NCBI GenBank assembly: GCA_965248925.1 | Contig: CBDFLE010000006.1 | Coordinates: 5,154,601-5,218,600 of the forward strand | Direction: 5' to 3' | Origin: Candidatus Multivoradales bacterium | GTDB taxonomy: Bacteria > Acidobacteriota > Thermoanaerobaculia > Multivoradales > J023 | DNA length: 64,000 bases | In this document: one piece after another, positions 1-64,000 of the stretch | Position numbering within the stretch: the stretch's first letter is position 1 | Layout of the letters: each line of letters starts with the position of its first letter | Program-made: the position numbers and the translations under genes | Notes under the pieces: generated by a model | Told to the model about the DNA's origin: nothing | The model's input: the letters and a program-made list of their open reading frames with translations, nothing else | The model's database searches: none

Positions 1-3000
1 CTGATCGACGCCTTACCCGTCGAGGGTCTGTGTCTGTTGATCTACACCTCGGGTTCGACCGGCCAGCCCAAGGCCAGTGGCACCACTCACCGTGGGGTGG
101 TCTCCCTGGTGCGTGGTGGCTCCCACTACGCCGAGCTGTTGCCGACGGACACCATGCTGCAACAAGCGCCGGTGTCTTTCGATGCCAGCGTGTTGGAGAT
201 CTGGGGCATGCTGCTCAACGGTGGCAGAGTGGGGATTGGCAGCGCCGATCAGCTCGATCTCGACGAAGTCGCCACTGCGCTGATCGCACAGCGGGTCACG
301 GTTCAGGTTCTAACCTCGGGGTTGTTTCGCCTGCTGGCCGAGGAGCGACTCGATTCGCTGGCCGGATTGCGGGACCTGATGACTGGTGGAGAAGCGGCCT
401 CGGTGCCGCACATGAGGAAAGTTCTGCGAGCTTATCCGCGGTTGCGGCTGAGCAATGTCTACGGGCCGTCGGAAAACTCGACCTACTCGGCGGTCCAGAT
501 GACCCGCCCTTGGCATCTCGGCGCTGCCTCGATGCCGATCGGCACGCCGGTGTCCAACCGAACGGTGCTGGTGCTCGATGGCTTCCTGCGGTTGGTGGCT
601 AGCGGCGTTCCGGGTCGGCTCTATGTCGGTGGCCATGGTCTCGCCCGCGGCTATTGGCGCCGGCCTGGGATGACTGCCAGCGTCTTCGTACCCCATCCTT
701 ATTCCAGGCAGCGCGGAGAGCGACTTTACGACACCGGTGATCTGGCGCGACTGCTGGCCGACGGCAGTCTGGACTTTCTTGGCCGGCAGGACCACCAAGT
801 CAAAATCCGCGGCTTCCGCATCGAGCCGGGCGAGGTTGCGGTAGCTCTGATGGAGCTGCCCGAGGTAGGCGACGCGGTAGTGGTGGTGAGCCAGGGAGAT
901 ACCGAGAAGCACCTGGTGGCCTATGTTGTGCCGACTGCTCCGGTCGCCGATCTCGAGCGGTGCTTGCATGCCGCGCTGGCCACCAAGTTGCCCACCTACA
1001 TGCTGCCGTCGGCCATCGTTGAACTGGCGTCGCTACCTCTCAGCCCCAATGGCAAGCTCGACCGGGAGGCTTTGCCGGCGCCTCGTTCGAGAAACCTCGC
1101 CAGCCCCCTGGTACGACTGCCGGAGAGTGCTGCCGAGAAGCTACTTGCCGAGATCTGGCAAGAGGTTCTGGTAGTCGACGGCTTGGGAGTCGACGAGAAT
1201 TTCTTCGAACTCGGCGGTCACTCGCTGCTGGCTACCCGAGTGATCTCACGGTTGCGGCGCTCGTTGAATATCGAGTTGCCGTTGAGCGCCTTGTTCGAGG
1301 AGCCCACCATCGGTGGCCTGGCGCGGCTCTTGGAACGGGATACTCAGAACGCTTTAGGGGCTTCGAGACGGATCGAGCGCCGTGCCGCGGGCCAGGAGCA
1401 GGCGCCGTCGTTTGGTCAACGCCGCTTGTGGTTCATCGACCAATTGAAGCCAGGTAATCCGGTCTACAACATCGCCAATGCTCTGCGTCTCGAAGGCCAG
1501 GTCGACAGCGCTGTGCTGGTCTACAGCATCGAGCGGTTGGTCGAGCGGCATCAGGTCTTGCGGACGGTCTTCCACGAGATCGACGGCCAGCCGGTGCTCG
1601 AGGTCCGCCCGCCAGGGACGCTGACGCTGCCCGAGATCGATCTGAGCGGCTTGCCGACAGCCTCGCAGTGGCCGGTGGTCCGGGAGCTGGCGGCTGGCGA
1701 AGCGTCAGCGCCGTTTGACTTGGGTAGCGATTCGGTGCTGCGGGTTACCCTGCTGCGCTTGGCGGCTGACGATCAGGTGTTGCTACTAGTGGTGCATCAC
1801 ATCGCCGCCGATGGTTGGTCGATGGACCTCATGATTCACGAGATCTCTGCCCACTATTCGGCAGCCGCCGCGGGTCAGCAAGCGCCGCTGCCGGAGCTAC
1901 CGATTCAGTACGCGGATTTCGCCGCCTGGCAGCAGGAGCTGCTGAGCAGCGCGGTCGGTGAGCAGCAGTTGCAGTTCTGGCATCGCACTCTCGACCAAGC
2001 GCCGGCCTTGCTCGAGCTGCCTCTGGACCGCCCCCGGCCGGCGGTTCAACGCCACCGTGGGGCGCGCTACGACTTCCAGGTGCCGGCCGCGCTGAGCGCC
2101 GCCTTGCGGGATCTTGGACAGCAGCTTGGGGCGACCCCGTTCATGATCTTGTTGACCGCCTTCAAAGTGCTCCTGGCGCGTCACTCGGGTCAGTCCGATA
2201 TTTCGATCGGAACGCCGATCGCTGGCCGCCGGATGTCCGAAGCAGAGAACTTGATCGGCTTGTTCGCAAACACTTTGGTGTTGCGCAACACCTTGCAGCC
2301 GGCGAATAGCTTCAGCTCTTTGGTGGCTGCTATTCGCGCGACGACCCTGGACGCTTACGAGAATCAGGATCTGCCCTTCGAACGCCTAGTGGAGGAACTC
2401 AAGCCGGAGCGAAGCCTGGCTTTCTCCCCTCTTTTCCAGGTCTTCTTCGTTTGGCTCGACGCCGCGGTGGGCGGTCAGCCGGCGGCTGTAGAGGCCTTGC
2501 GCTGGAGTTCGGTGGAGACCGGCCACACTACTTCGATGTTCGATCTTGCCCTGACCATGCACGAACGACAGGGCGCTTTTGTCGGTGAGTTCGTTTTTGA
2601 CACGGATCTTTTCGAAGCCAGCACTGTTCAGCGCCTGGCGGAGCGTTTTCGCGTCTTGCTCGACAGCGCGGTAGCGCGGCCGGGGATGCTAATTGCCGAG
2701 CTGTCGCTGCTGCCGGGGGCTGAAGTCGAACAGCTGCTGCTGCAGTTGGCGCCGGGGGCACCGCCGGTCGGTACGAGGCCCCGGTTCTTGCATCAGTTCT
2801 TTGGCTGTCAGGCAGCGCTCACTCCGGCGGCGGTGGCGGTCGTGCATGGTGACCGGCACTGGACCTACGCCGAACTCGATCAGCGGGCTACTGAGATTGC
2901 CGCTGGTTTGCAAGCCCGGGGTGTTGGACCGGAGGTGCTGGTCGCGGTCTGCGTCGAGCGCGGAGCGGAGTTGGTGGCGGCGTTGCTGGGGGTTCTCAAG

Positions 3001-6000
3001 GCCGGGGGTGGATACCTGCCACTAGATTCGGCTTACCCAACTAGCCGCTTGCGGGCGACCCTGCAGGACTCACGGGCAACCCTATTGCTGGTTGATGACG
3101 AAGCGACCGCCAAGCGTCTCGAAGGTACGGTTCAGTGGCTGCTGGTCAGCACCGTGGTCGCCGACCCTGACCGCTGGTTGGCGATGGATCTTGATCCCGA
3201 TCAGTTGGCCTATTCGATCTACACCTCGGGCTCTACCGGGCGACCCAAGGGAATTGGTATTACTCATGGCAGCGCTGCCCAACTGGTGGCTTGGGCCAGT
3301 GCTGAGTTCAGTGCCGCGGAACTCGAGGCGGTGCTGGCCTCGACCTCGGTGTGCTTCGATCTGTCAGTTTTCGAGATTTTCGTGCCGTTGTCGGTGGGGG
3401 GTCGGGTAGTGATGGTCAGTGACGCCCTCGAACTCGCTGAAGGTGGGGCCGGGGCCACGGTGACGTTGATCAACTCGGTGCCCTCGGCGATCAGCGAACT
3501 CAATCGACTGGAGGCCATACCGCCGACGGTGCGGACCCTCAACTTGGCAGGTGAGCCGCTGCGCGGTGAGCTCCTGCGGAGCTTGTATGAAGGCAGCTCG
3601 GTCGAGCGGGTGCTCAATCTCTACGGGCCGTCCGAGGACACCACCTATTCGACTTGGGCACAGCCGCTGCGCGCCAGCAGCGAGGAACCGCCGATCGGTC
3701 GACCGATCAGTGGCAGCAGTGTTTTCCTGCTCGACCCCCTTGGCCAGCTGGTGCCGATAGGCGTCGTCGGCGAGCTGCTGCTCGCCGGTGCGGGGTTAGC
3801 CCGCGGCTACCTTGGACGCCCAGCGTTGACCGCCGAACGCTTCGTGCCCGACGGCGTGAGCGGCCGATCGTCGGCCAGGATGTATCGCAGTGGAGACCTG
3901 GCTCGCTGGCGGGTCAACGGTGAACTCGAATTCCTCGGTCGACTCGATCACCAGGTCAAAGTGCGTGGCTTCCGCATTGAGTTGGGTGAGATCGAGGTAG
4001 CGCTGAGCGAAGTTGGCGGTGTCGACAGTATGGTCGTGGTGGCGGAGGGCAGCGCTGAGGCACGCCGCCTGGTGGCCTACGTCACCGGGCGGCTCGAAGT
4101 TGAGGAGCTGCGCCGTCAGCTCTCCCGACGATTGCCGGCCTACATGGTGCCAGAGGTCTTTGTGGTCCTCGAAGCACTGCCTTTGAACGTTAATGGTAAG
4201 ATAGATCGCGACTGTTTGCCGTCGCCGGCGGCCGAGTTGGTGGCGCGCGGTATGGTCTCGCGGTTACCGGAGAGTCCCACCGAGTTGCGGCTGGCGGCGA
4301 TTTGGCAAGAGGTTCTTGAGCTTGGAGAAGTCGGTGCCGAGGAGAGCTTCTTCACTCTCGGTGGGCATTCTTTATTGGCTACCCGGGTGATCTCGAGAGT
4401 GCGCACCGAGTTCGCTGCCGAATTGCCGCTGCGATCACTGTTCGAGACTCCGACGATCGCCGGTTTGGCCCGCCAAGTCGATCTGGCGCGGCAGCCCACC
4501 ACGTTGCCGGCGCTACGGCCGCTACTTCGCGGTGGCCCCTTGCCACTGTCTTTTGCCCAGCAGCGGCTGTGGTTCATCGATCAGCTCGAGCCGGGCAACT
4601 TGGTGTTCAACATTCCCATCGTGCTGCATGCCGAAGGGCCGCTGGAAGTGGCAGCGCTAGCGGCCTGCTTCACCGAAGTGGTGCGCCGGCACGAGGTTCT
4701 GCGTACTACCTTTGCCACCGAGGACGGGGAGCCGGTGCAAGTGGTGGCACGGCCTCGACCGGTGTCCTTGCCGCTGATCGATCTCTGTGCGCTGCGCGCC
4801 GCTGATCGCCAGCAGCAGACTGACCGAGCTACCGACCTCTGCGAGCGCCGGCCGTTCAATCTCGCCACGGGTCCTCTGGTGCGTTGTGCGCTAATCCGCA
4901 TGGAGCAGGGTCAACACCAGTTGCAGGTGACCCTGCACCATATCGTCAGCGATGCCTGGACTCTGGAGGTGCTGTACCAGGAAGTCGCCGCGCTCTACCA
5001 TGCCTTCAGTCAGCGGCAGCCTTCGCCACTGGCTGAGCTGCCGCTACAGTACGCCGATTATGCCGGCTGGCAGCGGCAGTGGTTGCGGGGCGAAGCGCTA
5101 GAGCAGCGCCTCGATTTCTGGCGTCACACCCTGGCTGGTGCTCCGCCTCTTTTGGAGCTGCCCTACGATCGGCCGCGGCCGGCGATGCAGAGCCACCGCG
5201 GTGGTTACCACCGCTTCACACTGAGTCAGCAAGTGGCGGCCACCGTGGGGAAGCTCGGGCAGAGCTTGACCGCCACTCCTTTCATCATCTTGCTGGCGCT
5301 GTTCAAGGGGCTCTTGGCTCGTTATTCGGGCGCCATCGACCTAGTGGTCGGAACCCCGGTAGCGGGGCGCGATCATCTCGAACTCGAGCGGCTGATCGGT
5401 TGCTTCATCAACACCCTGGTGCTGCGCACGGACCTGTCCGGCGATCCGAGTTCGCGACAGTTGGTGCAGCGGGTGCGCGAGGTTTTCTTGGCCGCTGACG
5501 CCCATCAGCAAGTGCCCTTTGAAAAGTTGGTCGAGGAGCTCGGCGTCGAGCGCAGCCTGACGCACTCACCGCTGTTCCAGGTGATGTTCCTGCAGCCGCG
5601 ATCGGCACTCGTTTCAAGCTCCCCGAACGAGGCTGAGACAAGGCCTGACGCCAGCCGTGAGGAGCTTTCCTGGAGGGTGGTGGAACGAGCCGGTGAGACT
5701 TCGCAATTCGACCTTACTCTGTCAGTGCAAGAGGACGCGGCCGGCGGCTTGGTGGGAACGCTGGAGTATTGCCTCGACCTCTTCGAACCGTCGACTATGG
5801 AGCGGCTAGCGCGGCACTACTCGAACTGGGTCGCGGGAGCTCTTGCTGACCCTGAGCTGACGCTGTCACAGCTCAGCATGCTGTCGCCCGTGGAGCGCTA
5901 CCAGCTGCGTTTTGAGCGCGCCTTGGGCGGCAGCACCGGCAGCGTGCCGTGGTCGACAGTACAGCAGGGGATCTGGCAGCAGGCGCGGTGCGCTCCACAG

Positions 6001-9000
6001 CGGCTGGCGCTGGTGGCTGATGATGTTCAGTTGAGCTACGCTGAGTTGGTCGGCGCGGCGGCGCGACTGGGCGAGCGGTTGCGACTGCTCGGGGTCGGCC
6101 CTGAGGTAGCGGTGGCTCTGTCGGTCGAGCGTTCTCCCGAGATGGTGGTGGCGGTGCTCGCGGTACTCGCCGCTGGCGGCTTCTACGTACCGCTCGATCC
6201 GGCTCTGCCGACGGCGCGCTGCGAGTGGATTGTCGACCAGGCTCGGCCGCGAGTCCTGCTCACCCGGGCAGCGTTGCGGCAGCGGTTTGCGGTGGGCGAG
6301 GCCGAGGTGTTGCTGCTCGACGATGTACTGTCCGCGCCGGCCGCCGCCGGTGACGCCACCGTCGCCGAGTTGCCGCTGCCGGCCGCTGGGGAGAGTGCGG
6401 TCTATGCGATCTTCACTTCGGGCTCGACCGGCCGGCCGAAGGGGGTCTTGGTCAGTCACCAGTCCTTGGCCAACTACACCGCGGTCGCTAGCCAGGTTTT
6501 TGTGGTGAGCGCAGAGGACCGGGTCTTGCAGCTTGCTTCGCTGAGCTTCGATGCCAGCGCCGAGGAGATCTTTCCGGCGCTGACACGTGGCGCGACTCTA
6601 GTGCTACGCGACGAAGCCATGATGGGCTCGGCCCGCGCTTTCTTTGCCGCCTGTCGTCGTCAGCGAGTGACCGTGCTCGACTTGCCGACAGCGCTGTGGC
6701 ACGAGTTGATGCAGGCGATGGAGGAGGAGGATCTGACCCTCCCCGGCACCCTTCGCCTGGTAATCCTGGGTGGCGAGGCGGCGCAGTCCGAGCCTTGGGC
6801 GATCTGGCGCCGCCGGGTGGGTTCTCGGGTTCGCCTGGTCAATACCTACGGTCCAACCGAGAGCACCATCGTCGCCACCCATTGGCAGCTCGGGCGCCGA
6901 GCCTGGTTGGCCAGCGACGGAGAGATGCCGATGGGCCGGCCGGTCGCCGGCTGCGCCACCTACCTTGCTGGCCGGCGTTTGCAGCTGGTGCCGCCGGGGG
7001 TCGACGGTGAGCTGTTGATCGGTGGCAGGGGGGTGGCGCGCTGTTATCTTGGCCAACCGGCGCTGACCGCCGAGCGCTTTGTTCCGAACCCATTCTCGGA
7101 CCGTCCTGGCGACCGTCTCTATCGTAGTGGCGACCTGGCCCGGTGGCGCTCTGACGGTGCTCTGCGCTTTATAGGTCGGCTCGATCAGCAGATTAAGATC
7201 CGTGGTTTCCGCGTGGAGCTGGGGGAGATCGAGAACGTTCTGGCGGCGCATCCGCAAGTCCGTGAAGCGGCGCTGAGGATGTTTGAAGACCCGCGCGGTG
7301 CCCGTTTGGTGGCCTATGTCGTCGGCACTGCCAAGGCAACGGACTTGCGCCAGTTTCTTGCCGCGCGGCTGCCGGACTACATGGTGCCGGCACAATTCGT
7401 CGACCTAGAACGCCTACCGCTCAACACGATGGGAAAGCTCGATCGGCAGGCGTTGCCGCAGCCGCGGCCGGTCGATGGGGTGGGCAGCGGCTACAGCGCC
7501 CCTCGTGGAGCGATCGAGCAAGGGTTGGCGGAGATCTGGCAGGACGTGCTGGGGGTCGAGCAAGTGGGGCGCAGCGATGACTTTTTCGCCCTCGGCGGCC
7601 ACTCTTTGCTGGCTACCAGGGTGATCGCTCGTCTCCGGCGGCTGCTCGGGGTCGAGCCTCCTTTGCGGCTGCTCTTCGAAGCTCCCGTGCTGGCTCAGCA
7701 GGCGGCGTCGCTGGGTGAGTTCGGGGGTAGGGCGCAGGCGCCGCCGATCGAGCCGCAGTCGCGTGATCAGCCGTTGGTGGTCTCTTTCGCACAGCAGCGG
7801 CTGTGGTTGATCGATCAGCTGGATCCGGGTAGCGCCGCCTACAACATGCCGATTGCCATGCGCGTCGAGGGGGAGTTAGATATCGCCGCCCTGGGCTGGG
7901 CGTTGAGCGAGATGATGCGCCGTCACGAGGTGCTGCGCAGCCGCTTCGTTGGCGTCAAGGGAGTGGCTCGGCAGCGGGTCGATCCGCCACCACCACCCTT
8001 CCTACCGCTGATCGATCTCAGCGGCCTGACTGGCGCGGATCGGCGCTGCTCGACTTTGGGCCGGGTCGCCGAGGAAGCGGCGACACCCTTTGATCTGGCG
8101 CGTGGTCCACTGCTGCGGGCCCTGGTGCTGCGTCTGGCTGAGCAGCAGCATGCCATCTTGATCACCGTTCATCACATCGTCAGTGATGGTTGGTCGATGG
8201 AGCTGATGAGTCGCGAGATGATCGCTCTCTACGGCGCCGGTAGCAACGGCCGCCCCTCGCCGCTGGCCGAGCTGCCTATCCAATACGGTGATTTCGCGAT
8301 CTGGCAGCGGCGCTGGTTGGCCGGTGAGGTGATGGACGCCGAGCTGGCTTACTGGCGGCGCCAGCTGGCCGGCGCGCCGCCGGTGCTCGAGCTGCCTCTG
8401 GATCGACCGCGACCGGCGTTGCAGAGTTCGGCTGGCGCCCATTTCGGTTGCCGCCTCGACGCCGACACCGGCAGCGCTGTGCGGCGGCTGGCGAGGGAAC
8501 TCGGCGCGACCCCATTCATGGTCATGCTGGCAGCCTACGGTGGCCTGTTGGCGCGGCATTCCAACCAGCTCGACCTGTGCATCGGTACGCCGGTTGCCGG
8601 CCGCGGCCGCCTGGAACTCGAGCCGTTGATCGGTTTCTTTGTTAACACGCTGGTGCTGCGCGCGGACTGCTCCGGCGACCCCAGCGGCGCGCTGCTGGTA
8701 GAACGGACCAAAGAGGCGGTGCTGGCGGCCGATCAGCATCAGAACGTTCCCTTCGACAAGTTGGTAGAGGAATTAGCCGTCGAACGCAGCTTGTCGACGT
8801 CGCCTCTCTTCCAGGTGATGTTCGCGCTGCAGAATGCCGCCCTCGAAGCGCCGCGCCCGGCGCTACCCGGCAACGAGCCGAACCGCTGGGAAGCCCTCGA
8901 GCTGCCGGGGCAGAGCGCTCAATTCGACCTGACGCTGACGGTGTTCGACGGCGATGACATGGCGGTGGATATCGAATACCGCAGCTCCTTGTTTGACCCC

Positions 9001-12000
9001 ACCACCATCGAGCGGATGGCGGGTCACTATCGCAACTTGGTGCGCGCCTTGCTGGTGGCTCCGCAGCGGTCCTGGTCGCTGCTGACCATGCTGTCCGCCG
9101 CCGAGCGCTGCCAGCTGATGGTCGAGCTACAGGGTCCCGAGGGTGCGAGCGACGAGGGGAGCCTGGTCCATCAGCGCTTCCAGGCGCAAGCCCGGCGCTG
9201 CCCCGAGGCGGTGGCGGTGGTCCACGCTGGTGGCGAGTTGACCTATGCCGAGCTGGCTCAGGCCAGTGCCGAGCTGGCGACCTGCTTGTGCCAGCAGGGA
9301 GTCGGCCCGGAGGTGGCGGTTGCGCTGGTTGTCGAGCGTGGTCCGGAGATGATCGTGGCGGTGCTCGGCATCGCCGAGGCGGGCGGTTTCTACGTGCCGA
9401 TAGATCCTTCCCTGCCAGCTGAGCGCCAAGCCTTCATGCTCGACGAAGTCAGGCCCAGTGTGCTGGTGACCCAGAGTCATCTGCGGCCCGACTTACCACC
9501 GCACGGGGCGACGATAGTGTTGCTTGACCCGCCCACCGCCGAGCAAGAGCGCAGGGTTGCCGGCCGCGTGATCGGGCGACTCGACCCGGAGAATCCGGCC
9601 TACACGATCTACACTTCCGGCTCCACTGGCCGGCCCAAAGGGGTGGTCATTCGCCACGGTGCTCTGGCTGAGTACATCGAGACCACGGTGGAGAAATACG
9701 GCTTGCGGCCGGGGGATCGGGTGCTGCAATTCTCTTCCGTGAGCTTCGATGCCAGCGTCGAGGAGATTTACAGTCCGCTGGTCTGCGGCGCCACTTTGGT
9801 GCTACGTGACGAAGACATGTTGAGCTCGGTGGCCGCTTTTCTCGACCGTTGCGAACGCTGGCGGCTGACGGTGTTGATCCTCACCACCGCCTACTGGCAC
9901 GAGCTGGCGGTGGCCCTCGACCGCGAAGACCTCGAGTTACCTCCCTTGGTTCGCCTGCTGGCGATCGGTGGCGAGGCGGCGCTGGCCGAAGCCTGGAGTT
10001 CCTGGTCTCGACGGGTCGATCCACGGGTCCGGTTGATCAATCTCTGGGGTACAACCGAGACCACGATCTCGACCACCCAATGGCAGGTCAGAGGCTTGCC
10101 GTCTCACGGCACCAGCGAAATGCCGATTGGCCGTCCTCTGCGAAATTATCGAACCTACCTCTGTGGTCGGTATCTCGAGCCGGTGCCTCTCGGAGTTAGC
10201 GGAGAGGCATTGATCGGCGGCAGCGGGTTGGCACGCGGTTTCTTCGGTCGTCCGCGGCTAACCGCCCAACGGTTCATTCCGGATCCTTTTGCCTGCTTGT
10301 CCGGCAGCCGTCTCTACCGCACTGGCGACCTGGCCCGATGGACCCCGGACGGGGTTCTGGAATTCGCCGGCCGGATCGATTTGCAGGTCAAGGTGCGGGG
10401 CTTCCGCGTCGAGTTGGGGGAGATCGAAAGCGTCTTGATGTCCCATCCGGCGGTGCGTGAAGCGGCGGTGACCCTGCGTGATGAGGTGGCTGGCGATCAG
10501 CGATTGGTCGCCTACCTGACCGGCGCCGCGGCCACCGCCGAGGAGCTTCGGGCTCACCTCGCCGATCGGCTGCCGGCTTATATGGTGCCGGTGGCTTTTG
10601 TCGCCTTGGAGCAATTGCCGCAGACCGCCCTCGGCAAGGTTGATCGTCGGGCGCTGCCGGCACCGGCTCGGAAAGATCTCACCGCCGGCCTTTTTGTGCC
10701 GCCGTGTGGTGCCATGGAGACCGCCATCGCCTCGATCTGGCAGGAAGTGCTGGCGGTTGAGCGGGTCGGCCGCGACGATAATTTCTTCGCCCTCGGTGGC
10801 CACTCCTTGTTGGCCGCCCGAGTGATCTCGCGGTTGCGCCAAGCCCTCGGCGTCGAGCCGCCGTTGCGCGCTATCTTCGAGTCCCCAACGCTGGCCGACT
10901 TGGCGGTGAGTCTTGAGCAGCTCTCGGCCGATGCTGGCGAGCGGATCGGCCGCCAGCAGCCCGGAGCGTCTCAACCCCTGTCCTACGCACAGCGACGTTT
11001 GTGGCTGATCGATCAGCTAGAGCCGGGCAGCGCGGCCTACAACATTCCTACTGCGCTGCGGATCGAAGGTCAGTTCGAGATCACGGTGCTCAGCCGCGGT
11101 TTGACCGAGGTGGTGCGGCGCCACCAGGTTCTGCGCACTCGCTTCGAGTCGTTGGGCGGCATCCCGCAGCAGGTGATCGAGGCGGCGATGGCGGTTGCTC
11201 TACCGCTGGTCGAGCTAAGTGCCTTGCGGCCTGCCGAGCGGGCCGCGGAGGAAGCCCGCTGGCTGGCCGCCGAAGCCGACCAGCCATTCGATCTGGGCCG
11301 TGCGCCGCTGCTCCGAGGGCTGGTGCTGCGGCTGGCGCCGGAGTGTCATGCCGTAGCGCTTTCGGTACACCACATCGCCAGTGACGGTTGGTCAATGGAG
11401 TTGCTGACTCAGGAAGTGAGCGAACTCTACCGTGCTTTCGCGGCTGGCCGACCGTCACCGCTCGAGGAGTTGCAGATCCAGTACGCCGATTTTGCCGCCT
11501 GGCAGCGGCAGCAGCAGAGCGCCGAGGATCTGGAGGCCGAGCTGAGCTACTGGCAGGAGCGGCTGGCGGCCGCGCCACCGCCGCTCGAGCTGCCCTTTGA
11601 TCGGCCGCGGCCGGCGATCCAAAGCGGCCGGGGCGCACATAGCGATCGGGCTCTCGCCGCACCCATCAGCAGAGCGGTACGACGCCTGGCGGAGGCCGGC
11701 GAGGCGACCCTGTTCATCGCCCTACTGAGTGGTTTTCAGGCCTTTCTGGGGCGGCTCACCGGTCAGCTCGATTTCACTGTCGGCACCCCGGTCGCCGGCC
11801 GCGATCGCTTGGAAACCGAGCCCTTGATCGGTTTTTTCGTCAACACCCTAGTGTTGCGAGCAGATCTCACCCAGCAGCCGAATTGGGAAGAGCTGCTGCG
11901 GCGCACCCGGCAGAGGACGCTCGAAGCCCTCGATCATCAGACCCTGCCGTTCGAAAAATTGGTCGAAGTCCTGGACCCGCAGCGCAGCTTGGCGTACGCG

Positions 12001-15000
12001 CCCTTGTTCCAAGTCATGTTCCAGCTCAACTCGACGGCTGTCGCCAAGCCCGAGGTGTTGGATGAAGTTGCGGCTGAGGCCGCGGACGGACCCCGCTGGA
12101 GCTTGCTGGGCGCTGCCTCGAGCAGCACCAAGTTCGACTTGACCCTGGCGGTTAGCGAGCTTGATGAAGGGCTTCATTTGACGCTCGAATACAGCACTGA
12201 TCTGTTCGAGAAGACGACTATCGACCGTCTGCTGCGGGGCTACGAGATCCTGCTCGAAGGGCTTGCCATGGAGCCTGAACTGCCTTTCTGGCAGCTTCCC
12301 TTACTGAGTCCGAGTGAGCGCCGTCAACTGCTCGAAGAGTGGAGCGGAGCGGCTGCCGCCGTGCCCGAAGTCGAGCCCCTGTCGGTACTCTTCGCGGCGC
12401 GGGTGCAGCAGTTTCCACAGCGGCTGGCGGTGATCGACGAATACGGCTCGCTGAGCTACCGCCAGCTCGATCAGCGGGCGGAGCAATTGGCCGCCTATCT
12501 GCGCCAGCTGGGTGCCGGTGCCGAGGTCCGAGTCGGCTTGCTCAGCGAACGCTCTCTCGACATGGTGGTTGCGCTGCTTGCCATCGCCAAGACCGGCAGT
12601 GCCTACGTGCCGCTCGACCCAGCCCATCCACCGGCCCGGCTGGTCTTCGTGCTGGCGGATGCCGCGGCGACGATTGTGGTCGGCGAGGATGGCTTGCTGG
12701 AGGGGCTGGAGCTACCACCCTCGGTGCGTCACCTGGTCGGCTTCGACAGTGCCAAGTCGGCGCTCGCCGGACGGTCGACGGTGGCCGTACCCGCGCCGTA
12801 CGAACTCGAATCCACCGCCTATGTGATCTACACCTCGGGTTCGACCGGCCAACCCAAGGGAACGATGATCTCGCAGCGCTCGCTGTCCAACTACTTGCTG
12901 TGGGCGGTTGCGGCTTACGGTGCTGAACAGGGTGGGGGGTCCTTGGTAGCGTCGTCGCTGGCATTCGACCTCACCATCACCTCCTTGCTGGTGCCGCTGA
13001 TCAGTGGCACCGGCGTGCGCTTGATCAGCGCTGCCGCCGGCGCCTTGGGATTGGGCGAGAAGTTGCTCGAAGCAGCCGACCTCAGCCTGCTGAAGCTGAC
13101 CCCGAGCCAAGCCCAGCTGATCGCCCGCCAACGATCCGGCGCTGAACTCGAGGGTCGCGCTCGCTGCTTAGTACTGGGCGGCGAAGCGCTGAGCGCAGAG
13201 CATTTCGCCACCTGGCCGTCGGCCACTCGGGTGGTCAACGAGTACGGACCTACCGAAGCCACGGTCGGCTGTATTCTGTTCGAAACCCGACCCACCGTCG
13301 CTGAGGGCGCGGTACCGATCGGCCGTCCGGTGGCAGGTGCCCGCGCCCATCTACTCGATCGCCATGCTTCCCTGGTAGCACCAGGAGTGGCCGGTGAACT
13401 GTACCTCGGCGGTCCCGGTTTGGCTCGCGGCTATGTCGGCCGTCCTGCTCTGACCGCCGAGCGTTTTGTGCCCGATCCCTTCACTGAGCGGCCGGGTGAA
13501 CGGCTCTATCGCAGTGGCGATCTGGCGCGCTATCTGGCGGCTGGTGAGCTGGATTTCCTCGGTCGTTGCGATCAGCAGATCAAGCTGCGCGGCTACCGCA
13601 TTGAGCCGGGGGAGATCGAAGCCTTGCTGGCTGCTCGGCCGGGGGTCGAAGAGGCTTTTGTAATGCTCGAGCAGAACGGTGAACGGCTGCTGGCCTATGT
13701 CGCCGCCGGTGGCGAGCCGCCCAAAGCCGAGGAGCTGCGGCAGCAGTTGGCCAGCCGCTTGCCCGAATACATGGTGCCGTCGGTGATCGTCGTCTTGCCG
13801 GCGTTGCCGTTGACTGTCAACGGTAAGATCGATCGCCGGGCACTGCCGCCGCCGGTTGCCGCTCCGGACGCCGACGCGGCGCTACCGGCGGGCCAACTCG
13901 AGCAGCTGCTGGCGAAAATCTTCGCGGCAGTGTTGGGCCTTGACGAGGTCGGCCGCGAGGAGAGTTTCTTTGCCCTGGGTGGACACTCTCTGCTGGCCAC
14001 GCAGGTGGTGTCGAGAATCCGCGCCGCGATGGCTGTCGAGCTACCACTGCGGGAACTTTTCGAGCAGCCGACGGTGGCTGGCTTGGCGGCGCGAGTCGAA
14101 CTCGCCATGGCCGATAACCTGGGACTGACGGCGCCACCGCTAGTGCCGGCGGCGCGCGATCAACCGCTGCCGCTGTCCTTCACTCAAAGGCGCCTGTGGT
14201 TCATCGATCAGCTCGATACTGGTAGTGCGGCCTACAACTTGCCGCACGTACTCCGTTTGCGCGGCGAACTCGATGTCAGCGCGCTGGCCTGGGCCTTCAG
14301 TACCCTGGTCAGGCGTCACGAGATCCTGCGGACCAGCTTTGGCACCGAGGACGAGCAGCCGGTGCAACGGGTGTCGCCGGCTGCCGAGTGGCGTTTGCCG
14401 AGGGTCGATCTAGGTTCTCTCGAGGTCGCCGATGGCGAGCACCAGGCGCGGAGGTTGGCGCGCCAGGAAGGGCAGCGGCCTTTCGATTTGAGCCGTGGGC
14501 CTCTGCTGCGCACGGTGCTGCTGGATCTGGCGGAAGAGCAGCACCTGTTGCTGGTCACCATGCATCACATCGCCAGCGATGCCTGGTCGATGCAGATACT
14601 TAGCGGCGAGGTCGGGCAGCTGTATCAGGCGGCGGCCGCCAGGCAACCCGATTCACTACCGCCGCTGCCAATTCAATACGCCGACTACGCAGTATGGCAA
14701 CGTCAATGGCTGGCCGGCGAAGTCCTGGAGCAAATGCTCGAGACCTGGACCGGCAAGCTGCGCGGTGCACCGCGGCGCCTGGATCTGCCCTTTGATCGGC
14801 CACGGCCGGAGGTGCCTTCGCTGCGCGGCGGCAGCCAGCCCTTCGTTCTACCAGCGGCGTTGGCCGGCGAGCTGCGGGGTCTCGGCGCGGCGGCAGACTG
14901 TACATTGTTCATGACCCTGCTGGCCTGCCTCTACGCGCTGCTCTACCGGCTGACAGGTCAGCCAGATTTGGTGGTCGGCACCGACCTGGCAAACCGCAAC

Positions 15001-16611
15001 CGGGCCGAGACCGAAGGCTTGATTGGGTTTTTCGTCAATATCCTGCCGCTGCGCCTCGACCTTTCGGGGGGGCTTAGTTTTCGCCAGCTGTTGACCCGCG
15101 TGCGGCTGGAAACACTGTCGGCGCTGACTCATCAAGACTTGCCTTTCGACCAGCTGGTGATGGCGCTCAGCCCGGAGCGCAGTCTGGCTCCTTCGCCGCT
15201 ATTCGACGTTCTATTCGTCAATCAGACCGAGGGCCGGACGCCGGTCGCTGAGAGTTCCGAAGGCGCCGGCGAGGCCGCTGAACCACCGTCGCTGACCTTT
15301 GAGCCGATGGTGCCAGAGTTTGCGGTGTCGCGCTTTGAGCTGGCGCTCTTCGTCGGCGAGGATGGCGGCACTATCGCTGGTGCTTGGGACTTCCAGCTGG
15401 ATCTGTTCGACCCGTCGACCATCGCTACCTTGAGCTCTCGATTCGAAACCTTGATTGCCTCGATCGTCGCCTTACCGGACGCGCCGATCGATGCTCTCGA
15501 ATATCACACCGCAGCAGAACGATTGGAGCAGGACATGCAACGACAGCAACGCCAAGCAAAGAGTTTCAGCAAGTTCAAGAAGATCAAACCCAAGGCGGTG
15601 AGCCTGACCAGCGATGCCGAGCTGGTGGCCACCAGTTACCTGAGCGAGGACAGCCGGCTGCCGGTGGTCTTCCAGCCCACCCAACCTGATGTTGACTTGG
15701 TGGAGTGGGCGGCTGCCCACCGGCAGCAAATCGAAGACCGGGTAAGGCGCCATGGCGCGGCTCTGTTCCGTGGCTTCGGTGGCCCCTCGGTGGAGCGCTT
15801 TGAGCGCTTCGCGGTGGCGGTCTGCCCCGATCTCTATGGCGACTATGGCGACCTACCGAAGGAAGAATCGGGCGACAATATCTACCATTCGACTCCCTAC
15901 CCGAAGGATAAGATGATCTTGTTCCACAACGAGAGTTCGCATCTGGAGCGCTGGCCGATACGCCAGTTCTTCTCCTGCGTCGTCGCCTCTACCAGCGGTG
16001 GTGAGACCCCGATCGTCGATTGCCGGCAGCTCTATCGCCACCTCGACCCGGTGCTGCGCCAGCGCTTCGAGGAGCAGGGTCTACGCTATGTTCGCAACTT
16101 CACTCCCGGGCTCGATGTCAGCTGGCAGGATTTCCTCAAGACCGAAGATCGGCAGCAAGCCGAGCACCAGATGGCGGCGCGGGGCCTGGGCTTCGAATGG
16201 AAAGAGGGGGGCGGGCTCCGCATCTGGAAGCGGGCACCAGCGATCGTCCAGCATCCGGACACCGGCACAGCACTGTTCTTCAACCAGATCCAGCTCCACC
16301 ATGTGGCCTATTTGGACGAAGAGGTGCGCTCTAGCCTGCTAGCTCTGTATGCGGTGGAAGATCTGCCGCGCAATGTCTATTTTGGTGATGGTTCGCCGAT
16401 CGAAGACGAGGTAGCGCAGGCCATTCTCGAGCTCTATTGGCGGCACTCGGTGAGTTTCCGCTGGCAAGAGGGCGACATCGTGATGCTCGACAACATGCTC
16501 ATCGCGCATGCTCGCAATCCTTTCGAGGGTGAGCGCAAGATCATCGTTGCGATGGGGCGGATGTTCGCCCAGGAAGACCTCACCAGCACCGCAGTTGGTG
16601 AGCGGAGCTAG
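1..16611 (+). CDS. Multimodular NRPS, 5'-truncated by the window edge: A-T-C-A-T-C-A-T-C-A-T-C-A-T-C-TauD/SyrP-like Fe(II)/2OG beta-hydroxylase
   Basis: Frame is open from base 1. It has five A domains (YTSGSTG, YRxGDL, KxRGxRIE), five GGHSLLA T domains and five HHIxxDxW C domains with SFxQxRLW starts (LCL-like). The C-terminal domain has FHNESSH...MLDNMLIAHARNPF. Hand-read specificity codes: A1 DALVMGVTY (unclear, hydrophobic), A2 DLFNNALTY (Ala), A3 DAEDIGTIV (Lys/Arg-like), A4 DAEIAGLIS (unusual), A5 DLTKVGEVG (Asn). Confidence 0.96.
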   Translation: MIDALPVEGLCLLIYTSGSTGQPKASGTTHRGVVSLVRGGSHYAELLPTDTMLQQAPVSFDASVLEIWGMLLNGGRVGIGSADQLDLDEVATALIAQRVTVQVLTSGLFRLLAEERLDSLAGLRDLMTGGEAASVPHMRKVLRAYPRLRLSNVYGPSENSTYSAVQMTRPWHLGAASMPIGTPVSNRTVLVLDGFLRLVASGVPGRLYVGGHGLARGYWRRPGMTASVFVPHPYSRQRGERLYDTGDLARLLADGSLDFLGRQDHQVKIRGFRIEPGEVAVALMELPEVGDAVVVVSQGDTEKHLVAYVVPTAPVADLERCLHAALATKLPTYMLPSAIVELASLPLSPNGKLDREALPAPRSRNLASPLVRLPESAAEKLLAEIWQEVLVVDGLGVDENFFELGGHSLLATRVISRLRRSLNIELPLSALFEEPTIGGLARLLERDTQNALGASRRIERRAAGQEQAPSFGQRRLWFIDQLKPGNPVYNIANALRLEGQVDSAVLVYSIERLVERHQVLRTVFHEIDGQPVLEVRPPGTLTLPEIDLSGLPTASQWPVVRELAAGEASAPFDLGSDSVLRVTLLRLAADDQVLLLVVHHIAADGWSMDLMIHEISAHYSAAAAGQQAPLPELPIQYADFAAWQQELLSSAVGEQQLQFWHRTLDQAPALLELPLDRPRPAVQRHRGARYDFQVPAALSAALRDLGQQLGATPFMILLTAFKVLLARHSGQSDISIGTPIAGRRMSEAENLIGLFANTLVLRNTLQPANSFSSLVAAIRATTLDAYENQDLPFERLVEELKPERSLAFSPLFQVFFVWLDAAVGGQPAAVEALRWSSVETGHTTSMFDLALTMHERQGAFVGEFVFDTDLFEASTVQRLAERFRVLLDSAVARPGMLIAELSLLPGAEVEQLLLQLAPGAPPVGTRPRFLHQFFGCQAALTPAAVAVVHGDRHWTYAELDQRATEIAAGLQARGVGPEVLVAVCVERGAELVAALLGVLKAGGGYLPLDSAYPTSRLRATLQDSRATLLLVDDEATAKRLEGTVQWLLVSTVVADPDRWLAMDLDPDQLAYSIYTSGSTGRPKGIGITHGSAAQLVAWASAEFSAAELEAVLASTSVCFDLSVFEIFVPLSVGGRVVMVSDALELAEGGAGATVTLINSVPSAISELNRLEAIPPTVRTLNLAGEPLRGELLRSLYEGSSVERVLNLYGPSEDTTYSTWAQPLRASSEEPPIGRPISGSSVFLLDPLGQLVPIGVVGELLLAGAGLARGYLGRPALTAERFVPDGVSGRSSARMYRSGDLARWRVNGELEFLGRLDHQVKVRGFRIELGEIEVALSEVGGVDSMVVVAEGSAEARRLVAYVTGRLEVEELRRQLSRRLPAYMVPEVFVVLEALPLNVNGKIDRDCLPSPAAELVARGMVSRLPESPTELRLAAIWQEVLELGEVGAEESFFTLGGHSLLATRVISRVRTEFAAELPLRSLFETPTIAGLARQVDLARQPTTLPALRPLLRGGPLPLSFAQQRLWFIDQLEPGNLVFNIPIVLHAEGPLEVAALAACFTEVVRRHEVLRTTFATEDGEPVQVVARPRPVSLPLIDLCALRAADRQQQTDRATDLCERRPFNLATGPLVRCALIRMEQGQHQLQVTLHHIVSDAWTLEVLYQEVAALYHAFSQRQPSPLAELPLQYADYAGWQRQWLRGEALEQRLDFWRHTLAGAPPLLELPYDRPRPAMQSHRGGYHRFTLSQQVAATVGKLGQSLTATPFIILLALFKGLLARYSGAIDLVVGTPVAGRDHLELERLIGCFINTLVLRTDLSGDPSSRQLVQRVREVFLAADAHQQVPFEKLVEELGVERSLTHSPLFQVMFLQPRSALVSSSPNEAETRPDASREELSWRVVERAGETSQFDLTLSVQEDAAGGLVGTLEYCLDLFEPSTMERLARHYSNWVAGALADPELTLSQLSMLSPVERYQLRFERALGGSTGSVPWSTVQQGIWQQARCAPQRLALVADDVQLSYAELVGAAARLGERLRLLGVGPEVAVALSVERSPEMVVAVLAVLAAGGFYVPLDPALPTARCEWIVDQARPRVLLTRAALRQRFAVGEAEVLLLDDVLSAPAAAGDATVAELPLPAAGESAVYAIFTSGSTGRPKGVLVSHQSLANYTAVASQVFVVSAEDRVLQLASLSFDASAEEIFPALTRGATLVLRDEAMMGSARAFFAACRRQRVTVLDLPTALWHELMQAMEEEDLTLPGTLRLVILGGEAAQSEPWAIWRRRVGSRVRLVNTYGPTESTIVATHWQLGRRAWLASDGEMPMGRPVAGCATYLAGRRLQLVPPGVDGELLIGGRGVARCYLGQPALTAERFVPNPFSDRPGDRLYRSGDLARWRSDGALRFIGRLDQQIKIRGFRVELGEIENVLAAHPQVREAALRMFEDPRGARLVAYVVGTAKATDLRQFLAARLPDYMVPAQFVDLERLPLNTMGKLDRQALPQPRPVDGVGSGYSAPRGAIEQGLAEIWQDVLGVEQVGRSDDFFALGGHSLLATRVIARLRRLLGVEPPLRLLFEAPVLAQQAASLGEFGGRAQAPPIEPQSRDQPLVVSFAQQRLWLIDQLDPGSAAYNMPIAMRVEGELDIAALGWALSEMMRRHEVLRSRFVGVKGVARQRVDPPPPPFLPLIDLSGLTGADRRCSTLGRVAEEAATPFDLARGPLLRALVLRLAEQQHAILITVHHIVSDGWSMELMSREMIALYGAGSNGRPSPLAELPIQYGDFAIWQRRWLAGEVMDAELAYWRRQLAGAPPVLELPLDRPRPALQSSAGAHFGCRLDADTGSAVRRLARELGATPFMVMLAAYGGLLARHSNQLDLCIGTPVAGRGRLELEPLIGFFVNTLVLRADCSGDPSGALLVERTKEAVLAADQHQNVPFDKLVEELAVERSLSTSPLFQVMFALQNAALEAPRPALPGNEPNRWEALELPGQSAQFDLTLTVFDGDDMAVDIEYRSSLFDPTTIERMAGHYRNLVRALLVAPQRSWSLLTMLSAAERCQLMVELQGPEGASDEGSLVHQRFQAQARRCPEAVAVVHAGGELTYAELAQASAELATCLCQQGVGPEVAVALVVERGPEMIVAVLGIAEAGGFYVPIDPSLPAERQAFMLDEVRPSVLVTQSHLRPDLPPHGATIVLLDPPTAEQERRVAGRVIGRLDPENPAYTIYTSGSTGRPKGVVIRHGALAEYIETTVEKYGLRPGDRVLQFSSVSFDASVEEIYSPLVCGATLVLRDEDMLSSVAAFLDRCERWRLTVLILTTAYWHELAVALDREDLELPPLVRLLAIGGEAALAEAWSSWSRRVDPRVRLINLWGTTETTISTTQWQVRGLPSHGTSEMPIGRPLRNYRTYLCGRYLEPVPLGVSGEALIGGSGLARGFFGRPRLTAQRFIPDPFACLSGSRLYRTGDLARWTPDGVLEFAGRIDLQVKVRGFRVELGEIESVLMSHPAVREAAVTLRDEVAGDQRLVAYLTGAAATAEELRAHLADRLPAYMVPVAFVALEQLPQTALGKVDRRALPAPARKDLTAGLFVPPCGAMETAIASIWQEVLAVERVGRDDNFFALGGHSLLAARVISRLRQALGVEPPLRAIFESPTLADLAVSLEQLSADAGERIGRQQPGASQPLSYAQRRLWLIDQLEPGSAAYNIPTALRIEGQFEITVLSRGLTEVVRRHQVLRTRFESLGGIPQQVIEAAMAVALPLVELSALRPAERAAEEARWLAAEADQPFDLGRAPLLRGLVLRLAPECHAVALSVHHIASDGWSMELLTQEVSELYRAFAAGRPSPLEELQIQYADFAAWQRQQQSAEDLEAELSYWQERLAAAPPPLELPFDRPRPAIQSGRGAHSDRALAAPISRAVRRLAEAGEATLFIALLSGFQAFLGRLTGQLDFTVGTPVAGRDRLETEPLIGFFVNTLVLRADLTQQPNWEELLRRTRQRTLEALDHQTLPFEKLVEVLDPQRSLAYAPLFQVMFQLNSTAVAKPEVLDEVAAEAADGPRWSLLGAASSSTKFDLTLAVSELDEGLHLTLEYSTDLFEKTTIDRLLRGYEILLEGLAMEPELPFWQLPLLSPSERRQLLEEWSGAAAAVPEVEPLSVLFAARVQQFPQRLAVIDEYGSLSYRQLDQRAEQLAAYLRQLGAGAEVRVGLLSERSLDMVVALLAIAKTGSAYVPLDPAHPPARLVFVLADAAATIVVGEDGLLEGLELPPSVRHLVGFDSAKSALAGRSTVAVPAPYELESTAYVIYTSGSTGQPKGTMISQRSLSNYLLWAVAAYGAEQGGGSLVASSLAFDLTITSLLVPLISGTGVRLISAAAGALGLGEKLLEAADLSLLKLTPSQAQLIARQRSGAELEGRARCLVLGGEALSAEHFATWPSATRVVNEYGPTEATVGCILFETRPTVAEGAVPIGRPVAGARAHLLDRHASLVAPGVAGELYLGGPGLARGYVGRPALTAERFVPDPFTERPGERLYRSGDLARYLAAGELDFLGRCDQQIKLRGYRIEPGEIEALLAARPGVEEAFVMLEQNGERLLAYVAAGGEPPKAEELRQQLASRLPEYMVPSVIVVLPALPLTVNGKIDRRALPPPVAAPDADAALPAGQLEQLLAKIFAAVLGLDEVGREESFFALGGHSLLATQVVSRIRAAMAVELPLRELFEQPTVAGLAARVELAMADNLGLTAPPLVPAARDQPLPLSFTQRRLWFIDQLDTGSAAYNLPHVLRLRGELDVSALAWAFSTLVRRHEILRTSFGTEDEQPVQRVSPAAEWRLPRVDLGSLEVADGEHQARRLARQEGQRPFDLSRGPLLRTVLLDLAEEQHLLLVTMHHIASDAWSMQILSGEVGQLYQAAAARQPDSLPPLPIQYADYAVWQRQWLAGEVLEQMLETWTGKLRGAPRRLDLPFDRPRPEVPSLRGGSQPFVLPAALAGELRGLGAAADCTLFMTLLACLYALLYRLTGQPDLVVGTDLANRNRAETEGLIGFFVNILPLRLDLSGGLSFRQLLTRVRLETLSALTHQDLPFDQLVMALSPERSLAPSPLFDVLFVNQTEGRTPVAESSEGAGEAAEPPSLTFEPMVPEFAVSRFELALFVGEDGGTIAGAWDFQLDLFDPSTIATLSSRFETLIASIVALPDAPIDALEYHTAAERLEQDMQRQQRQAKSFSKFKKIKPKAVSLTSDAELVATSYLSEDSRLPVVFQPTQPDVDLVEWAAAHRQQIEDRVRRHGAALFRGFGGPSVERFERFAVAVCPDLYGDYGDLPKEESGDNIYHSTPYPKDKMILFHNESSHLERWPIRQFFSCVVASTSGGETPIVDCRQLYRHLDPVLRQRFEEQGLRYVRNFTPGLDVSWQDFLKTEDRQQAEHQMAARGLGFEWKEGGGLRIWKRAPAIVQHPDTGTALFFNQIQLHHVAYLDEEVRSSLLALYAVEDLPRNVYFGDGSPIEDEVAQAILELYWRHSVSFRWQEGDIVMLDNMLIAHARNPFEGERKIIVAMGRMFAQEDLTSTAVGERS

Positions 16612-16618
16612 CGCGATT

Positions 16619-21188
<4,570 letters not shown>

Positions 21189-21196
<8 letters not shown>

Positions 21197-24100
21197 TCTA
21201 CCGGTAGAAGGTTTCAGGGCTTCGCCGCAGCAGCGCCGGTTGTGGCCGGCGATGCGTCACGGCGCCGAATTGAGGGTCCAAGGGGCGCTGACCATCCGTG
21301 GCCAGCTCGAACTCGAAGTGCTGCGCCGGGCGCTGGCGACGCGGGTCGAAAAGCACGAGATCTTGCGCACCACGTTCTTCCTACCGCCTGGCCTGCGCAC
21401 ACCGTTGCAGGTGGTGGGTGAAGACGCGGCCTACGAATTGTGCCAGCTGGCCGCCGAAGAGTCGTTGTCGCAATTGCTCGCGGCAGAGCGCTCGCGGCCC
21501 TTCCACCTGCGCTCGGGGCCCCTGTTGCGGGTTGCTTGGGTCAGCCATTCCCCGGCTCATAGCTGGCTGGTGCTGACCCTGCCGGCGCTGTGTGCGGATC
21601 GCCGCAGCCTTGACAATTTGCTCGTTGAATTGGCCGCGGAGCTGAGTGGCACTAGTCCGGTGCTTGCCGCCGCCGCCGATCAGGCCGACAACGAGACACT
21701 GCAATATGCCGATTTCGCTGCTTGGCTGGAACAGCTCGTAGACGATCCGGACGACGATGCAGTGCCTTTGGCAGCAGCTTTCTGGCAGCCTCTGATCGAT
21801 CATGAAGCCGCCGCGGCTCACTTGCCTGGGCAGGGGAATGCGGCCGCAGCTGGAACCTTCGTGCCACAGCGCCTCACTCTCGAAATGCAACCGGCGCTCG
21901 GCCAGGCCCTGGACGAGTGGCGGGGGAGCACAGCCGGGCAACAGGCGGTGGGTGATTGGGTGCTCGTCGCCTGGCACACTTTGCTGTGGCGGTTAACCGG
22001 CACGTCGGTCCGGGTTGGCGAAGTGGTCCTGGGCCGAACCGACGCTGAACTCGACGCCATGATCGGACCGCTTGAATGTTGTTTGCCGCTGGCTTGCTGT
22101 CCAGCAGACACACTCAGCGGTAGCGAGTTCGTCGATCTGTGCCGCGAGGCCCGGCGCCAGACCGATGAGTGGCAGGACTATGCTGATCTGGATCGGCTGC
22201 AGGAATGCCAGTTTTCGTTCGAAGAAACCGCGGCTCCGGTCGCCTTGGCCAGCAGCCGAGGACTGAGTTGCGAGTGGTTGGCCAGCTGGTCTTGCGGAGG
22301 GTTATTCACCGCGCGGTTGGTCTGTGAGACGGCCGAGAACCAGCTGCAGGCCCTGCGGCTGTTCTACGATCCGCGGCAGCTGGACGAGGGCCAGGCAACC
22401 GTCTTGGGCGCGCGTCTGCAGCGGTTGCTCGCCGCTCTCTTGCGCTCCCCAGAGCGCCGGTTGACGGAACTCGAGTTGCTCGGTGTCCCCGAGCAGCGGC
22501 GGCTGATGGTGGATTTCCAAGGTGCTCCAGTGAGCGCGCGTCTCTTACCGCTCGACCGACGTCTGGAAGCGCTGGCGGCTGAACGACCGATGGCTCCAGC
22601 GCTGATCTGTGGCGCCCAGCGCTTGACCTATGGCGAGCTGTTCGGGCGGGTCGAAACGCTGAGCGAACGCTTGAGACAGCAAGGTGTCGGCCCGGAGGAC
22701 CGGGTGGCGATCCATGCCGAGCGCTCGGCCGATCTGGTGGTGGCGATCTTCGCCATTTTCCGTGCCGGTGCCGCCTATGTGGTGCTCGAGCCGGGCTCTC
22801 CCGCGGATCGGCTGGCCGCTGCTGTGGCCGACAGCCGGCCCCGGGTGCTGCTCACCGAGAGCGCTCAGCCGGTGCTTGGCGAGTCTTTCGAGGGAGCGGT
22901 GCTGCTGCTCGACGATGCTGCGTCGGATCCGTCGCCTGCTGCCGGTCCACCGCCGGTGAATGCCGGCTCGGCGCTGGAGCAACTGGCCTACGTGCTGTTC
23001 ACCTCGGGCTCGACCGGGCGGCCAAAAGGGGTGGCGATCGAACATCGGGCACTGGCCAGCTATGTCGCGGCGGTCATCTCGCGGCTCGAGTTGCAGGACG
23101 GCTGGCGCTACGCCATGGTGTCGACTTTCGCCGCCGACCTCGGTCACACCATGCTCTATCCGGCGCTGGCCAGTGGTGGATGTCTGCATGTGATCAGCGC
23201 TGAGATGGCTGCCAGCCCGGACACTCTGGCCGACTACATGGAAGCGCAGGAGATCGACTGTCTGAAGATCGTGCCCTCCCATCTCAAGGCCCTGCTGTCG
23301 ATGTCACGGCCGGGTCGAGTGTTGCCGCGGCGCCGGCTGGTGCTGGGGGGTGAAGCGTTGAGCCGCGAGTTACCAGAGCGGCTTGACGAACTAGCGGCGC
23401 GCTGCCGGGTGTTCAATCACTATGGCCCTACCGAGACCACTGTGGGGGTGCTCGCCGGAGCCGCTTCAGTGCGGCTCGAGGGCGCCGCTACGGTACCTCT
23501 GGGACGGCCGCTCGACGGTGCCCGGGCCATCCTCCTGGACCGTTGGGGAGGGGCGGTAGCCGAAGGCGTAGTCGGTGAGATTCACCTTGGCGGCAGCAGC
23601 CTGGCGCGCTGCTATTGGTGCCGCCCAGCCTGGACTGCGGAGCGTTTTGTGCCAGATCGCTGGAGCGGCGCCAGCGGTGAGCGCTTGTATCGCACCGGCG
23701 ATCTGGCCAAGCAAGTGCGCGACACCAGCGACGGCCTAGTGATGGCATTCGTCGGCCGCACGGATTCACAAGTCAAGCTGCGTGGTTTCCGCATCGAGCT
23801 GGGCGAGGTCGAGGCGGCGTTGCGTCAGCTGAACGAGGTGCGCGATGCGGTGGCGGTGATCCGCCGTGATGTGGATACCGAAGTTCGTCTGGTGGCCTAC
23901 GTGGTGTTTCGCCAGCGACGTCTGCAGCTGATCGATGGTTGGCGCCAAACCCTGGCGGCGAGCTTGCCGGACTACATGGTGCCGGTGGCAATGGTAGCGC
24001 TCGATGCCTTGCCATTGACCGCCAATGGCAAAGTCGACCGCGCCGCCCTACCGGCGCCCGAGCGCATCCGCTCGCTGGCGGAGAACTATGTGGTTCCCCA

Positions 24101-25796
24101 GGGAGAGGCTGAGTGCTTGCTGGCCGAGGTGTGGGAAGAGGTTCTTGGTATGGAACGGATTGGTAGCGAGGACAACTTTTTCGAACTCGGTGGTGACTCG
24201 ATCTTGGCCATTCAGGTGATCGCCCGCGCCAGCCGTGCCGGCCTGACTGTCGATCCCAGGCAAATCTTCCAGTATCAGACCATAGCCGAACTCGCTTTAG
24301 TGGCGGTGGAAGGAGCCGGACCGGTGGTGGCCGAGCAGGGTTTGGTAGCGGGGATGGCACCGCTAACACCGATCCAGCAGTGGTTTTTCGCTCAGGGTTT
24401 CGAACAGCCGCAGCATTGGAATCAGAGCTTGATGTTCGACAGCCCCAAGCCCCTCGAAGTAGGAGTGCTAGGGGCCGCGATAAGCGGGTTGATGGATCAT
24501 CACGACGCGCTCCGCTCACGTTTCCAGATCAGCGAGGAGCGCCAGCAGCAGATCTTTGAGCGCTCAGCACCCGAACAGGGGAGAGTGACTCATCTCGACC
24601 TCTCGCGGCTGCGGGCCGAGGAGGGTAGTGGCCAGATTTCCTCGCTGGCGGCCCAAGCCCAGGCCGCCCTCGATCTGCGGTGCGGACCGGTGTTGCGCGC
24701 CATCTACTTCGAGATCGGCGGCGAGGTTGGCCACCGGCTGTTGTTGGTGATACACCATCTGGTGATCGATGGCGTTTCTTGGCGGGTCTTGTTCGAGGAT
24801 CTGGCGGCGCTCTACGGTCAGCTGGCCAGTGGCCAGGCGCCGAGCCTGCCGGCCAAGACGACCTCCTACAAGAGCTGGGCCGAGAAGTCCGTTGCCCACG
24901 TCGCCGCCGGTGCCCTCGACCAAGAGCTGGAGTTCTGGCGGGCGGCGCGGCCCCTAGGCTCAGCAGGGCTGCCTCTCGATTTTCCGTCCGGCGACAACAG
25001 CCTGATGTCTGCTGATGGGGTGGTCGTAGAACTCGACGCCGATCTCACTCGCTCCCTGTTGCAGGAGGTACCGGCAGCATACGGCACCGAGATCAACGAT
25101 CTGCTGCTGAGCGCCCTCCTACTCACCTTGAGCGGCGGCGCTGGCGACCGCGAACTCTTGCTCGAGATGGAAGGGCATGGCCGTGAGATGGTCTTCGCCG
25201 ATGTCGATCTGTCGCGAACCGTCGGTTGGTTCACCACCCACTACCCAGTGCTGCTGCGCGGGCCCGTTGGCGCAGATCTGGGTGCCACGTTAATCGCGGT
25301 CAAGGAGAACTTGCGCCAGCTGCCGGCCCGCGGAATCGGCTACGGCATGCTGCGCTACCTGCGCCCGGCTGACGCCGTTGGCGAAGGGCTGGGTGCCCAG
25401 CCGGAGCCGACGCTGAGTTTCAACTACCTGGGACAGCTGGATTCGGCGGTCGATCAAGCCGCCGGATTTTTGCAGCCGGCCGCTGAGGACACCGGACCCT
25501 CGTCGTATGTCGGCAGCCATCGGTACCGCCAGCTAGAGATCAGCGTCATGGTCATCGGTGGCAAATTGCGCAGCAACTGGATCTTCAGCAAGGAACTGCA
25601 CCGGCGGGCCACCATCGAAGGCTGGGCCGGTGATTTCCTCAACCACTTGAAGGTGCTGATCGAGCATTGTCTGTCGCCCGCGGTGGGTGCGCACACACCT
25701 TCGGATTTTCCTCTGGCCGGACTCGACCAAGACAGTCTGGAGCAGATCTCGAAGTTGCTTGGCGAGAATGACGATCTTTGGGAGGAAGCCGGTTGA
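21189..25796 (+). CDS. NRPS: interface (I) domain-A(Asp)-T-E (epimerisation)
   Basis: LPALCAD pseudo-C, A code DLTKVGHVG and T GGDSI. E-domain motifs are PLTPIQQWF, HHLVIDGVSWRVL, EGHGRE, RTVGWFTT and FNYLGQ, followed by a C-terminal TPSDFPLA COM-like motif. ATG 21189 overlaps the upstream gene end. Confidence 0.93.
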
Positions 25797-28700
25797 AGAA
25801 TCGCAATCTGGAAGATATCTACCCGCTTTCACCTCTACAGGAGAGCTTGCTCTACCACCTCTTGGCGCTTCCCGGCTCGGCGGTGGGTTTCGAGCAGAAG
25901 AGCACCATCCTGCGGGGGGAGCTAGACCTGGATGCTTTTGCGGAGGCCTGGCGGCAGGTAGTGCGGCGCCATCCAACCCTGCGCACGGTGTTTGTCTGGG
26001 AAGGGTTGGCGCGGCCGATGCAGGTAGTGTGCAAGCGGGTAGAACTCGCCCTTGAACGGCACGATTGGTCGGCGTCTTCGACCGACCGCCAGGTTACCGA
26101 CCTAGAGGCATTTTTGGACGCCGATCAGCGCCGCGGTTTCGATTTGAGGCGGGCGCCTTTGATGCGTCTGGCGTTGATCGATCTCGGCGAGCAAACCTGG
26201 CGCTTGGTGTGGAGCTACCACCACCTACTGATCGACGCTTGGTGCCGTTCACTGGTGCTGGACGAAGTCGCGGCGCTCTACAGCGGACTGCGCGTTGGCC
26301 AGCAGCCGACTTTACCGCCGCGGCGTCCGTTTCGCGACTATATGGCGTGGCTGGCGCGGCAAGACGAAGCGGCGGCGGCGGCTTTCTGGCGTCGTAGCCT
26401 GGCCGCGGTAGGGGAGCCTACCCGCCTACGCCTCGAAGGTGTCGACCCGGCGGTCGATCGAGAGGTTGGGTACCAAGGCCGTGACCGCTACCTGGCGAGC
26501 GAGTGTAGCGCTGTAGTAGGGGCTGGGGCCAAGCGCTTGGGAATCACCCTCGGCAGTCTGGTGCAGGGAGCTTGGGCGATCTTGCTGGGTCGCTACAGTG
26601 GACTCTCAAAAGTGATTTTCGGTGCGACGGTTTCTGGTAGACCACCGGATTTGCCAGGTGTCGAGAACCTAGTCGGCATGTTGATCAACAATCTGCCGGT
26701 GGCGTTGCAGATCGACGATGCGCAGCCGGTTGGCGGCTGGCTATCGGAGCTACAGCGCCAGGTCGCCGAGTTGCGCACCTATCAGCATTGCTCGCCAGCG
26801 CAGATTCTTGAATGGAGCGGTCGCCCAGCTGGTCAACGCTTGTTCGACACCTTGCTGCTGTTTCAGAACGCTCCCCAGGACAGCTTGGGTGAGCCCGCCG
26901 ATGACGACTCGGCTGCGGGGTCGGCGGCGGCCGAACTTGAGATCAGCGACTACCGCAGCCGGCTGGAAACCGGCTACCCTTTGACATTGGTGGTGGTGCC
27001 CGGCGAGCGCATGCTGCTGCGAGCCTTCTTCGACGCCAGCCGTTACTCCGCTACCGCGATGGAGCGCTTGCTCGGTCACCTGGAGAATCTGTTGGTCGGC
27101 TTGATCGGCGATCCGAAACGGCCGCTCGGCGAGCTCGAGATGCTTTGGCCAGAGGAGCAGCAGTGGCTGTTGCAGGACTGTGAAAGCGGCCTGGGAGATT
27201 TCGGGCGCCTTGACCGAGCCTACCTACTAGACGACCTGCGACGGCCGGTGGCGGCTGGGTTGCCCGGCGATCTCTGGCTCGCCGGCAGTGGTGTTGTGCC
27301 GGTGCCTGAGGGCACCGCGGTGGCGCCCGATCCGTTCCGCGAATCGCCCACCGCTCAGATGTGGCAGAGCGGCTATTCCGCGCGCCGCTTGGCCGCAGGT
27401 GAGCTCGAGACGCTGGGGCCCAGCCAACGACGGGTCGAAGTCGCCGGCCAACGGATCCGAGTAGGGGAGATAGAGGCCGCTCTGCGGCGCGATCCGGAAG
27501 TTGGGGAAGTTCTCGTCAAGCGTTGGCGCACGGCTCGTGGTGTCGACTATTGGCTGGCTTACGTGGAGCCTGCGCCAGCGGCCGGATTGGATGTTCCGCG
27601 CTTGCGCCAGACTGCCGAGCGCCTGCTGCCGCGTCACCTCTTGCCAGCGTTCTTCGTCGAGTTGACGCCGCTGCCTCGGGACTCAGCGGGCAGACTCGAT
27701 GAGGACCGGCTGCCGGCTCCCGAGAGCCTCACCGATCGCTTGCACGCTGGTTTTGTGCCGCCGGAAACACCGCTGCAGCTTCGCTTGGTGCGGATTTGGG
27801 AAGAGACCTTCGGGCTCACCCCGATCGGAATTCGGGATGACTTCTTTGCCCTCGGCGGGCATTCGGCGCTGGCGGTGCTGTTAATGACCCGGATTCGCGC
27901 GGAGTTTGGCGACCTGCTACCGCTCAACGCATTGCTCGAGGCTGGCACAGTGGAGAGGCTGGCCGGGGTGATCGGCCGGCCCGCCGAAGATCGAGAACCC
28001 AGTAGCTTGGTTGCCATCCAGGCGGCTGGCTCGCGAACGCCGCTGTTCGTGGTCCATCCCGGCGGTGGTGGGGTGCTGTGCTACACCGACCTGGCCTACT
28101 GCCTGGGCGCCGACCAGCCGGTGCTTGGCCTACAGGCTCCGGGCTGGGCCGATTCCCGTGCCCCGTTCACCACTGTCGAGGAACTCGCCGAACTCTACGT
28201 CGAGCTAATTCACCACCGGCTGCCGGACGGGCCGTACCGGTTGGCGGGCTGGTCGTTCGGCGGACTAGTGGCGTATGAAGTAGCGCTGCGATTGGCGGAT
28301 GCCGGGCAGCCCCCAGATCTGCTGGCGGTACTCGATGCCGGGCGGCGAGATGAAGTCGAGGTGCTGAGCGAAAGCGAAATCTTGATGCGTTTCCTCGAGT
28401 CTGTTCCGCGGCTCGCCGAGCAACTGAGCGCGAGCGAACTGGCGGCGATTGGTGACCTCGATGCACAGATCGCCCATGCGTTAGCCATTGCCAGGCAAAA
28501 CGGAGTGTTACCGCCGCACTTCGACGTCGAGGAGGCGCGGCGCCTATTTACGGTCCGGCGGGCCTGCATCCGGGCCGCCGAGGTCTACTTACCGGGAAAC
28601 CTTGATGGCTCGATAGAGTTGTTTGTCTCGCGCGAGTTTCGCGATGGTTTCGGCGATCCGGAACTCGGCTGGCGGTCCTGGGTGGAGGGAGAGATCGTTG

Positions 28701-28870
28701 TCCATGAGCTGGATTCGAGCCATGCGGAAATGGTCCAGCGACCTTGGATCGAAGGGTTGGCGAAAATCCTGGGGAGCAGACTTCGTGACCTTGAACAGCA
28801 AACTGGAGGCCGCGTGGATCAGCAACTGATTGTGGCTGGAAGTAGCAAAAAGCGAGGAGTAAGAGATTGA
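25793..28870 (+). CDS. Terminal NRPS: C(DCL-like)-vestigial A fragment-T-thioesterase
   Basis: C domain has EDIYPLSPLQ and WSYHHLLIDAW. Only about 190 aa of degenerate A C-terminal motifs remain. T is GGHSALA; TE has HPGGG, GWSFGG and a His. TTG start overlaps the upstream TGA, with a GGAGGA RBS. Confidence 0.9.
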   Translation: MKNRNLEDIYPLSPLQESLLYHLLALPGSAVGFEQKSTILRGELDLDAFAEAWRQVVRRHPTLRTVFVWEGLARPMQVVCKRVELALERHDWSASSTDRQVTDLEAFLDADQRRGFDLRRAPLMRLALIDLGEQTWRLVWSYHHLLIDAWCRSLVLDEVAALYSGLRVGQQPTLPPRRPFRDYMAWLARQDEAAAAAFWRRSLAAVGEPTRLRLEGVDPAVDREVGYQGRDRYLASECSAVVGAGAKRLGITLGSLVQGAWAILLGRYSGLSKVIFGATVSGRPPDLPGVENLVGMLINNLPVALQIDDAQPVGGWLSELQRQVAELRTYQHCSPAQILEWSGRPAGQRLFDTLLLFQNAPQDSLGEPADDDSAAGSAAAELEISDYRSRLETGYPLTLVVVPGERMLLRAFFDASRYSATAMERLLGHLENLLVGLIGDPKRPLGELEMLWPEEQQWLLQDCESGLGDFGRLDRAYLLDDLRRPVAAGLPGDLWLAGSGVVPVPEGTAVAPDPFRESPTAQMWQSGYSARRLAAGELETLGPSQRRVEVAGQRIRVGEIEAALRRDPEVGEVLVKRWRTARGVDYWLAYVEPAPAAGLDVPRLRQTAERLLPRHLLPAFFVELTPLPRDSAGRLDEDRLPAPESLTDRLHAGFVPPETPLQLRLVRIWEETFGLTPIGIRDDFFALGGHSALAVLLMTRIRAEFGDLLPLNALLEAGTVERLAGVIGRPAEDREPSSLVAIQAAGSRTPLFVVHPGGGGVLCYTDLAYCLGADQPVLGLQAPGWADSRAPFTTVEELAELYVELIHHRLPDGPYRLAGWSFGGLVAYEVALRLADAGQPPDLLAVLDAGRRDEVEVLSESEILMRFLESVPRLAEQLSASELAAIGDLDAQIAHALAIARQNGVLPPHFDVEEARRLFTVRRACIRAAEVYLPGNLDGSIELFVSREFRDGFGDPELGWRSWVEGEIVVHELDSSHAEMVQRPWIEGLAKILGSRLRDLEQQTGGRVDQQLIVAGSSKKRGVRD

Positions 28871-30579
28871 TCGGGATCTTCAAACTATTGTCTTTCCTGG
28901 TGCGCTGCGCGCGCAGTCTGCGGTTCTCCAGATGGTTGATCGCCATTGTCATCGCCACTGGTGTCATCAGTGGCCTGGCCAGTGCTGGATTCGTCGGCGT
29001 GATCAACGAGGTGGTCCATGCCGACCCGGCGGACCAGGCTGTAAGGCAGCGCCATCTATGGATCTTCGTCGGTCTTTGCCTGGCTCTCCCAATCTTTCGC
29101 TTCGCCTCGACGGTGTTGCTACAAAGACTGGTTCAGCGAGTTCTCTACGACCTCAGACTGCGACTCTGCCGCCAAGTCATGGCGGCACCTTTGAGTGACC
29201 TGGAGCAGATCGGCCCGGGTCGTCTGCTGGCCACGTTAACTCAGGATATCGATACCATTGTCGGCTCATTCGGCAATATTCCGATGCTGATTCTGCAAGC
29301 CACGGTAGTCATCGGCTGTCTGAGCTACTTGGGCTACCTGTCGCCGGTTTTGCTGCTGATGGTGTTGGCATTCGTGGTCATCGGTGTGGTGAGCTATCAA
29401 CTTCCCTTGATTAAAGCGCAAAGCCGATTCCGCCAGATGCGCGAAGCCCTCGACAAGCTGTTCCAGAATCTGCACGGGTTGACCGAAGGCACTAAGGAGT
29501 TGAAGATTCACGCTGGGAGGCGGGAGTCCTTCTTGCGCGAGGAGCTCGAGCCCAGCGCCCTGGCGTTGCGCCGCTACTCGGTCACCGGCGACATGATCTA
29601 TGCGGCGGCCAACAGTTGGGGTCAGACGATCTTCTTCGTCGCTATCGGCCTCGTCTTGTTCGCGGGCTCCCGATTTACCCTCATTGAGACCCAGACTCTG
29701 TCTGGATTCGCTTTCGCAATTCTCTATATGATGACTCCATTGGATGTCATTTTGAACACTCTTCCAGGGCTGAGCCGTGCGGTGGAGTCGGTACGAAAAG
29801 TCGAGTCACTGGGGCTGTCGTTGGATGGCGACGGCGTCGATGCCGACGCTTCCAAGGCGCCGCCGGCACCACCGCCATGGAAGCTGCTAGAACTCCGCGG
29901 CGTCACTCTTTCCTATCCGGGAGACTCGGCTGATGATCTCTTTTCCATCGGGCCCATCGATTTGACCATCGAACCTGGCGAACTGGTCTTTCTGGTCGGC
30001 GGCAACGGTAGCGGCAAAACGACCCTAGCAAAGATATTGATCGGCCTTTATCGACCTGACGAAGGCGCGATCGAACTCGATGGGCAAGCGATTACCGACA
30101 CCGACCGCGACACCTATCGGCAGTTGTTCTCTGTGGTGTTTTCCGATTTCTTCCTGTTCGAAAGCCTGCTCGGGATCGATCAGCAAGAGATCGACGGCCG
30201 AGCCCTGAAGTACTTGCAGCAGTTGCATCTAGAACAAAAGGTCGAGGTTGTGGACGGCCGGTTCTCCACCGTCGACCTTTCACAGGGTCAGCGCAAGAGA
30301 CTGGCTCTCCTGACCGCATATCTGGAGAACCGATCGATCTATCTATTTGACGAATGGGCGGCCGATCAAGACCCAGTGTTCAAGAAGATCTTCTATCACG
30401 TTCTGTTGCCGGAGCTCCGCGCCCGCGGCAAGACCGTATTGGTAATCAGCCACGATGACCACTACTACGGAGCCGCCGACCGGGTGATCAAACTAGACTA
30501 TGGCAAAGTCGAATTCGATGGTCCGGCCGAGGTTTATCTCAGGGAGGCGCCGGTCATAGGCGCGGTGCCAGGAATTTAG
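28867..30579 (+). CDS. Cyclic-peptide ABC exporter (SyrD/PvdE/YojI family)
   Basis: N-terminal transmembrane segments, GGNGSGKTT Walker A, and the family signature LSQGQRKRLALL...FDEWAADQDPVFK. Overlaps the NRPS stop. Confidence 0.93.
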   Translation: MIGIFKLLSFLVRCARSLRFSRWLIAIVIATGVISGLASAGFVGVINEVVHADPADQAVRQRHLWIFVGLCLALPIFRFASTVLLQRLVQRVLYDLRLRLCRQVMAAPLSDLEQIGPGRLLATLTQDIDTIVGSFGNIPMLILQATVVIGCLSYLGYLSPVLLLMVLAFVVIGVVSYQLPLIKAQSRFRQMREALDKLFQNLHGLTEGTKELKIHAGRRESFLREELEPSALALRRYSVTGDMIYAAANSWGQTIFFVAIGLVLFAGSRFTLIETQTLSGFAFAILYMMTPLDVILNTLPGLSRAVESVRKVESLGLSLDGDGVDADASKAPPAPPPWKLLELRGVTLSYPGDSADDLFSIGPIDLTIEPGELVFLVGGNGSGKTTLAKILIGLYRPDEGAIELDGQAITDTDRDTYRQLFSVVFSDFFLFESLLGIDQQEIDGRALKYLQQLHLEQKVEVVDGRFSTVDLSQGQRKRLALLTAYLENRSIYLFDEWAADQDPVFKKIFYHVLLPELRARGKTVLVISHDDHYYGAADRVIKLDYGKVEFDGPAEVYLREAPVIGAVPGI

Positions 30580-30702
30580 TCGCCAGCTAAGAGGCTGGGA
30601 AAAAGCGACTCGATCGTGCCGGGGCAAGCAAGTCGAAGCCCTGGAATCTACTTGCCCGACTCGTTCTGCAGTCGCTAAGCCGGCAGACGTTTTCGCGGTT
30701 CA

Positions 30703-32013
30703 ATGGGAGCGCTGGGAAGGAAAGGACGAGGCTTCGCCCTGAAGGAAATCGCCGTCATGCTCAATCGCGCAATGAGGGATCTGAGGGAATTGATCCTCGG
30801 TCGCCGCCGCCGACTTGCGAAGCGTAACGCTCAGGCCGCTGCACAGCTCCTTTCGCGGCGGTTTGGCCGCCCGATCGGCCTCAAAATCAATCGCCGTTTC
30901 CACCTGGATACGACCCGATGTCAGGTTGACGATCCCGCCGGTGAACTGCCTGCCGAGGTGATCATCAAACGTCCGCAAGCCAAAGGGCAACGCTTCGCGC
31001 CAGACGATCCCAATCCACTTGGACCTTCCTTTCGGTTGTTCAATGAATGGGCCAGTCTCGAGGTGATCAGCGATCACTTCTCGGTGCCTGGGCTTTGTCC
31101 CCGATTGCTGGCCGGGCACCGAGACGAGGGATACTTGGTAATCGAAGTTGTCGGAGAACACAGTCTTCACGACTTGCTCTGCGGCAAAGAGCCGCAGCTC
31201 GCCAGGGAGGGATTGTGTTCTTTCGCCAAGATCCTAGGCCAGCTCCAGGCGGCGAGTGTTGGGCAGATCGAGGACTACAGACGGCAGCGTGACCGGCTCG
31301 GGCCACGCGCGGATCCGCGCCATCAGCTGTGGGGTTGCGACGATTGGCTGCGGCAGCAAACAGCCGAACTCAAGGACAACTTCAGCAACCTGGGATTCAG
31401 GACTTCGGCCGGTTTTGATGAAGAAATGGCCCAAGTTGCCTCGGCGATCGCTGATCCGGGTGAGCTGACGGTCTTCACTCATGGCGATCCCTGCCCGGAC
31501 AATCTCCGCTTGGCTGCCGATCAGGCGACGCTGATCGATTTCGAATATGGCGGTATCGGCCCAGGGTTGAATGAAGGATGCTACTTTCGAATGCTCTTTC
31601 CGACCACTTTTCAAGCCAATCGACTGCCCGATCGGCTGGTCGCGGAACTTGAAAGTGTTTATCGCAGCGAGCTGGTCAAGGGCTGCCCGGCGGCGGCAGA
31701 TGACCGGCTCTTTACTCGCGGTATCTTGAACGGTTGCGTGACCTGGCTGACGGTGACTCTGGCGTCTTGGTCGTTGCAACCGTCGATGTATCGGGGTGAT
31801 CGCCTCTCGGCGCTCGATAGTGACCAGAGCTGGGGATTGACCAGCAACCGCCAGGTAGCCCTCGCCCGGCTGCGGGCGTTCATTTGCGCGGCCGATACAT
31901 TTGATGCCCTTCCAGCTCTGTGTGAGACATTTTCGGCGCTTGAGAAGCGGCTCCTAGTGCTCTGGCCAGAAGTTGACGAGATGCCTTGCTATCCGGCGTT
32001 TAGGCGCAGTTAA
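30703..32013 (+). CDS. APH/choline-kinase-fold phosphotransferase
   Basis: Motifs VIIKR, FNEWASL, FTHGDPCPDN (Brenner HxDxxxxN) and LIDFEYG. The true start may be ATG 30757. Confidence 0.8.
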   Translation: MGALGRKGRGFALKEIAVMLNRAMRDLRELILGRRRRLAKRNAQAAAQLLSRRFGRPIGLKINRRFHLDTTRCQVDDPAGELPAEVIIKRPQAKGQRFAPDDPNPLGPSFRLFNEWASLEVISDHFSVPGLCPRLLAGHRDEGYLVIEVVGEHSLHDLLCGKEPQLAREGLCSFAKILGQLQAASVGQIEDYRRQRDRLGPRADPRHQLWGCDDWLRQQTAELKDNFSNLGFRTSAGFDEEMAQVASAIADPGELTVFTHGDPCPDNLRLAADQATLIDFEYGGIGPGLNEGCYFRMLFPTTFQANRLPDRLVAELESVYRSELVKGCPAAADDRLFTRGILNGCVTWLTVTLASWSLQPSMYRGDRLSALDSDQSWGLTSNRQVALARLRAFICAADTFDALPALCETFSALEKRLLVLWPEVDEMPCYPAFRRS

Positions 32014-32243
32014 GGAGCGTTTTCGCGGTATGATCTCCAACTGACGGGCTCGCCCGAAGAGCGGTTTTGCAATAGTGCAAAACATCAAGCTGACCAGAGC
32101 TATCTCTAGTAGATGGCCAGGCGATGAGGAGCCGATCAAATGCTAAGTTCAGCGGGCGACAGAGACATCGTAGAGTTTTGCGGGGGTAGCCGGTTTGGGC
32201 AGCTGCCAGGAGTGATGGCAGTGCCAACTCAGGGGGTAGCGAA

Positions 32244-33266
32244 GTGGTGACTTCGGTGGCCAACCCGGCTTCGGTCGCAGACTCCGCCGCGGACGACCGA
32301 GGTCAGCCCGAGGTCGTCGACTTGGGCAAAAACGAGAACCCTTTCCCCTCGTCAGTAGTTTTTCAGCCGGCAGTTTTACAAGCCATCGCCGATTTGCATC
32401 GATATCCCAACGATGGCGATCTACGACAGTTGGGTGAGTCGATTGCCCAGCACTATGGCGTGGACCGCAACAGAGTTCTGATCTGTCGCGGCGTAGACGA
32501 AGCGATGGACTTGGTTATCGGAGAATTCCGGGGCTCGAAGTTCACCGTCGTATCGCCGGGATTCGATGGCTTCGTTGATCGCCTGAAAGTCTTTCGCCGC
32601 TCGCATCGAGTCCTCGATCTGGGTAAGCATTTCGAATTGAAGGTGCGGAGCTTGGGCTGCCTTGGCGAGGATTCATTCACCGTGCTGTCGAACCCGAACA
32701 ACCCAACGGGCCAGCTTTTCCCACAGTCGCGGATCGAAGAGATAGTCGCCAGCAGTGGTATGACTCTGGTAGACGAGGCCTACGTTGAGTTCGCTAGCGG
32801 TAGGTCGCTGGTGCGGCGAGCGGGCGGTCGACTGCTGGTATATCGATCTCTTTCCAAGGCCTACGGGCTGGCTGGATTAAGGGCTGGCTTCCTGTTTGGC
32901 GAGCCAACGCTGATCAGACGCTTGGTGCAGGCTCAGCGTTACTTCGGCGTCGATCTGCTGGCGGTCGCGGTCATGCGGTGCGCATTGAGCGACTATCCAG
33001 TGCATGAGATTTCCCGTCGGGTGGTCGAACTACGCCAAGACTTGCTTGGTGAGTTGCGCCGCCTCGGGTTGCGGGCCTATGACTCGGAAGCCAACTTCAT
33101 CCTGGTACGCGACGACTTTCTGCAGCCGATGGTAGCCGGCCTCGAAGCGCTCGGCATCCTGGTACGCGACACCGCCTCGATGGGCTTGCCGGGGCATGTC
33201 CGAATATCCGTGGGTTCAGCAGAGAGCAATCGAAGGCTACTTGAGGCGCTGAGCCGCTTGTCTTGA
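32244..33266 (+). CDS. PLP-dependent class I/II aminotransferase (HisC/CobD-like)
   Basis: Motifs NENPF, RYP, GVDE, NPNNPTG, VDEAYVEF, and SKAYGLAGLRAG with the PLP lysine. Confidence 0.88.
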   Translation: MVTSVANPASVADSAADDRGQPEVVDLGKNENPFPSSVVFQPAVLQAIADLHRYPNDGDLRQLGESIAQHYGVDRNRVLICRGVDEAMDLVIGEFRGSKFTVVSPGFDGFVDRLKVFRRSHRVLDLGKHFELKVRSLGCLGEDSFTVLSNPNNPTGQLFPQSRIEEIVASSGMTLVDEAYVEFASGRSLVRRAGGRLLVYRSLSKAYGLAGLRAGFLFGEPTLIRRLVQAQRYFGVDLLAVAVMRCALSDYPVHEISRRVVELRQDLLGELRRLGLRAYDSEANFILVRDDFLQPMVAGLEALGILVRDTASMGLPGHVRISVGSAESNRRLLEALSRLS

Positions 33267-33383
33267 GCCGAGGCTTGGCCTGGGCTGTTGCTAGCCGAGC
33301 CTGGCTCCCCCCGAGTTGCCCTCGCCATGTCGATAATTGCTCAACACACAACGACCATTGCAACATGATCCAGAGGAAACCAG

Positions 33384-34421
33384 ATGACGGCAGAGAACGA
33401 TTTTCTCGATGGCCTTTTCGATTCGCTGAGTTCGATTCGCGGCTATGGGGTAGCTTCGATCCTACAGCAGATACTGCGGATGGACCTTTTTGACGACCTT
33501 GGCGACAGTCGTACCGTGGAGCAACTCAGCGCTCAGCGAGGATTCGATGCGACAGTCTTGGAGAGCGTCCTCGACTTTCTCCATGTCGAAGGATTTGTAG
33601 ATCGGCAGGAGGGCCCACCCGCTACTTACAGGGCGACCGCCAAAGCGACCTCGGTGGCGCGCTACCGAGGCTATTTCAACCTGCTAGTCGGCGGCTATGG
33701 CAAGATAATCGGCGCCCTCGATCAGATGCTGGATAGCGGTCCCGGAGCGGTCGCTCGTGATGGCGAGATGGTCGGTGCCGGCAGCTGCCAGATCTCGCAG
33801 TACGATGCACTACCATTGGCGGCTCGGCTGCTGCGCCAGGTTGGTGGCGATACTTCGAGCTTTGTCGACATTGGCTGTGGCGACGCTGGTTTTCTCTGCG
33901 ATCTATGCACTCAGCTACCCGCCGCGCGTGGGATTGGCGTCGAGCCTTCCACGGCGGCCTATCAGGCGGGCTTGGAGTTGATTGAGCAGCGGCGGCTAGG
34001 GGATCGGGTTTCGTTGGTCAATACAGATGCTCAGAGTCTTGAAGGGGTTGCCCGACCAGATTTCTTCATTTTTTCCTTCGTCTTGCAGGAGATCCTGGGA
34101 ACCGATGGAGAGCAAGGACTTGTTGACTATCTGAAGGCGCTGGCGGAGCGCTACCCCAGCAGTCGAATACTGGCTATCGAGGTAGATTACCGGCCGCACG
34201 ATCTTGAGGTGATGCGCACCGAGATGGGAATTGGTTACTACAATCTGTACTACTTCCTGCATCCGCTGACCCAGCAGCGCCTGGTTTCGCGGCAACTCTG
34301 GTTGCAACTCTTCGAACGGTCCGGATACGACGTCGAGTGTGAACAAGTGGTCGATCCAAGAGTCGACCCGACCGGTCTCGAACTCGGGTTCGTCTTGCGG
34401 CCTCAAGGCTGCGCGACTTAG
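33384..34421 (+). CDS. SAM-dependent methyltransferase resembling 2-oxoacid beta-C-methyltransferases (MrsA 2-ketoarginine MT/MppJ family)
   Basis: N-terminal winged dimerisation region and DIGCGDA SAM motif. LLVGGY, VGAGSCQISQYDALP, FVLQEIL and YYNLYYFLH..TQQRL resemble MrsA-type enzymes (recalled, not searched). Confidence 0.7.
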   Translation: MTAENDFLDGLFDSLSSIRGYGVASILQQILRMDLFDDLGDSRTVEQLSAQRGFDATVLESVLDFLHVEGFVDRQEGPPATYRATAKATSVARYRGYFNLLVGGYGKIIGALDQMLDSGPGAVARDGEMVGAGSCQISQYDALPLAARLLRQVGGDTSSFVDIGCGDAGFLCDLCTQLPAARGIGVEPSTAAYQAGLELIEQRRLGDRVSLVNTDAQSLEGVARPDFFIFSFVLQEILGTDGEQGLVDYLKALAERYPSSRILAIEVDYRPHDLEVMRTEMGIGYYNLYYFLHPLTQQRLVSRQLWLQLFERSGYDVECEQVVDPRVDPTGLELGFVLRPQGCAT

Positions 34422-34477
34422 GCGCAGCCCGGCGGGTGCCCGCCACCATCGGCTGCCGAGCCTTCGGTGGCGGCGGG

Positions 34478-36913
34478 TTATTCGTACTGGAGCGCTTGGT
34501 TGGGGTCTAGACGCGAAGCTCGCCAGGCTGGAATGAGACCGGCTAACAGGGCGACAGCTACCATCAGCAAGCAGACCAGTAGAAGGGTCGTAGGATCACT
34601 CGGTGCTACATCGTAGAGCCAGGTGGCCAGAAGCCGGGTCGCTGCCCACGCGCCGAGCAGGCCGCCGGCGATACCGAAGAGAGTTATCTTCAAGGCGCGC
34701 CGGAGTTCCTGCTGAAGCACGTCTTCGGAGCGTGCTCCGAGCGCCATGCGAATGCCGATTTCGTTGCGACGTTGGTTGACCGAGTAAGCCATCACCGCGT
34801 AGATCCCAATCAACGCCAGGACCAGTCCGATCAAGGCGAACAGACCCAGAGACAAAGTGTAGAAGCGTGGCTGAGCGAGGGATTCGTGGAGCATGGAGTC
34901 GAAAGTCGCAACATTGTCGATTGCCAACGTTGGATCACCTTCCCAAACTGCGGCGCGGATTGGCCCCATCAAATGGGTTGGATCGCTAGCGGTGCGCACC
35001 ACCAGGCTCATCTGCGACAGCGGAAGCTGCCGGTGCGGGAAGTACATCGCCCAATCCGCAGTCGCGTCGAGCCCGTCGAATTTTACGTTGTCGACTACGC
35101 CGACGATCTCGAAGTTCGTGGGTAGATCCTCCCACCAGCCGCTGGTAGTGAGATGTTCGCCGAGCGGGCTGTGGGAAGGAAAGTGGTGATGGGCGAACGA
35201 GCGGTTGATGATGATCGCTCCCGGCGCTTGGCCGTCGTCATGCTCGGTGAAGGTACGGCCTTCAAGCAGCGGGATGCCAACGGTCTTGAAGTAGCCAGGA
35301 GTCACCGGCCGCAAGCGGGCCTCCGGTTCTTCTCCTTCCTTCACCTCCTCGCGGTTGACAATGGTGAAGCTGGTGGTCCAGGAAGAGGCCAGGGGATGGG
35401 CGTAGGCCGCCGCCGCAGAAGTCACGCCGGGTAGGGCTTCGACCCGTGCGATGAGTTCGGTGAAGAAGCTGGTGCCGAGTTCCTTGCGCGGGTAGTTCGA
35501 AATCGGCAAAGCAATGTCAGCGTTGAGTAAATGCTCTGAGCGGAAGCCCGGATCGACTTTCTGCAGTTGCCACAGGCTCTTGAGCAAAAGGCCCGCGCCG
35601 ACCATCAGCATTAGCGCCAAAGCGACCTCAGTGGCGAGTAGAGCTTGATGGAGAAGGTGGCTGCGGCGGTTGCCGGTGCTGACCCGCTCGTTGCCGCGTG
35701 GTGCGGTTTCTGAGCCGACTCGCAAGGCACGCCAGGCTGGAATCAAGCCGAAGGTCACGCTGGTTACGAAGGTCAGCCCGAGTAGGAAGATGATCGTCCG
35801 GCCATTGAGCGACAGCTCTTGCAGCCGTGGGATGTGGGTGGGTTCAAGGGTCTTGATGCCCCACAGGCCAAGCACCGCTAGGCCAAGTCCGAGCCCTCCC
35901 CCGATGGCATAGAGAAGCAAATTCTCGACCAGGAACTGACGCACCAAGTGCCAGGGCTTGGCCCCGAGAACGCGGCGCAAATGGAGTTCTTGCCAGCGTT
36001 CGGAAGCGCGGTTCAGCAGCAGGTTGGCGACATTGGTGCAGGCGATCAGCAGGACGAAGGCGACGACGCCTTGCAAGATCATCAATGCCGGTCGGATATC
36101 ACCGACAATGACCTCGTGCAGTGACTCCAGAACGACTGTAGTGCCAGAATTCGAGTCTGGATACTCCTCCGCCAGGCGCTGTGCGATCTGGCGCAGCTCG
36201 GAAGTCGACTGATCCATCGAGGTGCTGTCCGCCAGCCGGCCAACGACTTGCAGTCGGTGCTGGCCGCGTTCGTCTTCGCCAGCTTCAGCTGCCAACGGCA
36301 TCCAGACTTGACTGCCTGCCGGAAAGTCAAAATCGGCCGCCATGACGCCGACAACGGTGTGCAGCTTACCGTCGAAATTTAGGCTGCGGCCAAGAATATC
36401 TTGCTGACCGCGGAACAGCCGGCTCCAGGTCTGGTGGCTGAGAACCACCGCCGGATCGCCAGACAAAGAGTCTTCGCTGGCGTTGAACACGCGGCCCATC
36501 GCCGGCTGGACCCTTAGGGTGGTGAAGAGATCGGCCGAGACGAAGCCGGTATTGAGCCGGACGGTTTCGAGATCCGCCCCGGTCAGAGTGGCGCTGCTCA
36601 GGCGATAACCCGCCAAACTGGCGAGACTTCGGCTGTTGGCGCGATAATCGGCGAGATCGGGAAAGGATGTCCAGTCACGGTCTTGGCCAGTTTTCAGGTC
36701 GGTATTCCAAACCACGACCAGACCTTCCGGCTGGTCATATGGCAGGGGCCGCATGACCACAGATTCGAGGATGCTGAACATCAATGTGCTGGCACCGATG
36801 CCAAGACCCAGGGTAAGGGCTACGCCCAAGGTCAGCAGGGGTCTCTTGAACAGGGAACGAATCGCGACTCGCCAGTCCTGCAATAGCTGAATCATGTGCC
36901 TGATGTCCTCCAA
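34478..36913 (-). CDS. ADOP-type duplicated MacB/FtsX ABC permease (no ATPase domain)
   Basis: Two MacB-PCD/FtsX halves. Motifs ALTLGLGIGA, LLIACTNVANLLL, VDPGF, YSVNQRRNEIGIRMALGA, PAWRASRLDP. Confidence 0.9.
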   Translation of the reverse strand: MEDIRHMIQLLQDWRVAIRSLFKRPLLTLGVALTLGLGIGASTLMFSILESVVMRPLPYDQPEGLVVVWNTDLKTGQDRDWTSFPDLADYRANSRSLASLAGYRLSSATLTGADLETVRLNTGFVSADLFTTLRVQPAMGRVFNASEDSLSGDPAVVLSHQTWSRLFRGQQDILGRSLNFDGKLHTVVGVMAADFDFPAGSQVWMPLAAEAGEDERGQHRLQVVGRLADSTSMDQSTSELRQIAQRLAEEYPDSNSGTTVVLESLHEVIVGDIRPALMILQGVVAFVLLIACTNVANLLLNRASERWQELHLRRVLGAKPWHLVRQFLVENLLLYAIGGGLGLGLAVLGLWGIKTLEPTHIPRLQELSLNGRTIIFLLGLTFVTSVTFGLIPAWRALRVGSETAPRGNERVSTGNRRSHLLHQALLATEVALALMLMVGAGLLLKSLWQLQKVDPGFRSEHLLNADIALPISNYPRKELGTSFFTELIARVEALPGVTSAAAAYAHPLASSWTTSFTIVNREEVKEGEEPEARLRPVTPGYFKTVGIPLLEGRTFTEHDDGQAPGAIIINRSFAHHHFPSHSPLGEHLTTSGWWEDLPTNFEIVGVVDNVKFDGLDATADWAMYFPHRQLPLSQMSLVVRTASDPTHLMGPIRAAVWEGDPTLAIDNVATFDSMLHESLAQPRFYTLSLGLFALIGLVLALIGIYAVMAYSVNQRRNEIGIRMALGARSEDVLQQELRRALKITLFGIAGGLLGAWAATRLLATWLYDVAPSDPTTLLLVCLLMVAVALLAGLIPAWRASRLDPNQALQYE

Positions 36914-37424
36914 GTGGGCTTGTTGTCGCGCAGATCTGGCGGGTCTGAGGGGCCTCGCATGGCGCGCGGGTCTAGTGGCGGCTGCATGACCGTCCCTGAC
37001 GGGTCGTTGCCCGCTTAGTAGTTAGGATACACCACGAACCCAGAGGGTTTATTTGCTGTGTATTTTTTGGATCGCAATCGCGTTGCCTGTGAGGTAGCGC
37101 GTCGGGAGTGACGAGATCGGGTGCCAGGCTGCTTGTGCTAGGGTTTCGGTGCGCGAGGTCCAATCTTCGTGTGGATTACTTTCGGAGAAGAGAAATCCTC
37201 AGGTCTGCTGATTTCTGCGAGCTGGCTTGAGCAATCGAAGGTTCAAGGCTAGCGTCGTAAGAGCCTCGGCCGGACTCAAGTCGAGAGAATAAAGCTACTG
37301 CTACAGATTGCGTAGTGGCCCCTTTCGATCGCTAGTCGGGCTGGACGAAAACACCGACCAGAGAAAGCTCTGGCCGGTGTAAATCTTCAAGATCATCAGA
37401 GACTTACAAAGGGTAAAGAACTCC

Positions 37425-38462
37425 GTATCTGTTTACCAACATCGAAATGCCGGGCAATAGACTTTGGTGTTGGTACTGCCGCTCGTGTCGTACTTTCTGG
37501 CGAGACGGGCGCCAGCACCCGCGCGGGTATCTTTCGACGCCTGTGGGCATTTGACTCCCCGTCTTGAAAATGCTCAAATCTCCATGTTCATGCTCACTCA
37601 TGACCAACTGATCGACAAGAACAGGCGCCTCCGCGAACTCGCCGCAGAGCAGCAAGTGCAGATGCCGGAGGCGGCCAAGCTGCAAGCTGCTGTAGTGAAG
37701 CGGAGCTGGCGAAGAATGACCGCTCGGAGCGTGGCGAAACTTGCACCACAGGCTGGTAGGCGCCAGTTAGGGAGAGAGTACGGCATGCGAGCCGAGCGCA
37801 GCGTGTCCCAACAGGTCGATCGGACCGTTCGCGTCGAATGCCAGCCGTCCTGCCCTCAGTACTCGGCGCAGGTCTGCCTTGAGGGACGAGCAAGTCAGTT
37901 TAAGATCGATCTGCCGGAGATCCGACCTCAGACTACGGAGTCTATTCTCCAGCAGGGCCGCTGCTTGAGATGTGGTCGGCCCGTTCGGGGTCGGCATGCC
38001 GAGCAGATCTGCGACGCGACCTCGGTCAGCAGAGTACATTTCGGCCCCAGCGTGAACGGCCTCGCGGCCCACAGGAACAAGATCTGCGGGCCGTCCTCTG
38101 CCAAATATCGTGGCTCGGCGGTGGTAACTGCGGACGAGACTGGCTGGAAGGTGGCGGGTCTGCGGGCATGGTTGTGGGGCTTCGCTAGCGCGCAGGAGAC
38201 GGTGCCTCAGATCGAGCGAGGGCATGGAGTTGCTGAGGTGTGCAAGATCCTGGGAGAAGATTTCTGCGGTGTGCAGATCGCCGACGGGAATCGCTGGGCG
38301 CTCGGCGCCAAGACACAAGCGATCTTGACGACTCTCTTTAGGACCATGCATCAGAAGTCCTTGAAGCTGCGCAAGGTCATCGCCGAGATTCTATGTGCGC
38401 CCACACCGGTGCCGAATCTCACCGTTATTGACTGATCGGCGGGACGGCCGGTAAACAGATAC
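37425..38462 (+). mobile_element. Internally deleted IS66-family element
   Basis: Perfect 13-bp TIR GTATCTGTTTACC (37425-37437) and its inverse (38450-38462). 8-bp TSD AGAACTCC on both sides. The ORF keeps CPQ/CLRC zinc-finger and DETGW..AWLWGF motifs. Confidence 0.9.
37464..38435 (+). pseudogene. IS66 transposase remnant
   Basis: IS66 motifs (IDLPEIRP..T, ADETGWKVAG..WLW) are joined by large internal deletions; the ORF is much shorter than an intact transposase. Confidence 0.8.
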
Positions 38463-38474
38463 AGAACTCCAATC

Positions 38475-40667
38475 GTGAATAATTTCCAGCGCATCGCTGT
38501 GTTCTCCCTTGGCCTCTCAACGTTAGGTTTGCTCGGGCTGCTGCTGGCTTGCCAGGCGCCGCTCCCAGCCAAGACCGCTGCCGTGACCAAGGCGCCACTG
38601 GTAGATCCACCGAAGGCACCGGTGGCGGCCAAGAAACCCCAGGTCACCGAGTTGCATGGGGATCGCTTGGTGGACGACTACTCGTGGCTCCGCGAACGTG
38701 ACGATCCGGCCGTACTCGCTTACCTGGAGGCTGAGAAGATTTACACCCGGACGGTCACCTCGCACACAGCGGAGTTTCGCGATCAGCTCTATCATGAGCT
38801 TGCCGGGCGGCTGCAGGAGGAGGACTCCACGATGCCTTTTCCGCATGGAGACTATTTTTACTATTCACGCACCGAGAAGGGCAAGCCCTACGATATCTAC
38901 TGCCGTAAGAAGGGCTCTCTAGAGGCTCCGGAAGAACTCTTGTTGGACACGAATCTGGAGGCCGAAGACCACGAGTTCTACCGCAATGGCGATCTGGAAA
39001 TGAGTCCGGATCATCGATTGTTGGCCTATACGGAAGATACAGCGGGAACCGAATCCTACAGCTTGCGTGTGCGGCGGATCGCCGATGGGGTGGAATTAGC
39101 GGATCGTGTCGAAGGGCTGTCGGTCGGTCTGATCTGGGGCAACGACAGTAAGACGCTGTACTACACGGTGCTCAACGAGACCAGCCGCTCTTACAAAGTG
39201 TTCCGCCATATCTTGGGAACCCCGGCGGCGGCTGACGAAGAGCTATTCCACGAAGAGGATGCGGCTTTCAACGTTTGGATGTGGAAGGCTCGGAGTCAGC
39301 GCTACGTGATGTTGCTGTCGAGCAGCTCAACTACGGCAGAAATGCATTTGCTCGACGCCGACCAACCCGATAGTCAGTTCAACCTCTTCCAGGCCCGGCA
39401 GCCGCAGGTCCGCTATTCGTTGTATCACAACGAGGCTGGAATGTTCGTTCGTACCAACGAAGGCGGCGACCAGGGCTATCGTTTGATGTTGGCGCCCGCT
39501 GGCAATAGCGATCCCAACACTTGGAAGCGAATTATTGATCATCGCCAGCAGGTCAGGTTGGATACTATCGAGGAATTCAAGAATTTCTTGGTGATTACCG
39601 AACGAGTGGCCGGCCTGAAGAGGATGAGGGTGCTGGATACGACTACTTTCGAGAGTCAGTACATCGAGATGCCGGATTCTGTCTATGGTGTTTGGGCCGA
39701 ACAGAACGCTGAGTATGACACCGAGTTGTTCAGGTTCACCTACTCCTCGATGATAGCTCCGCAGTCGGTTTATGACTACGATATAAGTAGTCACCGCAGA
39801 GAGCTCAAGAAGGAGCAAAAAGTACCTGGATTCGACCGTTCCGAGTACCTCACTGAGCGGGTCTATGCACGGGCTGAAGACGGTGTTGCTATTCCCATTA
39901 GCTTAGCCTACAAGAAGGGGATTGAGAGAGACGGCAGTCACCCGATGCTGCTCTACGGCTATGGCTCTTATGGCGTCAATTTGTCGAACTTTTTCGATGC
40001 GGACCGATTCTCATTGCTCGATCGGGGTTGGGTCTATGCGATGGCTCATGTCCGTGGCGGCGGCGACCTTGGTGAGCAATGGCACCGCGATGGCAAGTTG
40101 CTTGACAAGCGCAACACCTTTACAGATTTTGTTGCCTCGGCAGAGCACCTGATAGCGCAGCGCTATACTTCCAGTGACCGCTTGGCGATCAACGGTGGTA
40201 GTGCTGGTGGGCTGTTGATCGGTGGAGTGCTCAATATGCGCCCGGATCTGTTCGCAGCCGCGGTCGCTGATGTCCCATTCGTTGATCTGATGAACACGAT
40301 GCTCGACGACTCCTTGCCGTTGACTGTCGGTGAGTACGAAGAGTGGGGAAATCCGCACGAGAAGCAAGCCTACTTCTATATGAAATCGTACTCGCCCTAT
40401 GACAACGTGACTGGCCAGGACTACCCTGCGTTATTGGTCAATGCCAGCTTCAACGACTCCCGGGTTCCCTATTGGGAAGCTGCGAAATGGGTCGCCAAGC
40501 TACGCGCGATGAAGACGGGCGATCAACAACTGTTGCTCAACATAAACATGGGAGCCGGCCACGGTGGTGCCTCGGGACGCTACGAGGAAGTCGAGGAGAT
40601 CGCTTTCGACTATGCCTTCCTGATCGACAACCTGCCAGCGGCGGGTGGATCGGCGGCGAGGCCGTGA
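38475..40667 (+). CDS. ptrB: Oligopeptidase B (S9A), predicted lipoprotein
   Basis: DDYSWLR, LLYGYGSYG, HVRGGG, catalytic GGSAGG, NDSRV and AGHGGASGRY. N-terminal hydrophobic stretch ends in an LLAC lipobox. Confidence 0.92.
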   Translation: MNNFQRIAVFSLGLSTLGLLGLLLACQAPLPAKTAAVTKAPLVDPPKAPVAAKKPQVTELHGDRLVDDYSWLRERDDPAVLAYLEAEKIYTRTVTSHTAEFRDQLYHELAGRLQEEDSTMPFPHGDYFYYSRTEKGKPYDIYCRKKGSLEAPEELLLDTNLEAEDHEFYRNGDLEMSPDHRLLAYTEDTAGTESYSLRVRRIADGVELADRVEGLSVGLIWGNDSKTLYYTVLNETSRSYKVFRHILGTPAAADEELFHEEDAAFNVWMWKARSQRYVMLLSSSSTTAEMHLLDADQPDSQFNLFQARQPQVRYSLYHNEAGMFVRTNEGGDQGYRLMLAPAGNSDPNTWKRIIDHRQQVRLDTIEEFKNFLVITERVAGLKRMRVLDTTTFESQYIEMPDSVYGVWAEQNAEYDTELFRFTYSSMIAPQSVYDYDISSHRRELKKEQKVPGFDRSEYLTERVYARAEDGVAIPISLAYKKGIERDGSHPMLLYGYGSYGVNLSNFFDADRFSLLDRGWVYAMAHVRGGGDLGEQWHRDGKLLDKRNTFTDFVASAEHLIAQRYTSSDRLAINGGSAGGLLIGGVLNMRPDLFAAAVADVPFVDLMNTMLDDSLPLTVGEYEEWGNPHEKQAYFYMKSYSPYDNVTGQDYPALLVNASFNDSRVPYWEAAKWVAKLRAMKTGDQQLLLNINMGAGHGGASGRYEEVEEIAFDYAFLIDNLPAAGGSAARP

Positions 40668-40699
40668 TCCGGCGCTGCTGTGCCTTGGGTGGGTGGAAG

Positions 40700-41145
40700 G
40701 GTATTGTCAACTTGTTCGGTCTCAGCGCCAGCCTGGCTGCGTAGCGTGCTGCGCAATGACCTCAACCGACGAAGTTCACTTGCTGCCAAACCCTGAACGA
40801 GCGAGGCCAAAGAAGCCGATAATTCGCTGCGTTGACCGTCTGATGACCGACTCGCAACAGACTCCCGACGACGCTACTAACTGAGAAGAAGCGCTGTGCT
40901 CCTCCGGGCGTCTTGAATTCCTCATCTGCCGGCCTCGACACTGCACGGATTCATGTGACTCCTCTGCCCGTTTGTTCGCCTAGCGGCTAGTATCGCGAGG
41001 AACCGTTGGCATATCGTCACGGTGAGCGCAGCCATGGCTCTTGAGCTTGTCGGTCACCAAGTGATTCGGCCCTTGGCCAAGTCCCTTCAGTAATTCACGG
41101 AAGAAGCGTCTCGCTGCACGGCTATCCCGACGAGATTAGACCAAG
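40700..41145 (-). pseudogene. IS6-family transposase 3' remnant with one terminal repeat
   Basis: Minus-strand translation LV*SRRDSRAARRFFRELLKG..LVTDKLKSHG...*ANKRAEESH...RQMR/FKTPGGAQRFFS matches the IS6 DDE C-terminal half, with stops and a frameshift. IS6-like end GGTATTGTCAACTTG at 40700-40714. Confidence 0.78.
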
Positions 41146-41399
41146 TGCTCAGTGACTATTAGATCTGTGAACCGTATTGCCTCACGGAATGATGTTACCC
41201 GAGGATAGATGTCGCCGCCGTGGTCGCCGAGCTGTGGGAATCGTATGACCTCGCCCTGCCACCTCTTGACAGCGGCCTCAGATTCGAAGAGCAAAGATCA
41301 GCTCGGTGCCGATCAATCTTCTGGGTGATCTGGCGGGGTGATAGTGCCGGGTTCTTCGAGGGGCGCCGAAAGCGGGTTGTGCGCCGCACCGGCGACTTG

Positions 41400-41818
41400 C
41401 AACCAGCTTCTTGTTGCCGTACTCCTCGACCCTGTTGACGACCCGCGTGTCCTCCCAGGCGTTCATGATGGTGCCTTCGATATATCGCGATTCGTCAGGG
41501 AAGACCTTGCGGAGATCCGGGAAAAAGGGGGCCGCTGAACGATTTCTCGGCGACGGTTGTGATGATGGTGTCGACTTAGAAGAGTTTCGCCGCCTTGGCG
41601 ATGCCGACGGTGTTGTTGCGCAGACTCTCGATCGGCTGTGAGCCGACGGCAAATGCCATCTGGCTCTCGTGGTCAATCAGGATGAGGGTGTGATCGTCGG
41701 GGTTGAGCAGCTGTGGCCCTGCCTGCTGGGGATTGTTGTGCGGGTTCTGGGCGACGGTCGGAGAGGTGGTCAGGCCGGCAAGGACGAGAATGGAAGCGAG
41801 ACGATGTAAGATCTTCAT
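41400..41818 (-). pseudogene. YcaC-like isochorismatase-family hydrolase, disrupted
   Basis: LILIDHESQMAFAV...LRNN...AKAAKLF* continues as VDTIITTVAEKSFSGP and, after a frameshift, MNAWED...KKLV. The 3' end is missing. Confidence 0.8.
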
Positions 41819-41870
41819 GGTTTATCTCCGGTCAGGTGTGACGTGTTTGGCGTTGATCGAGATGAACGTG

Positions 41871-42478
41871 TCAGTCAGTGACCACGGACAGCGGTTCATT
41901 CCAAGACTGTGAGAATACGAATTCGTGGAGCGGACGGCGGACACGGGGCCTGGTGTCCCTCTGTTGGTACTCGGTGTGACCCGTCTGCCCTCCGCGGTAA
42001 CCGATGGCTAAGGCGACGAAGGGGTCGAACCCTTCCGGGATGTCGAAAAACTTGCGGGCTTTCTCGGGGACGATGTCGATCATCTGGTGAACGGAAAGAC
42101 CGCGCCGGGTGGCTTCGAACGTCAGGTTGCGTTGGCAAGGCCCAGATCGTGCTCGGCCGCGGTGTTGGGATTGCCGTTGCGCTCGAATCGAAGGCTGACG
42201 ACGCCGAGAGCGAGGACCGGCGCGTGCTGTGCCCAGGCGCGGTTGCCGTCGAGCTAGCACTCCAGCAGGCGTTCGAAGGCGCTGGCGTTTCCGCGGGTGG
42301 CGACAAGATAGCGCCACGGCTGCTCGTTGTGAGACGAGGCCGCCCAGCGGGCCGCTTTGAAGAGGGCCAGCAGGTCTTCCGTGGCGACCGGGCGGTGGCT
42401 AGACACGTAGGGACTCCAGCGCTGGGCAACGAGCTCTTCGATCGGGTGGTCTGGGCGAGCTTCCTTGAGGTGTTGCAT
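41871..42478 (-). pseudogene. Nitroreductase family protein, disrupted
   Basis: QRWSP...AARWAASSHNEQPWRY, then a TAG, then GNRAWAQHAPVL..HDLGLA, then a frameshift to NLTFEATRRGLSVHQM...AIGY. Confidence 0.85.
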
Positions 42479-42491
42479 GGTTGGCGGTTCC

Positions 42492-42995
42492 TCAGCCGAG
42501 GTCGAAGAGGAGGATCTCGGCGCTCATTCGGCCGGCGATCTGAATGGCTTGCTGGTTAGAGATGGCGGCGCCATCCCCTTCGGCGAGGTTCCGGCCGTTG
42601 ACCGAGACCTCGCCACGGGCGACCTGGATCCAGATCTGCAGGAAATGCACCGGCTCCTCGAGCGACGGGTTCATTTCACTGTGGTGGATGCCGGTGCCGG
42701 CGGTCATCACCTGGACGTCGCCGCCGCTCAGGACAGATCCGTTGCCCATGCTGTCGCGGTGGGCCAGGGAGCCGTCGAGGACATAGGAGACGATCTCCAT
42801 GTCGCCGTGGGAGTGCTCACCAAAACCGGAACCCGGGTTGACGTGGTCGTCGTTGATCACTCGTAGGCAACGGAATCCCATCTGCTCCGGGTTGTGGTAG
42901 TCGGCGAAGGAGAAGGTGTGTCGTGAGTCGAGCCAGCCCAGGTCGGCGTGGCCCCGGTCGGTGGATTTGCGGATACGTATCATGGTGTTGCTCAT
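42492..42995 (-). pseudogene. Pirin/YhhW-family protein with an in-frame internal deletion
   Basis: RGHADLGWLDSRHTFSFADY, HSHGDMEI, HRDSMGN, MTAGTGIHHSE. LQIWI is fused directly to QVARG, so the middle is missing. Confidence 0.8.
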
Positions 42996-43031
42996 TTTCG
43001 TTTTCGCGTTCGCGGCGTCGCAAGAATAGTT

Positions 43032-43047
43032 AGCAATTCCTGTTCCA
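43032..43047 (-). promoter_or_regulatory. Sigma54 (-24/-12) promoter for the pirin-nitroreductase-ycaC operon
   Basis: Minus strand reads TGGAACAGGAATTGCT (GG-N10-GC), about 40 bp upstream of the pirin start and divergent from a sigma54 activator. Confidence 0.8.
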
Positions 43048-43134
43048 CCCGCACAAGTCCACCTAATATAATGATACTAAATAACTTACGCGAGAACATC
43101 GCGAAATCATGAGAGTCAGCTAGACTGTTCCATC

Positions 43135-43170
43135 TGTTGCAGCGCGCAACATTTGCGTTTCGTTGAAACG
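43135..43170. promoter_or_regulatory. Candidate enhancer (UAS) palindromes
   Basis: TGTTGC-n5-GCAACA (43135-43151) and CGTTTC-n3-GAAACG lie about 90-120 bp upstream of the sigma54 promoter, with an AT-rich stretch in between. Confidence 0.5.
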
Positions 43171-44857
43171 TTCCAGGGGGACTGCAGTGGTTCGAGCGAG
43201 CGAGATCAAGCTGTCAGAATTGCTCCAGTTCGAGCACGACGAAGGGCTCATCCACCTCAGGGACTACCGGATGGTGATGCTTTCCGCTTGTGCTCTCGGC
43301 GCGCTGCGCAAGGAGTTGATCGAGACCCTGGGCTGGGACCAGGCCCGGGGCCTGATGAAGCGCTTCGGCTACGCCGCCGGGGTGGCCGACGCGCTCTGCT
43401 TGGCACAGCGCTTTCCCGAGGCGAGCGGTATGTGGCACATGGACTTCGGACCTGAGCTCCATGCCCTCGAGGGCATGGCCAAGCTGGTCCGCATTCCCGA
43501 GTGGTCGCAGATCGACCTGGAGAAGGGCATCTTCCACGTCGAGGCCTACTGGGAGAATTCCTTCGAGGCCGAGCAGCAACTCGACATCCTAGGTCCCAGC
43601 TAGGAACCGATCTGCTGGATCCTCTCCGGCTATGCCTACGGACATTCCTCGACAGCCGCGGAACGGCCGACCGTGGTCGTCGAGACCGAATGCCGGGCGA
43701 TGGGTCATGAACGCTGCCGCTTCACCGCCACTCTGGCGGAATCAATGCCCGAGATGGTGCGTCGGGAAGAGTCGGACTACGCGCCGCATCACTTTCCGGA
43801 GGTCCTCGAGAACCTCTTATCGACCCTGAAAAAGCAGAAGCGAGCGCTGCGTTCGCGGGAAAGGACGATCGAGCGATTGCGTTCGGAGGTCGAGCGCATC
43901 CGTCCCCGAGGGAGCTTCATCTGCGACAGCCCGGCGCTGTCGCAGACCCTCGACACGGCCCAGGCAGTGGCGCCTTACACCACCACCGTTCTCATCCTGG
44001 GAGAGAGCGGCAGCGGCAAGGAGCTGATGGCCCGTTTCGTCCATGACCAGAGCCCGCGAGCCGGCAAGTCGTTCTCGGCGGTGAATTGCAGCGCCCTGTG
44101 TGAGAAAATTCAAGAGGCGGAGCTTTTCGGCTACGCCCGGGGGGCGTTTACAGGAGCGTCGATGGCGAATGCGGGCCTCTTCGAAGCAGCCCACGGCGGC
44201 ACTCTCTTTCTCGACGAGATCGGCGACCTGGCGTTGACCGCCCAAACCAAGATCCTTCGCGCCCTCCAGGAAGGTGAAGTCAAACGTCTCGGCGAGACCC
44301 GGGTCCGCAAGGTGGACACCCGCATCGTCGCCGCCACCAACCGTGATCTAGCGGCCATGGTGCGGGAGAAGACGTTCCGCGAGGATCTCTACTACCGGCT
44401 GAGCGTCGTCACGATCACCCTGCCGCCGCTCCGGGAACGGGCCAACGACGTCCTGTTGGTCGCCGAGCATTTTCTCGGGGTGTACGCAAAGCAATTTCAC
44501 AAGAATGTGCGGTCGTTCTCTCGAGCGGCCAGCTGCGCCCTCGTCGGTTATCCTTGGCCCGGCAACATCCGAGAGCTTGAGAACGTTGTCCAGCGGGCGG
44601 TCATCCTGGCCAAGGGGTGCCGGGTAGACGCCGCCGATCTGCCGGAGCACCTGGTCACCGGCAAGCCGGCCCCGAGCCTGGCACCAGCAGCGTCCACACC
44701 GCTCGATGCCGAGCGGGCAGAGCTACAAGAGATTGAAGACCAGGGCGCACGCCTGCGACGGGCGCTAGAACTAGCCGGTGGCAACCGTCAACAGGCGGCG
44801 GATCTCTTGGGGATCAGCCGGACGACCCTCTGGAGGCGTCTGAAGGCCGTCGAATAG
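43163..44857 (+). pseudogene. XylR/DmpR-type sigma54-dependent activator (XylR_N-V4R-AAA-HTH) with an in-frame TAG
   Basis: ORFs 43163-43603 and 43673-44857 share a frame, reading GPS*EPICWILSGYA. Contains GESGSGKE, GAFTGA, LFLDEIG, WPGNIRELEN and a Fis-type HTH. Confidence 0.88.
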
Positions 44858-44925
44858 GTACTTCCCACTAACAAACCATCGTTCCGTGAGGCAATACGGC
44901 GCACAGGTCTAATTGTCGCTGGGCA

Positions 44926-46730
44926 TCGACCTGTTGGCCGTCGCGCAGCAGCTCGACGAAAGCACTAGTGGGCTGATACTCGGCCGGCGCGATCTGGTAG
45001 CTCACCGCTACCGGCTCAGCTGCGAGGCCGTCGTCGTCGAGGGGCACGATAGGCGGCTCGAAGCTGGTGATCTGAGCTTGCACCCCCCACAGACTGCCGA
45101 TTTCTTGGTCGATGTTGGCGATCAGTCCGAGGGCAATGTCGAGCAGGCCGACGGCGAGGTAGTCCTCGGGGGTTTCGAGCACAGTGACTTCGCCATTGAA
45201 GTCGTCGAGGTAGGGACTCTTGGGCAGCACCGGTAGCAACACCCGAGCAGTGTGCAAGGCTGGGTCGAGGCCGGCTTGCAGCCGGCTCTCGAGGCGGCCG
45301 AGGAGGTTGTCGATCTGTGGCGGCGTGGTGGTGCCGGCGGGCAGCAGTTCAACCGCCAGCGGGTGAGTGTTGTCTTGGTAGAAATAGGCGGGTCGCCACT
45401 CGCCTCGTAGCTCGTTGCAGACCAGGAAGAACAGCGGTCCCCCCGGGCTGGGGTCGGCGATCCCTATCCCCTGGCACTCGGGCACCCATTCGAGGGCCTC
45501 GACTCCGACCGGTGGGTCGTAGACCTGGCCGGCTCGCACTGCCGAGCTGGGCTGGCCGGCGGCGTCGGCGAAGAACCCGAAAGTGCGCACGAAGCGCTGT
45601 GCCAGCGGCCCGCAGTGGTCGTGGTTGAGGCCCGTGTTGTTGATGAAGGAAATGCTGTACTCGTAAGACAGCGGTGGCAAGGCGGCTGAACTGACGGTTG
45701 CCGGGTAGCTGGTAATGGCGCTGGGGCCGGCGATGAAACCGGCCGAGACCTGACCCGAGGAGGTCGTTCTCAGGGTCAAATCGGAGCTGCCGCAATCGCC
45801 GAAACGGGGCGTAGTGACCGGGCAGCCGGTGAAGCCACCGGTGATCGAGTCGATTGAGGCGTCGAAGAAGGCACCTGGGGTGGGGTCCGGCGGAGCGTTG
45901 GTGCAGGTGATGCCAGGGGCGACGAAGACGGTGTTGGTGAAAGCCACGTCTTGATTGGCCACTGGGTTGCCGTGCGGATCCTCGACGGCGATCGCCAGGG
46001 TGTCTTGCCACAGGCCGTGCAGCACGGTGAGGTCGGTGCCCTGGTTGTCGTCGCGGTTGGTGCGGCGCAGAGCCGCCGGATCCTGGGGGAAGGCGACCGA
46101 GGAAATCGGCTGGCGCAGCACCAGATTGCCGAGTCTGGAGCTGGCCACCGCCTCGACCACGTTCTCCAGCACTCGGGTTTGGAAGATGTCGCTGTCGAAG
46201 CGACGAAGGAAGAGGGGGTTAGCCGCGGTGTGCTTTCCTGAACGTAACTTGACGCGGGCCATTCCACGGGCGTCGGTGCGTAGGGTGAGGCTGGTGGATT
46301 CTTGGTTCTGGGTGTCGAGCAGCCGGCCGTCGCCAGCCCAGATGTAGAAGGTGACTTCGGTGCCCTGGACCGGTCGGCCGGCCGCGTCGAGCACGCGCAC
46401 CGCCAGAGGGTGACGATAGACCCTGTCGACGGTGCCGAGCTGGCTGTCAGTACCCTCGGCGACGAGTAGCTCGACGCCAGCGAGAGGATCGGTGTTGGGG
46501 GAGTCTGACATGGGCGCGGCCAGGGCATCGGCGAGGAAGCCCAGCAGCCAGTTCTCAGGCGCCTCGACGGTGGCGCCACCGGCCAGGCCGCCGGAGAGGA
46601 AGTAGCCGGCCGTGCCGCTCTCTGGATCTTCGGCTCGCCATGTCGAGCCGGTCCAGGCACTGACGGAGATCGGCTGGCGGGGGATCTCGACCGTCAGCCC
46701 TTGGGCGATGAGGGCGACCACGTCGTCACG
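44926..46730 (-). repeat. Near-identical copy of an internal segment (54359-56163) of the giant Rhs gene; non-functional fragment
   Basis: Constant offset of 9433 with only a handful of substitutions. Bounded by an IS21-type end and a truncated XRE gene. Confidence 0.95.
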
Positions 46731-46734
46731 GCCA

Positions 46735-46925
46735 GGGTGTATCGGGTGACTAACTGATGGAAGGGGCCAACGAAGATGCGGCAAGAGCCTACTTCGAAGA
46801 CCGCGAGATACTACGCCAATTTCAGGAAGTCGAAGGGCTGCCCGAGAAGGACAAGTTCGTTGTCAAGAAGCTCCTCGACGCATTTCTTACCAAGAAGCAG
46901 ATTCAGAGGCTGGCTGTTAGGAAGC
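46735..46925 (+). pseudogene. 5'-truncated XRE-family regulator (copy 1)
   Basis: Only MEGANED...KKLLDAFLTKKQIQRL remains; the HTH is lost at the junction with the Rhs fragment. Confidence 0.8.
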
Positions 46926-47450
46926 TGGAGTCAGCAGGTAGTCTGCTGGCACCCAGGCTGCCAACCAAACTAGTTCGTTGCCTTTGTAGAAGACAACGCC
47001 CGCCGCTTGCGCTTCTGCCGCCCCGACCTCCAGGATTACCGCGTTGCGGGCTTTTCGGTGGCCTACCTGGTTGGCCGTTTCTCGGTCAGCCGAGAGGTGG
47101 ACGTACTGCCGGCCCATCGGCTTGAGACCTTCAACCAAAATCACTTCAGCCGTCTTGGGTGACGTGCCATGGTAGAGCACGGCCGGTGGAGTCGCTGGCA
47201 GCTTCAGCAGGCGTTGCGGCGTCGAATGACCGTAGAGCGCTCGAATCCGTCCGTCGTGCAGCTCGAAGCGCTGTTTGTCTGCAGCCGCCATCACTCGCAC
47301 GATGTCTTGTCCGGACAGCCACCGCCATTCTCGGCGCTGGCTACGCAGCGCCGAGAACAACATCTCTACGTCGACCCAGCCCTCTTCGTCCAGCTCCAGC
47401 TCGTAGAGCCACGGTTCGTGGCGAAGGGCGTGGGAAATTGTGCGGCTCAG
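46735..47450. repeat. Diverged copy of 63035-63750 (3' part of the XRE gene plus kptA)
   Basis: Collinear at offset 16300 with many substitutions. Confidence 0.92.
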
Positions 47451-47528
47451 CCGGAGCCGTTCTTCCCCTTTGGATGGAGCCGCTCTTCCCAATCGATGGG
47501 CCTTAACCTTCTGATTCACTCCAGGCAA
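46917..47528 (-). CDS. kptA: RNA 2'-phosphotransferase (KptA/Tpt1), copy 1
   Basis: SHALRHEP, DEEGWV, DKQRFE, IRALYGHS, LYHGT, GLKPMGRQYVHLS, VGHRK, VWLA. Start codon uncertain. Confidence 0.92.
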   Translation of the reverse strand: MPGVNQKVKAHRLGRAAPSKGEERLRLSRTISHALRHEPWLYELELDEEGWVDVEMLFSALRSQRREWRWLSGQDIVRVMAAADKQRFELHDGRIRALYGHSTPQRLLKLPATPPAVLYHGTSPKTAEVILVEGLKPMGRQYVHLSADRETANQVGHRKARNAVILEVGAAEAQAAGVVFYKGNELVWLAAWVPADYLLTPAS

Positions 47529-47883
47529 TCATCTCGTTAACAGCTTCGCGAAACCAATCCCAGAAGCGCTGAAAGGACGCGTCAACCTCATAGCCCGGAG
47601 AAGCGAAATCATGAATGATTAGTACCGGGGCCTGCGAATTCCCAGAGTCATCAGCAACAAAGCACGCAATATCATCGCAATCCACGCGCCTCGCAAACGG
47701 CACGAGTACGCGCGACGGATATCGGCTTGCCAGCCCCTCTGTCAGTTGCAGGAACTCATCCTTCCGCAGAAAATACCACGGTTCCAGATTGAGTAGATCG
47801 AGCGCGACAACCCTTGCGTAGGCTTTGGGAACCGTGAAGTCTGTGTCCTTGAGCCGCTTTGGAAGATCTTCGTCCTTGAGCAC
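47503..47883 (-). CDS. Immunity protein (SUKH/SMI1-like) for the Rhs toxin
   Basis: Small, lower-GC gene directly downstream of the Rhs C-terminus. YPSR.LVPFARR.D.DDIACF..IIHDFAS...F..W pattern. Confidence 0.75.
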   Translation of the reverse strand: MLKDEDLPKRLKDTDFTVPKAYARVVALDLLNLEPWYFLRKDEFLQLTEGLASRYPSRVLVPFARRVDCDDIACFVADDSGNSQAPVLIIHDFASPGYEVDASFQRFWDWFREAVNEMIAWSESEG

Positions 47884-47898
47884 TGAGCACCTGGAAAA

Positions 47899-50800
47899 TC
47901 AGTTCGGCAATCTGGGTGTGCGTGACGTCCCGGTGGGCGGAAGAGGCGGTCGTTGTCTCCCCGTTCGATGGGCAAGAGCCTCGCCGAACGTCCGAGCATC
48001 TCCAAACCTGCCGATCATTTCGGGTGGTAGCCGCTCGCCTGGCGGACGTATTCGAACAGGTATCTCAAAGATACCAAGCTCTCGAGCAATTGCCACCCTT
48101 GTGTTGTCTAGTGTAACCAGTCCCTGTGGCGTCTCTACTACATCGATAGGTGGCCCATCGAAACCTCTCCGACTCATGCTCTCTCGAAGGGCCTGACCAC
48201 GGCCTCTCCCCCCTGCGGTTGTCTGACTGAAGCGGAGTTTATTCGGGTCGACCCTTGCTATCCCCTTGGTGAAACCACGCGCTGCTCTGGCGCCCGCTGG
48301 CAGATCAACAACATCATCAAGCAGCGCGACTCTAGCAGCCCTTCCGGCCAACCCTACTGCAGCGGTCTCACCAATGAGAACCTCCCCGCCGAGCTGGAAG
48401 ATACCAGCCATCGCTTCAGCCTGCTCCTTCTTGGTGCCGCCTCCACCTGCAAGGACTACTGTCTGGAGTCCTTTGATGACCAGACGGTCGGGCAGCTCAC
48501 TAGCTGCTTTGACGAAGCCATCCGGATCTTCGATGTAGCTCTGGAATGAGTCGGAAACTGTGGCCTTCGCGGCTTCCACGGCCTCTCTGAGTTCTTGCAT
48601 GGCCTCCTGGCCGACCTTGGTGTCAGGTGCTTGCGAGGCGGCCACAATATTGGTGGCGGTGTTGAACACCTCGGTAGTCGTCTGGCCAACGCCGATCAGA
48701 GCTGACAGGAAGGCAGTGTCGACGACTTCATCGTCCGTTGAGGTCTCATCGACGCTGTCCAGAACCTCTGTCCTGATCTTCTCCAATTGCTCAGCGGCGT
48801 TCTTCAGGAAGTTGGTGCGCCCATCGGGATCTACATAGACGGTCGGATTCTGGAAGGCATACAGATACCGATGCAGGCTAGGCGGATTCTGCAAATCGCC
48901 TTCGAGCGGGTCGCTGCTCAGGAACAGCCCAAGCTCCGGATCATAGAACCGCGCTTTGGCATAGATCAGCCCGGTTTCCTCATCGTGCTCATGGCCGGTG
49001 AAGCCGAAGGGGTTGGCGTCGGTTTCAACTGAGGCCCGCTTGTTGCCCCAGGCGTCCCAGCGATATCGACCGAGCAAGCTGCCGCCGGGGGTCATCAGCC
49101 CGACGACGCTGCCCAGCGTGTCGTGAAGGTAGTAGGCGCGGCCTTCTACGGGGTCATCGACGGAGAGCAAGCGATCTGGGCCGTAGTTGAATTTGGTGAT
49201 TCCGTCGCTGTCTTCTCGAGTCAGGACGCTTTGCTGATCGTAGACGTATCTCGCTTCACCTTCAGCAGTTAGCTTTTGGACTCTGAGGCCGGTGGCGTCG
49301 AATGCGTAGGTGCCTTGGATGACGCTGGCTTCGATGACCTGGGTGAGCTGATCGCGAGTGTCGTAGGTCAGCTGGGTTAGCTGGCTGTCTCTTGTTCGGG
49401 TTGACTGATTGCCGTTGGCATCGTGGGTGTAGGTGACGGTCTGGGTGGCGTCGAGTTGATCAGCTACGCTCGTCAATCGGTGGCGATTGTCGTAGGCGTA
49501 GAGGCGGTCGGTGATCGTCGTGGCGGCGTTGTCGACGGCCGATTCTGAGATGCGATTGCCTACCGCATCGTAGGTGGTGGTGACGGTTTTCTCGGGGTAG
49601 GCGACGGTGGCGAGGCGGTCTACTGGATCGAAGGCGTAGATGGTGGTTTCGGCTGGCTGGCTGGTGTGGGTCTCGATCTGCTCAGTGCGGTTGCCGTTGC
49701 GGTCGTACTGGTATTGGAAGCTGGAGATCAGGGCGGTGTTCTGGCGATGGTCCAAGTCCCTGATGCGGTTGGCGGGATCGTATTGCCAGGTGCTGGTGGT
49801 GCCGTTGGGATAGTCGATCTGGCTGAGCAGGCTGTTGGCGAGGTACTGATAGTCGGTGACTCCGCCGGGGGTGGTGACGGTGTCGACTCGGTTGAGGGCG
49901 TCGAAGGTGGTGGTGGTTGGGATGCCCGCCGGGTCAATGAGCAGGGTGCGGTTGCCGTTGAGATCGTAGCCGTGAATGAGGGTGTTGTCCCAGCGGTCGG
50001 TTCGGGTGGCTAGGCGATCAAAATCGTCCCAGGTCTGGGTGGTGGTGAGTTCCCCCGTTTGCGTGAAGTGTTCGGCGGTTTGGAGGTGGTTGCCGTTGGC
50101 GTCCCAGGTGGTGGTGATCTGCTCGAGGTCGTCGTCGGTGGAGGGGTCTTCTGGGTACTGAAGGGCTATTTCCCTATTCAGCGAGTCGTGGGTGCGGGTG
50201 AAGAGTTGGTTTTTGGCGTCTCGGTGTTGGGCGAGGTTGCCGTTTTCGTCGAACGTAAAGGTCTCGGTGGCGCCGTCGGCCTGGGTGATGGAGGTGCGGC
50301 GGTCTAGCTCGTCCCAAGTGTAGGTGGTGGGTTGGCTGGCGGCGTCGATCTGGGTGATGAGGTTGCCGTTTTGGTCGAGTTCGTAGGTGGTGAGATCGCC
50401 GTCGGGGTCTTCGACTTCGGTGAGGCGGTGGGCACCGTCGAAGCTGTAAGTCCAGGCGTTGCCCTCGGGGCGCAGCTTGCCGATGCGGTTGCCTTGTGAA
50501 TCGTAGGTGAAGGCTGTGGTTTCAGGTCGGTTGCCGGCGCCGAAGCGGGTGCTGGTGAGCTGGCGGCGGCGGAAGTCGAAGGTGGAATCGGTGAATCTGC
50601 CGGCTGGGTCTTGGCGGCGGATCACATCACCCATGGTGTCTAGGGTGTGGACTGTGGTGGCACTGAGGGGGCGGCGCTCGGTGATGATGAGCTGGCGTTC
50701 GTCATAGTCGAATTGGGCTAGGTTGCGGTTGGCATCCCAGATTTTCGTTCGGTTGCCGGCTGGGTCGTACTGGACTTGCTCGATGAGCAGGCTGGCGCGC

Positions 50801-53800
50801 AAGGTGTGGGTGCGGCGGTTCTCGGCGTCCCAGCGGTTCTCGGTGAGGATGCTTCGGGGGTCGATCTCAGTGAGCTGGTTGCCGGCGGCGTCGTGGGTCC
50901 AGGTGGTGAGGTAGCGGACCTCGGAGCCGTCGCTCAGGACGGGTGGTTCGAGCCGGGTAATTCGGCGGTTGATGTCGTCGTAGGTGAACTCGGTGGTGTT
51001 GCCTCGGCGGTCGGTTTCTGAGAGCAGGTTGCCGGCGTCGTCCCAGGTCATCTGGCGCAGGTAGTTGAAGGGGGCTGGCGAGAGTTCTTCGATCTGACGG
51101 TTGAGGGTGTCGAAGCGGGCGGTGGTGGCGTGGCCGCGGGGGTTAGTGGTGGCTAGGCGGTTGCCGGCGACATCGTAGGTTTGTAGGACGGTGCGGTCTT
51201 CGGGCAGATCCTGGCGGATCATGCGGCCGAGGCCGTCGAACTGGCTGAGGGTGACATTGCCGTTGGCGTCTTCTTGGCGGATGGGGAGGCTGCGAGCGTC
51301 GTAGCCGGTCTGGCTGAGCTGGCCTTCGCGATCGTTGCTAGTCAGACGGCGATTGAGCGGGTCGTAGGTGTGGGTGATGCGGTTCTGGTTGGGCTGGAGC
51401 TGCTCGATCAGGTTGCTAGAGGGATCGAAGGTGAATTCGGTGATGGCGTTGCCAGCGGCGAGCTTGACGGTGGTTTTGATGCGGCGGTTGCGTTCGTCGT
51501 ATTGGTGCTCGGTGCGGTGGCCGCGGCGGTCGATCTTGACAGTCAGATTTCCTGCCGGGTCGTATTCCATCGTCCGCAGCTCGCCGGTGGCGTCGAGCTG
51601 GCGGATCGGGCGGTTGAGGCGATCGTAGGTGGTCTCGCGGATCTGGTTTTCGGGCTCGTTGAAAAGCACCGTCTTGATCAGGTTGCCGTTGCCGTCCCAG
51701 AAACGTTGACTGACTCTCGGGGTGCCGGCTTTCCACTCGGGCTCGGTGCGCTCGATCTCGCGGTCGAGGGCGTCGAATGTGATCGTCGTCACTCGGCCGA
51801 GAGGGTCGGTGCTGTGGACGGGGTTGTTTTCCAGATCGAAGGCGATCTGGCCGGCGATGAAGCCGGCGTCGAGCAGGCGTCGGGTCTCGATGGGGCGGTT
51901 GAGCCGGTCGTAGTCGGTCTCGGTGACGCGGGGGGTGAAGCTCGGGTCGCCGCGGTCGGCGAGGGTCTGGCGCAGGACGTTGCCGGCTGGGTCTAGTTCT
52001 CGGTCTGTGGTGCGGCCCTCGGGCTGTTCGCGACGGATCAGGCGGCCGGCGTCGTCGTAAACCAGCAGGGTGTTGTGGCGGAGGGTGGTGGCGTCGAAGA
52101 CGGTGCTCTCTAGCGTTAGGTTGCCTTCTGGGTCGTACTCCATCTGCTGCTGACCGCCCTCGGCGTTGACGATCTCGATGGGCCGGCCTTCTAGATCGAA
52201 GCTGGTCCGGGTGGCGTGGCCACGGGGATCGATCTGGGTGCGGGTGCGGGCGATGTCGTCGTGCTGGATCTGCTCTACGCTGCCGTCGGCGAGGGTGCGC
52301 AGGATCAGGCGGTCTAGGTCGTCGTAGGCCAGCCGGGTGGTGTGGCTGTTGGGGTCGGTCTGACTGAGCTGGCGGCCTCGTGAATCGAAGGCGAAGGTGG
52401 TCAGGCCGTTTTCGCGGTCGCGCACGGTGGCCGGGTTGCCGAAAGTGTCCCAAGTGAAGGTGCTGGCGTGGCTGCGAGCATCGGTGGTGGTGCGGCGGTC
52501 GCCGTTTGAGTAGTAGGTGTGGCGGCTCTCGACGGTGGAGGCGGCGCCCTCGGCATCGATGACGGTGATGTGTTGGCGGGTCAGATTGCCCTGGGCGTCG
52601 TACTCAAATTGGGTGGTGTGGCCACGGCCGTCGGTGTGGCTCTTGAGGTGGTTTTTGATGCCTTCTGCGATAAAGGCTGAGGGCGGAAAGTAAGTGCTCA
52701 GGCGCTCGCGGGTGACCAGGGTGCCGGTCTCGTCGGTGACCTCGACGCGCTCGGTGGTCCGGTTGCCGTGCCGGTCGTACTCGAAGCTGGTGACGACCCC
52801 GTTTTGGTCGGTGCGGCTGAGCATCAGCACGTCGTCGGGGGTCCAGGTCTTGCGGGTGGTGTGGCCGAGGGGGTCGGTGATCACCAGCGGGTTGCCGTAG
52901 CGGTTGAGGCGGTAAGTGGTGGCCCGCTGGCGGCGATCGGTGACGGTGGTCTCTAGCTCTAGCGTGGCGGCGTTGCCGAGCAGCTGTTGATCGAAGTCGA
53001 AGGTGGTGACGCCGCCCTCGGGGTGGGTGATCGAGTCCACCAGCAGAGCATCGATCGCCAGCCCGGCTTCGATGGCCACGGCACCGCTCTGCCAGGTGTA
53101 CTGGGTGCTGGCGCCTGAGAGGCCATTGGTCGTCGAGGTCATCACCGGCCGCAGCTCCAGGCCGGCGTTGGGCTGGGTCTGGTAGGTGTAGCGCTCGATG
53201 CGACTCTGGTTGTCGCGCTGGGCGGTGATCAGGTTACCGAAACGGTCGTAATCGAAGCTCATCGCCAGGCCGCCAGGGCCGGTGATGTGCTCGATCACTG
53301 GCCCGTCCCAGGCGGCGAAGCTAGCCTGGCGGTAGTCGAAGACCAGGGCTCGGCCGCTGGAGTCGGTGACTTGACGCAGCAGGGGGCCATCGGCGCCGGC
53401 GATGTAGGTGAGGGTGGTGCGGTTGCCGTTGGGGTCTTCGGTCCAGGCCAAATGCCAGGTGCTGTCTTCCGAGAAGAGATAGTGGAAGCGGTTGCCGGAG
53501 GTGGTGAAGAAGTCGAAGCCGCCGTCAGCCGGGTCGGCCCGCAGGGTGCCGTGAGAGCCGCGCAGCGGGCGTAGTCCGCCCTGGCCATCGTCGACGAAAC
53601 GCAGGCCCGAGCCCTCGCCGCCGATCAAGATGGCCTCGCCGCAGGGGGTGATCACGACTCGCGACTGGTAGCGATGGTTCCAGCCCAGGCCGAAGGGGCC
53701 GCCGCTCGACACCGCCAGGCTCGAATAGGTGCGCCGCAGCGCCAGGCCGATGCCGCGGCCGGGGATTTCGAGATCGGTTCTACTGATGGTGAGGTGGCCA

Positions 53801-56800
53801 TCGAAAAGGTCGACACCGTGGACCAAGGTATGGCCGATGGGCAGTATTTCGGAGATGTCCCAGGCGGAACTCAGCCGGGCCTCGCGGACCTCCTCGTAGC
53901 CATCCACCGCGTCGATGCCGCGCAGCTCGATCAGGTAGTCGCCGGGGGGCAGGTCGGTGGGGCTGATCGGCTCGCCGTGCTCGCCGTCGGCAAACATCTC
54001 GGCTTCGATCAGGGTGATGGCGGCGGCGGTGTTGAGGCTGCCGTCGGTCTCGACGCTCTCGATCCGGCGGGCGATCAGGGTGACCTCGGCCGGGCGGTTG
54101 AGCTCAAAGCTGAAGAGGGTCGGCTGGGCGCAGCGTCGCTGGTTGAGCAGGTCGACATCCTGGCGCACCGCCAAGGCGCGGCTGTAGTCGGCGAAGAGCT
54201 GCTGCCCTAGGGGCACCGGCACGGGGTCGCCGCGTACTTCGATCGGAGTGTCGAGATTGAGCACCAGCTCGGCCTGCCACAGACCGTCGAGGCCCAGCTC
54301 AAGGCCGCGGGGCAGCTCGGCGAGACCTTCTCCAGCGATGCTCTGGCCGCGCAAGAGGTCGACCTGTTGGCCGTCGCGCAGCAGCTCGACGAAAGCACTA
54401 GTGGGCTGATACTCGGCCGGCGCGATCTGGTAGCTCACCGCGACCGGCTCAGCTGCGAGGCCGTCGTCGTCGAGGGGCACGACAGGCGGTTCGAAGCTGG
54501 TGATCTGAGCTTGCACCCCCCACAGACTGCCGATTTCTTGGTCGATGTTGGCGATCAGTCCGAGGGCAATGTCGAGCAGGCCGACGGCGAGGTAGTCCTC
54601 GGGGGTTTCGAGCACAGTGACTTCGCCATTGAAGTCGTCGAGGTAGGGACTCTTGGGCAGCACCGGTAGCAACACCCGAGCAGTGTGCAAGGCTGGGTCG
54701 AGGCCGGCTTGCAGCCGGCTCTCGAGGCGGCCGAGGAGGTTGTCGATCTGTGGCGGCGTGGTGGTGCCGGCGGGCAGCAGTTCAACCGCCAGCGGGTGAG
54801 TGTTGTCTTGGTAGAAATAGGCGGGTCGCCACTCGCCTCGTAGCTCGTTGCAGACCAGGAAGAACAGCGGTCCCCCTGGGCTGGGGTCGGCGATCCCTAT
54901 CCCCTGGCACTCGGGCACCCATTCGAGGGCCTCGAGTCCGACCGGTGGGTCGTAGACCTGGCCGGCTCGCACTGCCGAGCTGGGCTGGCCGGCGGCGTCG
55001 GCGAAGAACCCGAAAGTGCGCACGAAGCGCTGTGCCAGCGGCCCGCAGTGGTCGTGGTTGAGGCCCGTGTTGTTGATGAAGGAAATGCTGTACTCGTAAG
55101 ACAGCGGTGGCAAGGCGGCTGAACTGACGGTTGCCGGGTAGCTGGTAATGGCGCTGGGGCCGGCGATGAAACCGGCCGAGACCTGACCCGAGGAGGTCGT
55201 TCTCAGGGTCAAATCGGAGCTGCCGCAATCGCCGAAACGGGGCGTAGTGACCGGGCAGCCGGTGAAGCCACCGGTGATCGAGTCGATTGAGGCGTCGAAG
55301 AAGGCACCTGGGGTGGGGTCCGGCGGAGCGTTGGTGCAGGTGATGCCAGGGGCGACGAAGACGGTGTTGGTGAAAGCCACGTCTTGATTGGCCACTGGGT
55401 TGCCGTGCGGATCCTCGACGGCGATCGCCAGGGTGTCTTGCCACAGGCCGTGCAGCACGGTGAGGTCGGTGCCCTGGTTGTCGTCGCGGTTGGTGCGGCG
55501 CAGAGCCGCCGGATCCTGGGGGAAGGCGACCGAGGAAATCGGCTGGCGCAGCACCAGATTGCCGAGTCTGGAGCTGGCCACCGCCTCGACCACGTTCTCC
55601 AGCACTCGGGTTTGGAAGATGTCGCTGTCGAAGCGACGAAGGAAGAGGGGGTTAGCCGCGGTGTGCTTTCCTGAACGTAACTTGACGCGGGCCATTCCAC
55701 GGGCGTCGCTGCGTAGGGTGAGGCTGGTGGATTCTTGGTTCTGGGTGTCGAGCAGCCGGCCGTCGCCAGCCCAGATGTAGAAGGTGACTTCGGTGCCCTG
55801 GACCGGTCGGCCGGCCGCGTCGAGCACGCGCACCGCCAGAGGGTGACGATAGACCCTGTCGACGGTGCCGAGCTGGCTGTCAGTACCCTCGGCGACGAGT
55901 AGCTCGACGCCAGCGAGAGGATCGGTGTTGGGGGAGTCTGACATGGGCGCGGCCAGGGCATCGGCGAGGAAGCCCAGCAGCCAGTTCTCAGGCGCCTCGA
56001 CGGTGGCGCCACCGGCCAGGCCGCCGGAGAGGAAGTAGCCGGCCGTGCCGCTCTCTGGATCTTCGGCTCGCCATGTCGAGCCGGTCCAGGCACTGACGGA
56101 GATCGGCTGGCGGGGGATCTCGACCGTCAGCCCTTGGGCGATGAGGGCGACCACGTCGTCACGCACGGTTTGAGGGTGGTTCAGGCTGGGCAGCTCGGCG
56201 GTCAGATTGCCAGCGTCGAGGCGTAGCACCTCGATGCCCGAGTCGCGGGCCAGGGCCAGGCCCCTGTCGGCCGAGATTGCCGCGACCTGGAATTGTCCTT
56301 CGAAAATCGCCTGCTCCAGCGCCGAGCCTTCGAGCGCCGCCAGGCGCATCCAGTCGGCGGCGGTTTCGGTGGAGCCGTCACGAGCTGCGGGTTCAGCGAC
56401 GCGCAGCGCGGCGTCGAGGGTGACGCCTTCCCAGATCAACCGCTGCGGCACTCCCAGCAGTAATTCGGCGCGCAAGGAGTTGCTGGCGATGACCAGCGCC
56501 GGCAGCGGCCGTGCCGGGCTCACGGCTAAGAGGCCGCCAATCTCGGTCTCAGCGGCGTCCCAATCGGCACCATAGCTGTAGGCGAGGCCGCTCAGCAGGC
56601 GGGCGGCGAGCTGCTCGCCGTCGCCTGGGTCGTTGTCCGCCAGCTCGGTGGCCTGGAAGTGCTGACCGCCCACAGCGATGGCGTGATAGGCGCCTGATAG
56701 GACGATCTGGCTGATCTCTTGGCTGCCAAACGGCCCTTCGACTACTGCTTCGAAACGATGCAGCTTGGCGGCGTCCACCGGCTCGCCGACGGCGATGCGG

Positions 56801-58530
56801 CGGCCGTCGATATAGAGCTGGGGCCGCAGCCGCACCAGGAAAGGTGGTACTTCTGCCAGGCCGCCCCAGAGGTTGATAATCAGGTGATCGTCGGAGGTTG
56901 CCGGGGCGTAGGACAGAGTCAGACGTCGACCGAGAGCTTGGTGTAGGTCTAGCTGGTGATCGAGGATGGCTGGCGAGCCTGCCGTGGTCTCGCCGCGGGT
57001 GATCAATCGCAGCCGGTGGCGGGCGCTCGCCGGTAGCTCGGAGTCTTCGAAGGTTACCGCCAGAACTGGATGATAGAAGCCGTTGGGCAGCAGGCCGAGG
57101 GGTTGGCCGGTAGAGGTCACCGAGCCGAGTTGCTCGGCGTAGGTGCCGCCATCGGTGTCCAGCAGGTATTGCTCGACTCGCTGGCGCAGCAAGCTCAGCG
57201 GGGTCTCGAGCTGGGCCGCGCTCAGCATCTCGGTGACGAAATCGTTGGCCGCGAAGCCCATCGAGGCCAGTACCTCGGTGGATGGCTGTCTCTCGACCGG
57301 TTCCAGAGCCGGCGTCAGCGGGATCCAGCTACGGCCTGAGAAGTCGACCACCGAGCCACGGTAATTGCTGTAGGGCACGTGAGCGCTGACCCAGGTGTGC
57401 TCGACATCGAAGGCGGCGATACGACCGCCGCGAATCACTGGCCGGTGGGCAATACCGGCGCGAGCCAAGTAGTCGGCCACCGCAGTGCCGTCGTCAAGGC
57501 CCAGCTGGGTGTTGAGCCAGGGCAGCGGCAATTCAATCACCCCGCCGACGTAGCGCGCCGCCGCTCCGCTGGCGCGGTAGAGGGCGATCAGCAGACTCGC
57601 CTGGTCGACATCGTTGCCGGCTCCCTGGCGTAGAGTGCCGAGCGCGCCTTTCATGCTGCCGGCGTACCACTCGGTGGCGATCTGGTGGCGAACGAACTCG
57701 TAGATCGCCACATAGTCGTAGCCCAGCTCTTCAGCCTGCAAGAGAATCTCATCAGCTAGCGGCGCGGCGCTGCTGGGCTCCAAGTCGGTAGGCGTGGAGC
57801 CGGGATCGGCGAGATCGAGATAGCTCGGCACGATCGCCGGTTCAGTGACTGGCAGACGGGCCGGCAGGCGCAGCTGGCGATAGGGCAAGCTGGTAGCCCG
57901 CAGCATTGGGCGGTCAAGGGTGGCCGGGTAAGTGTCGAGCAGCTCGGCGGCGGCTTTGGCGGCCGCATTGAGGGCCGGCGCGAGAGCCGGCTGCTCGGTT
58001 CTCTGTGCCGTTCGGAGACTGGCCAAGGGCTCAGCGAGCAGGGTCTTCAGGCGGTCGTGGAACTCTTGCCAATCGCCGCGGACCTGCTCTAGACGAGCTC
58101 TGGGCTCGCCGCTGAGGCCGGCCGCATCGAGGCGGGCGGCGGTGCGTTCGAAGCGGTCGCCTTGCAGCAGGTCCCAGGCTTGGAAGCTCTCCCAGGCGGC
58201 AGTAAGGGCAGAGGTGTCAAGGCGGCTCTTAGCCTTCGAGGGTAGGGCCTGGCGCAGCTCTACTAGCGCTTCGTTGAGGCTGGTAGGCGCAGTCTTTGTG
58301 GGCGATTCCTCGGTCGAGACTGGACGGGTCGAACGCCAGCTCGCCAGCGGCCCCTCGATCGACCGGCCGCGAGCTAGCTGGTCGAGGATTCGTGTCTCTA
58401 GCGCGGTGCGCGAAGTCTCAGCAGGCGGCTCGGTCGCGAGCACGGCGCTGGCAAGCAGGAGAATTCCAGCGCTGGTCAGCCAGCGCCGAAAGCTGCGAGC
58501 AAAGCGAGGCCGCGTTGTTGGGCAGTTCAT
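47899..58530 (-). CDS. Giant Rhs/YD-repeat polymorphic toxin: Sec signal, transglutaminase-like domain, Ig-like domains, YD shell, Rhs core, ParB/Srx-like C-terminal toxin
   Basis: N-terminal RRWLTSAGILLLASAVLA, GNDVDQASLLIALYRASG..ARY, VRVLDAAGRPV and many YDxxGN repeats. Core PFGFTGHEHDEETGLIYAKARFYDP...NPTVYVDPDG. CT LRFSQ...PIDVV...LDNTRVAIARELG. Confidence 0.92.
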   Translation of the reverse strand: MNCPTTRPRFARSFRRWLTSAGILLLASAVLATEPPAETSRTALETRILDQLARGRSIEGPLASWRSTRPVSTEESPTKTAPTSLNEALVELRQALPSKAKSRLDTSALTAAWESFQAWDLLQGDRFERTAARLDAAGLSGEPRARLEQVRGDWQEFHDRLKTLLAEPLASLRTAQRTEQPALAPALNAAAKAAAELLDTYPATLDRPMLRATSLPYRQLRLPARLPVTEPAIVPSYLDLADPGSTPTDLEPSSAAPLADEILLQAEELGYDYVAIYEFVRHQIATEWYAGSMKGALGTLRQGAGNDVDQASLLIALYRASGAAARYVGGVIELPLPWLNTQLGLDDGTAVADYLARAGIAHRPVIRGGRIAAFDVEHTWVSAHVPYSNYRGSVVDFSGRSWIPLTPALEPVERQPSTEVLASMGFAANDFVTEMLSAAQLETPLSLLRQRVEQYLLDTDGGTYAEQLGSVTSTGQPLGLLPNGFYHPVLAVTFEDSELPASARHRLRLITRGETTAGSPAILDHQLDLHQALGRRLTLSYAPATSDDHLIINLWGGLAEVPPFLVRLRPQLYIDGRRIAVGEPVDAAKLHRFEAVVEGPFGSQEISQIVLSGAYHAIAVGGQHFQATELADNDPGDGEQLAARLLSGLAYSYGADWDAAETEIGGLLAVSPARPLPALVIASNSLRAELLLGVPQRLIWEGVTLDAALRVAEPAARDGSTETAADWMRLAALEGSALEQAIFEGQFQVAAISADRGLALARDSGIEVLRLDAGNLTAELPSLNHPQTVRDDVVALIAQGLTVEIPRQPISVSAWTGSTWRAEDPESGTAGYFLSGGLAGGATVEAPENWLLGFLADALAAPMSDSPNTDPLAGVELLVAEGTDSQLGTVDRVYRHPLAVRVLDAAGRPVQGTEVTFYIWAGDGRLLDTQNQESTSLTLRSDARGMARVKLRSGKHTAANPLFLRRFDSDIFQTRVLENVVEAVASSRLGNLVLRQPISSVAFPQDPAALRRTNRDDNQGTDLTVLHGLWQDTLAIAVEDPHGNPVANQDVAFTNTVFVAPGITCTNAPPDPTPGAFFDASIDSITGGFTGCPVTTPRFGDCGSSDLTLRTTSSGQVSAGFIAGPSAITSYPATVSSAALPPLSYEYSISFINNTGLNHDHCGPLAQRFVRTFGFFADAAGQPSSAVRAGQVYDPPVGLEALEWVPECQGIGIADPSPGGPLFFLVCNELRGEWRPAYFYQDNTHPLAVELLPAGTTTPPQIDNLLGRLESRLQAGLDPALHTARVLLPVLPKSPYLDDFNGEVTVLETPEDYLAVGLLDIALGLIANIDQEIGSLWGVQAQITSFEPPVVPLDDDGLAAEPVAVSYQIAPAEYQPTSAFVELLRDGQQVDLLRGQSIAGEGLAELPRGLELGLDGLWQAELVLNLDTPIEVRGDPVPVPLGQQLFADYSRALAVRQDVDLLNQRRCAQPTLFSFELNRPAEVTLIARRIESVETDGSLNTAAAITLIEAEMFADGEHGEPISPTDLPPGDYLIELRGIDAVDGYEEVREARLSSAWDISEILPIGHTLVHGVDLFDGHLTISRTDLEIPGRGIGLALRRTYSSLAVSSGGPFGLGWNHRYQSRVVITPCGEAILIGGEGSGLRFVDDGQGGLRPLRGSHGTLRADPADGGFDFFTTSGNRFHYLFSEDSTWHLAWTEDPNGNRTTLTYIAGADGPLLRQVTDSSGRALVFDYRQASFAAWDGPVIEHITGPGGLAMSFDYDRFGNLITAQRDNQSRIERYTYQTQPNAGLELRPVMTSTTNGLSGASTQYTWQSGAVAIEAGLAIDALLVDSITHPEGGVTTFDFDQQLLGNAATLELETTVTDRRQRATTYRLNRYGNPLVITDPLGHTTRKTWTPDDVLMLSRTDQNGVVTSFEYDRHGNRTTERVEVTDETGTLVTRERLSTYFPPSAFIAEGIKNHLKSHTDGRGHTTQFEYDAQGNLTRQHITVIDAEGAASTVESRHTYYSNGDRRTTTDARSHASTFTWDTFGNPATVRDRENGLTTFAFDSRGRQLSQTDPNSHTTRLAYDDLDRLILRTLADGSVEQIQHDDIARTRTQIDPRGHATRTSFDLEGRPIEIVNAEGGQQQMEYDPEGNLTLESTVFDATTLRHNTLLVYDDAGRLIRREQPEGRTTDRELDPAGNVLRQTLADRGDPSFTPRVTETDYDRLNRPIETRRLLDAGFIAGQIAFDLENNPVHSTDPLGRVTTITFDALDREIERTEPEWKAGTPRVSQRFWDGNGNLIKTVLFNEPENQIRETTYDRLNRPIRQLDATGELRTMEYDPAGNLTVKIDRRGHRTEHQYDERNRRIKTTVKLAAGNAITEFTFDPSSNLIEQLQPNQNRITHTYDPLNRRLTSNDREGQLSQTGYDARSLPIRQEDANGNVTLSQFDGLGRMIRQDLPEDRTVLQTYDVAGNRLATTNPRGHATTARFDTLNRQIEELSPAPFNYLRQMTWDDAGNLLSETDRRGNTTEFTYDDINRRITRLEPPVLSDGSEVRYLTTWTHDAAGNQLTEIDPRSILTENRWDAENRRTHTLRASLLIEQVQYDPAGNRTKIWDANRNLAQFDYDERQLIITERRPLSATTVHTLDTMGDVIRRQDPAGRFTDSTFDFRRRQLTSTRFGAGNRPETTAFTYDSQGNRIGKLRPEGNAWTYSFDGAHRLTEVEDPDGDLTTYELDQNGNLITQIDAASQPTTYTWDELDRRTSITQADGATETFTFDENGNLAQHRDAKNQLFTRTHDSLNREIALQYPEDPSTDDDLEQITTTWDANGNHLQTAEHFTQTGELTTTQTWDDFDRLATRTDRWDNTLIHGYDLNGNRTLLIDPAGIPTTTTFDALNRVDTVTTPGGVTDYQYLANSLLSQIDYPNGTTSTWQYDPANRIRDLDHRQNTALISSFQYQYDRNGNRTEQIETHTSQPAETTIYAFDPVDRLATVAYPEKTVTTTYDAVGNRISESAVDNAATTITDRLYAYDNRHRLTSVADQLDATQTVTYTHDANGNQSTRTRDSQLTQLTYDTRDQLTQVIEASVIQGTYAFDATGLRVQKLTAEGEARYVYDQQSVLTREDSDGITKFNYGPDRLLSVDDPVEGRAYYLHDTLGSVVGLMTPGGSLLGRYRWDAWGNKRASVETDANPFGFTGHEHDEETGLIYAKARFYDPELGLFLSSDPLEGDLQNPPSLHRYLYAFQNPTVYVDPDGRTNFLKNAAEQLEKIRTEVLDSVDETSTDDEVVDTAFLSALIGVGQTTTEVFNTATNIVAASQAPDTKVGQEAMQELREAVEAAKATVSDSFQSYIEDPDGFVKAASELPDRLVIKGLQTVVLAGGGGTKKEQAEAMAGIFQLGGEVLIGETAAVGLAGRAARVALLDDVVDLPAGARAARGFTKGIARVDPNKLRFSQTTAGGRGRGQALRESMSRRGFDGPPIDVVETPQGLVTLDNTRVAIARELGIFEIPVRIRPPGERLPPEMIGRFGDARTFGEALAHRTGRQRPPLPPTGTSRTPRLPN

Positions 58531-58991
58531 GGGAGCACCGCAACCGGCGTGCAGCCGGGATTGTTGTAGGCGTCGAGGATGTCTTTTAGCCGGTTGGCCT
58601 CGGCTCGGTCTGGGCCTCTGGGGCGGCTGCCTGGCGGCCAGTCTGCAAGGAAGGCATGGGCGGCCTCGACGGTTGCCAAGATGTCTAGCGGATCGGAGCC
58701 CACGGCCAGATTCAACTCAGTGGTAATCAACTGGCGAGCGAGCTTGCTGGCGGCGTCCGAGCCGTCATATTGCAGCAGCGCCAGAGTGCCGCTCTGATCG
58801 ATCTGCTGGTCGCCCAACGCCAACCTTCCGACCATAACTCCATCCGACAGGCGGTGCGCCAGATCGTTGCACAAGTCTCTGGCGCAAACCAACGCTTGCA
58901 GCACCCTAGCATCGAGAGCCTCTCCGAGACCAAGCTCCCCCCCCGATGCGCCGATCGAAGACCTGACCGCGACCTTTCTGGCCGCGGTCAA
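58527..58991 (-). CDS. Hypothetical protein overlapping the Rhs start; probably the C-terminal remnant of a larger gene
   Basis: ATGA overlap with the Rhs start. The 3' half (KLARQLITTELN...LDAYNN) looks coding, while the 5' part abuts transposase debris. Confidence 0.5.
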   Translation of the reverse strand: MTAARKVAVRSSIGASGGELGLGEALDARVLQALVCARDLCNDLAHRLSDGVMVGRLALGDQQIDQSGTLALLQYDGSDAASKLARQLITTELNLAVGSDPLDILATVEAAHAFLADWPPGSRPRGPDRAEANRLKDILDAYNNPGCTPVAVLP

Positions 58992-59407
58992 CCATCGGTA
59001 CTCGGCAAAGGCGAGCGGCTGGCCAACGAGATCGCCGCCAGGACCGTAGGGGCCAAAGCCAGACGTAGGGTCGAGGCGAGGGTGGCAGAGATGGATTTCG
59101 AGCTAGCTCTGTACGATCCGAGCCCCTGGTCTTCTGGCGGTGACCGGTGAGGGAGCGATCCGCTCGCAGCTCATCAGAGGACCAGCGCGCCGCTTCGCGT
59201 TGAGCCGGGCGAGGTCGATATCCTCGGGCAATGACTTCCGATCTTGCCGGCGCATTGCTCTGCGCGCCTGTCTTGCTTCTCCTTCTTGCGGTCACTTCGC
59301 TCGCTCAACAGCCCAAAGCAAAGCACCGCCGCCGAGCGTAGTGTCCACCCGGCCCGACGACCTATCGCGGCTTCTGCCGGCCCAAGCCCAGGTGGGTTCG
59401 GCAAGCA

Positions 59408-60147
59408 GTGATCCGGCTCAAGGCGTTGCAGCCCTCCGATGGCTGTCGAGCCATCGCAGCCGCCTTCAATCGCAACTACCGCCATCGCCGGATGACGGTC
59501 GGCAAGAGCTATGTTGCGAAGATCTTCAAAGAGCACCAGCTGGAGATCCTCGCTTGGCGTCAGAAGATCCGCAGGAGGAAACCTGGGACGGTCGACAAGC
59601 GGCTGATCTGGGCCGCCGATCTCACCTATGCCGACAACGCCGCCGGGCAGAAAGAGACCATCTTCGGCTTGCTCGATCACGGGACTCGGCTTTGCTTGCG
59701 CCTTCAGACTTTGAAGACGAAGGCGTCGGTCGAGCTGGTGCGCCAGCTGCTCGACGCGATTGAGCTAGGTGGTAAGCCAAAGTGCCTGCGCACCGACAAC
59801 GAGCCGGTCTTCACCTCGTGGATCTTCAGGCTTTCGCTTCTTCTGCTCGGCATTCGCCACCAGCGCACTCAGGTGGCCTCGCCCTGGCAGAACGGCCGCA
59901 TCGAGCGCTTCTTCGGCACCTTCAAAGAGCGTCTGCTGCGGCGGCGCGAGCCGCTGCCGCAGGGCCGCAAGGCCCAGCGGCAGCTCTGGATGTCTTCCGC
60001 TATTGGTACAACGATCTTCGCCCGCACCAGAGCCTCGACGGCTGTACGCCGGGCGAGATCTGGACCAGTCGCTGGCGCCCGCGAGGGCAGCTACGATTCT
60101 TGACCGCCTGGCAAGGAGTGCTCTCTGGCTTCTACGCGCCCAAGTAG
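59408..60147 (+). pseudogene. rve/integrase-core (IS3/IS481-like) transposase with a frameshift
   Basis: WAADLT, DHGTR, LRTDNEPVF and PWQNGRIERFFGTFKE in one frame; FRYWYNDLRPHQSLDGCTP in another. Confidence 0.8.
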
Positions 60148-60507
60148 AGCGGCTCGGGACGGCGAAGGAAGGGCAGACGGCAGCACGCTGTCCATGGTGA
60201 GCTGCGTCCGGGACACAAGGATTCTAGGCAACCAGAGGAAATCGAGATCCGTCGAGGACGGTTCTCTGAGTGAGTTGAGAATTGTCAGTACGGCGCTGGC
60301 CCTGACGTCAACTACTTTTGTGCATCAGCGACAATTAGAAATGTGCAAACCCGCCGCCGCCGTAGCCGCTGGGCTGTGGGAAACGCGCAGCGTTTTCCAA
60401 GGGGTGTGGGAGGGTGCCGTCTGCGGCAGCCTTCCATGCCCCGGCAGACCGGCGGCTGGGGGGAGTTGGGGGTCCGGGGGAAGAGGGGGGGTTGGTTTTC
60501 CACAGGT

Positions 60508-61275
60508 TCAGGATTTCCTCCGTAAGTTGTTGTTGTTCTTGACGGCCACCTGGGCGCGGTAACTCTTGCCTGAAAGCTCCAGGATGGTGGCGTGATGGAC
60601 GAGTCGATCGATGGCGCATGCAGTGGTCATGGGGTCCTTGAAGGTCTTGTCCCACTCGGAGAAAACCAGGTTCGAGGTGATCATCACGCTCTTGCGCTCG
60701 TAGCGCTCGGAGAGGAAAGTGAAGAGCACCTCCATCTCTTCGCGGCTATGTTGGACGTAGCCGATATCGTAGAGGATGACGACCTCGAAGCGATCGAGTC
60801 GCTTGAGTACGATCTCTAGCTCGAGATCGCGTTTGGCGACCAGCAAGCGCTGGACGAGCTTGAAGGCCGGCAGGAAGAGCACGGAGACGCCTCGCTGGAC
60901 GAGTTCATATCCAATGGCGCTGACCAGGTGCGTCTTGCCACGACCGGGCAGACCGAAGGCGAGCAGGTTCTCGCACCGCTCTGCGAAACCGCCCTCGCTC
61001 AGGTTGGGCAGTTGCCGGCGAACCGCGACCGGCAGTCGGGCGCGATCGAGAGTCGCTAGGGTTTTCTCGTGCGGCAGACCGGAGCTGCGAAGCAGCCGTT
61101 CGACGCGGCGCCGACGGCGGTCTTCGATCTCCACTTCGGCGAGCTGACGGAGAAAGCGTTCGAAGCTCCAGCCTTCTTGCTCGGCCTTGGTACTCACCTC
61201 TGCGAGAGCGCTCACGAAGCTGGGCAACTTCAAGGTGCGAAGCAAGCCGGGGAGACTGTCGTTGGTGACGCTCAC
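60508..61275 (-). CDS. istB: IS21 helper ATPase
   Basis: GLPGRGKTHL, ERYERKSVMITSNL.FSEW, AIDRLVHHA, GKSYR. Walker B reads LYDIGY. Confidence 0.93.
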   Translation of the reverse strand: MSVTNDSLPGLLRTLKLPSFVSALAEVSTKAEQEGWSFERFLRQLAEVEIEDRRRRRVERLLRSSGLPHEKTLATLDRARLPVAVRRQLPNLSEGGFAERCENLLAFGLPGRGKTHLVSAIGYELVQRGVSVLFLPAFKLVQRLLVAKRDLELEIVLKRLDRFEVVILYDIGYVQHSREEMEVLFTFLSERYERKSVMITSNLVFSEWDKTFKDPMTTACAIDRLVHHATILELSGKSYRAQVAVKNNNNLRRKS

Positions 61276-62756
61276 TGGACCACCTCCACGCTGCTGGTGA
61301 GCAGTTGGTCATAGCTGGCGAGATCGGCCACCGGGGGTTCCATGTTGGGAATCTGAGGAGTTGCGAGCCGGGTCAGCGCTTCAACCGCCTCGAAACGGGG
61401 TAGCTTCCGCTCGGCCTCGATCAACTCCAGCGCCGCCTCGACCTCGCACTGCATGGTGGTCGCGGCCAGCTTCAGGATCCGCAGATAGTCCAGGTCGGCC
61501 TGGCGCTGCGAGAGGCCCTCGCTCAGGATGTCATAGGCCCTTCGGAAGACCAGGGTAGGGAACATCGCATCGCGGAACCGGTAGCGTGCGAACGCGCCCG
61601 GCTTGCGCACCAAGGATGCGATCACATGCCGGTAGTCGACCCGATGCTTGCCGTGGCCACACAGGCGCTCGATACTGAGCTGCTTGCGGCCACCGTAGAG
61701 CACCTCCAAGGTCATCTCGCGCAGCAGCACCACCACCTGCTCGCCGATCAGTCGCGACGGCACCGAGTAGGTGTTGTTCTTCACCCGAATGGTGCTGCAC
61801 GAGCTCACCCGGAGACGCAGCCTACGGTGCTGCGGGAGCCGATCGGCTTGTAGCAGCCGCATGACCGCAAGTTCCTCGCGCAAGCGCTTCGCGCGCCGCG
61901 CATTGGCCTGCTCCAGCCGCTCGCTGATCCACGCTTGGTAGAGCTCGACGCTGTCGAAGTCCCGGCTGCCACGGAGCAGAAGATGCTGCTTCAGCTGCCG
62001 CTTCAGCGCCCCGTTGGCCGCCTCGATGTCGCCGTTCTGGTGGCTCTGGCCGATGCCGATCGTCCGCGGCTTCATCCCCAAATGCTCCATCACCGAGACG
62101 TACTCGTCATTGAAACCTCGCTGCCCGGTCTTGAGGTCATGGGTCGCTGCCGTCGAGTTGTCCGTCTGGTGGTACCGGGGCACCCGGCCCAGCCGGAAAA
62201 CGGCGGTCTGGACTCCCTGGCGAATCGCCAGCATCGACTCGGAAAAGCACACCGTCGCCGACTGCCAGTTGCTGTACGGCAGCACCGAGTGGCACAGCAG
62301 GTGAAGGAACACCTCGCCACCGATCCTCACCCCCAGCTTCTTGCAGCAGGTGAAGTCGGTCTGCAACGCCTCACCAGGCCGGTGGTTTTGGCCGAAGAAC
62401 ACCTCCTTCTCTGGACCCTCAGTAGCCCGCCACTGCTTCACATGGCGCTGAAAGGTGCGCAGCTGCCCCTGGTGATAGCGGTCGGGATGGCGGGCCATCA
62501 GATCCTCGAAAAGCGCCTTGCCCTCCAGCTCGGGAGCCGACTCCAGGCGGGCGGTGATCGCCGGCCAATCGGCCGCGAAAGGGTCCTTGCGGGTACGCCA
62601 CCGGCGCTCCGCTTTCAACTCCGACGGCAGACCACCAGCCGCCACATACCGGCGCGCCGTGTTGCGGTGCATGCCGGCTCGTAGAGAGGCCACGCCGATA
62701 CCGGCGCCTTGCTTCAGCTCGCTCATCAGTTTCCTCACTTGTGCGTCTGTAACCAC
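61272..62756 (-). CDS. istA: IS21 transposase
   Basis: HRNTARRY HTH, PGEALQTDFT, HQTDN, NGDIE, NNTYSVPSRLIG. Likely GTG start at 62756 after GAGGAG. Confidence 0.93.
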   Translation of the reverse strand: MVTDAQVRKLMSELKQGAGIGVASLRAGMHRNTARRYVAAGGLPSELKAERRWRTRKDPFAADWPAITARLESAPELEGKALFEDLMARHPDRYHQGQLRTFQRHVKQWRATEGPEKEVFFGQNHRPGEALQTDFTCCKKLGVRIGGEVFLHLLCHSVLPYSNWQSATVCFSESMLAIRQGVQTAVFRLGRVPRYHQTDNSTAATHDLKTGQRGFNDEYVSVMEHLGMKPRTIGIGQSHQNGDIEAANGALKRQLKQHLLLRGSRDFDSVELYQAWISERLEQANARRAKRLREELAVMRLLQADRLPQHRRLRLRVSSCSTIRVKNNTYSVPSRLIGEQVVVLLREMTLEVLYGGRKQLSIERLCGHGKHRVDYRHVIASLVRKPGAFARYRFRDAMFPTLVFRRAYDILSEGLSQRQADLDYLRILKLAATTMQCEVEAALELIEAERKLPRFEAVEALTRLATPQIPNMEPPVADLASYDQLLTSSVEVVQ

Positions 62757-62788
62757 GCCCGCTCCTCGGTCGAGTAAACGAGCATTTT

Positions 62789-62828
62789 CCCGCCTCTTGG
62801 GGGTCGCTAGCGACCCCCAAGAGGCGGG
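62789..62828. repeat. Perfect 40-bp palindrome between the IS21 end and the istA start
   Basis: CCCGCCTCTTGGGGGTCGCT|AGCGACCCCCAAGAGGCGGG. Confidence 0.9.
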
Positions 62829-62884
62829 ACTCGGATGCACAGGAGTAATTGTCGTCAGTGCACAGGTCTAATTGTCGCTGAGCA

Positions 62885-63224
62885 CGATCGCCTCCGACAA
62901 CTACGGAAGCAGAGGAATCTGTCTCAAACCGAACTCGGGAAACTCGTGGACCTGCACTACACCCATGTTGGCCGCTACGAGCGTGGGGCTTCTCGGCCTA
63001 CCGCGGATGCACTCGGGCGCATCGGCGAAGCGCTGGGTGTATCGGGTGACTACCTGATGGAAGGGGCCAACGAAGATGCGGCAAGAGCCCACTTCGAGGA
63101 CCGCGAGCTACTACGCCAATTTCAGGAAGTCGAAGGGCTGCCCGAGGAGGACAAGTTCGTCGTCAAGAAGCTCCTCGACGCATTCCTGACCAAGAAGCAG
63201 ATTCAGAGGCTGGCTGCTAGGTAG
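62885..63224 (+). pseudogene. XRE-family HTH regulator (copy 2) with its first codons removed by the IS21 end
   Basis: DRLRQLRKQRNLSQTELG...GRYERGASRP...LGVSGDYL begins immediately after the IS21 terminal CA. Confidence 0.82.
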
Positions 63225-63753
63225 CTGGAGTCAGCACGTAGGCTGCTGGCACCCAGTCTGCCAGCCAAACCAGGCCGTTGCCTTGGTAGAAGACAACGCC
63301 CGCGGCATGCGCTTCTGCCGCCCCGACCTCCAGGATTACCGCGTTGCGGGCCTTTCGGTGGCCCACCTGGTTGGCCGTTTCCCGGTCGGCCGAGAGGTGG
63401 ACGTACTGTCGACCCATCGGCTTGAGACCTTCGGCCAAGATCACTTCAGCCGTCTTGGGTGCCGTGCCGTGGTAGAGCACCGCCGGTGGAGTTGCCGGCA
63501 CCTTCAGTAGGCGTTGCGGCGTCGAATGACCGTAGAGCGCTCGAATCCGTCCGCTGCGCAACTCGAAGCGTTGTTTGTCGGCAGCTGCCATCACTTGCTC
63601 GATGTCTTGCTCGGACAGCCGACGCCATTCCCGGCGCTGGCTTCGTAATCCCGACAACAGTGTCTCGATCTCCACCCAGCCCTCTTCGTCCAGCTCCAGC
63701 TCGTATAGCCACGGCTCGTGGCGCAGAGCGTGCGAGATTGTGCGGCTTAGTCG
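63217..63753 (-). CDS. kptA: RNA 2'-phosphotransferase (KptA/Tpt1), copy 2; no canonical start before the conserved N-terminus
   Basis: The frame upstream of the listed ORF reads RLSRTISHALRHEPWLYELELDEEGWV. All KptA motifs are present. Confidence 0.85.
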   Translation of the reverse strand, partial: RLSRTISHALRHEPWLYELELDEEGWVEIETLLSGLRSQRREWRRLSEQDIEQVMAAADKQRFELRSGRIRALYGHSTPQRLLKVPATPPAVLYHGTAPKTAEVILAEGLKPMGRQYVHLSADRETANQVGHRKARNAVILEVGAAEAHAAGVVFYQGNGLVWLADWVPAAYVLTPAT

Positions 63754-64000
63754 AGGTGAGTCGTACTTTGAGATACCAGAAGCCCCTCTCGCGGAAGTAA
63801 CTCTTGGAAGTCATCTGCGATGACTTCCAAGTAGCCGTTATTGCTGAAAAATACGGCAAAGTGTTTCTTGGTCGCTACACTCCCCCAGATGCCGTTTGGC
63901 TCGATACTCAGAAGTTCCTTACACCACGCAGAATCGACGATCTCGACTAGTGAGTCGTAGCTCCCTTCTGCGAAGCCCAGGCTCTGCAATTCGCCACGAA
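63747..64000 (-). CDS. Probable immunity protein, 5' part outside the window
   Basis: Lower-GC small ORF in the same position relative to kptA as 47503-47883 but unrelated in sequence (LVEIVDSAW...KHFAVFF...LEVIADDF). Confidence 0.55.
   Translation of the reverse strand, partial: RGELQSLGFAEGSYDSLVEIVDSAWCKELLSIEPNGIWGSVATKKHFAVFFSNNGYLEVIADDFQELLPREGLLVSQSTTHLD

Follow-up and report, generated by a model that had tools for sequence, protein, structure and literature searches.

One fused hydroxylase and two consecutive interface-type aspartate modules at the end of a nine-gene NRPS assembly line

Layout of the terminal subunits

The window, a 64,000-nucleotide stretch of a Candidatus Multivoradales genome, shows only the tail of an NRPS assembly line of nine genes and about 72 kb. 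The line opens with a fatty-acyl-AMP-ligase-like domain followed by a carrier domain, comprises 18 complete A-T modules and a terminal C-A(fragment)-T-TE protein, and has ABC and MacB-type transporter genes downstream; the ORFs scanned showed neither a TonB receptor nor an uptake gene. A sequence-only reading of the window had drawn its parallel from siderophore NRPSs, a frame that does not suit these features. The line is best read as a large lipopeptide assembly line, and the two LPALCAD domains described below are two of its three interface (I) domains.

Domain layouts of NRPS1 to NRPS4, all on the + strand, were assigned by Pfam and phmmer. NRPS1, which is 5'-open in the window and a 7268-aa frame in the genome, ends in A-T-C-TauD. 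Its last catalytic C domain (C7, 14167..15522; PF00668, motif HHIASDAWS), the putative donor half of the NRPS2 junction, is followed by a linker (15523..15678) containing SFSKFKKIKPKAVSLT, with a basic K/R-P-K-x-V motif, and a C-terminal Fe(II)/2-oxoglutarate hydroxylase domain of the TauD family (15679..16551; PF02668, 157 bits against a cut-off of 27). The likely start of NRPS2 is the ATG at 16619, 8 nt past the NRPS1 TAG, and not 16508. NRPS2 has the layout I-A-T-C without TauD, with the pseudo-C (I) domain at 16619..17944, the A domain at 17966..19429, the T domain at 19493..19693 and a terminal catalytic C domain (HHIAGDGWS) at 19718..21121, then a basic tail. Because this C domain ends about 24 codons ahead of the stop at 21194-21196, which is itself overlapped by the likely NRPS3 ATG at 21189, there is no room for a hidden hydroxylase between NRPS2 and NRPS3. 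NRPS3, with no adjacent hydroxylase, consists of I (21189..22544), A (22566..24041), T (24105..24305) and E (24327..25793; motifs HHLVIDGVS and EGHGRE) domains. The chain-release subunit NRPS4 (25778..28870) carries a C domain (HHLLIDAWC), an A fragment of only about the last 170 residues, T and TE. The C-TauD end of NRPS1, the hydroxylase-less C end of NRPS2 and the LPALCAD pseudo-C followed by an Asp-type A domain in both NRPS2 and NRPS3 had all been called by the sequence-only reading, and each call held.

Interface domains and their hydroxylases

The LPALCAD motif lies at 17021-17041 in NRPS2 and 21579-21599 in NRPS3, in the translated contexts LFLPALCADAGS and LTLPALCADRRS, respectively. 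In a 23-domain alignment it occupies the position of the HHxxxDG motif of catalytic C domains, which the LPALCAD domains have lost. As judged by phylogeny, it is no chance match, since all 44 of the 44 domains bearing an LPALCAD-type motif fall in one clade among 248 C-like domains. In a tree of 257 C-like domains, the NRPS2 and NRPS3 domains were both placed in an I clade of 46 members (support 0.999) that includes CcsI and CcsL of cyanochelin B and no catalytic C domains. We conclude from motif and tree that both are genuine interface-type pseudo-condensation domains. There is, however, a third beyond the two that had been counted: a pseudo-C domain with the motif LPALCCD opens subunit N_D upstream of the window, on a module with a Gln-like A code (DAWQYGLID), and all three fall in a well-supported clade with the cyanochelin B I domains.

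A-code extraction was calibrated on the Asp-specific CcsI and CcsL, which both gave DLTKIGHVGK. The NRPS2 and NRPS3 A domains (60.7% identical) share an identical 10-residue, Asp-type code, DLTKVGHVGK. Their T domains are 71.6% identical, more than any other of the line's 171 T-T pairs (median 45.5%), and their I domains only 32% identical.

The NRPS1 TauD, the only Asp-clade TauD in the genome, is sister to a fused TauD of another genome (G033) within an all-Asp clade (support 0.997) that includes the CcsFGH TauD, consistent with the earlier assignment of the fused enzyme to the Asp-partnered type. A second, detached TauD gene is found beyond the window (G000:C6:5098992-5100041). It lies upstream of the first NRPS gene, at a distance of 11.5 kb and with nine genes in between, including radical SAM, polyprenyl synthetase and cyclase-like genes. 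The H-x-E…H iron ligands are invariant across a 27-row alignment that includes both proteins. The detached TauD also carries the N-terminal strand motif of I-partnered hydroxylases, and its closest relatives (55-60% identity) are mostly found in NRPS clusters with I domains. It lies outside the Asp clade and does not group with CcsK; its sister (0.908) is a detached TauD of genome G029, in a clade (0.92) where the TauDs with an adjacent partner, three in number, each stand ahead of a Gln module. The closest relative of the N_D I domain also sits in G029, on an identical DAWQYGLID code. Because the adjacent partners in its clade are all Gln modules, the detached TauD fits the N_D I module better than NRPS3. 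The stand-alone hydroxylase sought by the earlier reading exists, but it offers no simple account of NRPS3.

The C domains that precede such junctions also group together. A terminal-C clade (support 0.945) contains NRPS1 C7, the NRPS2 C domain and the terminal C of N_B, along with 12 C domains before a TauD and two before an I-starting subunit; of its 18 members, 15 stand before either a TauD or a subunit that begins with I. The basic K/R-P-K-x-V motif is common to the C-TauD linkers of related loci and recurs, followed by a stop, in the C-terminal tails of proteins preceding hydroxylase-less I domains; the NRPS2 and N_C tails resemble truncated C-TauD linkers.

Among 54 I domains of known upstream context, 38 follow a TauD and 16 a C-ending protein without one (10 of 46 lacked an adjacent hydroxylase in a first sample, before relatives were added), frequencies that are no unbiased census because these I domains served as the query for retrieving the loci. 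Two of the hydroxylase-less I domains are on Ser-type modules (code DVWHISLVDK; L034 and G029:C132), and the cluster on G029:C132, whose contig bears no TauD, has three I domains (Gln, Ser and Asn types). Conservation at the 51 columns that reach 80% or more among the 38 partnered I domains is 87.5% in the 16 that lack a hydroxylase, and no column separates the two sets well (best difference 0.41). The NRPS3 I domain matches 46 of these 51 columns; the partnered median is 46.5.

Role of the NRPS3 interface domain

The reading we prefer, and to which we give about half our credence, is that I domains provide the acceptor half of subunit junctions of the form …T-C(-TauD) / I-A-T… and that the NRPS3 copy docks the terminal C domain of NRPS2. 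At such a junction the last catalytic C of one protein would act in trans on the carrier domain of the protein that follows, with the TauD hydroxylase an optional passenger. The NRPS1 TauD would then β-hydroxylate Asp on the NRPS2 T domain, with L-threo stereochemistry predicted by analogy with CcsFGH/CcsI. The main job of the NRPS3 I domain would be docking, and its Asp, with no dedicated hydroxylase, would probably be incorporated as D-Asp following epimerisation by the E domain. The detached TauD may serve the Gln-like I module of N_D in trans. Since hydroxylase-less I domains are frequent, even on Ser-type modules, the comparative data favour docking as the general role of I domains.

Some observations count against docking. 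N_B ends in C and N_C starts with A, a C / A split without any I domain in the same assembly line, so splits of this kind do not need one. At another locus (L014), an I domain directly follows a T-ending protein, with no catalytic C between them. In the excerpted text of PMC13638107, the glidomide I domain is indispensable for a stand-alone hydroxylase, so on that account the I domain of at least one system does function in hydroxylase binding. The hydroxylase-less copies could also be recent duplicates and not functional adaptors, because I-A-T units are inherited together and, at two loci (L062 and L042), the I domain without a hydroxylase has as its sister the partnered I domain of its own cluster.

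The sequence-only reading had posed a choice between a shared hydroxylase and pure docking, and these remain the right pair of options. We consider it possible, though doubtful, that the NRPS1 TauD hydroxylates Asp on both the NRPS2 and NRPS3 T domains, with the I domains as landing pads and the NRPS3 E domain inverting Cα, to give L-threo- and then D-erythro-β-OH-Asp. Sharing would suit the lone Asp-clade TauD, the common A code and the likeness of the two T domains. It would also suit G033, a genome of the same taxonomic order, where the layout C-TauD / I-Asp-T-C / I-Asp-T-E-C recurs with the sister TauD and a TauD / I-Gln-T-C / I-Gln arrangement is also present; that genome has five I domains, but only three TauD genes of this type were found in it. 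The G033 layout and the T-domain likeness suit a shared hydroxylase as well as they suit docking. Also in line with sharing, two I-Asp modules in one cluster go with a single PF02668 match in each of the genomes behind L042 and L062, counts that come from genomes of unstated completeness. Their single TauD is, however, a free-standing protein, whereas that of NRPS1, covalently tied to its subunit, would need to stretch across an entire further subunit. Likewise, the one-TauD pair of L062 has T domains 72.9% identical, whereas the figure is 43-46% in three pairs with a separate TauD for each I module (L043, L018 and L027), but tandem module duplication, suggested by the sister I domains of L062 and L042, also yields same-substrate pairs. 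The I domains on Ser-type modules and in the TauD-free cluster also argue against sharing. If the fused, 3S-type TauD served NRPS3, we infer from the excerpt of PMC12628792 that epimerisation would give D-erythro, and the L-threo/D-erythro product pair would differ from the L-threo/D-threo pair of known siderophores.

It is improbable that the detached TauD acts in trans on the NRPS3 Asp, as free-standing CcsK does on CcsL, to leave D-threo-β-OH-Asp after epimerisation. Cyanochelin B has the same layout save for a free-standing hydroxylase gene before the I-A-T-E subunit (PMC12628792), and the strand motif, invariant iron ligands and I-containing clusters of close relatives would suit such a role. 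The detached TauD nevertheless groups with Gln-partnered TauDs and not with CcsK or the Asp clade, is nine genes from the first NRPS gene, and has a better-fitting partner in the hydroxylase-less N_D module of the same line. Equally improbable is that the NRPS3 I domain is a functionless, decaying remnant of TauD gene loss or module duplication: the linker-like NRPS2 and N_C tails and the sister I domains of L062 and L042 would agree with this, but the domain is full length in an open frame, keeps its conserved columns at the partnered median and, at only 32% identity, is not a recent copy of the NRPS2 I domain, while the N_D I domain groups (0.888) with two hydroxylase-less Gln-type I domains of other genomes, which indicates long persistence.

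Comparison with known systems

The closest parallel is the cyanochelin B synthetase (CcsFGH/CcsI/CcsJ/CcsK/CcsL; Leptolyngbya sp. NIES-3755 plasmid 2, AP017310.1), which follows the same subunit logic, …C-TauD / I-A(Asp)-T / …C / … / I-A(Asp)-T-E / C…. Its motifs (LPALCAD in CcsI, LPSLCAD in CcsL) belong to the I clade of NRPS2 and NRPS3, its fused TauD shares the Asp clade with that of NRPS1, and its A code differs at one residue (DLTKIGHVGK versus DLTKVGHVGK). However, free-standing CcsK directly precedes its I-A-T-E subunit, where NRPS3 has no such gene, and cyanochelin B is a short PKS/NRPS β-OH-Asp siderophore, whereas the modules here close a putative large lipopeptide line with no uptake genes seen nearby.

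In myxoglucamide biosynthesis, as excerpted in PMC13638107, a C-terminal αKG dioxygenase likewise comes after a catalytic C domain, ahead of a subunit that starts with I (MxgA, …C-Ox; MxgB, I-A(Glu)-T), a likeness by description only. In vitro, neither hydroxylation nor condensation needed that I domain, in keeping with some role besides recruiting the hydroxylase. Unlike the present line, that system uses a Glu substrate at a single junction equipped with its own oxygenase, and the excerpt describes no hydroxylase-less I domain. Glidomide (Chen et al. 2022), cited through the same excerpt (PMC13638107), pairs an I domain with a free-standing TauD-type hydroxylase, GlmF, acting on a carrier-bound residue, and may thus model the detached TauD and the N_D I-Gln module, although its substrate is His and its I domain is reported as indispensable.

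Potashchelin PtcB (FAAL-ACP-C-TauD-C-A(Asp)-PCP; PMC7100376) also has a fused TauD after C, then a second C-like domain and an Asp A domain. Its second Asp is served by a separate stand-alone hydroxylase, PtcA, so that each β-OH-Asp has its own enzyme, and, unlike NRPS3, its second Asp module lacks an I domain and carries an ordinary LCL domain instead, per the printed domain string (PMC7100376). Finally, the X domain of glycopeptide NRPSs, as described in the excerpt of PMC8949500, recruits P450s at the last module, after T and not N-terminally before A, and is of another C subtype, but like the I domain it is a degenerate C domain kept as a platform for protein-protein interaction.

An assembly line with three interface-type domains

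The assembly line to which NRPS1-NRPS4 belong starts 43 kb upstream of the window, which spans G000:C6:5154601-5218600. Its first subunit, N_A, carries a fatty-acyl-AMP-ligase-like domain, a carrier and C-A-T-C-A-T, and is followed by N_B (five modules, the last domain being a C), an aminomutase-type lyase gene (PF00221), N_C (A-T-C) and N_D (G000:C6:5142992-5149423, or L010:5099-11527), which also lies upstream of the window and reads pseudoC(LPALCCD)-A-T-C-A-T. NRPS1 occupies a 7268-aa frame with six modules and a terminal C-TauD, TauD being the Fe(II)/2-oxoglutarate hydroxylase of PF02668; Pfam and phmmer resolve NRPS2 as pseudoC-A-T-C and NRPS3 as pseudoC-A-T-E, and NRPS4 (window 25778-28870) comprises C, an A-domain fragment, T and TE. 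The likeliest start of NRPS2 is the ATG at 16619, 8 nt past the NRPS1 stop, and the NRPS3 ATG at 21189 overlaps the NRPS2 stop. The sequence-only reading was thus right that NRPS1 ends in C-TauD (…A-T-C-TauD by Pfam and phmmer) and that NRPS2 has no hydroxylase, its C domain ending about 24 codons before the stop. The siderophore frame of that reading does not fit: Pfam found no TonB-dependent receptor, siderophore binding protein or permease in ORFs from 18 kb upstream of N_A to about window position 62840, some short ORFs falling outside the scan. The genes downstream encode an ABC exporter, MacB/FtsX, kinase-like, aminotransferase, methyltransferase-like and peptidase S9 proteins. In our reading the assembly line makes a large lipopeptide rather than a siderophore.

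Three pseudo-condensation domains occur in it, in NRPS2, NRPS3 and N_D, each opening a subunit and following one that ends in a catalytic C domain. PF00668 matches two stretches in NRPS2 and two in NRPS3, and a catalytic C seed matches NRPS2 residues 49-449 and NRPS3 residues 28-355 (phmmer). In these two subunits the pseudo-C begins about 10 residues or less from the start codon, and an Asp-type A domain comes next. When all 23 condensation-like domains of the line are aligned, LPALCAD stands where HHxxxDG is expected, N_D having LPALCCD there; positions 17021-17041 and 21579-21599 both encode LPALCAD, as had been noticed from the sequence alone. A β-hydroxylase stands directly before the pseudo-C of NRPS2 only (one of three junctions), a catalytic C with a short tail lying upstream of those in NRPS3 and N_D.

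A search with the three domains retrieved 78 loci, mainly from Acidobacteriota, cyanobacteria and Sorangium. We built a first tree from 223 near-complete C-like domains of these loci, the 23 from the assembly line and two I-like (interface-like) domains from a cluster on contig C5 of the same genome; the 44 domains with an xPxLCxD-type motif instead of HHxxxDG formed a single clade (support 1.0) that contained no catalytic C. By tblastn of plasmid records we matched the N-terminus of CcsL, from the cyanochelin B (Ccs) cluster, and a second tree added CcsI (LPALCAD), CcsL (LPSLCAD) and a further seven C-like domains of the Ccs proteins. The I clade, now with CcsI and CcsL, held 46 of 257 domains (support 0.999, FastTree) and again no catalytic C. 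The NRPS2 and NRPS3 domains fall within it, so the C-domain phylogeny that the sequence-only reading had proposed as a check agrees with its assignment. Supports in the I-domain trees are FastTree local supports, and deep nodes of the clade are unstable, the NRPS2 and NRPS3 domains being sisters at 0.73 in one tree and not in another. Because homology, motif loss, position and phylogeny coincide, the LPALCAD and LPALCCD domains of NRPS2, NRPS3 and N_D are, judged by sequence, I-type. NCBIfam offered no I-specific model, its matches being generic NRPS models, and a PDB sequence search returned no I-domain structure, the best matches being ordinary C domains such as those of Txo1/Txo2 and PvdL; PDB entry 8z0q carries the title "Special condensation domain in NRPS". 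None of 40 related genomes held a close orthologue of the cluster, and the best match to the NRPS3 I domain had 39% identity.

The A domains of NRPS2 and NRPS3 share an identical code, DLTKVGHVGK, near the DLTKIGHVGK of the CcsI and CcsL A domains, which upholds the earlier call of Asp after both pseudo-C domains. The first A domain of N_D has the Gln-like code DAWQYGLIDK, and the last of NRPS1 an Asn-like code. Code positions follow what we take to be the Stachelhaus scheme, and the other residue names used here (Asn, Gln, Glu, Ser, His, Thr, Ala) are likewise our assumption. As calibration, the Ccs proteins gave DLTKIGHVGK for two A domains called Asp-specific in PMC12628792, and Gly- and Phe-like codes where that paper has Gly and Phe in the peptide. 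Many A domains after an I domain are interrupted ahead of the last A motif by an insertion of about 0.6-1.2 kb (measured in L022, L024, L027, L031 and L037; for example L022:11384-14119), as are those of the C5 I modules, which suggests an embedded tailoring domain.

Several other features of the region deserve mention. NRPS4 keeps only the last ~170 A-domain residues and misses the core with motifs A1-A5, so that the T domain must either receive its residue in trans or remain empty; similar terminal ends, C-(degenerate A)-T-TE or E-C-T-TE, occur in the related genome G012 and in locus L050. The PF00221 gene (aromatic amino acid lyase/aminomutase) and N_C precede N_D, which suggests a β-amino acid building block. 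Divergent C domains with HHAILDGWS or NHAILDGWS lie outside the window, at N_B residues ~3267-3740 (L009) and NRPS1 residues ~1132-1593 (L011); each directly follows a Thr-type module as the sole C-like domain between T and A, and from their resemblance we assume that they may be of the modified-amino-acid (dehydrating) type. On the minus strand of the window, 47899-58530 encodes a 3543-aa protein with RHS repeats, DUF6531, a transglutaminase-like core and Big_1, in a stretch where GC skew is strong (up to 0.30). Its neighbours (44868-46784, minus strand) are a Big_1 protein and a gene of the Tpt1/KptA family, and 60508-62840 (minus strand) holds an IS21-type pair, an IstB-like ATPase and a transposase with rve and Mu-transposase C-terminal domains.

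Hydroxylases of the genome and their likely partners

The genome has five TauD genes of the NRPS-partner type: the C-terminal domain of NRPS1, a free-standing gene at C6:5098992-5100041 (L007:5993-7042), and three more free-standing genes, located within or next to a second giant NRPS cluster (G000:C5:2187874-2295791). The NRPS1 domain (PF02668, 157 bits against a cut-off of 27) is fused behind the last C domain of its subunit, and the next subunit begins with I-A(Asp)-T; the TauD iron ligands H127, E129 and H321 are invariant across 27 sequences. In a tree of 46 TauD sequences it is sister (0.827) to a fused TauD of the related genome G033, within a clade (0.997) that includes the fused TauD of CcsFGH and in which all members with a readable partner code precede an Asp-type A domain. 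From this clade membership and from PMC12628792 and PMC7100376, we infer that the NRPS1 TauD would act on the Asp carried by NRPS2 and that its product would be L-threo (3S) β-OH-Asp, as the analogy to the fused Ccs enzyme (PMC12628792) predicts.

A stand-alone hydroxylase, for which the earlier reading suggested a search, was found on C6, on N_A's strand and 11.5 kb upstream of that gene, and it belongs to a Gln-partner clade. Its sister (0.908) is a detached TauD from the related genome G029, with no NRPS domain from -19 to +15 kb around it. The clade (0.92) that holds the two has three members with an adjacent partner, and each of these three precedes a Gln-type module. The C6 enzyme also bears the N-terminal basic strand motif of C-TauD linkers. 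Most likely this enzyme would act in trans on the N_D module. Nine genes separate it from the first NRPS gene, among them radical SAM, class-V aminotransferase, CobW, ferredoxin, DUF116-polyprenyl synthetase, prenyltransferase and squalene-hopene-cyclase-like genes. When its flanks were set against those of five of its closest relatives, nothing but the TauD ORF was common within ±1.5 kb.

In the C5 cluster, an I-Gln module is preceded by a separate Gln-clade TauD gene, and a hydroxylase-less I-Glu module has two tandem TauD genes about 3 kb past the last NRPS gene, which group with TauDs preceding I-Glu modules in G029. By this matching each TauD of the genome pairs with an I module of the same substrate, and NRPS3 has the sole I module without an enzyme of its own. 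In G012, a 697-aa frame that lies upstream of an I module encodes two TauD domains in tandem (G012:C300:45841-47931, L115), and two further TauD genes follow the TE at the end of that cluster.

Interface domains without a hydroxylase in other genomes

Among the 46 I domains of the first sample, 31 come after a TauD (28 directly, one across a gap, two Ccs references), 10 after a C-ending protein without TauD and two after a T, the remaining three lying at contig ends. Adding the I domains of G033, G029 and G012 gave 38 partnered, 16 hydroxylase-less and five of unknown context, fractions that are no unbiased census because the loci were queried with our own I domains and the relatives chosen after hits. 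The A codes that follow the 16 hydroxylase-less domains are Asp-type (four), a truncated DLTKVG (Asp or Asn; one), Asn-type (two), Gln-type (four), Glu-like (one), Ser-like (DVWHISLVDK; two), DFWHLGQIDK (one) and unread (one).

These domains, on Asp, Gln, Asn, Glu and Ser modules, are conserved equally with partnered ones. The 51 columns that are at least 80% conserved in the 38 partnered I domains are 87.5% conserved in the 16 hydroxylase-less ones; the NRPS3 domain matches 46 of the 51 (partnered range 43-51, median 46.5), and the two Ser-module domains 45 each. No column convincingly separated the 38 from the 16. Compared by eye with the clade of the partner TauD, the I-domain tree gave no clean pattern, and the NRPS3 domain could not be placed by hydroxylase type. 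A complex prediction for the NRPS3 I domain with the NRPS1 linker-TauD scored 0.07 against a mark of 0.32 and was given no weight either way.

In an I-profile search the known I domains of the source genome scored 338-432 bits and its best ordinary C 299 bits. Ratios of I domains to TauDs per genome are unreliable because assemblies are fragmented and I domains are missed (two of five in G033), and we used them only for G029, G033 and the source genomes of loci L042 and L062. G033 (97% complete, five contigs) encodes, in order, C-TauD, I-Asp-T-C, I-Asp-T-E-C, TauD, I-Gln-T-C, I-Gln-T-C-TauD and I-Asn; the first part is the NRPS1-NRPS3 layout, and three TauD genes of the partner type were detected in the genome. 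The genomes of L042 and L062, whose completeness is not given, have one PF02668 match each and two I-Asp modules in one cluster. Contig G029:C132 carries three hydroxylase-less I domains (Gln, Ser and Asn types) and no TauD. The N_D domain falls together (0.888) with two Gln-type I domains of other genomes that likewise have no adjacent hydroxylase. In an Actinomycetes MAG (L014:6879-13066), two consecutive I-A(Asp)-T units have no catalytic C between them, the second I domain coming directly after a T-ending protein.

Possible roles of the unpartnered domains

We propose that the I domain may be the acceptor half of a junction between …T-C(-TauD) and I-A-T…, at which the hydroxylase would be an optional passenger; the I domain of NRPS3 would then dock the terminal C of NRPS2. 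The terminal C domains of NRPS1, NRPS2 and N_B belong to one 18-member clade (0.945), together with 12 C domains located ahead of a TauD and two located ahead of an I domain without a hydroxylase. Tails behind such terminal C domains retain the basic linker motif and then stop, which fits either removal or relocation of the TauD at the linker or docking by the linker itself.

Alternatively, the hydroxylase fused to NRPS1 could serve two consecutive I modules on two other subunits, the I domain being a portable landing pad and the products, after the E domain, a pair of L-threo and D-erythro β-OH-Asp. We regard this as possible and rather doubtful. The layout recurs in G033, and G033, L062 and L042 hold pairs of I modules with the same substrate; the T domain of NRPS2 is 71.6% identical to that of NRPS3, the highest of 171 pairs (median 45.5%). 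Against sharing, the TauD is covalently tethered to NRPS1, tandem module duplication would look no different (in L062, as in L042, the I domains are each other's sisters), and Ser-type modules and TauD-free cases exist. Under sharing, the same logic would extend to Gln pairs, and structure prediction would have to allow for one enzyme setting two stereocentres at two positions. To our knowledge the D-erythro diastereomer is hardly known from such peptides. Of the sequence-only interpretation, the I clade and the Asp-clade fused TauD stand and the siderophore frame does not fit; of its two options for NRPS3, docking seems to us the likelier and a shared hydroxylase the less likely.

A pure adaptor role of the I domain is opposed by the N_B/N_C junction, a C/A split without an I domain, by the I domain of L014 straight after a T-ending protein, and by the glidomide I domain, which PMC13638107 reports as indispensable for a stand-alone hydroxylase. 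If I domains were adaptors, they would be a new NRPS docking element, useful for engineering split modules, and the mining rule that an I domain means a β-hydroxy residue would over-predict hydroxylation.

The acceptor-half reading bears on a disputed point: the I domain was essential for the hydroxylase in one study and dispensable in a 2026 study, which examined the myxoglucamide I domain in vitro and whose authors call for other roles to be considered (PMC13638107). I domains that naturally lack a hydroxylase offer a direct handle on that question. Our full-text literature search, whose reach excluded the founding paper and supplements so that an earlier mention is possible, returned no description of such domains, nor, within the same limits, of a fused hydroxylase serving two I modules. 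AntiSMASH 8 detects interface domains and siderophore β-hydroxylases (PMC12230676). Fused TauD domains have been called uncommon and linked to Asp in siderophores (PMC8949500), lipopeptides other than siderophores can have such hydroxylases (PMC12971057), and potashchelin and cyanochelin B have one hydroxylase per β-OH-Asp (PMC7100376, PMC12628792). The finding here is the decoupling of I domains from a hydroxylase, at two of the three I-domain junctions of one assembly line.

Follow-up and report, generated by a model that had tools for sequence, protein, structure and literature searches.

Two right-hand ends of an ISNCY-type insertion sequence around a decayed sigma-54 regulon unit in a Multivoradales bacterium: an apparent dead remnant

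When a group of genes with no transposase among them lies between inverted repeats that look like the ends of an insertion sequence (IS), is it a mobile unit, or has it merely come to lie between the debris of other elements? The question is raised by a 3780-bp segment (C6:5195746–5199525 in the genome) of the window, by which we mean the whole 64,000-nucleotide stretch of DNA that was analysed. An earlier note on this DNA viewed the segment as a transposase-free cargo transposon with hybrid IS21-like ends, which would be mobilised in trans by the IS21 proteins IstA and IstB or would represent a second, “CCG-ended” element nested in IS21 ends, and which would serve in either case as a gene-capture vehicle. 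The features that bear on these proposals are collected in Table 1.

Table 1. Coordinates of the segment, its flanks, and the IS21-family copy in the window
Feature	Position	Strand	Details
IS6-family transposase relic, left flank (sub-threshold call)	40762..41145	-	N-terminal part missing; cut exactly at the arm terminus
Left arm	41146..41218	+	right-hand end of an ISNCY-type IS, TG terminus then inward; inner box CGTATTGCCTCACGGAATGATGTTAC
Isochorismatase-family hydrolase pseudogene	41362..41830	-	tblastn of the G004 homologue (PF00857 96.9 bits)
Nitroreductase pseudogene	41871..42523	-	stop-to-stop frames; N-terminal piece PF00881 32.6 bits vs. cutoff 23.5
Pirin gene, deleted internally	42492..42995	-	two HSPs, one frame
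Putative sigma-54-type promoter	43032..43047	-	TGGAAC-N5-TTGCT; ~40 nt upstream of the pirin ATG
XylR/DmpR-type sigma-54 activator	43163..44857	+	Pfam XylR_N, V4R, AAA+, Fis HTH
Right arm	44877..44925	-	right-hand-type end, terminus 44925; inner box CGTATTGCCTCACGGAACGATG
Partial copy of an RHS-repeat protein gene, right flank	44926..46730	-	1805 bp; cut exactly at the arm terminus
Intact IS21-family copy	60321..62884 (start about)	-	istA 61272–62840, istB 60508–61275

The inverted repeats described in the earlier note do bracket the segment. Two arms of 49 nt each (41146–41194 and 44877–44925) lie in inverted orientation with 3682 nt between them and are complementary at 42 of 49 positions (86%), the other 7/49 being different in the two arms. 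Both termini fit the form 5′-TG…CA-3′ (TGCTCAG… on the left and …CTGGGCA on the right), and from the TG terminus inward each arm consists first of a box of the IS21 type (CAGCGACAATTAGA, the outer box) and then of an inner one (CGTATTGCCTCA…GATGTTAC). In their inner 24 nt, the left and right arms agree at 22 of 24 positions, and the inner 18-mer CCGTATTGCCTCACGGAA has two exact matches in the window, inverted relative to each other, where 0.02 would be expected by chance. The outer box of the left arm bears two substitutions within the conserved GCGACAAT core, which here reads GTGACTAT.

Taken as a whole, these ~50 nt are what is normally found at the ends of a different type of IS, which has a single transposase and is labelled “ISNCY family” by PGAP. 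Complete copies of this type are ~1.75 kb long and encode one DDE (rve) transposase of ~500–590 aa, and the full ~50-nt architecture is found at both of their ends. A copy from plasmid 2 of Aromatoleum aromaticum EbN1 (L019, 4975–6721) is 1747 bp in length with inverted repeats of 37 nt at 86%, the L010 copy has inverted repeats of 39 nt, and further complete copies come from rhizobial plasmids, among the plasmid copies L021–L025, and from three genomes (G004, G010, and G016) of the window's bacterial family. The earlier description of the ends as hybrid is therefore correct in that an IS21-type outer repeat is joined to a different inner box, but the combination is the standard end of a ~1.75-kb IS family. 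In every complete copy examined, from Alpha-, Beta-, and Gammaproteobacteria as well as from the window's family, the two boxes are contiguous and equally spaced, and the inner box never forms a terminus in the complete single-transposase copies examined. These copies already contradict the proposal of a separate “CCG-ended” element nested inside an IS21 end pair, which draws on nothing but the impression left by the differing affinities of the outer and inner halves and can be regarded as extremely improbable.

The ends of complete copies can also be told apart. At the third position of the inner box, 13/13 right ends have T and 13/13 left ends have C, and a second inner box lies ~35 nt further in at most left ends and at several right ends. 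Target site duplications (TSDs) of 5–6 bp accompany four of the seven copies with recognisable termini (6 bp for L022, L023, and L024 and 5 bp for L025). As for the transposase, its catalytic core is ISLbi1/IS481-like, although the similarity to ISLbi1 is distant, and its C-terminal domain resembles HTH-2 of IstA. The family name rests on the labels of records, some PGAP records of homologous transposases being annotated as “ISNCY family transposase”, because no NCBIfam profile reaches its cutoff for this transposase family (39.4 vs. 224 for IS481 and 33.3 vs. 160 for IS21); likewise, no Pfam family scores above its cutoff for the ISNCY-type transposase.

Both arms are right-hand-type ends of this IS type. 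Within the inner 26 nt, the left arm is identical to right ends at 18–25 positions and to left ends at 11–16, the corresponding ranges for the right arm being 16–23 and 10–14, i.e., the ranges for right and left ends are disjoint in each case, and the diagnostic base is T in both arms. The left arm aligns with the right end of the G010 copy over 74 nt at 84% identity, and it even retains, on the minus strand, the last ~7 codons of the transposase gene (AATSILG*; compare the C-terminus …TTTTILG of the G004 transposase). The right arm matches the G010 right end over 38 nt; its homology ceases ~49 nt in, and the TGYTMC tail of the inner box is missing. Thus, an end length of about 50 bp, as given in the earlier note, fits the right arm but falls short for the left one, where the homology to an IS end extends over 73–74 nt (41145/41146–41218). 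The segment has the TG terminus, the outer GCGACAAT-type box, and the inner CGYRTTGCCTCA…TGYTMC box of an ISNCY-type IS, but it is devoid of the transposase gene, of a left-type end at either side, of a second inner box in either arm (a regex search finds just the two first boxes), and of a TSD, and holds 3.6 kb of unrelated genes instead.

The similarity of the outer box to IS21 pointed out in the earlier note is nevertheless real. An intact IS21-family copy (NF033546 180.8 bits vs. the cutoff of 160 and NF038214 244.2 vs. 200) lies 16 kb from the segment, and its terminal repeat resembles the arms' outer box. The istA-proximal end of this copy shares 22/26 positions with the outermost 26 nt of the left arm and 24/26 with those of the right arm; the inner 24 nt, which the note had found to be absent from this IS, agree with it at 6/24 and 5/24 positions, which is chance level. 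The outer box is common to IS21 and ISNCY-type ends because the C-terminal domain of the ISNCY-type transposase resembles IstA HTH-2: a stretch of the EbN1 transposase (residues 425–493) has 45% identity with residues 76–144 of the IstA encoded in the window (E 5e-15), and transposase copies of the clade are 49–53% identical to IstA residues 79–138. A terminal repeat of the layout CAGCGAC…TGTGC at a TG terminus is likewise common to the segment and the IS21 family. The segment itself is free of istA and istB: with IstA and IstB as queries, tblastn against the whole genome finds nothing within it. A Janthinobacterium IS21-family element has two terminal GCGACAATTAGA repeats.

Could the segment then be a still-competent cassette that is moved in trans by the co-resident IstA and IstB by means of its outer 26-nt box? 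Such mobility would be consistent with the match of the outer boxes at the TG terminus, with the presence of an intact istA/istB pair at this distance, with the HTH-2-like domain common to the cognate family and IstA, and even with the istB-distal end of the IS21 itself, where one recognisable repeat core only is found. It is at odds with the number of repeats: the GAC[AT]ATTA core occurs once per arm and twice at the istA-proximal IS21 end, and two complete direct repeats per end are required by IS5376 IstA for integration in vitro, according to the accessible text of PMC10122671. The left arm has a substituted core. Neither a TSD nor a second copy is found, the cargo is dead, and contigs assembled from short reads show no excision joint, though rare forms drop out of contigs. 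Moreover, the outer box is family-wide in ISNCY-type ends, and no role of IS21 is needed to account for it. Mobilisation of the segment by IstAB would, on the sequence of its ends, be weakly disfavoured, and a cassette still competent for it is improbable. Only a slim chance can be given to the broader idea that the arms and ISNCY-type ends have a dual specificity, the outer box being recognised through the HTH-2 shared with IstA and the inner box through the transposase's own N-terminal domain, and that a cassette with two right ends may be movable by IS21 IstA/IstB. If it were true, the transposase of either family could mobilise elements of the other, and the module common to both makes cross-recognition testable.

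The arms are single-copy: CCGTATTGCCTCACGGAA is found nowhere else in the 7.98-Mb genome, and blastn-short and regex searches of the whole genome find the outer and inner boxes together in just the two arms. A 29-nt outer-box relic (C6:1175713–1175736) and an IS21 relic (C5:490990) are without the inner box. The assembly contains no cognate transposase gene in intact form; the sole remnant (C6:1089327–1090007) covers residues 176–390 and is 86.5% identical to the G011 copy, and, as the assembly is 96.9% complete, a cognate copy may reside in unassembled DNA. The ends of the genome's abundant 2901-bp IS (27 near-full-length matches, 99.3–100% identical) are unrelated to the arms.

Beyond this genome, an exact 18-mer scan of the genome contig collection gives 8 loci, at only one of which (L010) the match extends; the other 7 look like chance occurrences, two of them being identical in sequence. 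A scan of metagenomes with a 23-nt pattern gives one locus, L017, which is a solo end. These exact-match scans of genome and metagenome collections gave nothing but normal or solo ends. A second cargo-bearing pair was not found in the 300 genomes and 5 plasmids scanned, and among the 300 genomes of the order, this one alone has an inverted right–right pair. In the five rhizobial plasmids, each pair belongs to a complete IS, to a deletion derivative of 1.2 kb, or to an IS into which an IS21 is inserted. One candidate cargo carrier, a 4.0-kb end pair on Bradyrhizobium plasmids, holds istA and istB of the IS21 family and is therefore a nested insertion. The earlier note had proposed a search for the repeats elsewhere and with other cargo; the arms are found only here, each as the truncated right end of an IS, with no other pair in the collections searched, an outcome that largely speaks against the mobile cassette it had envisaged.

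Inside the segment, no transposase is encoded, as the note had recognised: tblastn with three transposases at short word size gives only noise (best E 0.12), and all the domains that Pfam detects belong to regulators or enzymes. The cargo forms a sigma-54 unit made up of a XylR-type activator gene, a sigma-54 promoter, and divergent genes of the pirin, nitroreductase, and isochorismatase families. The promoter is a by-eye match with one mismatch, since the strict TGGC-N8-TGC pattern has no match in the intergenic region. A self-contained regulator-plus-operon, as it was called, is recognisable in the layout of a regulator with a divergent operon but not in its function, all four genes being inactivated. 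The activator gene, of which 574 aa align in a single frame with the 615-aa G019 homologue (68.6%), is interrupted by a single in-frame TAG at 43601–43603. The pirin gene has lost ~66 codons in frame (residues 129–194 of the G019 homologue), i.e., most of the C-terminal cupin domain, with positions 40–86 of the Pirin_C_2 profile matched here vs. 1–86 in the homologue. The nitroreductase gene has an in-frame stop (42254–42256) and a frameshift near 42125, and the isochorismatase gene is likewise broken by an in-frame stop and by a frameshift near 41530. The latter gene shows no further similarity beyond residue 155 of its G004 homologue (263 aa), so that its 3′ part was lost ahead of the junction at 41219. 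The cargo has its nearest homologues (70–73% at the nucleotide level) in another genus, and at the loci of relatives with cargo homologues the fetched flanks contain no such ends. The GC profile shows no contrast between the cargo and its surroundings.

Both flanks are cut, in agreement with the note. The left one is assigned to IS6 on sub-threshold scores (NF033587 28.4 bits vs. the cutoff of 125; PF13610 24.5 vs. 27) and has no second copy in the genome. The right one duplicates the Ig-like N-terminal region of the RHS-repeat protein (3543 aa) encoded next to it; the homology begins exactly at 44926, and the identity to five other copies is 99.3–99.7%. IS21 elements generate TSDs of 4–8 bp. 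As noted before, the junctions (…ACCAAG/TGCTCAG and CTGGGCA/TCGACC…, the slash marking the border) reveal no TSD. Short-read contigs from four runs on one sample cover 40900–44955 with zero differences, and hence assembly errors account neither for the junctions nor for the lesions in the genes. Nothing in the same contigs joins the two flanks directly or forms a circle junction, but, because contigs drop rare forms, they say nothing on rare excision. Loose ends at 44926 in these contigs belong to uninterrupted paralogues, and small joints at 44226–44554 are low-depth pieces of sigma-54 ATPase genes of other organisms.

The explanation that we consider the best, and that we hold with about even confidence, is that the segment is the fossil of a non-autonomous, transposase-less cassette akin to a mobile insertion cassette (MIC). 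Both arms are right-hand ends of an ISNCY-type IS, and the sigma-54 regulon unit would have been captured between them; the outer box would have been the site of the C-terminal HTH and the inner box the site of the N-terminal DNA-binding part of the transposase. The unit would have been movable only with the cognate transposase supplied in trans, which now survives in the genome as a fragment. Later, all four cargo genes would have decayed, the left arm would have been mutated in its most conserved box, and rearrangements in the neighbourhood would have erased any TSD. Past movement of the pair as one unit is inferred, as is the way in which the pair arose. Only the terminal 49–73 nt are kept, in inverted orientation, as selection for mobility would leave them and as random decay of two ISs rarely would; the cargo is outside its native context, and both outer flanks are unrelated relics. 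Against this stands the absence of a TSD, whereas 4/7 copies of the family show one. The outer flanks are parts of different genes, which excludes a simple insertion of the unit at this place, and two right ends are not derivable from one IS by internal deletion, so that either two IS copies or the duplication of an end is needed. The isochorismatase gene appears to be cut at the left junction, as if by an illegitimate deletion. Finally, both arms are without the second inner box and differ from each other at the positions given above, the genome has one copy, and no second cargo-bearing pair was met with in the collections searched.

The same facts leave room for another, less probable history, in which two ISNCY-type ISs were inserted independently, one in an IS6 and the other in an Rhs gene fragment, with their right ends outward, and never formed one unit. 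Each IS would have lost its body, its left end, and adjacent DNA by deletion, and the “cargo” would be local DNA between them. In such a case, the missing TSD and the unrelated flanks cut exactly at the termini need no extra steps, and the two right-type arms, their unequal lengths (73 vs. ~49 nt), their 7/49 differences, and the apparent 3′ loss of the isochorismatase gene at the junction are all accounted for; it would also suit a region that is a patchwork of relics, including an IS6 fragment, an Rhs duplicate, an IS481/IS3-like fragment, and IS21. However, each of two deletions must then happen to have spared only the outermost 49–73 nt of an IS 1.75 kb in length, with the two remnants inverted relative to each other on the two sides of a complete regulator-plus-operon. 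Furthermore, native neighbours of the cargo are missing on both sides, and in four g5 genomes, whose assemblies are fragmented, the best match of the S9 peptidase encoded to its left is found on other contigs than the cargo homologues. Whether a fossil cassette or two solo ends, the segment looks like a dead remnant and not a working gene-capture vehicle, a role that finds no support given the broken cargo, the lack of a TSD, the unrelated flanks, the single copy, and the cognate transposase that is nowhere intact in the assembly.

Structures in which IS ends enclose passenger genes but no transposase have already been described. In MICs, as defined in the accessible part of PMC4337579 (e.g., MIC231 of Bacillus cereus and those of the TnXax1 type in Xanthomonas), passenger genes likewise lie between IS-related inverted repeats with no transposase. 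The Xanthomonas MICs, however, have 5-bp TSDs, many copies, and varied cargo, whereas the segment has one copy, no TSD, and dead cargo; it also differs from MICs by its two ends of the same (right) type and by the lack of an intact cognate transposase in the genome. Neither TSDs nor further copies nor other contexts were found in the collections searched as signs of transposition of the unit. The ends of the same type that face outward around genes are reminiscent of composite transposons, as if two inverted ISs had once flanked the cargo, but neither IS body is present, and 73 and ~49 nt of the outer ends are all that remains. As a gene-capture vehicle, one dead copy with broken cargo is of little import. 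It teaches, however, that genes between inverted IS ends should not be called a mobile cassette unless there is a TSD, a further copy, or cargo that is intact.

Of more general use is the “hybrid” ~50-nt end itself, which marks a widespread and poorly named IS type and should be helpful to IS annotators. A DNA-binding module and a terminal recognition box in common between the ISNCY-type family and IS21 provide an actual example of modular exchange between IS families; in the accessible parts of the literature on ISLbi1/ISNCY and on IstA together with ISNCY, no description of the end architecture or of the shared domain was found. The two-box signature, along with one base that tells left from right, makes the ends recognisable, and there is much to which it can be applied: tblastn with the transposase gives matches in 352 plasmid records, 150 of them with at least 80% query coverage.

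A repeat search over positions 40000–46000 yields one outstanding inverted pair, 49 nt long and 86% complementary, which forms the arms of the element (see the table). The window has two copies of the inner 18-mer CCGTATTGCCTCACGGAA, inverted relative to each other (chance expectation 0.02), and the 7.98-Mb assembly has none beyond the two arms; the outer 20-mer has four sites in the window, namely both arms and both ends of the IS21 copy. In base-by-base counts, the outer 26 nt match the istA-proximal IS21 end at 22/26 positions in the left arm and 24/26 in the right arm, but the inner 24 nt at only 6/24 and 5/24, and the two arms share 22/24 of this inner part. Thus, the bracketing repeats from which the earlier note derived a transposase-free cargo transposon are real, with outer parts resembling an IS21 end and inner parts foreign to that IS. 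No direct repeat is found at the borders (...ACCAAG/TGCTCAG and CTGGGCA/TCGACC...), as already stated there. Short-read contigs (four runs of one sample, possibly the source sample and not independent biology) cover 40900–44955 without any difference; therefore, the junctions and the gene lesions are not errors of this assembly. Elsewhere in the genome, at C6:1175713-1175736, a 29-nt relic (TGCCCACAGCGACAATTAGACCTGCGCGCC) is close to the outer box (the IS21-like terminal part) of the right arm and shares the GCGCC standing before the inner box (the CCG-type part further in); the relic has neither an inner box after it nor an IS gene nearby.

Coordinates of the element, its genes, the compared IS copies and neighbouring features (window positions unless a locus is named)
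Feature	Location	Strand or direction	Remarks
Element	41146–44925
Left arm	41146–41194
Right arm	44877–44925
XylR/DmpR-type sigma-54 activator		plus	XylR_N, V4R remnant, AAA+, Fis HTH (Pfam)
Candidate sigma-54 promoter TGGAAC-N5-TTGCT	43047–43032	divergent from activator	one mismatch, read by eye
Pirin gene		divergent from activator	~66 internal codons missing
Nitroreductase gene		divergent from activator	in-frame stop and frameshift
Isochorismatase-family gene		divergent from activator	in-frame stop and frameshift
RHS-repeat gene segment (1805 bp)	44926–46730, 54359–56163		six in genome at 99.3–99.7%, a seventh at 84%
IS481/IS3-like transposase fragment	59408–60103		NF033577 75.9 bits (cutoff 224); adjoins IS21 copy
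IS21 copy	~60321–62884		istA and istB intact; NF033546 180.8 bits (cutoff 160), NF038214 244.2 (cutoff 200)
IstA gene of this copy	61272–62840
ISNCY-type IS, EbN1 plasmid 2	L019 4975–6721		1747 bp; inverted repeats of 37 nt at 86%; a single 528-aa DDE protein
Its transposase gene region	L019 5023–6609
Internal-deletion derivative, rhizobial plasmid	L018 5001–6274		1.2 kb, from ISNCY-type IS

An exact scan with the 18-mer, covering one genome per species, gave eight loci; the match has no extension in seven of them and extends to 28 nt in L010, a locus of a Hyphomicrobiaceae MAG, where a 1824-bp element bears 39-nt inverted repeats of the same build as the arms around an rve-type transposase. 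A metagenome scan with a 23-nt pattern added one further locus, a solo end in L017. Among plasmids, the L010 end matches 102 records, mostly of rhizobia; for the left arm of the element, all matches are partial and fall in its inner part, one of them on Aromatoleum aromaticum EbN1 plasmid 2. The complete IS found there ends in TG-GGGCGCGACAATC...CGTGTTGCCTCACGGAAGGATGTTAC, and its outer box, inner box and spacing are those of the arms. Further complete copies have been gathered from plasmids of Cupriavidus, Rhizobium, Bradyrhizobium, Novosphingobium, Marinobacter and Sinorhizobium. Three genomes of the window's own bacterial family also hold copies (G004, G010 and G011, the last with its left end found in part only), G016 has a split copy, and G008 and G141 have fragments; a search of 151 genomes of the order found matches at E ≤ 1e-20 in nine. 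The inner box is present at every recognisable end of the collected copies. The outer box is well defined at most ends and degenerate at a few, namely both G004 ends, the left end of G016 and the left end of a Rhizobium copy (L021); a second inner box lies ~35 nt further in at most left and several right ends. Four of the seven complete copies with recognisable termini have a 5–6-bp target duplication. Because both boxes and their spacing recur in complete copies, the “~50-bp hybrid” is the usual end of a separate IS type with its own transposase; the word “hybrid” suits this whole ISNCY-type family and is not a peculiarity of the element. A second CCG-ended element nested inside IS21 ends, also proposed earlier, is excluded since in none of the copies does the inner box form a terminus.

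The two ends of this IS type can be told apart by the third base of the inner box, which is C in 13/13 left-classed ends (12 upstream of the transposase gene, the one in L018 classed by likeness only) and T in 13/13 right-classed ends (12 downstream, and the solo end in L017, of unknown side). Both arms of the element have T. Over the inner 26 nt, the identity of the left arm is 18–25 to right ends and 11–16 to left ends, and that of the right arm 16–23 and 10–14, the ranges overlapping for neither arm. Homology between the left arm and the right end of the G010 copy runs over 74 nt (41145–41218, 84%), and that of the right arm over 38 nt; the minus strand of the left arm still reads ...AATSILG-stop, the transposase of G004 ending in ...TTTTILG. 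Both arms are thus right-hand ends. Internal deletion of a single IS cannot yield two right ends; either two copies of the IS or duplication of an end is needed.

The flanks were described as a cut IS6 and a cut Rhs fragment. On the left, an IS6-type transposase gene survives as a relic that is cut off at the arm terminus, with all profile scores sub-threshold; on the right, the adjacent RHS-repeat protein gene is represented by a copy of its Ig-like region, 1805 bp long, whose homology to five paralogues starts exactly at 44926. The flanks are not halves of one target. Two separately truncated IS insertions that were never a unit would account more simply for the missing target duplication, the unrelated flanks and the two right ends, but this explanation demands two coincidental deletions and is the less probable one, though a serious competitor. 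From 44932 on, short-read depth rises 3- to 7-fold and contigs break. Downstream of the Rhs fragment, 46735–47453 is 90% identical to 63035–63753, just past the IS21 copy and close to where the contig ends; its identity to the end of contig C5 is 88%. Repeated Rhs-associated modules are the probable cause of the assembly breaks. The IS481/IS3-like fragment adjoining the IS21 copy is one more relic of this region.

All four cargo genes are inactivated. In one reading frame, the activator can be aligned over 574 aa with a 615-aa G019 homologue (68.6%), and it is broken by one TAG (43601–43603). Behind the candidate promoter lie the pirin, nitroreductase and isochorismatase-family genes; the last shows no similarity past residue 155 of a 263-residue homologue, so its 3′ part has apparently been lost at the left-arm junction. 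Homologous regulator–pirin and regulator–isochorismatase pairs exist in a different genus of the window's bacterial family (70–73% nucleotide identity), with no IS ends in the fetched flanks. The whole element is absent from the searched relatives; all 41 genomes of one such search give a match, nearly always to the conserved ATPase domain.

The genome has no ISNCY-type end besides the arms, and its cognate transposase is represented by a fragment only (residues 176–390, 86.5% identical to the G011 copy). This remnant, at C6:1088754-1090007 (L031 928-2181), is fused within one open frame to a low-complexity repeat of GKGARHIIG-like units, which replaces its N-terminal part. When 300 genomes of the order were scanned with a pattern for right-type ends, 11 matched (reversed control, 0), and this genome alone among them has an inverted pair. 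In five rhizobial plasmids, no second cargo-bearing pair was found: paired ends belong to a complete IS, the 1.2-kb deletion derivative or a copy interrupted by an IS21-family element, and solo ends occur too. ISNCY-type derivatives found on rhizobial plasmids, among which a Bradyrhizobium guangxiense locus (L039) is also listed, hold no non-IS cargo. A mobile insertion cassette has been described as passenger genes between IS-related repeats without a transposase (PMC4337579); the element fits this definition but failed every mobility test applied. It is probably a dead element of an already known kind. Since exactly the terminal recognition modules remain, inverted, around foreign DNA, the favoured reading, to which we give an even chance, is a fossil cassette whose past movement would have needed the cognate transposase acting in trans.

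The transposase of the EbN1 copy has an ISLbi1/IS481-like core (33% identical to ISLbi1 over residues 1–384) and matches 352 plasmid records by tblastn. All NCBIfam models score below their cutoffs (IS481 39.4, cutoff 224; IS21 33.3, cutoff 160), as does Pfam rve with 30.5 bits (cutoff 32.6). The family name ISNCY rests on PGAP record labels, which vary, some reading “ISNCY family transposase” and others “DDE-type integrase/transposase/recombinase”. The C-terminal domain of the EbN1 transposase (residues 425–493) is 45% identical to residues 76–144 of the window's IstA (E 5e-15), clade copies being 49–53% identical to IstA 79–138; by position in the NCBIfam IS21 profile (41–109), it corresponds to IstA HTH-2. 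Loci L026–L028 are also listed with this domain. In the IS5376 structure, each terminal repeat has two conserved GC-rich segments, which are read by the two HTH domains (PMC10122671). On a Janthinobacterium plasmid, the two terminal GCGACAATTAGA repeats of an IS21-family element are almost the same as the outer box at the right end of the G010 ISNCY-type copy. We infer that the two families have a DNA-binding module and its site in common, which looks like module exchange between IS families. This sharing, together with the two-box signature and the left/right diagnostic base of a widespread, poorly classified IS type, is the more useful outcome; in titles and abstracts, no description of either the signature or the sharing was found.

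The identity of the outer box to IS21 and the intact IS21 nearby, whose own istB-distal end likewise has one repeat core only, speak for present-day mobilisation by IstAB. However, each arm has a single IS21-type repeat, the core of the left arm is mutated, and IS5376 IstA needs two complete repeats in vitro (PMC10122671), which makes such mobilisation very improbable. Another IS21-family IS, of 2901 bp, has 27 near-full-length matches at 99.3–100% identity (e.g., C6:2504015-2506915, outside the window) and an IstB ~30% identical to that of the window. The arms bear no relation to its ends (TGCCTGCACCGACGG...), and it was rejected as their source. One of its copies sits within a second copy of the window's IS21 (C6:5029990-5032891).

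Follow-up and report, generated by a model that had tools for sequence, protein, structure and literature searches.

The window analysed here, a stretch of 64,000 nucleotides from one contig of Candidatus Multivoradales bacterium, carries a complete unit on its minus strand in which a 3543-aa Rhs protein is followed by a predicted 126-aa, SUKH-like immunity gene and then by kptA, as well as a second kptA copy behind another small gene. The features of the region are as follows.

44926..46730, minus strand: copy of an internal Rhs stretch (residues about 789-1390; 99.7% identity), 4 nt from the XRE remnant
46735..46924, plus strand: XRE copy 1, a 3' remnant only, without HTH, with a premature TAA and with the original stop lost
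46735..47453, no strand assigned: repeat copy 1, kptA core and XRE 3' end (self-BLAST, alignment)
46917..47528, minus strand: kptA copy 1, RNA 2'-phosphotransferase of the Tpt1/KptA type (PF01885, E 4e-36)
47503..47883, minus strand: Imm1, 126 aa, predicted cognate immunity protein, SUKH-like as judged from its homologues
47899..58530, minus strand: giant Rhs-type polymorphic toxin, 3543 aa (Pfam)
47902..48261, minus strand: predicted C-terminal toxin domain CT1, Tox-ParBL1-like (AF2 model, Foldseek)
58527..58991, minus strand: 154-aa ORF without a family match, sharing 4 nt with the Rhs start
59408..60103, plus strand: transposase (rve) fragment (Pfam)
60325..62881, minus strand: IS21-family element, with istA at 62840->61272 and istB at 61275->60508
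62835..63224, plus strand: XRE copy 2, RstR-family/CapH-like repressor (HTH_3, E 1.6e-14)
63035..63753, no strand assigned: repeat copy 2, kptA core and XRE 3' end (self-BLAST, alignment)
63217..63774, minus strand: kptA copy 2 (PF01885, E 3e-26), no canonical start
63747..64000, minus strand: up2 (63998->63747), 3' part of an immunity-type gene running off the window

Self-BLAST of the window aligns 46735-47453 with 63035-63753 over 719 bp, ungapped, with 90.1% identity and at an offset of 16300, in agreement with the original prediction that a kptA-containing repeat is present twice at this distance. The repeat comprises the minus-strand kptA and the 3' portion of an XRE gene that runs towards it on the plus strand, and the alignment shows that homology between the two units ends precisely where the conserved KptA core begins (47453/63753). 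The first kptA unit does follow a complete Rhs protein (58530->47899), as had been proposed, and the sister relationship of the kptA copies, the unrelated families upstream and the break at the KptA core bear out the proposed tandem array in which toxin and immunity vary and kptA is constant. This gene order goes beyond chance, because the same order recurs in unrelated genomes. The 719-bp repeat is plausibly, with nearly even confidence, the constant tail of a polymorphic-toxin unit.

Self-BLAST also detected a repeat that was absent from the original prediction, between 44926-46730 and 54359-56163 (1805 bp, 99.7% identity, 6 mismatches). The copied stretch comes from inside the Rhs gene and adjoins the XRE remnant, and this fragment behind the remnant is probably the relic of a third unit. 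The 638-aa ORF that lies over it (44868-46784) is a chimaera. Its interpretation as an orphan toxin C-terminus was ruled out, as it copies the internal Big_1 region and not the C-terminus. The 154-aa ORF at the start of the Rhs gene had no match in Pfam, NCBIfam or PADLOC.

Both XRE genes are damaged. Homology in copy 1 starts mid-gene at 46735, which explains why the HTH part is missing; an in-frame TAA lies five codons in and the copy fails the HTH_3 profile test. Copy 2 scored 88 bits with the NCBIfam RstR model (cut-off 80) and 1e-13 with PADLOC capH. The right inverted repeat of the IS21 element lies inside it, its first 16 codons being the IS21 end. The element has 23-nt inverted repeats at 60325-60347 and 62859-62881 and encodes an IstB_IS21 protein (9.5e-60) and an rve/Mu-transposase-C protein; with megablast no match of the IS region was found among plasmids. 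A 49-bp inverted repeat at 41146/44877 resembles the IS21 ends. Of the prediction that kptA and a convergent XRE gene occur together twice, the kptA part stands for both copies, but the XRE part is reduced to one remnant and one gene that carries an IS21 end at its start. The idea that XRE belongs to the constant unit had to be given up: of 80 related loci (best 80 of 588), just 2 have an XRE gene beside kptA, and 2 of the 30 downstream ORFs scanned are XRE genes.

The longest ORF of kptA copy 1 has 203 aa and the deposited form (P0001) 191 aa. With PF01885 the two copies scored 125 and 93 bits, respectively (cut-off 26), and copy 1 matched the NCBIfam RNA 2'-phosphotransferase equivalog models at 1e-52, below their cut-offs. 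The catalytic residues named for Tpt1/KptA are Arg-His ... Arg ... Arg (PMC8120803). In an alignment of 42 sequences (A2), R36 and H37 hardly vary and R87 and R140 do not vary at all, and copy 1 has all four. The window KptA is predicted to remove RNA 2'-phosphates in an NAD+-dependent reaction. The frame of copy 2 carries all four residues as well, but upstream of its only canonical start: after an in-frame TGA (63813-63811), the first ATG, GTG or TTG codon is the GTG at 63675, and the 152-aa form that begins there lacks the Arg-His catalytic pair. An ATC at 63774-63772, located 8 nt after a purine-rich Shine-Dalgarno-like run, is a possible start. The two copies are sisters (88% amino acid identity, support 97) that differ by 39 synonymous and 23 non-synonymous changes (dN/dS 0.17), with 8 synonymous and 0 non-synonymous differences in the first 26 core codons. 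This substitution pattern indicates that the window kptA is under purifying selection.

Directly upstream of each kptA lies a small gene of low GC content (0.53 for Imm1, 0.51 for up2), below the value of the Rhs core (0.65, which also exceeds the 0.59 of CT1). The original prediction had described this arrangement, and had described the two small genes as unrelated, which fits an hhalign probability of 0.2% between their families. The end of Imm1 overlaps the longest kptA ORF by 26 nt, and the TAA of up2 overlaps the first conserved kptA codons. Imm1 itself had no match in Pfam, NCBIfam or PADLOC; homologues of it match SMI1_KNR4 (7e-6 in L005, 3e-4 in L080 and 4e-9 in L085). The up2 family consists of proteins of about 130 aa, and up2 likewise had no Pfam, NCBIfam or PADLOC match and gave only unnamed clusters in the ESM Atlas. 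A toxin of the type called CT2, ending about 400 nt before kptA copy 2, would be expected ahead of up2, in the unit that runs past position 64000.

The Rhs protein is built from a transglutaminase-like region, Big_1, DUF6531, RHS repeats and a variable C-terminus (Pfam: RHS_repeat 3e-102 in 11 stretches, DUF6531 3e-12, Transglut_core 5e-8, Big_1 5e-7). The RHS repeats, the variable C-terminal domain and a small gene 15 nt downstream mark it as a polymorphic toxin. The C-terminal domain CT1 had no match in Pfam, NCBIfam or PADLOC, PF02195 (ParBc) did not match it even at E<=10, and a search of PDB sequences with the toxin profile gave no significant relative (best ParB E 0.18; a chance-level SecA at E 0.009). 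Models were obtained with a pLDDT of 86.3 for CT1 (AF2) and 84.4 for CT2. The best PDB matches of the CT1 model found by Foldseek are ParB, Noc, sulfiredoxin, SbnI and a serine kinase (E 5e-5 to 1e-2), and all 11 matches at E<=1e-3 are ParB, Noc, sulfiredoxin or PadC. The CT2 model gave weaker matches, the best at 3.9e-3 and also of the ParB type, and for both models ParB, Noc, KorB and sulfiredoxin rank first. In the models, the toxin domain thus has a ParB/sulfiredoxin fold, and an hhalign comparison of CT1 with CT2 (E 5e-5, probability 67%) moderately supports their homology at the sequence level. S36, part of an R-F-S-Q motif, and N77-T78-R79 are invariant in CT1; in CT2 the N-T-R is invariant and the Ser position is mostly Ala. 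In related loci, CT1 homologues precede those of Imm1. The toxin family comprises 3231 cluster representatives at E<=1e-3, and the domain is also found at the C-terminus of Rhs, haemagglutinin, PAAR and HINT-type scaffolds.

For comparison with other genomes, 80 kptA loci (1,125,020 nt) were used, which are the best tblastn matches to the window KptA (best 80 of 588 confirmed). An Imm1- or up2-family gene abuts kptA in 27 of these 80 loci, a figure that over-represents the clade of the window KptA because the loci are the best matches to it, and in 21 of the 27 a toxin C-terminal domain also precedes the immunity gene and kptA. Within the best 80 of 588 loci, 22 of 23 toxin-domain ORFs lie on the strand of kptA and stop 366-846 nt before its core; for the Imm1 family this distance is 9-65 nt in 12 of 14 ORFs, and for the up2 family the ORF end falls between -9 and +66 nt in 13 of 14. 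Imm1-family members abut kptA in 13 of these 80 loci, and in 12 of 14 related loci the up2-family gene has a toxin ahead of it. The gene order recurs across phyla, and the best 80 of 588 loci span Pseudomonadota, Actinomycetota, Planctomycetota, Myxococcota, Acidobacteriota, Fibrobacterota and others; 52 of the 80 have no Imm1, up2 or toxin neighbours. Among the toxins directly beside kptA in the same best 80 of 588 loci, 21 of 22 come from a single ParB/sulfiredoxin-fold superfamily. The toxin in L036 was rejected as a member and is the sole other toxin type seen beside kptA.

A plasmid search seeded with the toxin domains alone yielded 13 records with 9 distinct loci. A kptA gene is no more than 1 kb away in 4 of these 9 (Bacillus mycoides, Duffyella, Burkholderia ambifaria and B. 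multivorans), although only 64 of the 72,556 records in the plasmid set contain any kptA. Toxin and kptA lie on different strands in 3 of the 4, which means that they are not always transcribed together. The other 5 loci lack kptA; among them is the maf-island locus of Neisseria gonorrhoeae, the one most like the Tox-ParBL1 prototype. None of 5 further plasmid kptA loci has such neighbours. The enrichment of this kptA clade beside toxin loci that had been foreseen is strong and is seen both in the neighbourhood analysis (27 of the best 80 of 588) and on plasmids (4 of 9), and the outcome that was to refute the original prediction did not arise. The suggestion that KptA is a generic guard against nuclease toxins did not survive the finding that nearly all adjoining toxins belong to one superfamily (21 of 22 in the best 80 of 588 loci). 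In the literature search, with one key paper outside its coverage, no paper was found that places kptA beside toxin-immunity pairs.

In view of the above, an explanation can be put forward that we prefer, tentatively and at somewhat less than even confidence, in which KptA adds a second layer of immunity, an enzymatic one. A toxin with a ParB/sulfiredoxin-fold C-terminus would be followed by a small cognate immunity gene and by the constant kptA, with toxin and immunity exchangeable in at least two types, CT1 with Imm1 and, presumably, CT2 with up2. The toxin would transfer a phosphate from a nucleoside triphosphate to the 2'-OH of RNA, or otherwise leave an RNA 2'-phosphate, which KptA would remove with NAD+. 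KptA would then act against the whole toxin family, whichever immunity protein is present. That KptA protects is probable. It is possible but more doubtful that phosphotransfer by the toxin creates an RNA 2'-phosphate as the lesion, and it is rather unlikely that ParB/sulfiredoxin-fold toxin domains are RNA 2'-kinases in general and that the long-sought physiological role of bacterial KptA is to erase their lesion. The fold suits phosphotransfer, because sulfiredoxin, SerK and SbnI use this ParB-like fold as an ATP-binding module (PMC3482391, PMC12704722). We counted in favour of this explanation the positional linkage, the reverse test on plasmids, the single toxin superfamily, the ArkI precedent, the toxin-free contexts and the retention of kptA; toxin loci without kptA, kptA loci without such neighbours, opposite strands, ToxB with no RNA lesion, the only moderate sequence support for CT1-CT2 homology and the lack of a canonical start in copy 2 were counted against it. 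In addition, kptA may act as a downstream homology arm for cassette exchange.

KptA could also protect against a different lesion, for example 2'-phosphate or 2',3'-cyclic phosphate ends if the toxin is an RNase, or it could work by ADP-ribosylating 5'-phosphate ends itself or on a small phosphorylated metabolite, and the gene linkage would be identical to that behind the preferred explanation. A role of KptA in end-healing after metal-independent RNases (PMC9503650) and 5'-phosphate ADP-ribosylation (PMC8120803) have been described, and Zhang et al. (2012, Biol Direct 7:18) thought nuclease activity of ParB-type toxins possible. However, KptA alone is insufficient to repair cut RNA, no ligase, 2H phosphoesterase or other end-healing gene was detected among the neighbours scanned (78 + 37 upstream and 30 downstream ORFs), and the closest structural matches of the modelled toxin domain are NTP-binding or phosphotransfer proteins and not nucleases (Foldseek), which makes this reading improbable. 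We also think it improbable that a biochemical link is missing altogether and that a resident kptA is just a landing site or homology arm for cassettes, or a hitch-hiker on mobile DNA. A pure landing site should gather many toxin families, whereas one superfamily accounts for 21 of 22 toxins in the best 80 of 588 loci; moreover, the linkage is also seen on plasmids, in either orientation, and extends to Firmicutes as well as Proteobacteria. Imm-kptA pairs are kept without a toxin in polyimmunity contexts, where Imm1-kptA is found beside Imm8 (L064) or beside a Tdi1-like immunity gene (L077), and one Imm1-like/KptA fusion protein was found (P0242). Such a site would agree with the break of homology at the first conserved kptA codons, with KptA relationships that partly follow taxonomy and Imm1-type and up2-type neighbours that are intermixed, with the transposases or IS elements flanking L001, L066, L076 and the window unit, and with a cassette GC content below that of the surroundings.

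Two other readings carry far less weight. KptA has an ADP-ribosyltransferase fold and could itself be a toxic ADP-ribosyltransferase with XRE as its antitoxin or regulator; 'KptA/Tpt1-like toxins' were raised as a possibility in PMC11833690, and XRE copy 2 weakly matches antitoxin-type HTH models. This is very improbable in view of the rarity of XRE beside kptA (2 of the best 80 of 588 loci), the damage to both window XRE genes next to a kptA under purifying selection, and the identity of 60-86% among KptA proteins from distant taxa, which is unlike fast-evolving toxins. Of 88 long KptA-containing proteins, none has an RHS, haemagglutinin, PAAR or other delivery domain. It is hardly credible that the repeat reflects nothing more than duplication on the spot or faulty assembly, although heavy rearrangement of the region is evident from the IS21 element, the transposase fragment and the Rhs fragment with 99.7% identity: the copies are 10% divergent with an excess of synonymous changes (39 vs 23), the genes upstream of them are unrelated and the same order is found in dozens of unrelated genomes.

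Under the preferred explanation, with KptA as second immunity, kptA would be a constant third gene behind exchangeable toxin-antidote pairs, which may reveal the purpose of the bacterial enzyme. Its linkage to a toxin makes the question of the KptA substrate an experimental one, namely whether the toxin makes something that KptA removes. If these toxins do phosphorylate RNA 2'-hydroxyls, they would be the first class to kill in this way, an activity would be assigned to Tox-ParBL1-like domains, a family of thousands of members without biochemistry, and the layout of three genes (toxin, binding immunity, repair enzyme) would extend the two-gene picture of polymorphic toxins. If the link is only positional, kptA would be a recombination anchor for cassette exchange.

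The toxin domain fits the uncharacterised Tox-ParBL1 family, for which Imm-SUKH or Imm44 immunity, a conserved N-terminal Ser/Thr and an [NT][RT][RT] motif were described by Zhang et al. (2012). As in that family, the window domain is C-terminal on polymorphic toxins, has a ParB-like fold in its model and is followed by a putative immunity gene, SUKH-like as judged from its homologues; its N-T-R fits the published motif, and the Ser in R-F-S-Q is a conserved N-terminal Ser. The CT2 branch differs from the pattern by having mostly Ala for Ser and by its pairing with an unnamed immunity family. The comparison is with the family description; in Neisseria gonorrhoeae, a maf-island toxin end, possibly the prototype NGK_2271, matches the window domain by tblastn (31%, E 2e-5) and is followed by a SUKH-1 gene. 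Neither KptA nor Tpt1 is mentioned in the first 300,000 of the 357,715 characters of Zhang et al. (2012) or in a 1,214-character supplement to it.

CdiA ToxB, an ATPase toxin with a ParB-CTPase fold, is described as the only ParB-fold toxin studied so far (bioRxiv 10.64898/2026.05.05.722872). It is reported to collapse the nucleoid, with no RNA lesion. Like the window toxin it uses a ParB-type fold as the warhead of a polymorphic toxin and is followed by a small immunity gene. ToxB was found via PF02195, which does not match the window domain even at E 10, and is reported as rare (52 of 68,709 species), compared to 3231 cluster representatives for the window toxin family. The abstract and section 5 of the preprint do not mention kptA.

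Tri1/Tre1 is reportedly a case of bifunctional immunity. As with this pair and with PARG and RhsP2, an enzyme would undo the lesion besides or instead of a binding immunity protein and could cover non-cognate toxins of the same chemistry. In both those cases the enzyme differs from that of the window, which is KptA and is encoded by a separate third gene. For RhsP2, it is RNA ADP-ribosylation that PARG counters (PMC11833690).

A precedent for the chemistry is ArkI, which writes an internal tRNA 2'-phosphate that is erased by KptA, and E. coli KptA also erases it in vivo (Ohira et al. 2022, PMC9095486); the same source states that bacterial KptA itself is not known to have a natural 2'-phosphate substrate. 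The fold of ArkI resembles that of protein kinases, its function in thermophiles is a housekeeping one, and it is neither a secreted toxin nor of the ParB fold. Yet in ArkI and KptA, as in the mechanism suggested here, an ATP-dependent RNA 2'-kinase is opposed by KptA, and the proposed chemistry thus exists in nature.

Comparison of the window with itself recovered the kptA-XRE repeat of the original prediction as 719 bp of ungapped sequence at 90.1% identity (R2; 46735-47453 and 63035-63753). It also revealed a second repeat that had been missed there, an 1805-bp stretch with six mismatches and 99.7% identity (R1; 44926-46730 and 54359-56163). The features concerned are the following.

58530 to 47899, minus strand: Rhs protein of 3543 aa with a transglutaminase-like domain, Big_1, DUF6531 and RHS repeats (3e-102)
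47883 to 47503, minus strand: Imm1, a predicted immunity gene (126-aa ORF) starting 15 nt past the Rhs gene
47528 to 46917, minus strand: kptA copy 1 (PF01885, 4e-36), overlapping the end of Imm1
from 46735, plus strand: XRE copy 1, tail only, convergent to kptA copy 1
62835 to 63224, plus strand: XRE copy 2, full ORF at the right window edge
down to 63217, minus strand: kptA copy 2, at the right window edge
63998 to 63747, minus strand: up2, a predicted immunity gene (83-codon ORF) above kptA copy 2, continuing past the window edge

The C-terminus of the Rhs protein, the putative toxin domain CT1, matched no Pfam model. The GC contents of Imm1 (0.53), up2 (0.51) and the toxin end (0.59) all lie below that of the Rhs core (0.65). 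R1 is internal Rhs sequence (roughly residues 789-1390 of the protein), joined on one side to the XRE relic by a 4-nt junction and adjoining an IS21-like end on the other. Read along the minus strand, the order is an inferred toxin past the window edge, up2, kptA, XRE, IS21, Rhs, Imm1, kptA, the XRE relic and the Rhs fragment, which is how a decayed tandem array of toxin-immunity-kptA units would look. Two 49-bp inverted repeats (86%; 41146-41194 and 44877-44925), the right one abutting the Rhs fragment, are similar to the ends of the IS21 element (60325 and 62881); the 3.8 kb that they enclose holds genes for pirin and a sigma-54 activator as well as a 216-aa ORF, and no transposase. Further away, the repeat table shows seven-fold repeated modules in 1-25000, spaced about 3.2-5.6 kb, which carry motifs typical of non-ribosomal peptide synthetases, a recurring H-H-I-x-x-D-G-W-S coding stretch among them. 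Between that region and the rearranged toxin region lies a prolyl oligopeptidase gene (38475-40667; Peptidase_S9_N 1e-99).

XRE copy 1 is a relic: it has no HTH, its homology to copy 2 beginning mid-gene at 46735, it meets a TAA five codons in, and the original stop is gone. XRE copy 2 is an RstR-family/CapH-like repressor gene, and the right inverted repeat of the IS21 element (60325-62881) falls in its first 16 codons. In kptA copy 2 there is no ATG, GTG or TTG from the in-frame TGA to the GTG at 63675, and because this is the first usual start the deposited 152-aa protein lacks the Arg-His pair. The 26 codons upstream of this GTG differ from kptA copy 1 by eight synonymous and no non-synonymous changes, dN/dS over the whole of the two copies is 0.17, and if translation started at an ATC (63774-63772) lying 8 nt past a run rich in purines, the N-terminus would be as long as is usual for KptA. 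Judged from these features, kptA copy 2 is probably still expressed.

KptA of the window type has a wide distribution and is well conserved: of 3119 candidates, 2718 match at E<=1e-10, and the best matches have 60-86% identity. With an alignment of 42 of these proteins, neighbourhoods with 10-kb flanks were taken for 80 loci, the top-ranking ones among 588 confirmed matches, a sample that by this choice leans to the window's KptA clade. To locate the Imm1, up2 and toxin families, tblastn and profile iteration were used first, and then every ORF in the 1,125,020 nt was scanned. The Imm1 family has 14 ORFs, spread over 13 loci, and 12 of these ORFs end 9-65 nt ahead of the conserved core of kptA; the up2 family has one ORF in each of 14 loci, with 13 ending -9 to +66 nt from that core. 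The toxin domain was found in 23 ORFs at 22 loci; all except one (L061, 7.2 kb away) end 366-846 nt ahead of kptA and share its strand. An immunity gene of either family thus stands against kptA in 27/80 loci, and the toxin is there too in 21. The six others comprise two toxin-less immunity islands (L064 and L077, with Imm8 and a Tdi1-like gene, respectively, after kptA), a locus with a different Rhs toxin pair ahead of immunity-kptA (L027), one with a transposase and no toxin (L076), one cut by a contig end (L046) and one with a weak toxin match only (L080). In one further locus, L036, kptA stands beside a toxin of an unrelated type and a DUF6960 gene. The remaining loci look like housekeeping contexts. 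The two islands (L064 1508-3104, L077 9422-11262) belong to Arthrobacter genomes and, with Imm1-kptA followed by another immunity gene, are polyimmunity islands. Two MAGs, of Synergistia (L010 8069-14487) and Vulcanimicrobiota (L028 7202-13421), share a conserved gene row in the order TatD DNase, ThiF-like protein, KptA and a 1300-aa TPR/PQQ beta-propeller protein; their KptA are nearly identical in the tree.

The linkage to immunity and toxin genes thus agrees with the original prediction. The same prediction had made XRE a part of the unit, which the neighbourhoods contradict: a homologous convergent XRE follows kptA in 2/80 loci (L057, L071), and HTH_3 occurs in two of the 30 downstream ORFs scanned. 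XRE is a lineage-specific neighbour, not a defining member. Imm1 and up2 are unrelated families, as foreseen. A KptA tree was built from 85 sequences (the 80 loci, both window copies and three plasmid copies, leaving out a partial Burkholderia multivorans copy). A cluster of 30 rows, mostly Chloroflexota, lacks toxin neighbours in 29; outside it 27/50 genome loci are toxin-linked. Since Imm1-type and up2-type neighbours are intermixed on this tree and the window copies are sisters (support 97), the cassette before kptA has been swapped repeatedly with kptA retained, in line with the constant kptA proposed earlier.

None of 88 longer KptA-containing proteins has a toxin delivery domain. P0242 (415 aa, metagenomic) carries an Imm1-like segment (residues 132-209, E 3e-8) before KptA (230-407), which may reflect a genuine fusion or an error in gene calling. 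Eight (P0313, P0314, P0317, P0318, P0321, P0322, P0326, P0327) are fused to an APH-type kinase domain (PF01636) and may combine writer and eraser of a phosphorylated substrate in one chain; RtcB occurs in one.

With CT1 and CT2, the latter the up2-partnered group seeded from an RHS protein in L035, as sole queries, 13 of 72,556 plasmid records matched. Nine were fetched as distinct loci, a small sample; the other four are additional plasmids of species among these nine, with identical match statistics. Four of the nine have kptA no more than 1 kb from the toxin-immunity pair: in Bacillus mycoides on the same strand, overlapping the immunity gene, with identical spacing on all three plasmids, and on the opposite strand in Duffyella gerundensis, Burkholderia ambifaria and B. 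multivorans, the last match lacking the first 42 profile positions. The toxin loci of Ralstonia, B. contaminans, Streptococcus, N. gonorrhoeae and Mesorhizobium have no kptA. As any kptA occurs in only 64/72,556 plasmid records, and five other fetched plasmid kptA loci contain none of the toxin, Imm1 and up2 families, the link is strong yet facultative both ways. On the Duffyella plasmid (L088 4791-5878) kptA is opposite a CdiA-type toxin, with a gene annotated as an HTH regulator and another of 75 aa upstream on its own strand: the same parts in another layout. A 4858-bp Acetobacter aceti plasmid (L091) carries, besides kptA, a gene for a RelE/ParE toxin and two for HTH proteins, and has none of the three families.

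The partner of CT1 is always Imm1. Common to CT1 and CT2 are an R/N-F/Y-S/A-Q motif, an N-T-R that never varies and a hydrophobic strand with D-G at its end, and their profiles match each other at E 5e-5 (probability 67%). No PDB relative was found at the sequence level, and no Pfam or NCBIfam model matched. Their AlphaFold models are confident (pLDDT 86.3 and 84.4), and Foldseek against the PDB aligned CT1 with ParB N-domains, Noc, PadC, sulfiredoxin, SbnI and free serine kinase (11 at E<=1e-3) and CT2, more weakly, with the same kinds of protein (best 3.9e-3). At E<=1e-3 the toxin profile matched 3231 cluster representatives, of which 1734 also pass E<=1e-10; among the 150 matches listed, the matched region is C-terminal. 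Longer proteins (279 at E<=1e-5 among 8000 scored) bear the domain behind RHS/YD shells, haemagglutinin repeats, PT-HINT, PAAR, PT-TG or LysM modules.

The analysis establishes a recurring three-gene order, its restriction to one toxin superfamily, the modelled fold of that toxin and selection on kptA. Sulfiredoxin, SerK and SbnI use the ParB/Srx fold to bind ATP and transfer phosphate (PMC3482391, PMC12704722). KptA strips internal RNA 2'-phosphates using NAD+; in archaea it is paired with an RNA 2'-kinase, the E. coli enzyme is able to remove the kinase's mark in vivo, and no natural substrate of bacterial KptA is known (PMC9095486). The toxin could put on, or leave, an RNA 2'-phosphate that KptA would reverse, independently of any match between immunity protein and toxin variant. 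If so, kptA would be retained while cassettes change because no such match is needed, and Imm-kptA pairs in toxin-less islands would have the same explanation.

We consider a protective KptA rather likely; RNA 2'-phosphorylation as the chemistry is more tentative and somewhat doubtful. One main rival keeps the protection and lets KptA counter another lesion. The other makes kptA purely positional, a recombination anchor, and the homology between units does break exactly at the first conserved kptA codons, a breakpoint also compatible with protection. Both roles had been predicted originally; the anchor fits this breakpoint, and the generic guard against nuclease toxins is disfavoured by the toxins beside kptA being nearly all of one superfamily.

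The 2016 abstract by Burroughs and Aravind reportedly makes no mention of kptA beside toxin-immunity pairs. A full-text literature search gave no account of this arrangement; the first 300,000 characters of PMC3482391 mention KptA and Tpt1 zero times, and passages of PMC9503650, PMC8120803, PMC11833690 and PMC12704722 do not describe it. The toxin type itself has a likely precedent. Tox-ParBL1, as defined by Zhang et al. 2012 (PMC3482391), has a ParB-like fold, an N-terminal Ser, a [NT][RT][RT] motif, Imm-SUKH and a Neisseria prototype. The window toxin family fits this definition in fold, Ser and motif, and may do so in immunity type and kinship to the prototype. CT1 is 31% identical to the end of an N. 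gonorrhoeae maf-island toxin, after which comes a SUKH-1 gene. The window toxin domain is distinct from ToxB, a toxin of the PF02195 type that was recently reported to be an ATPase.
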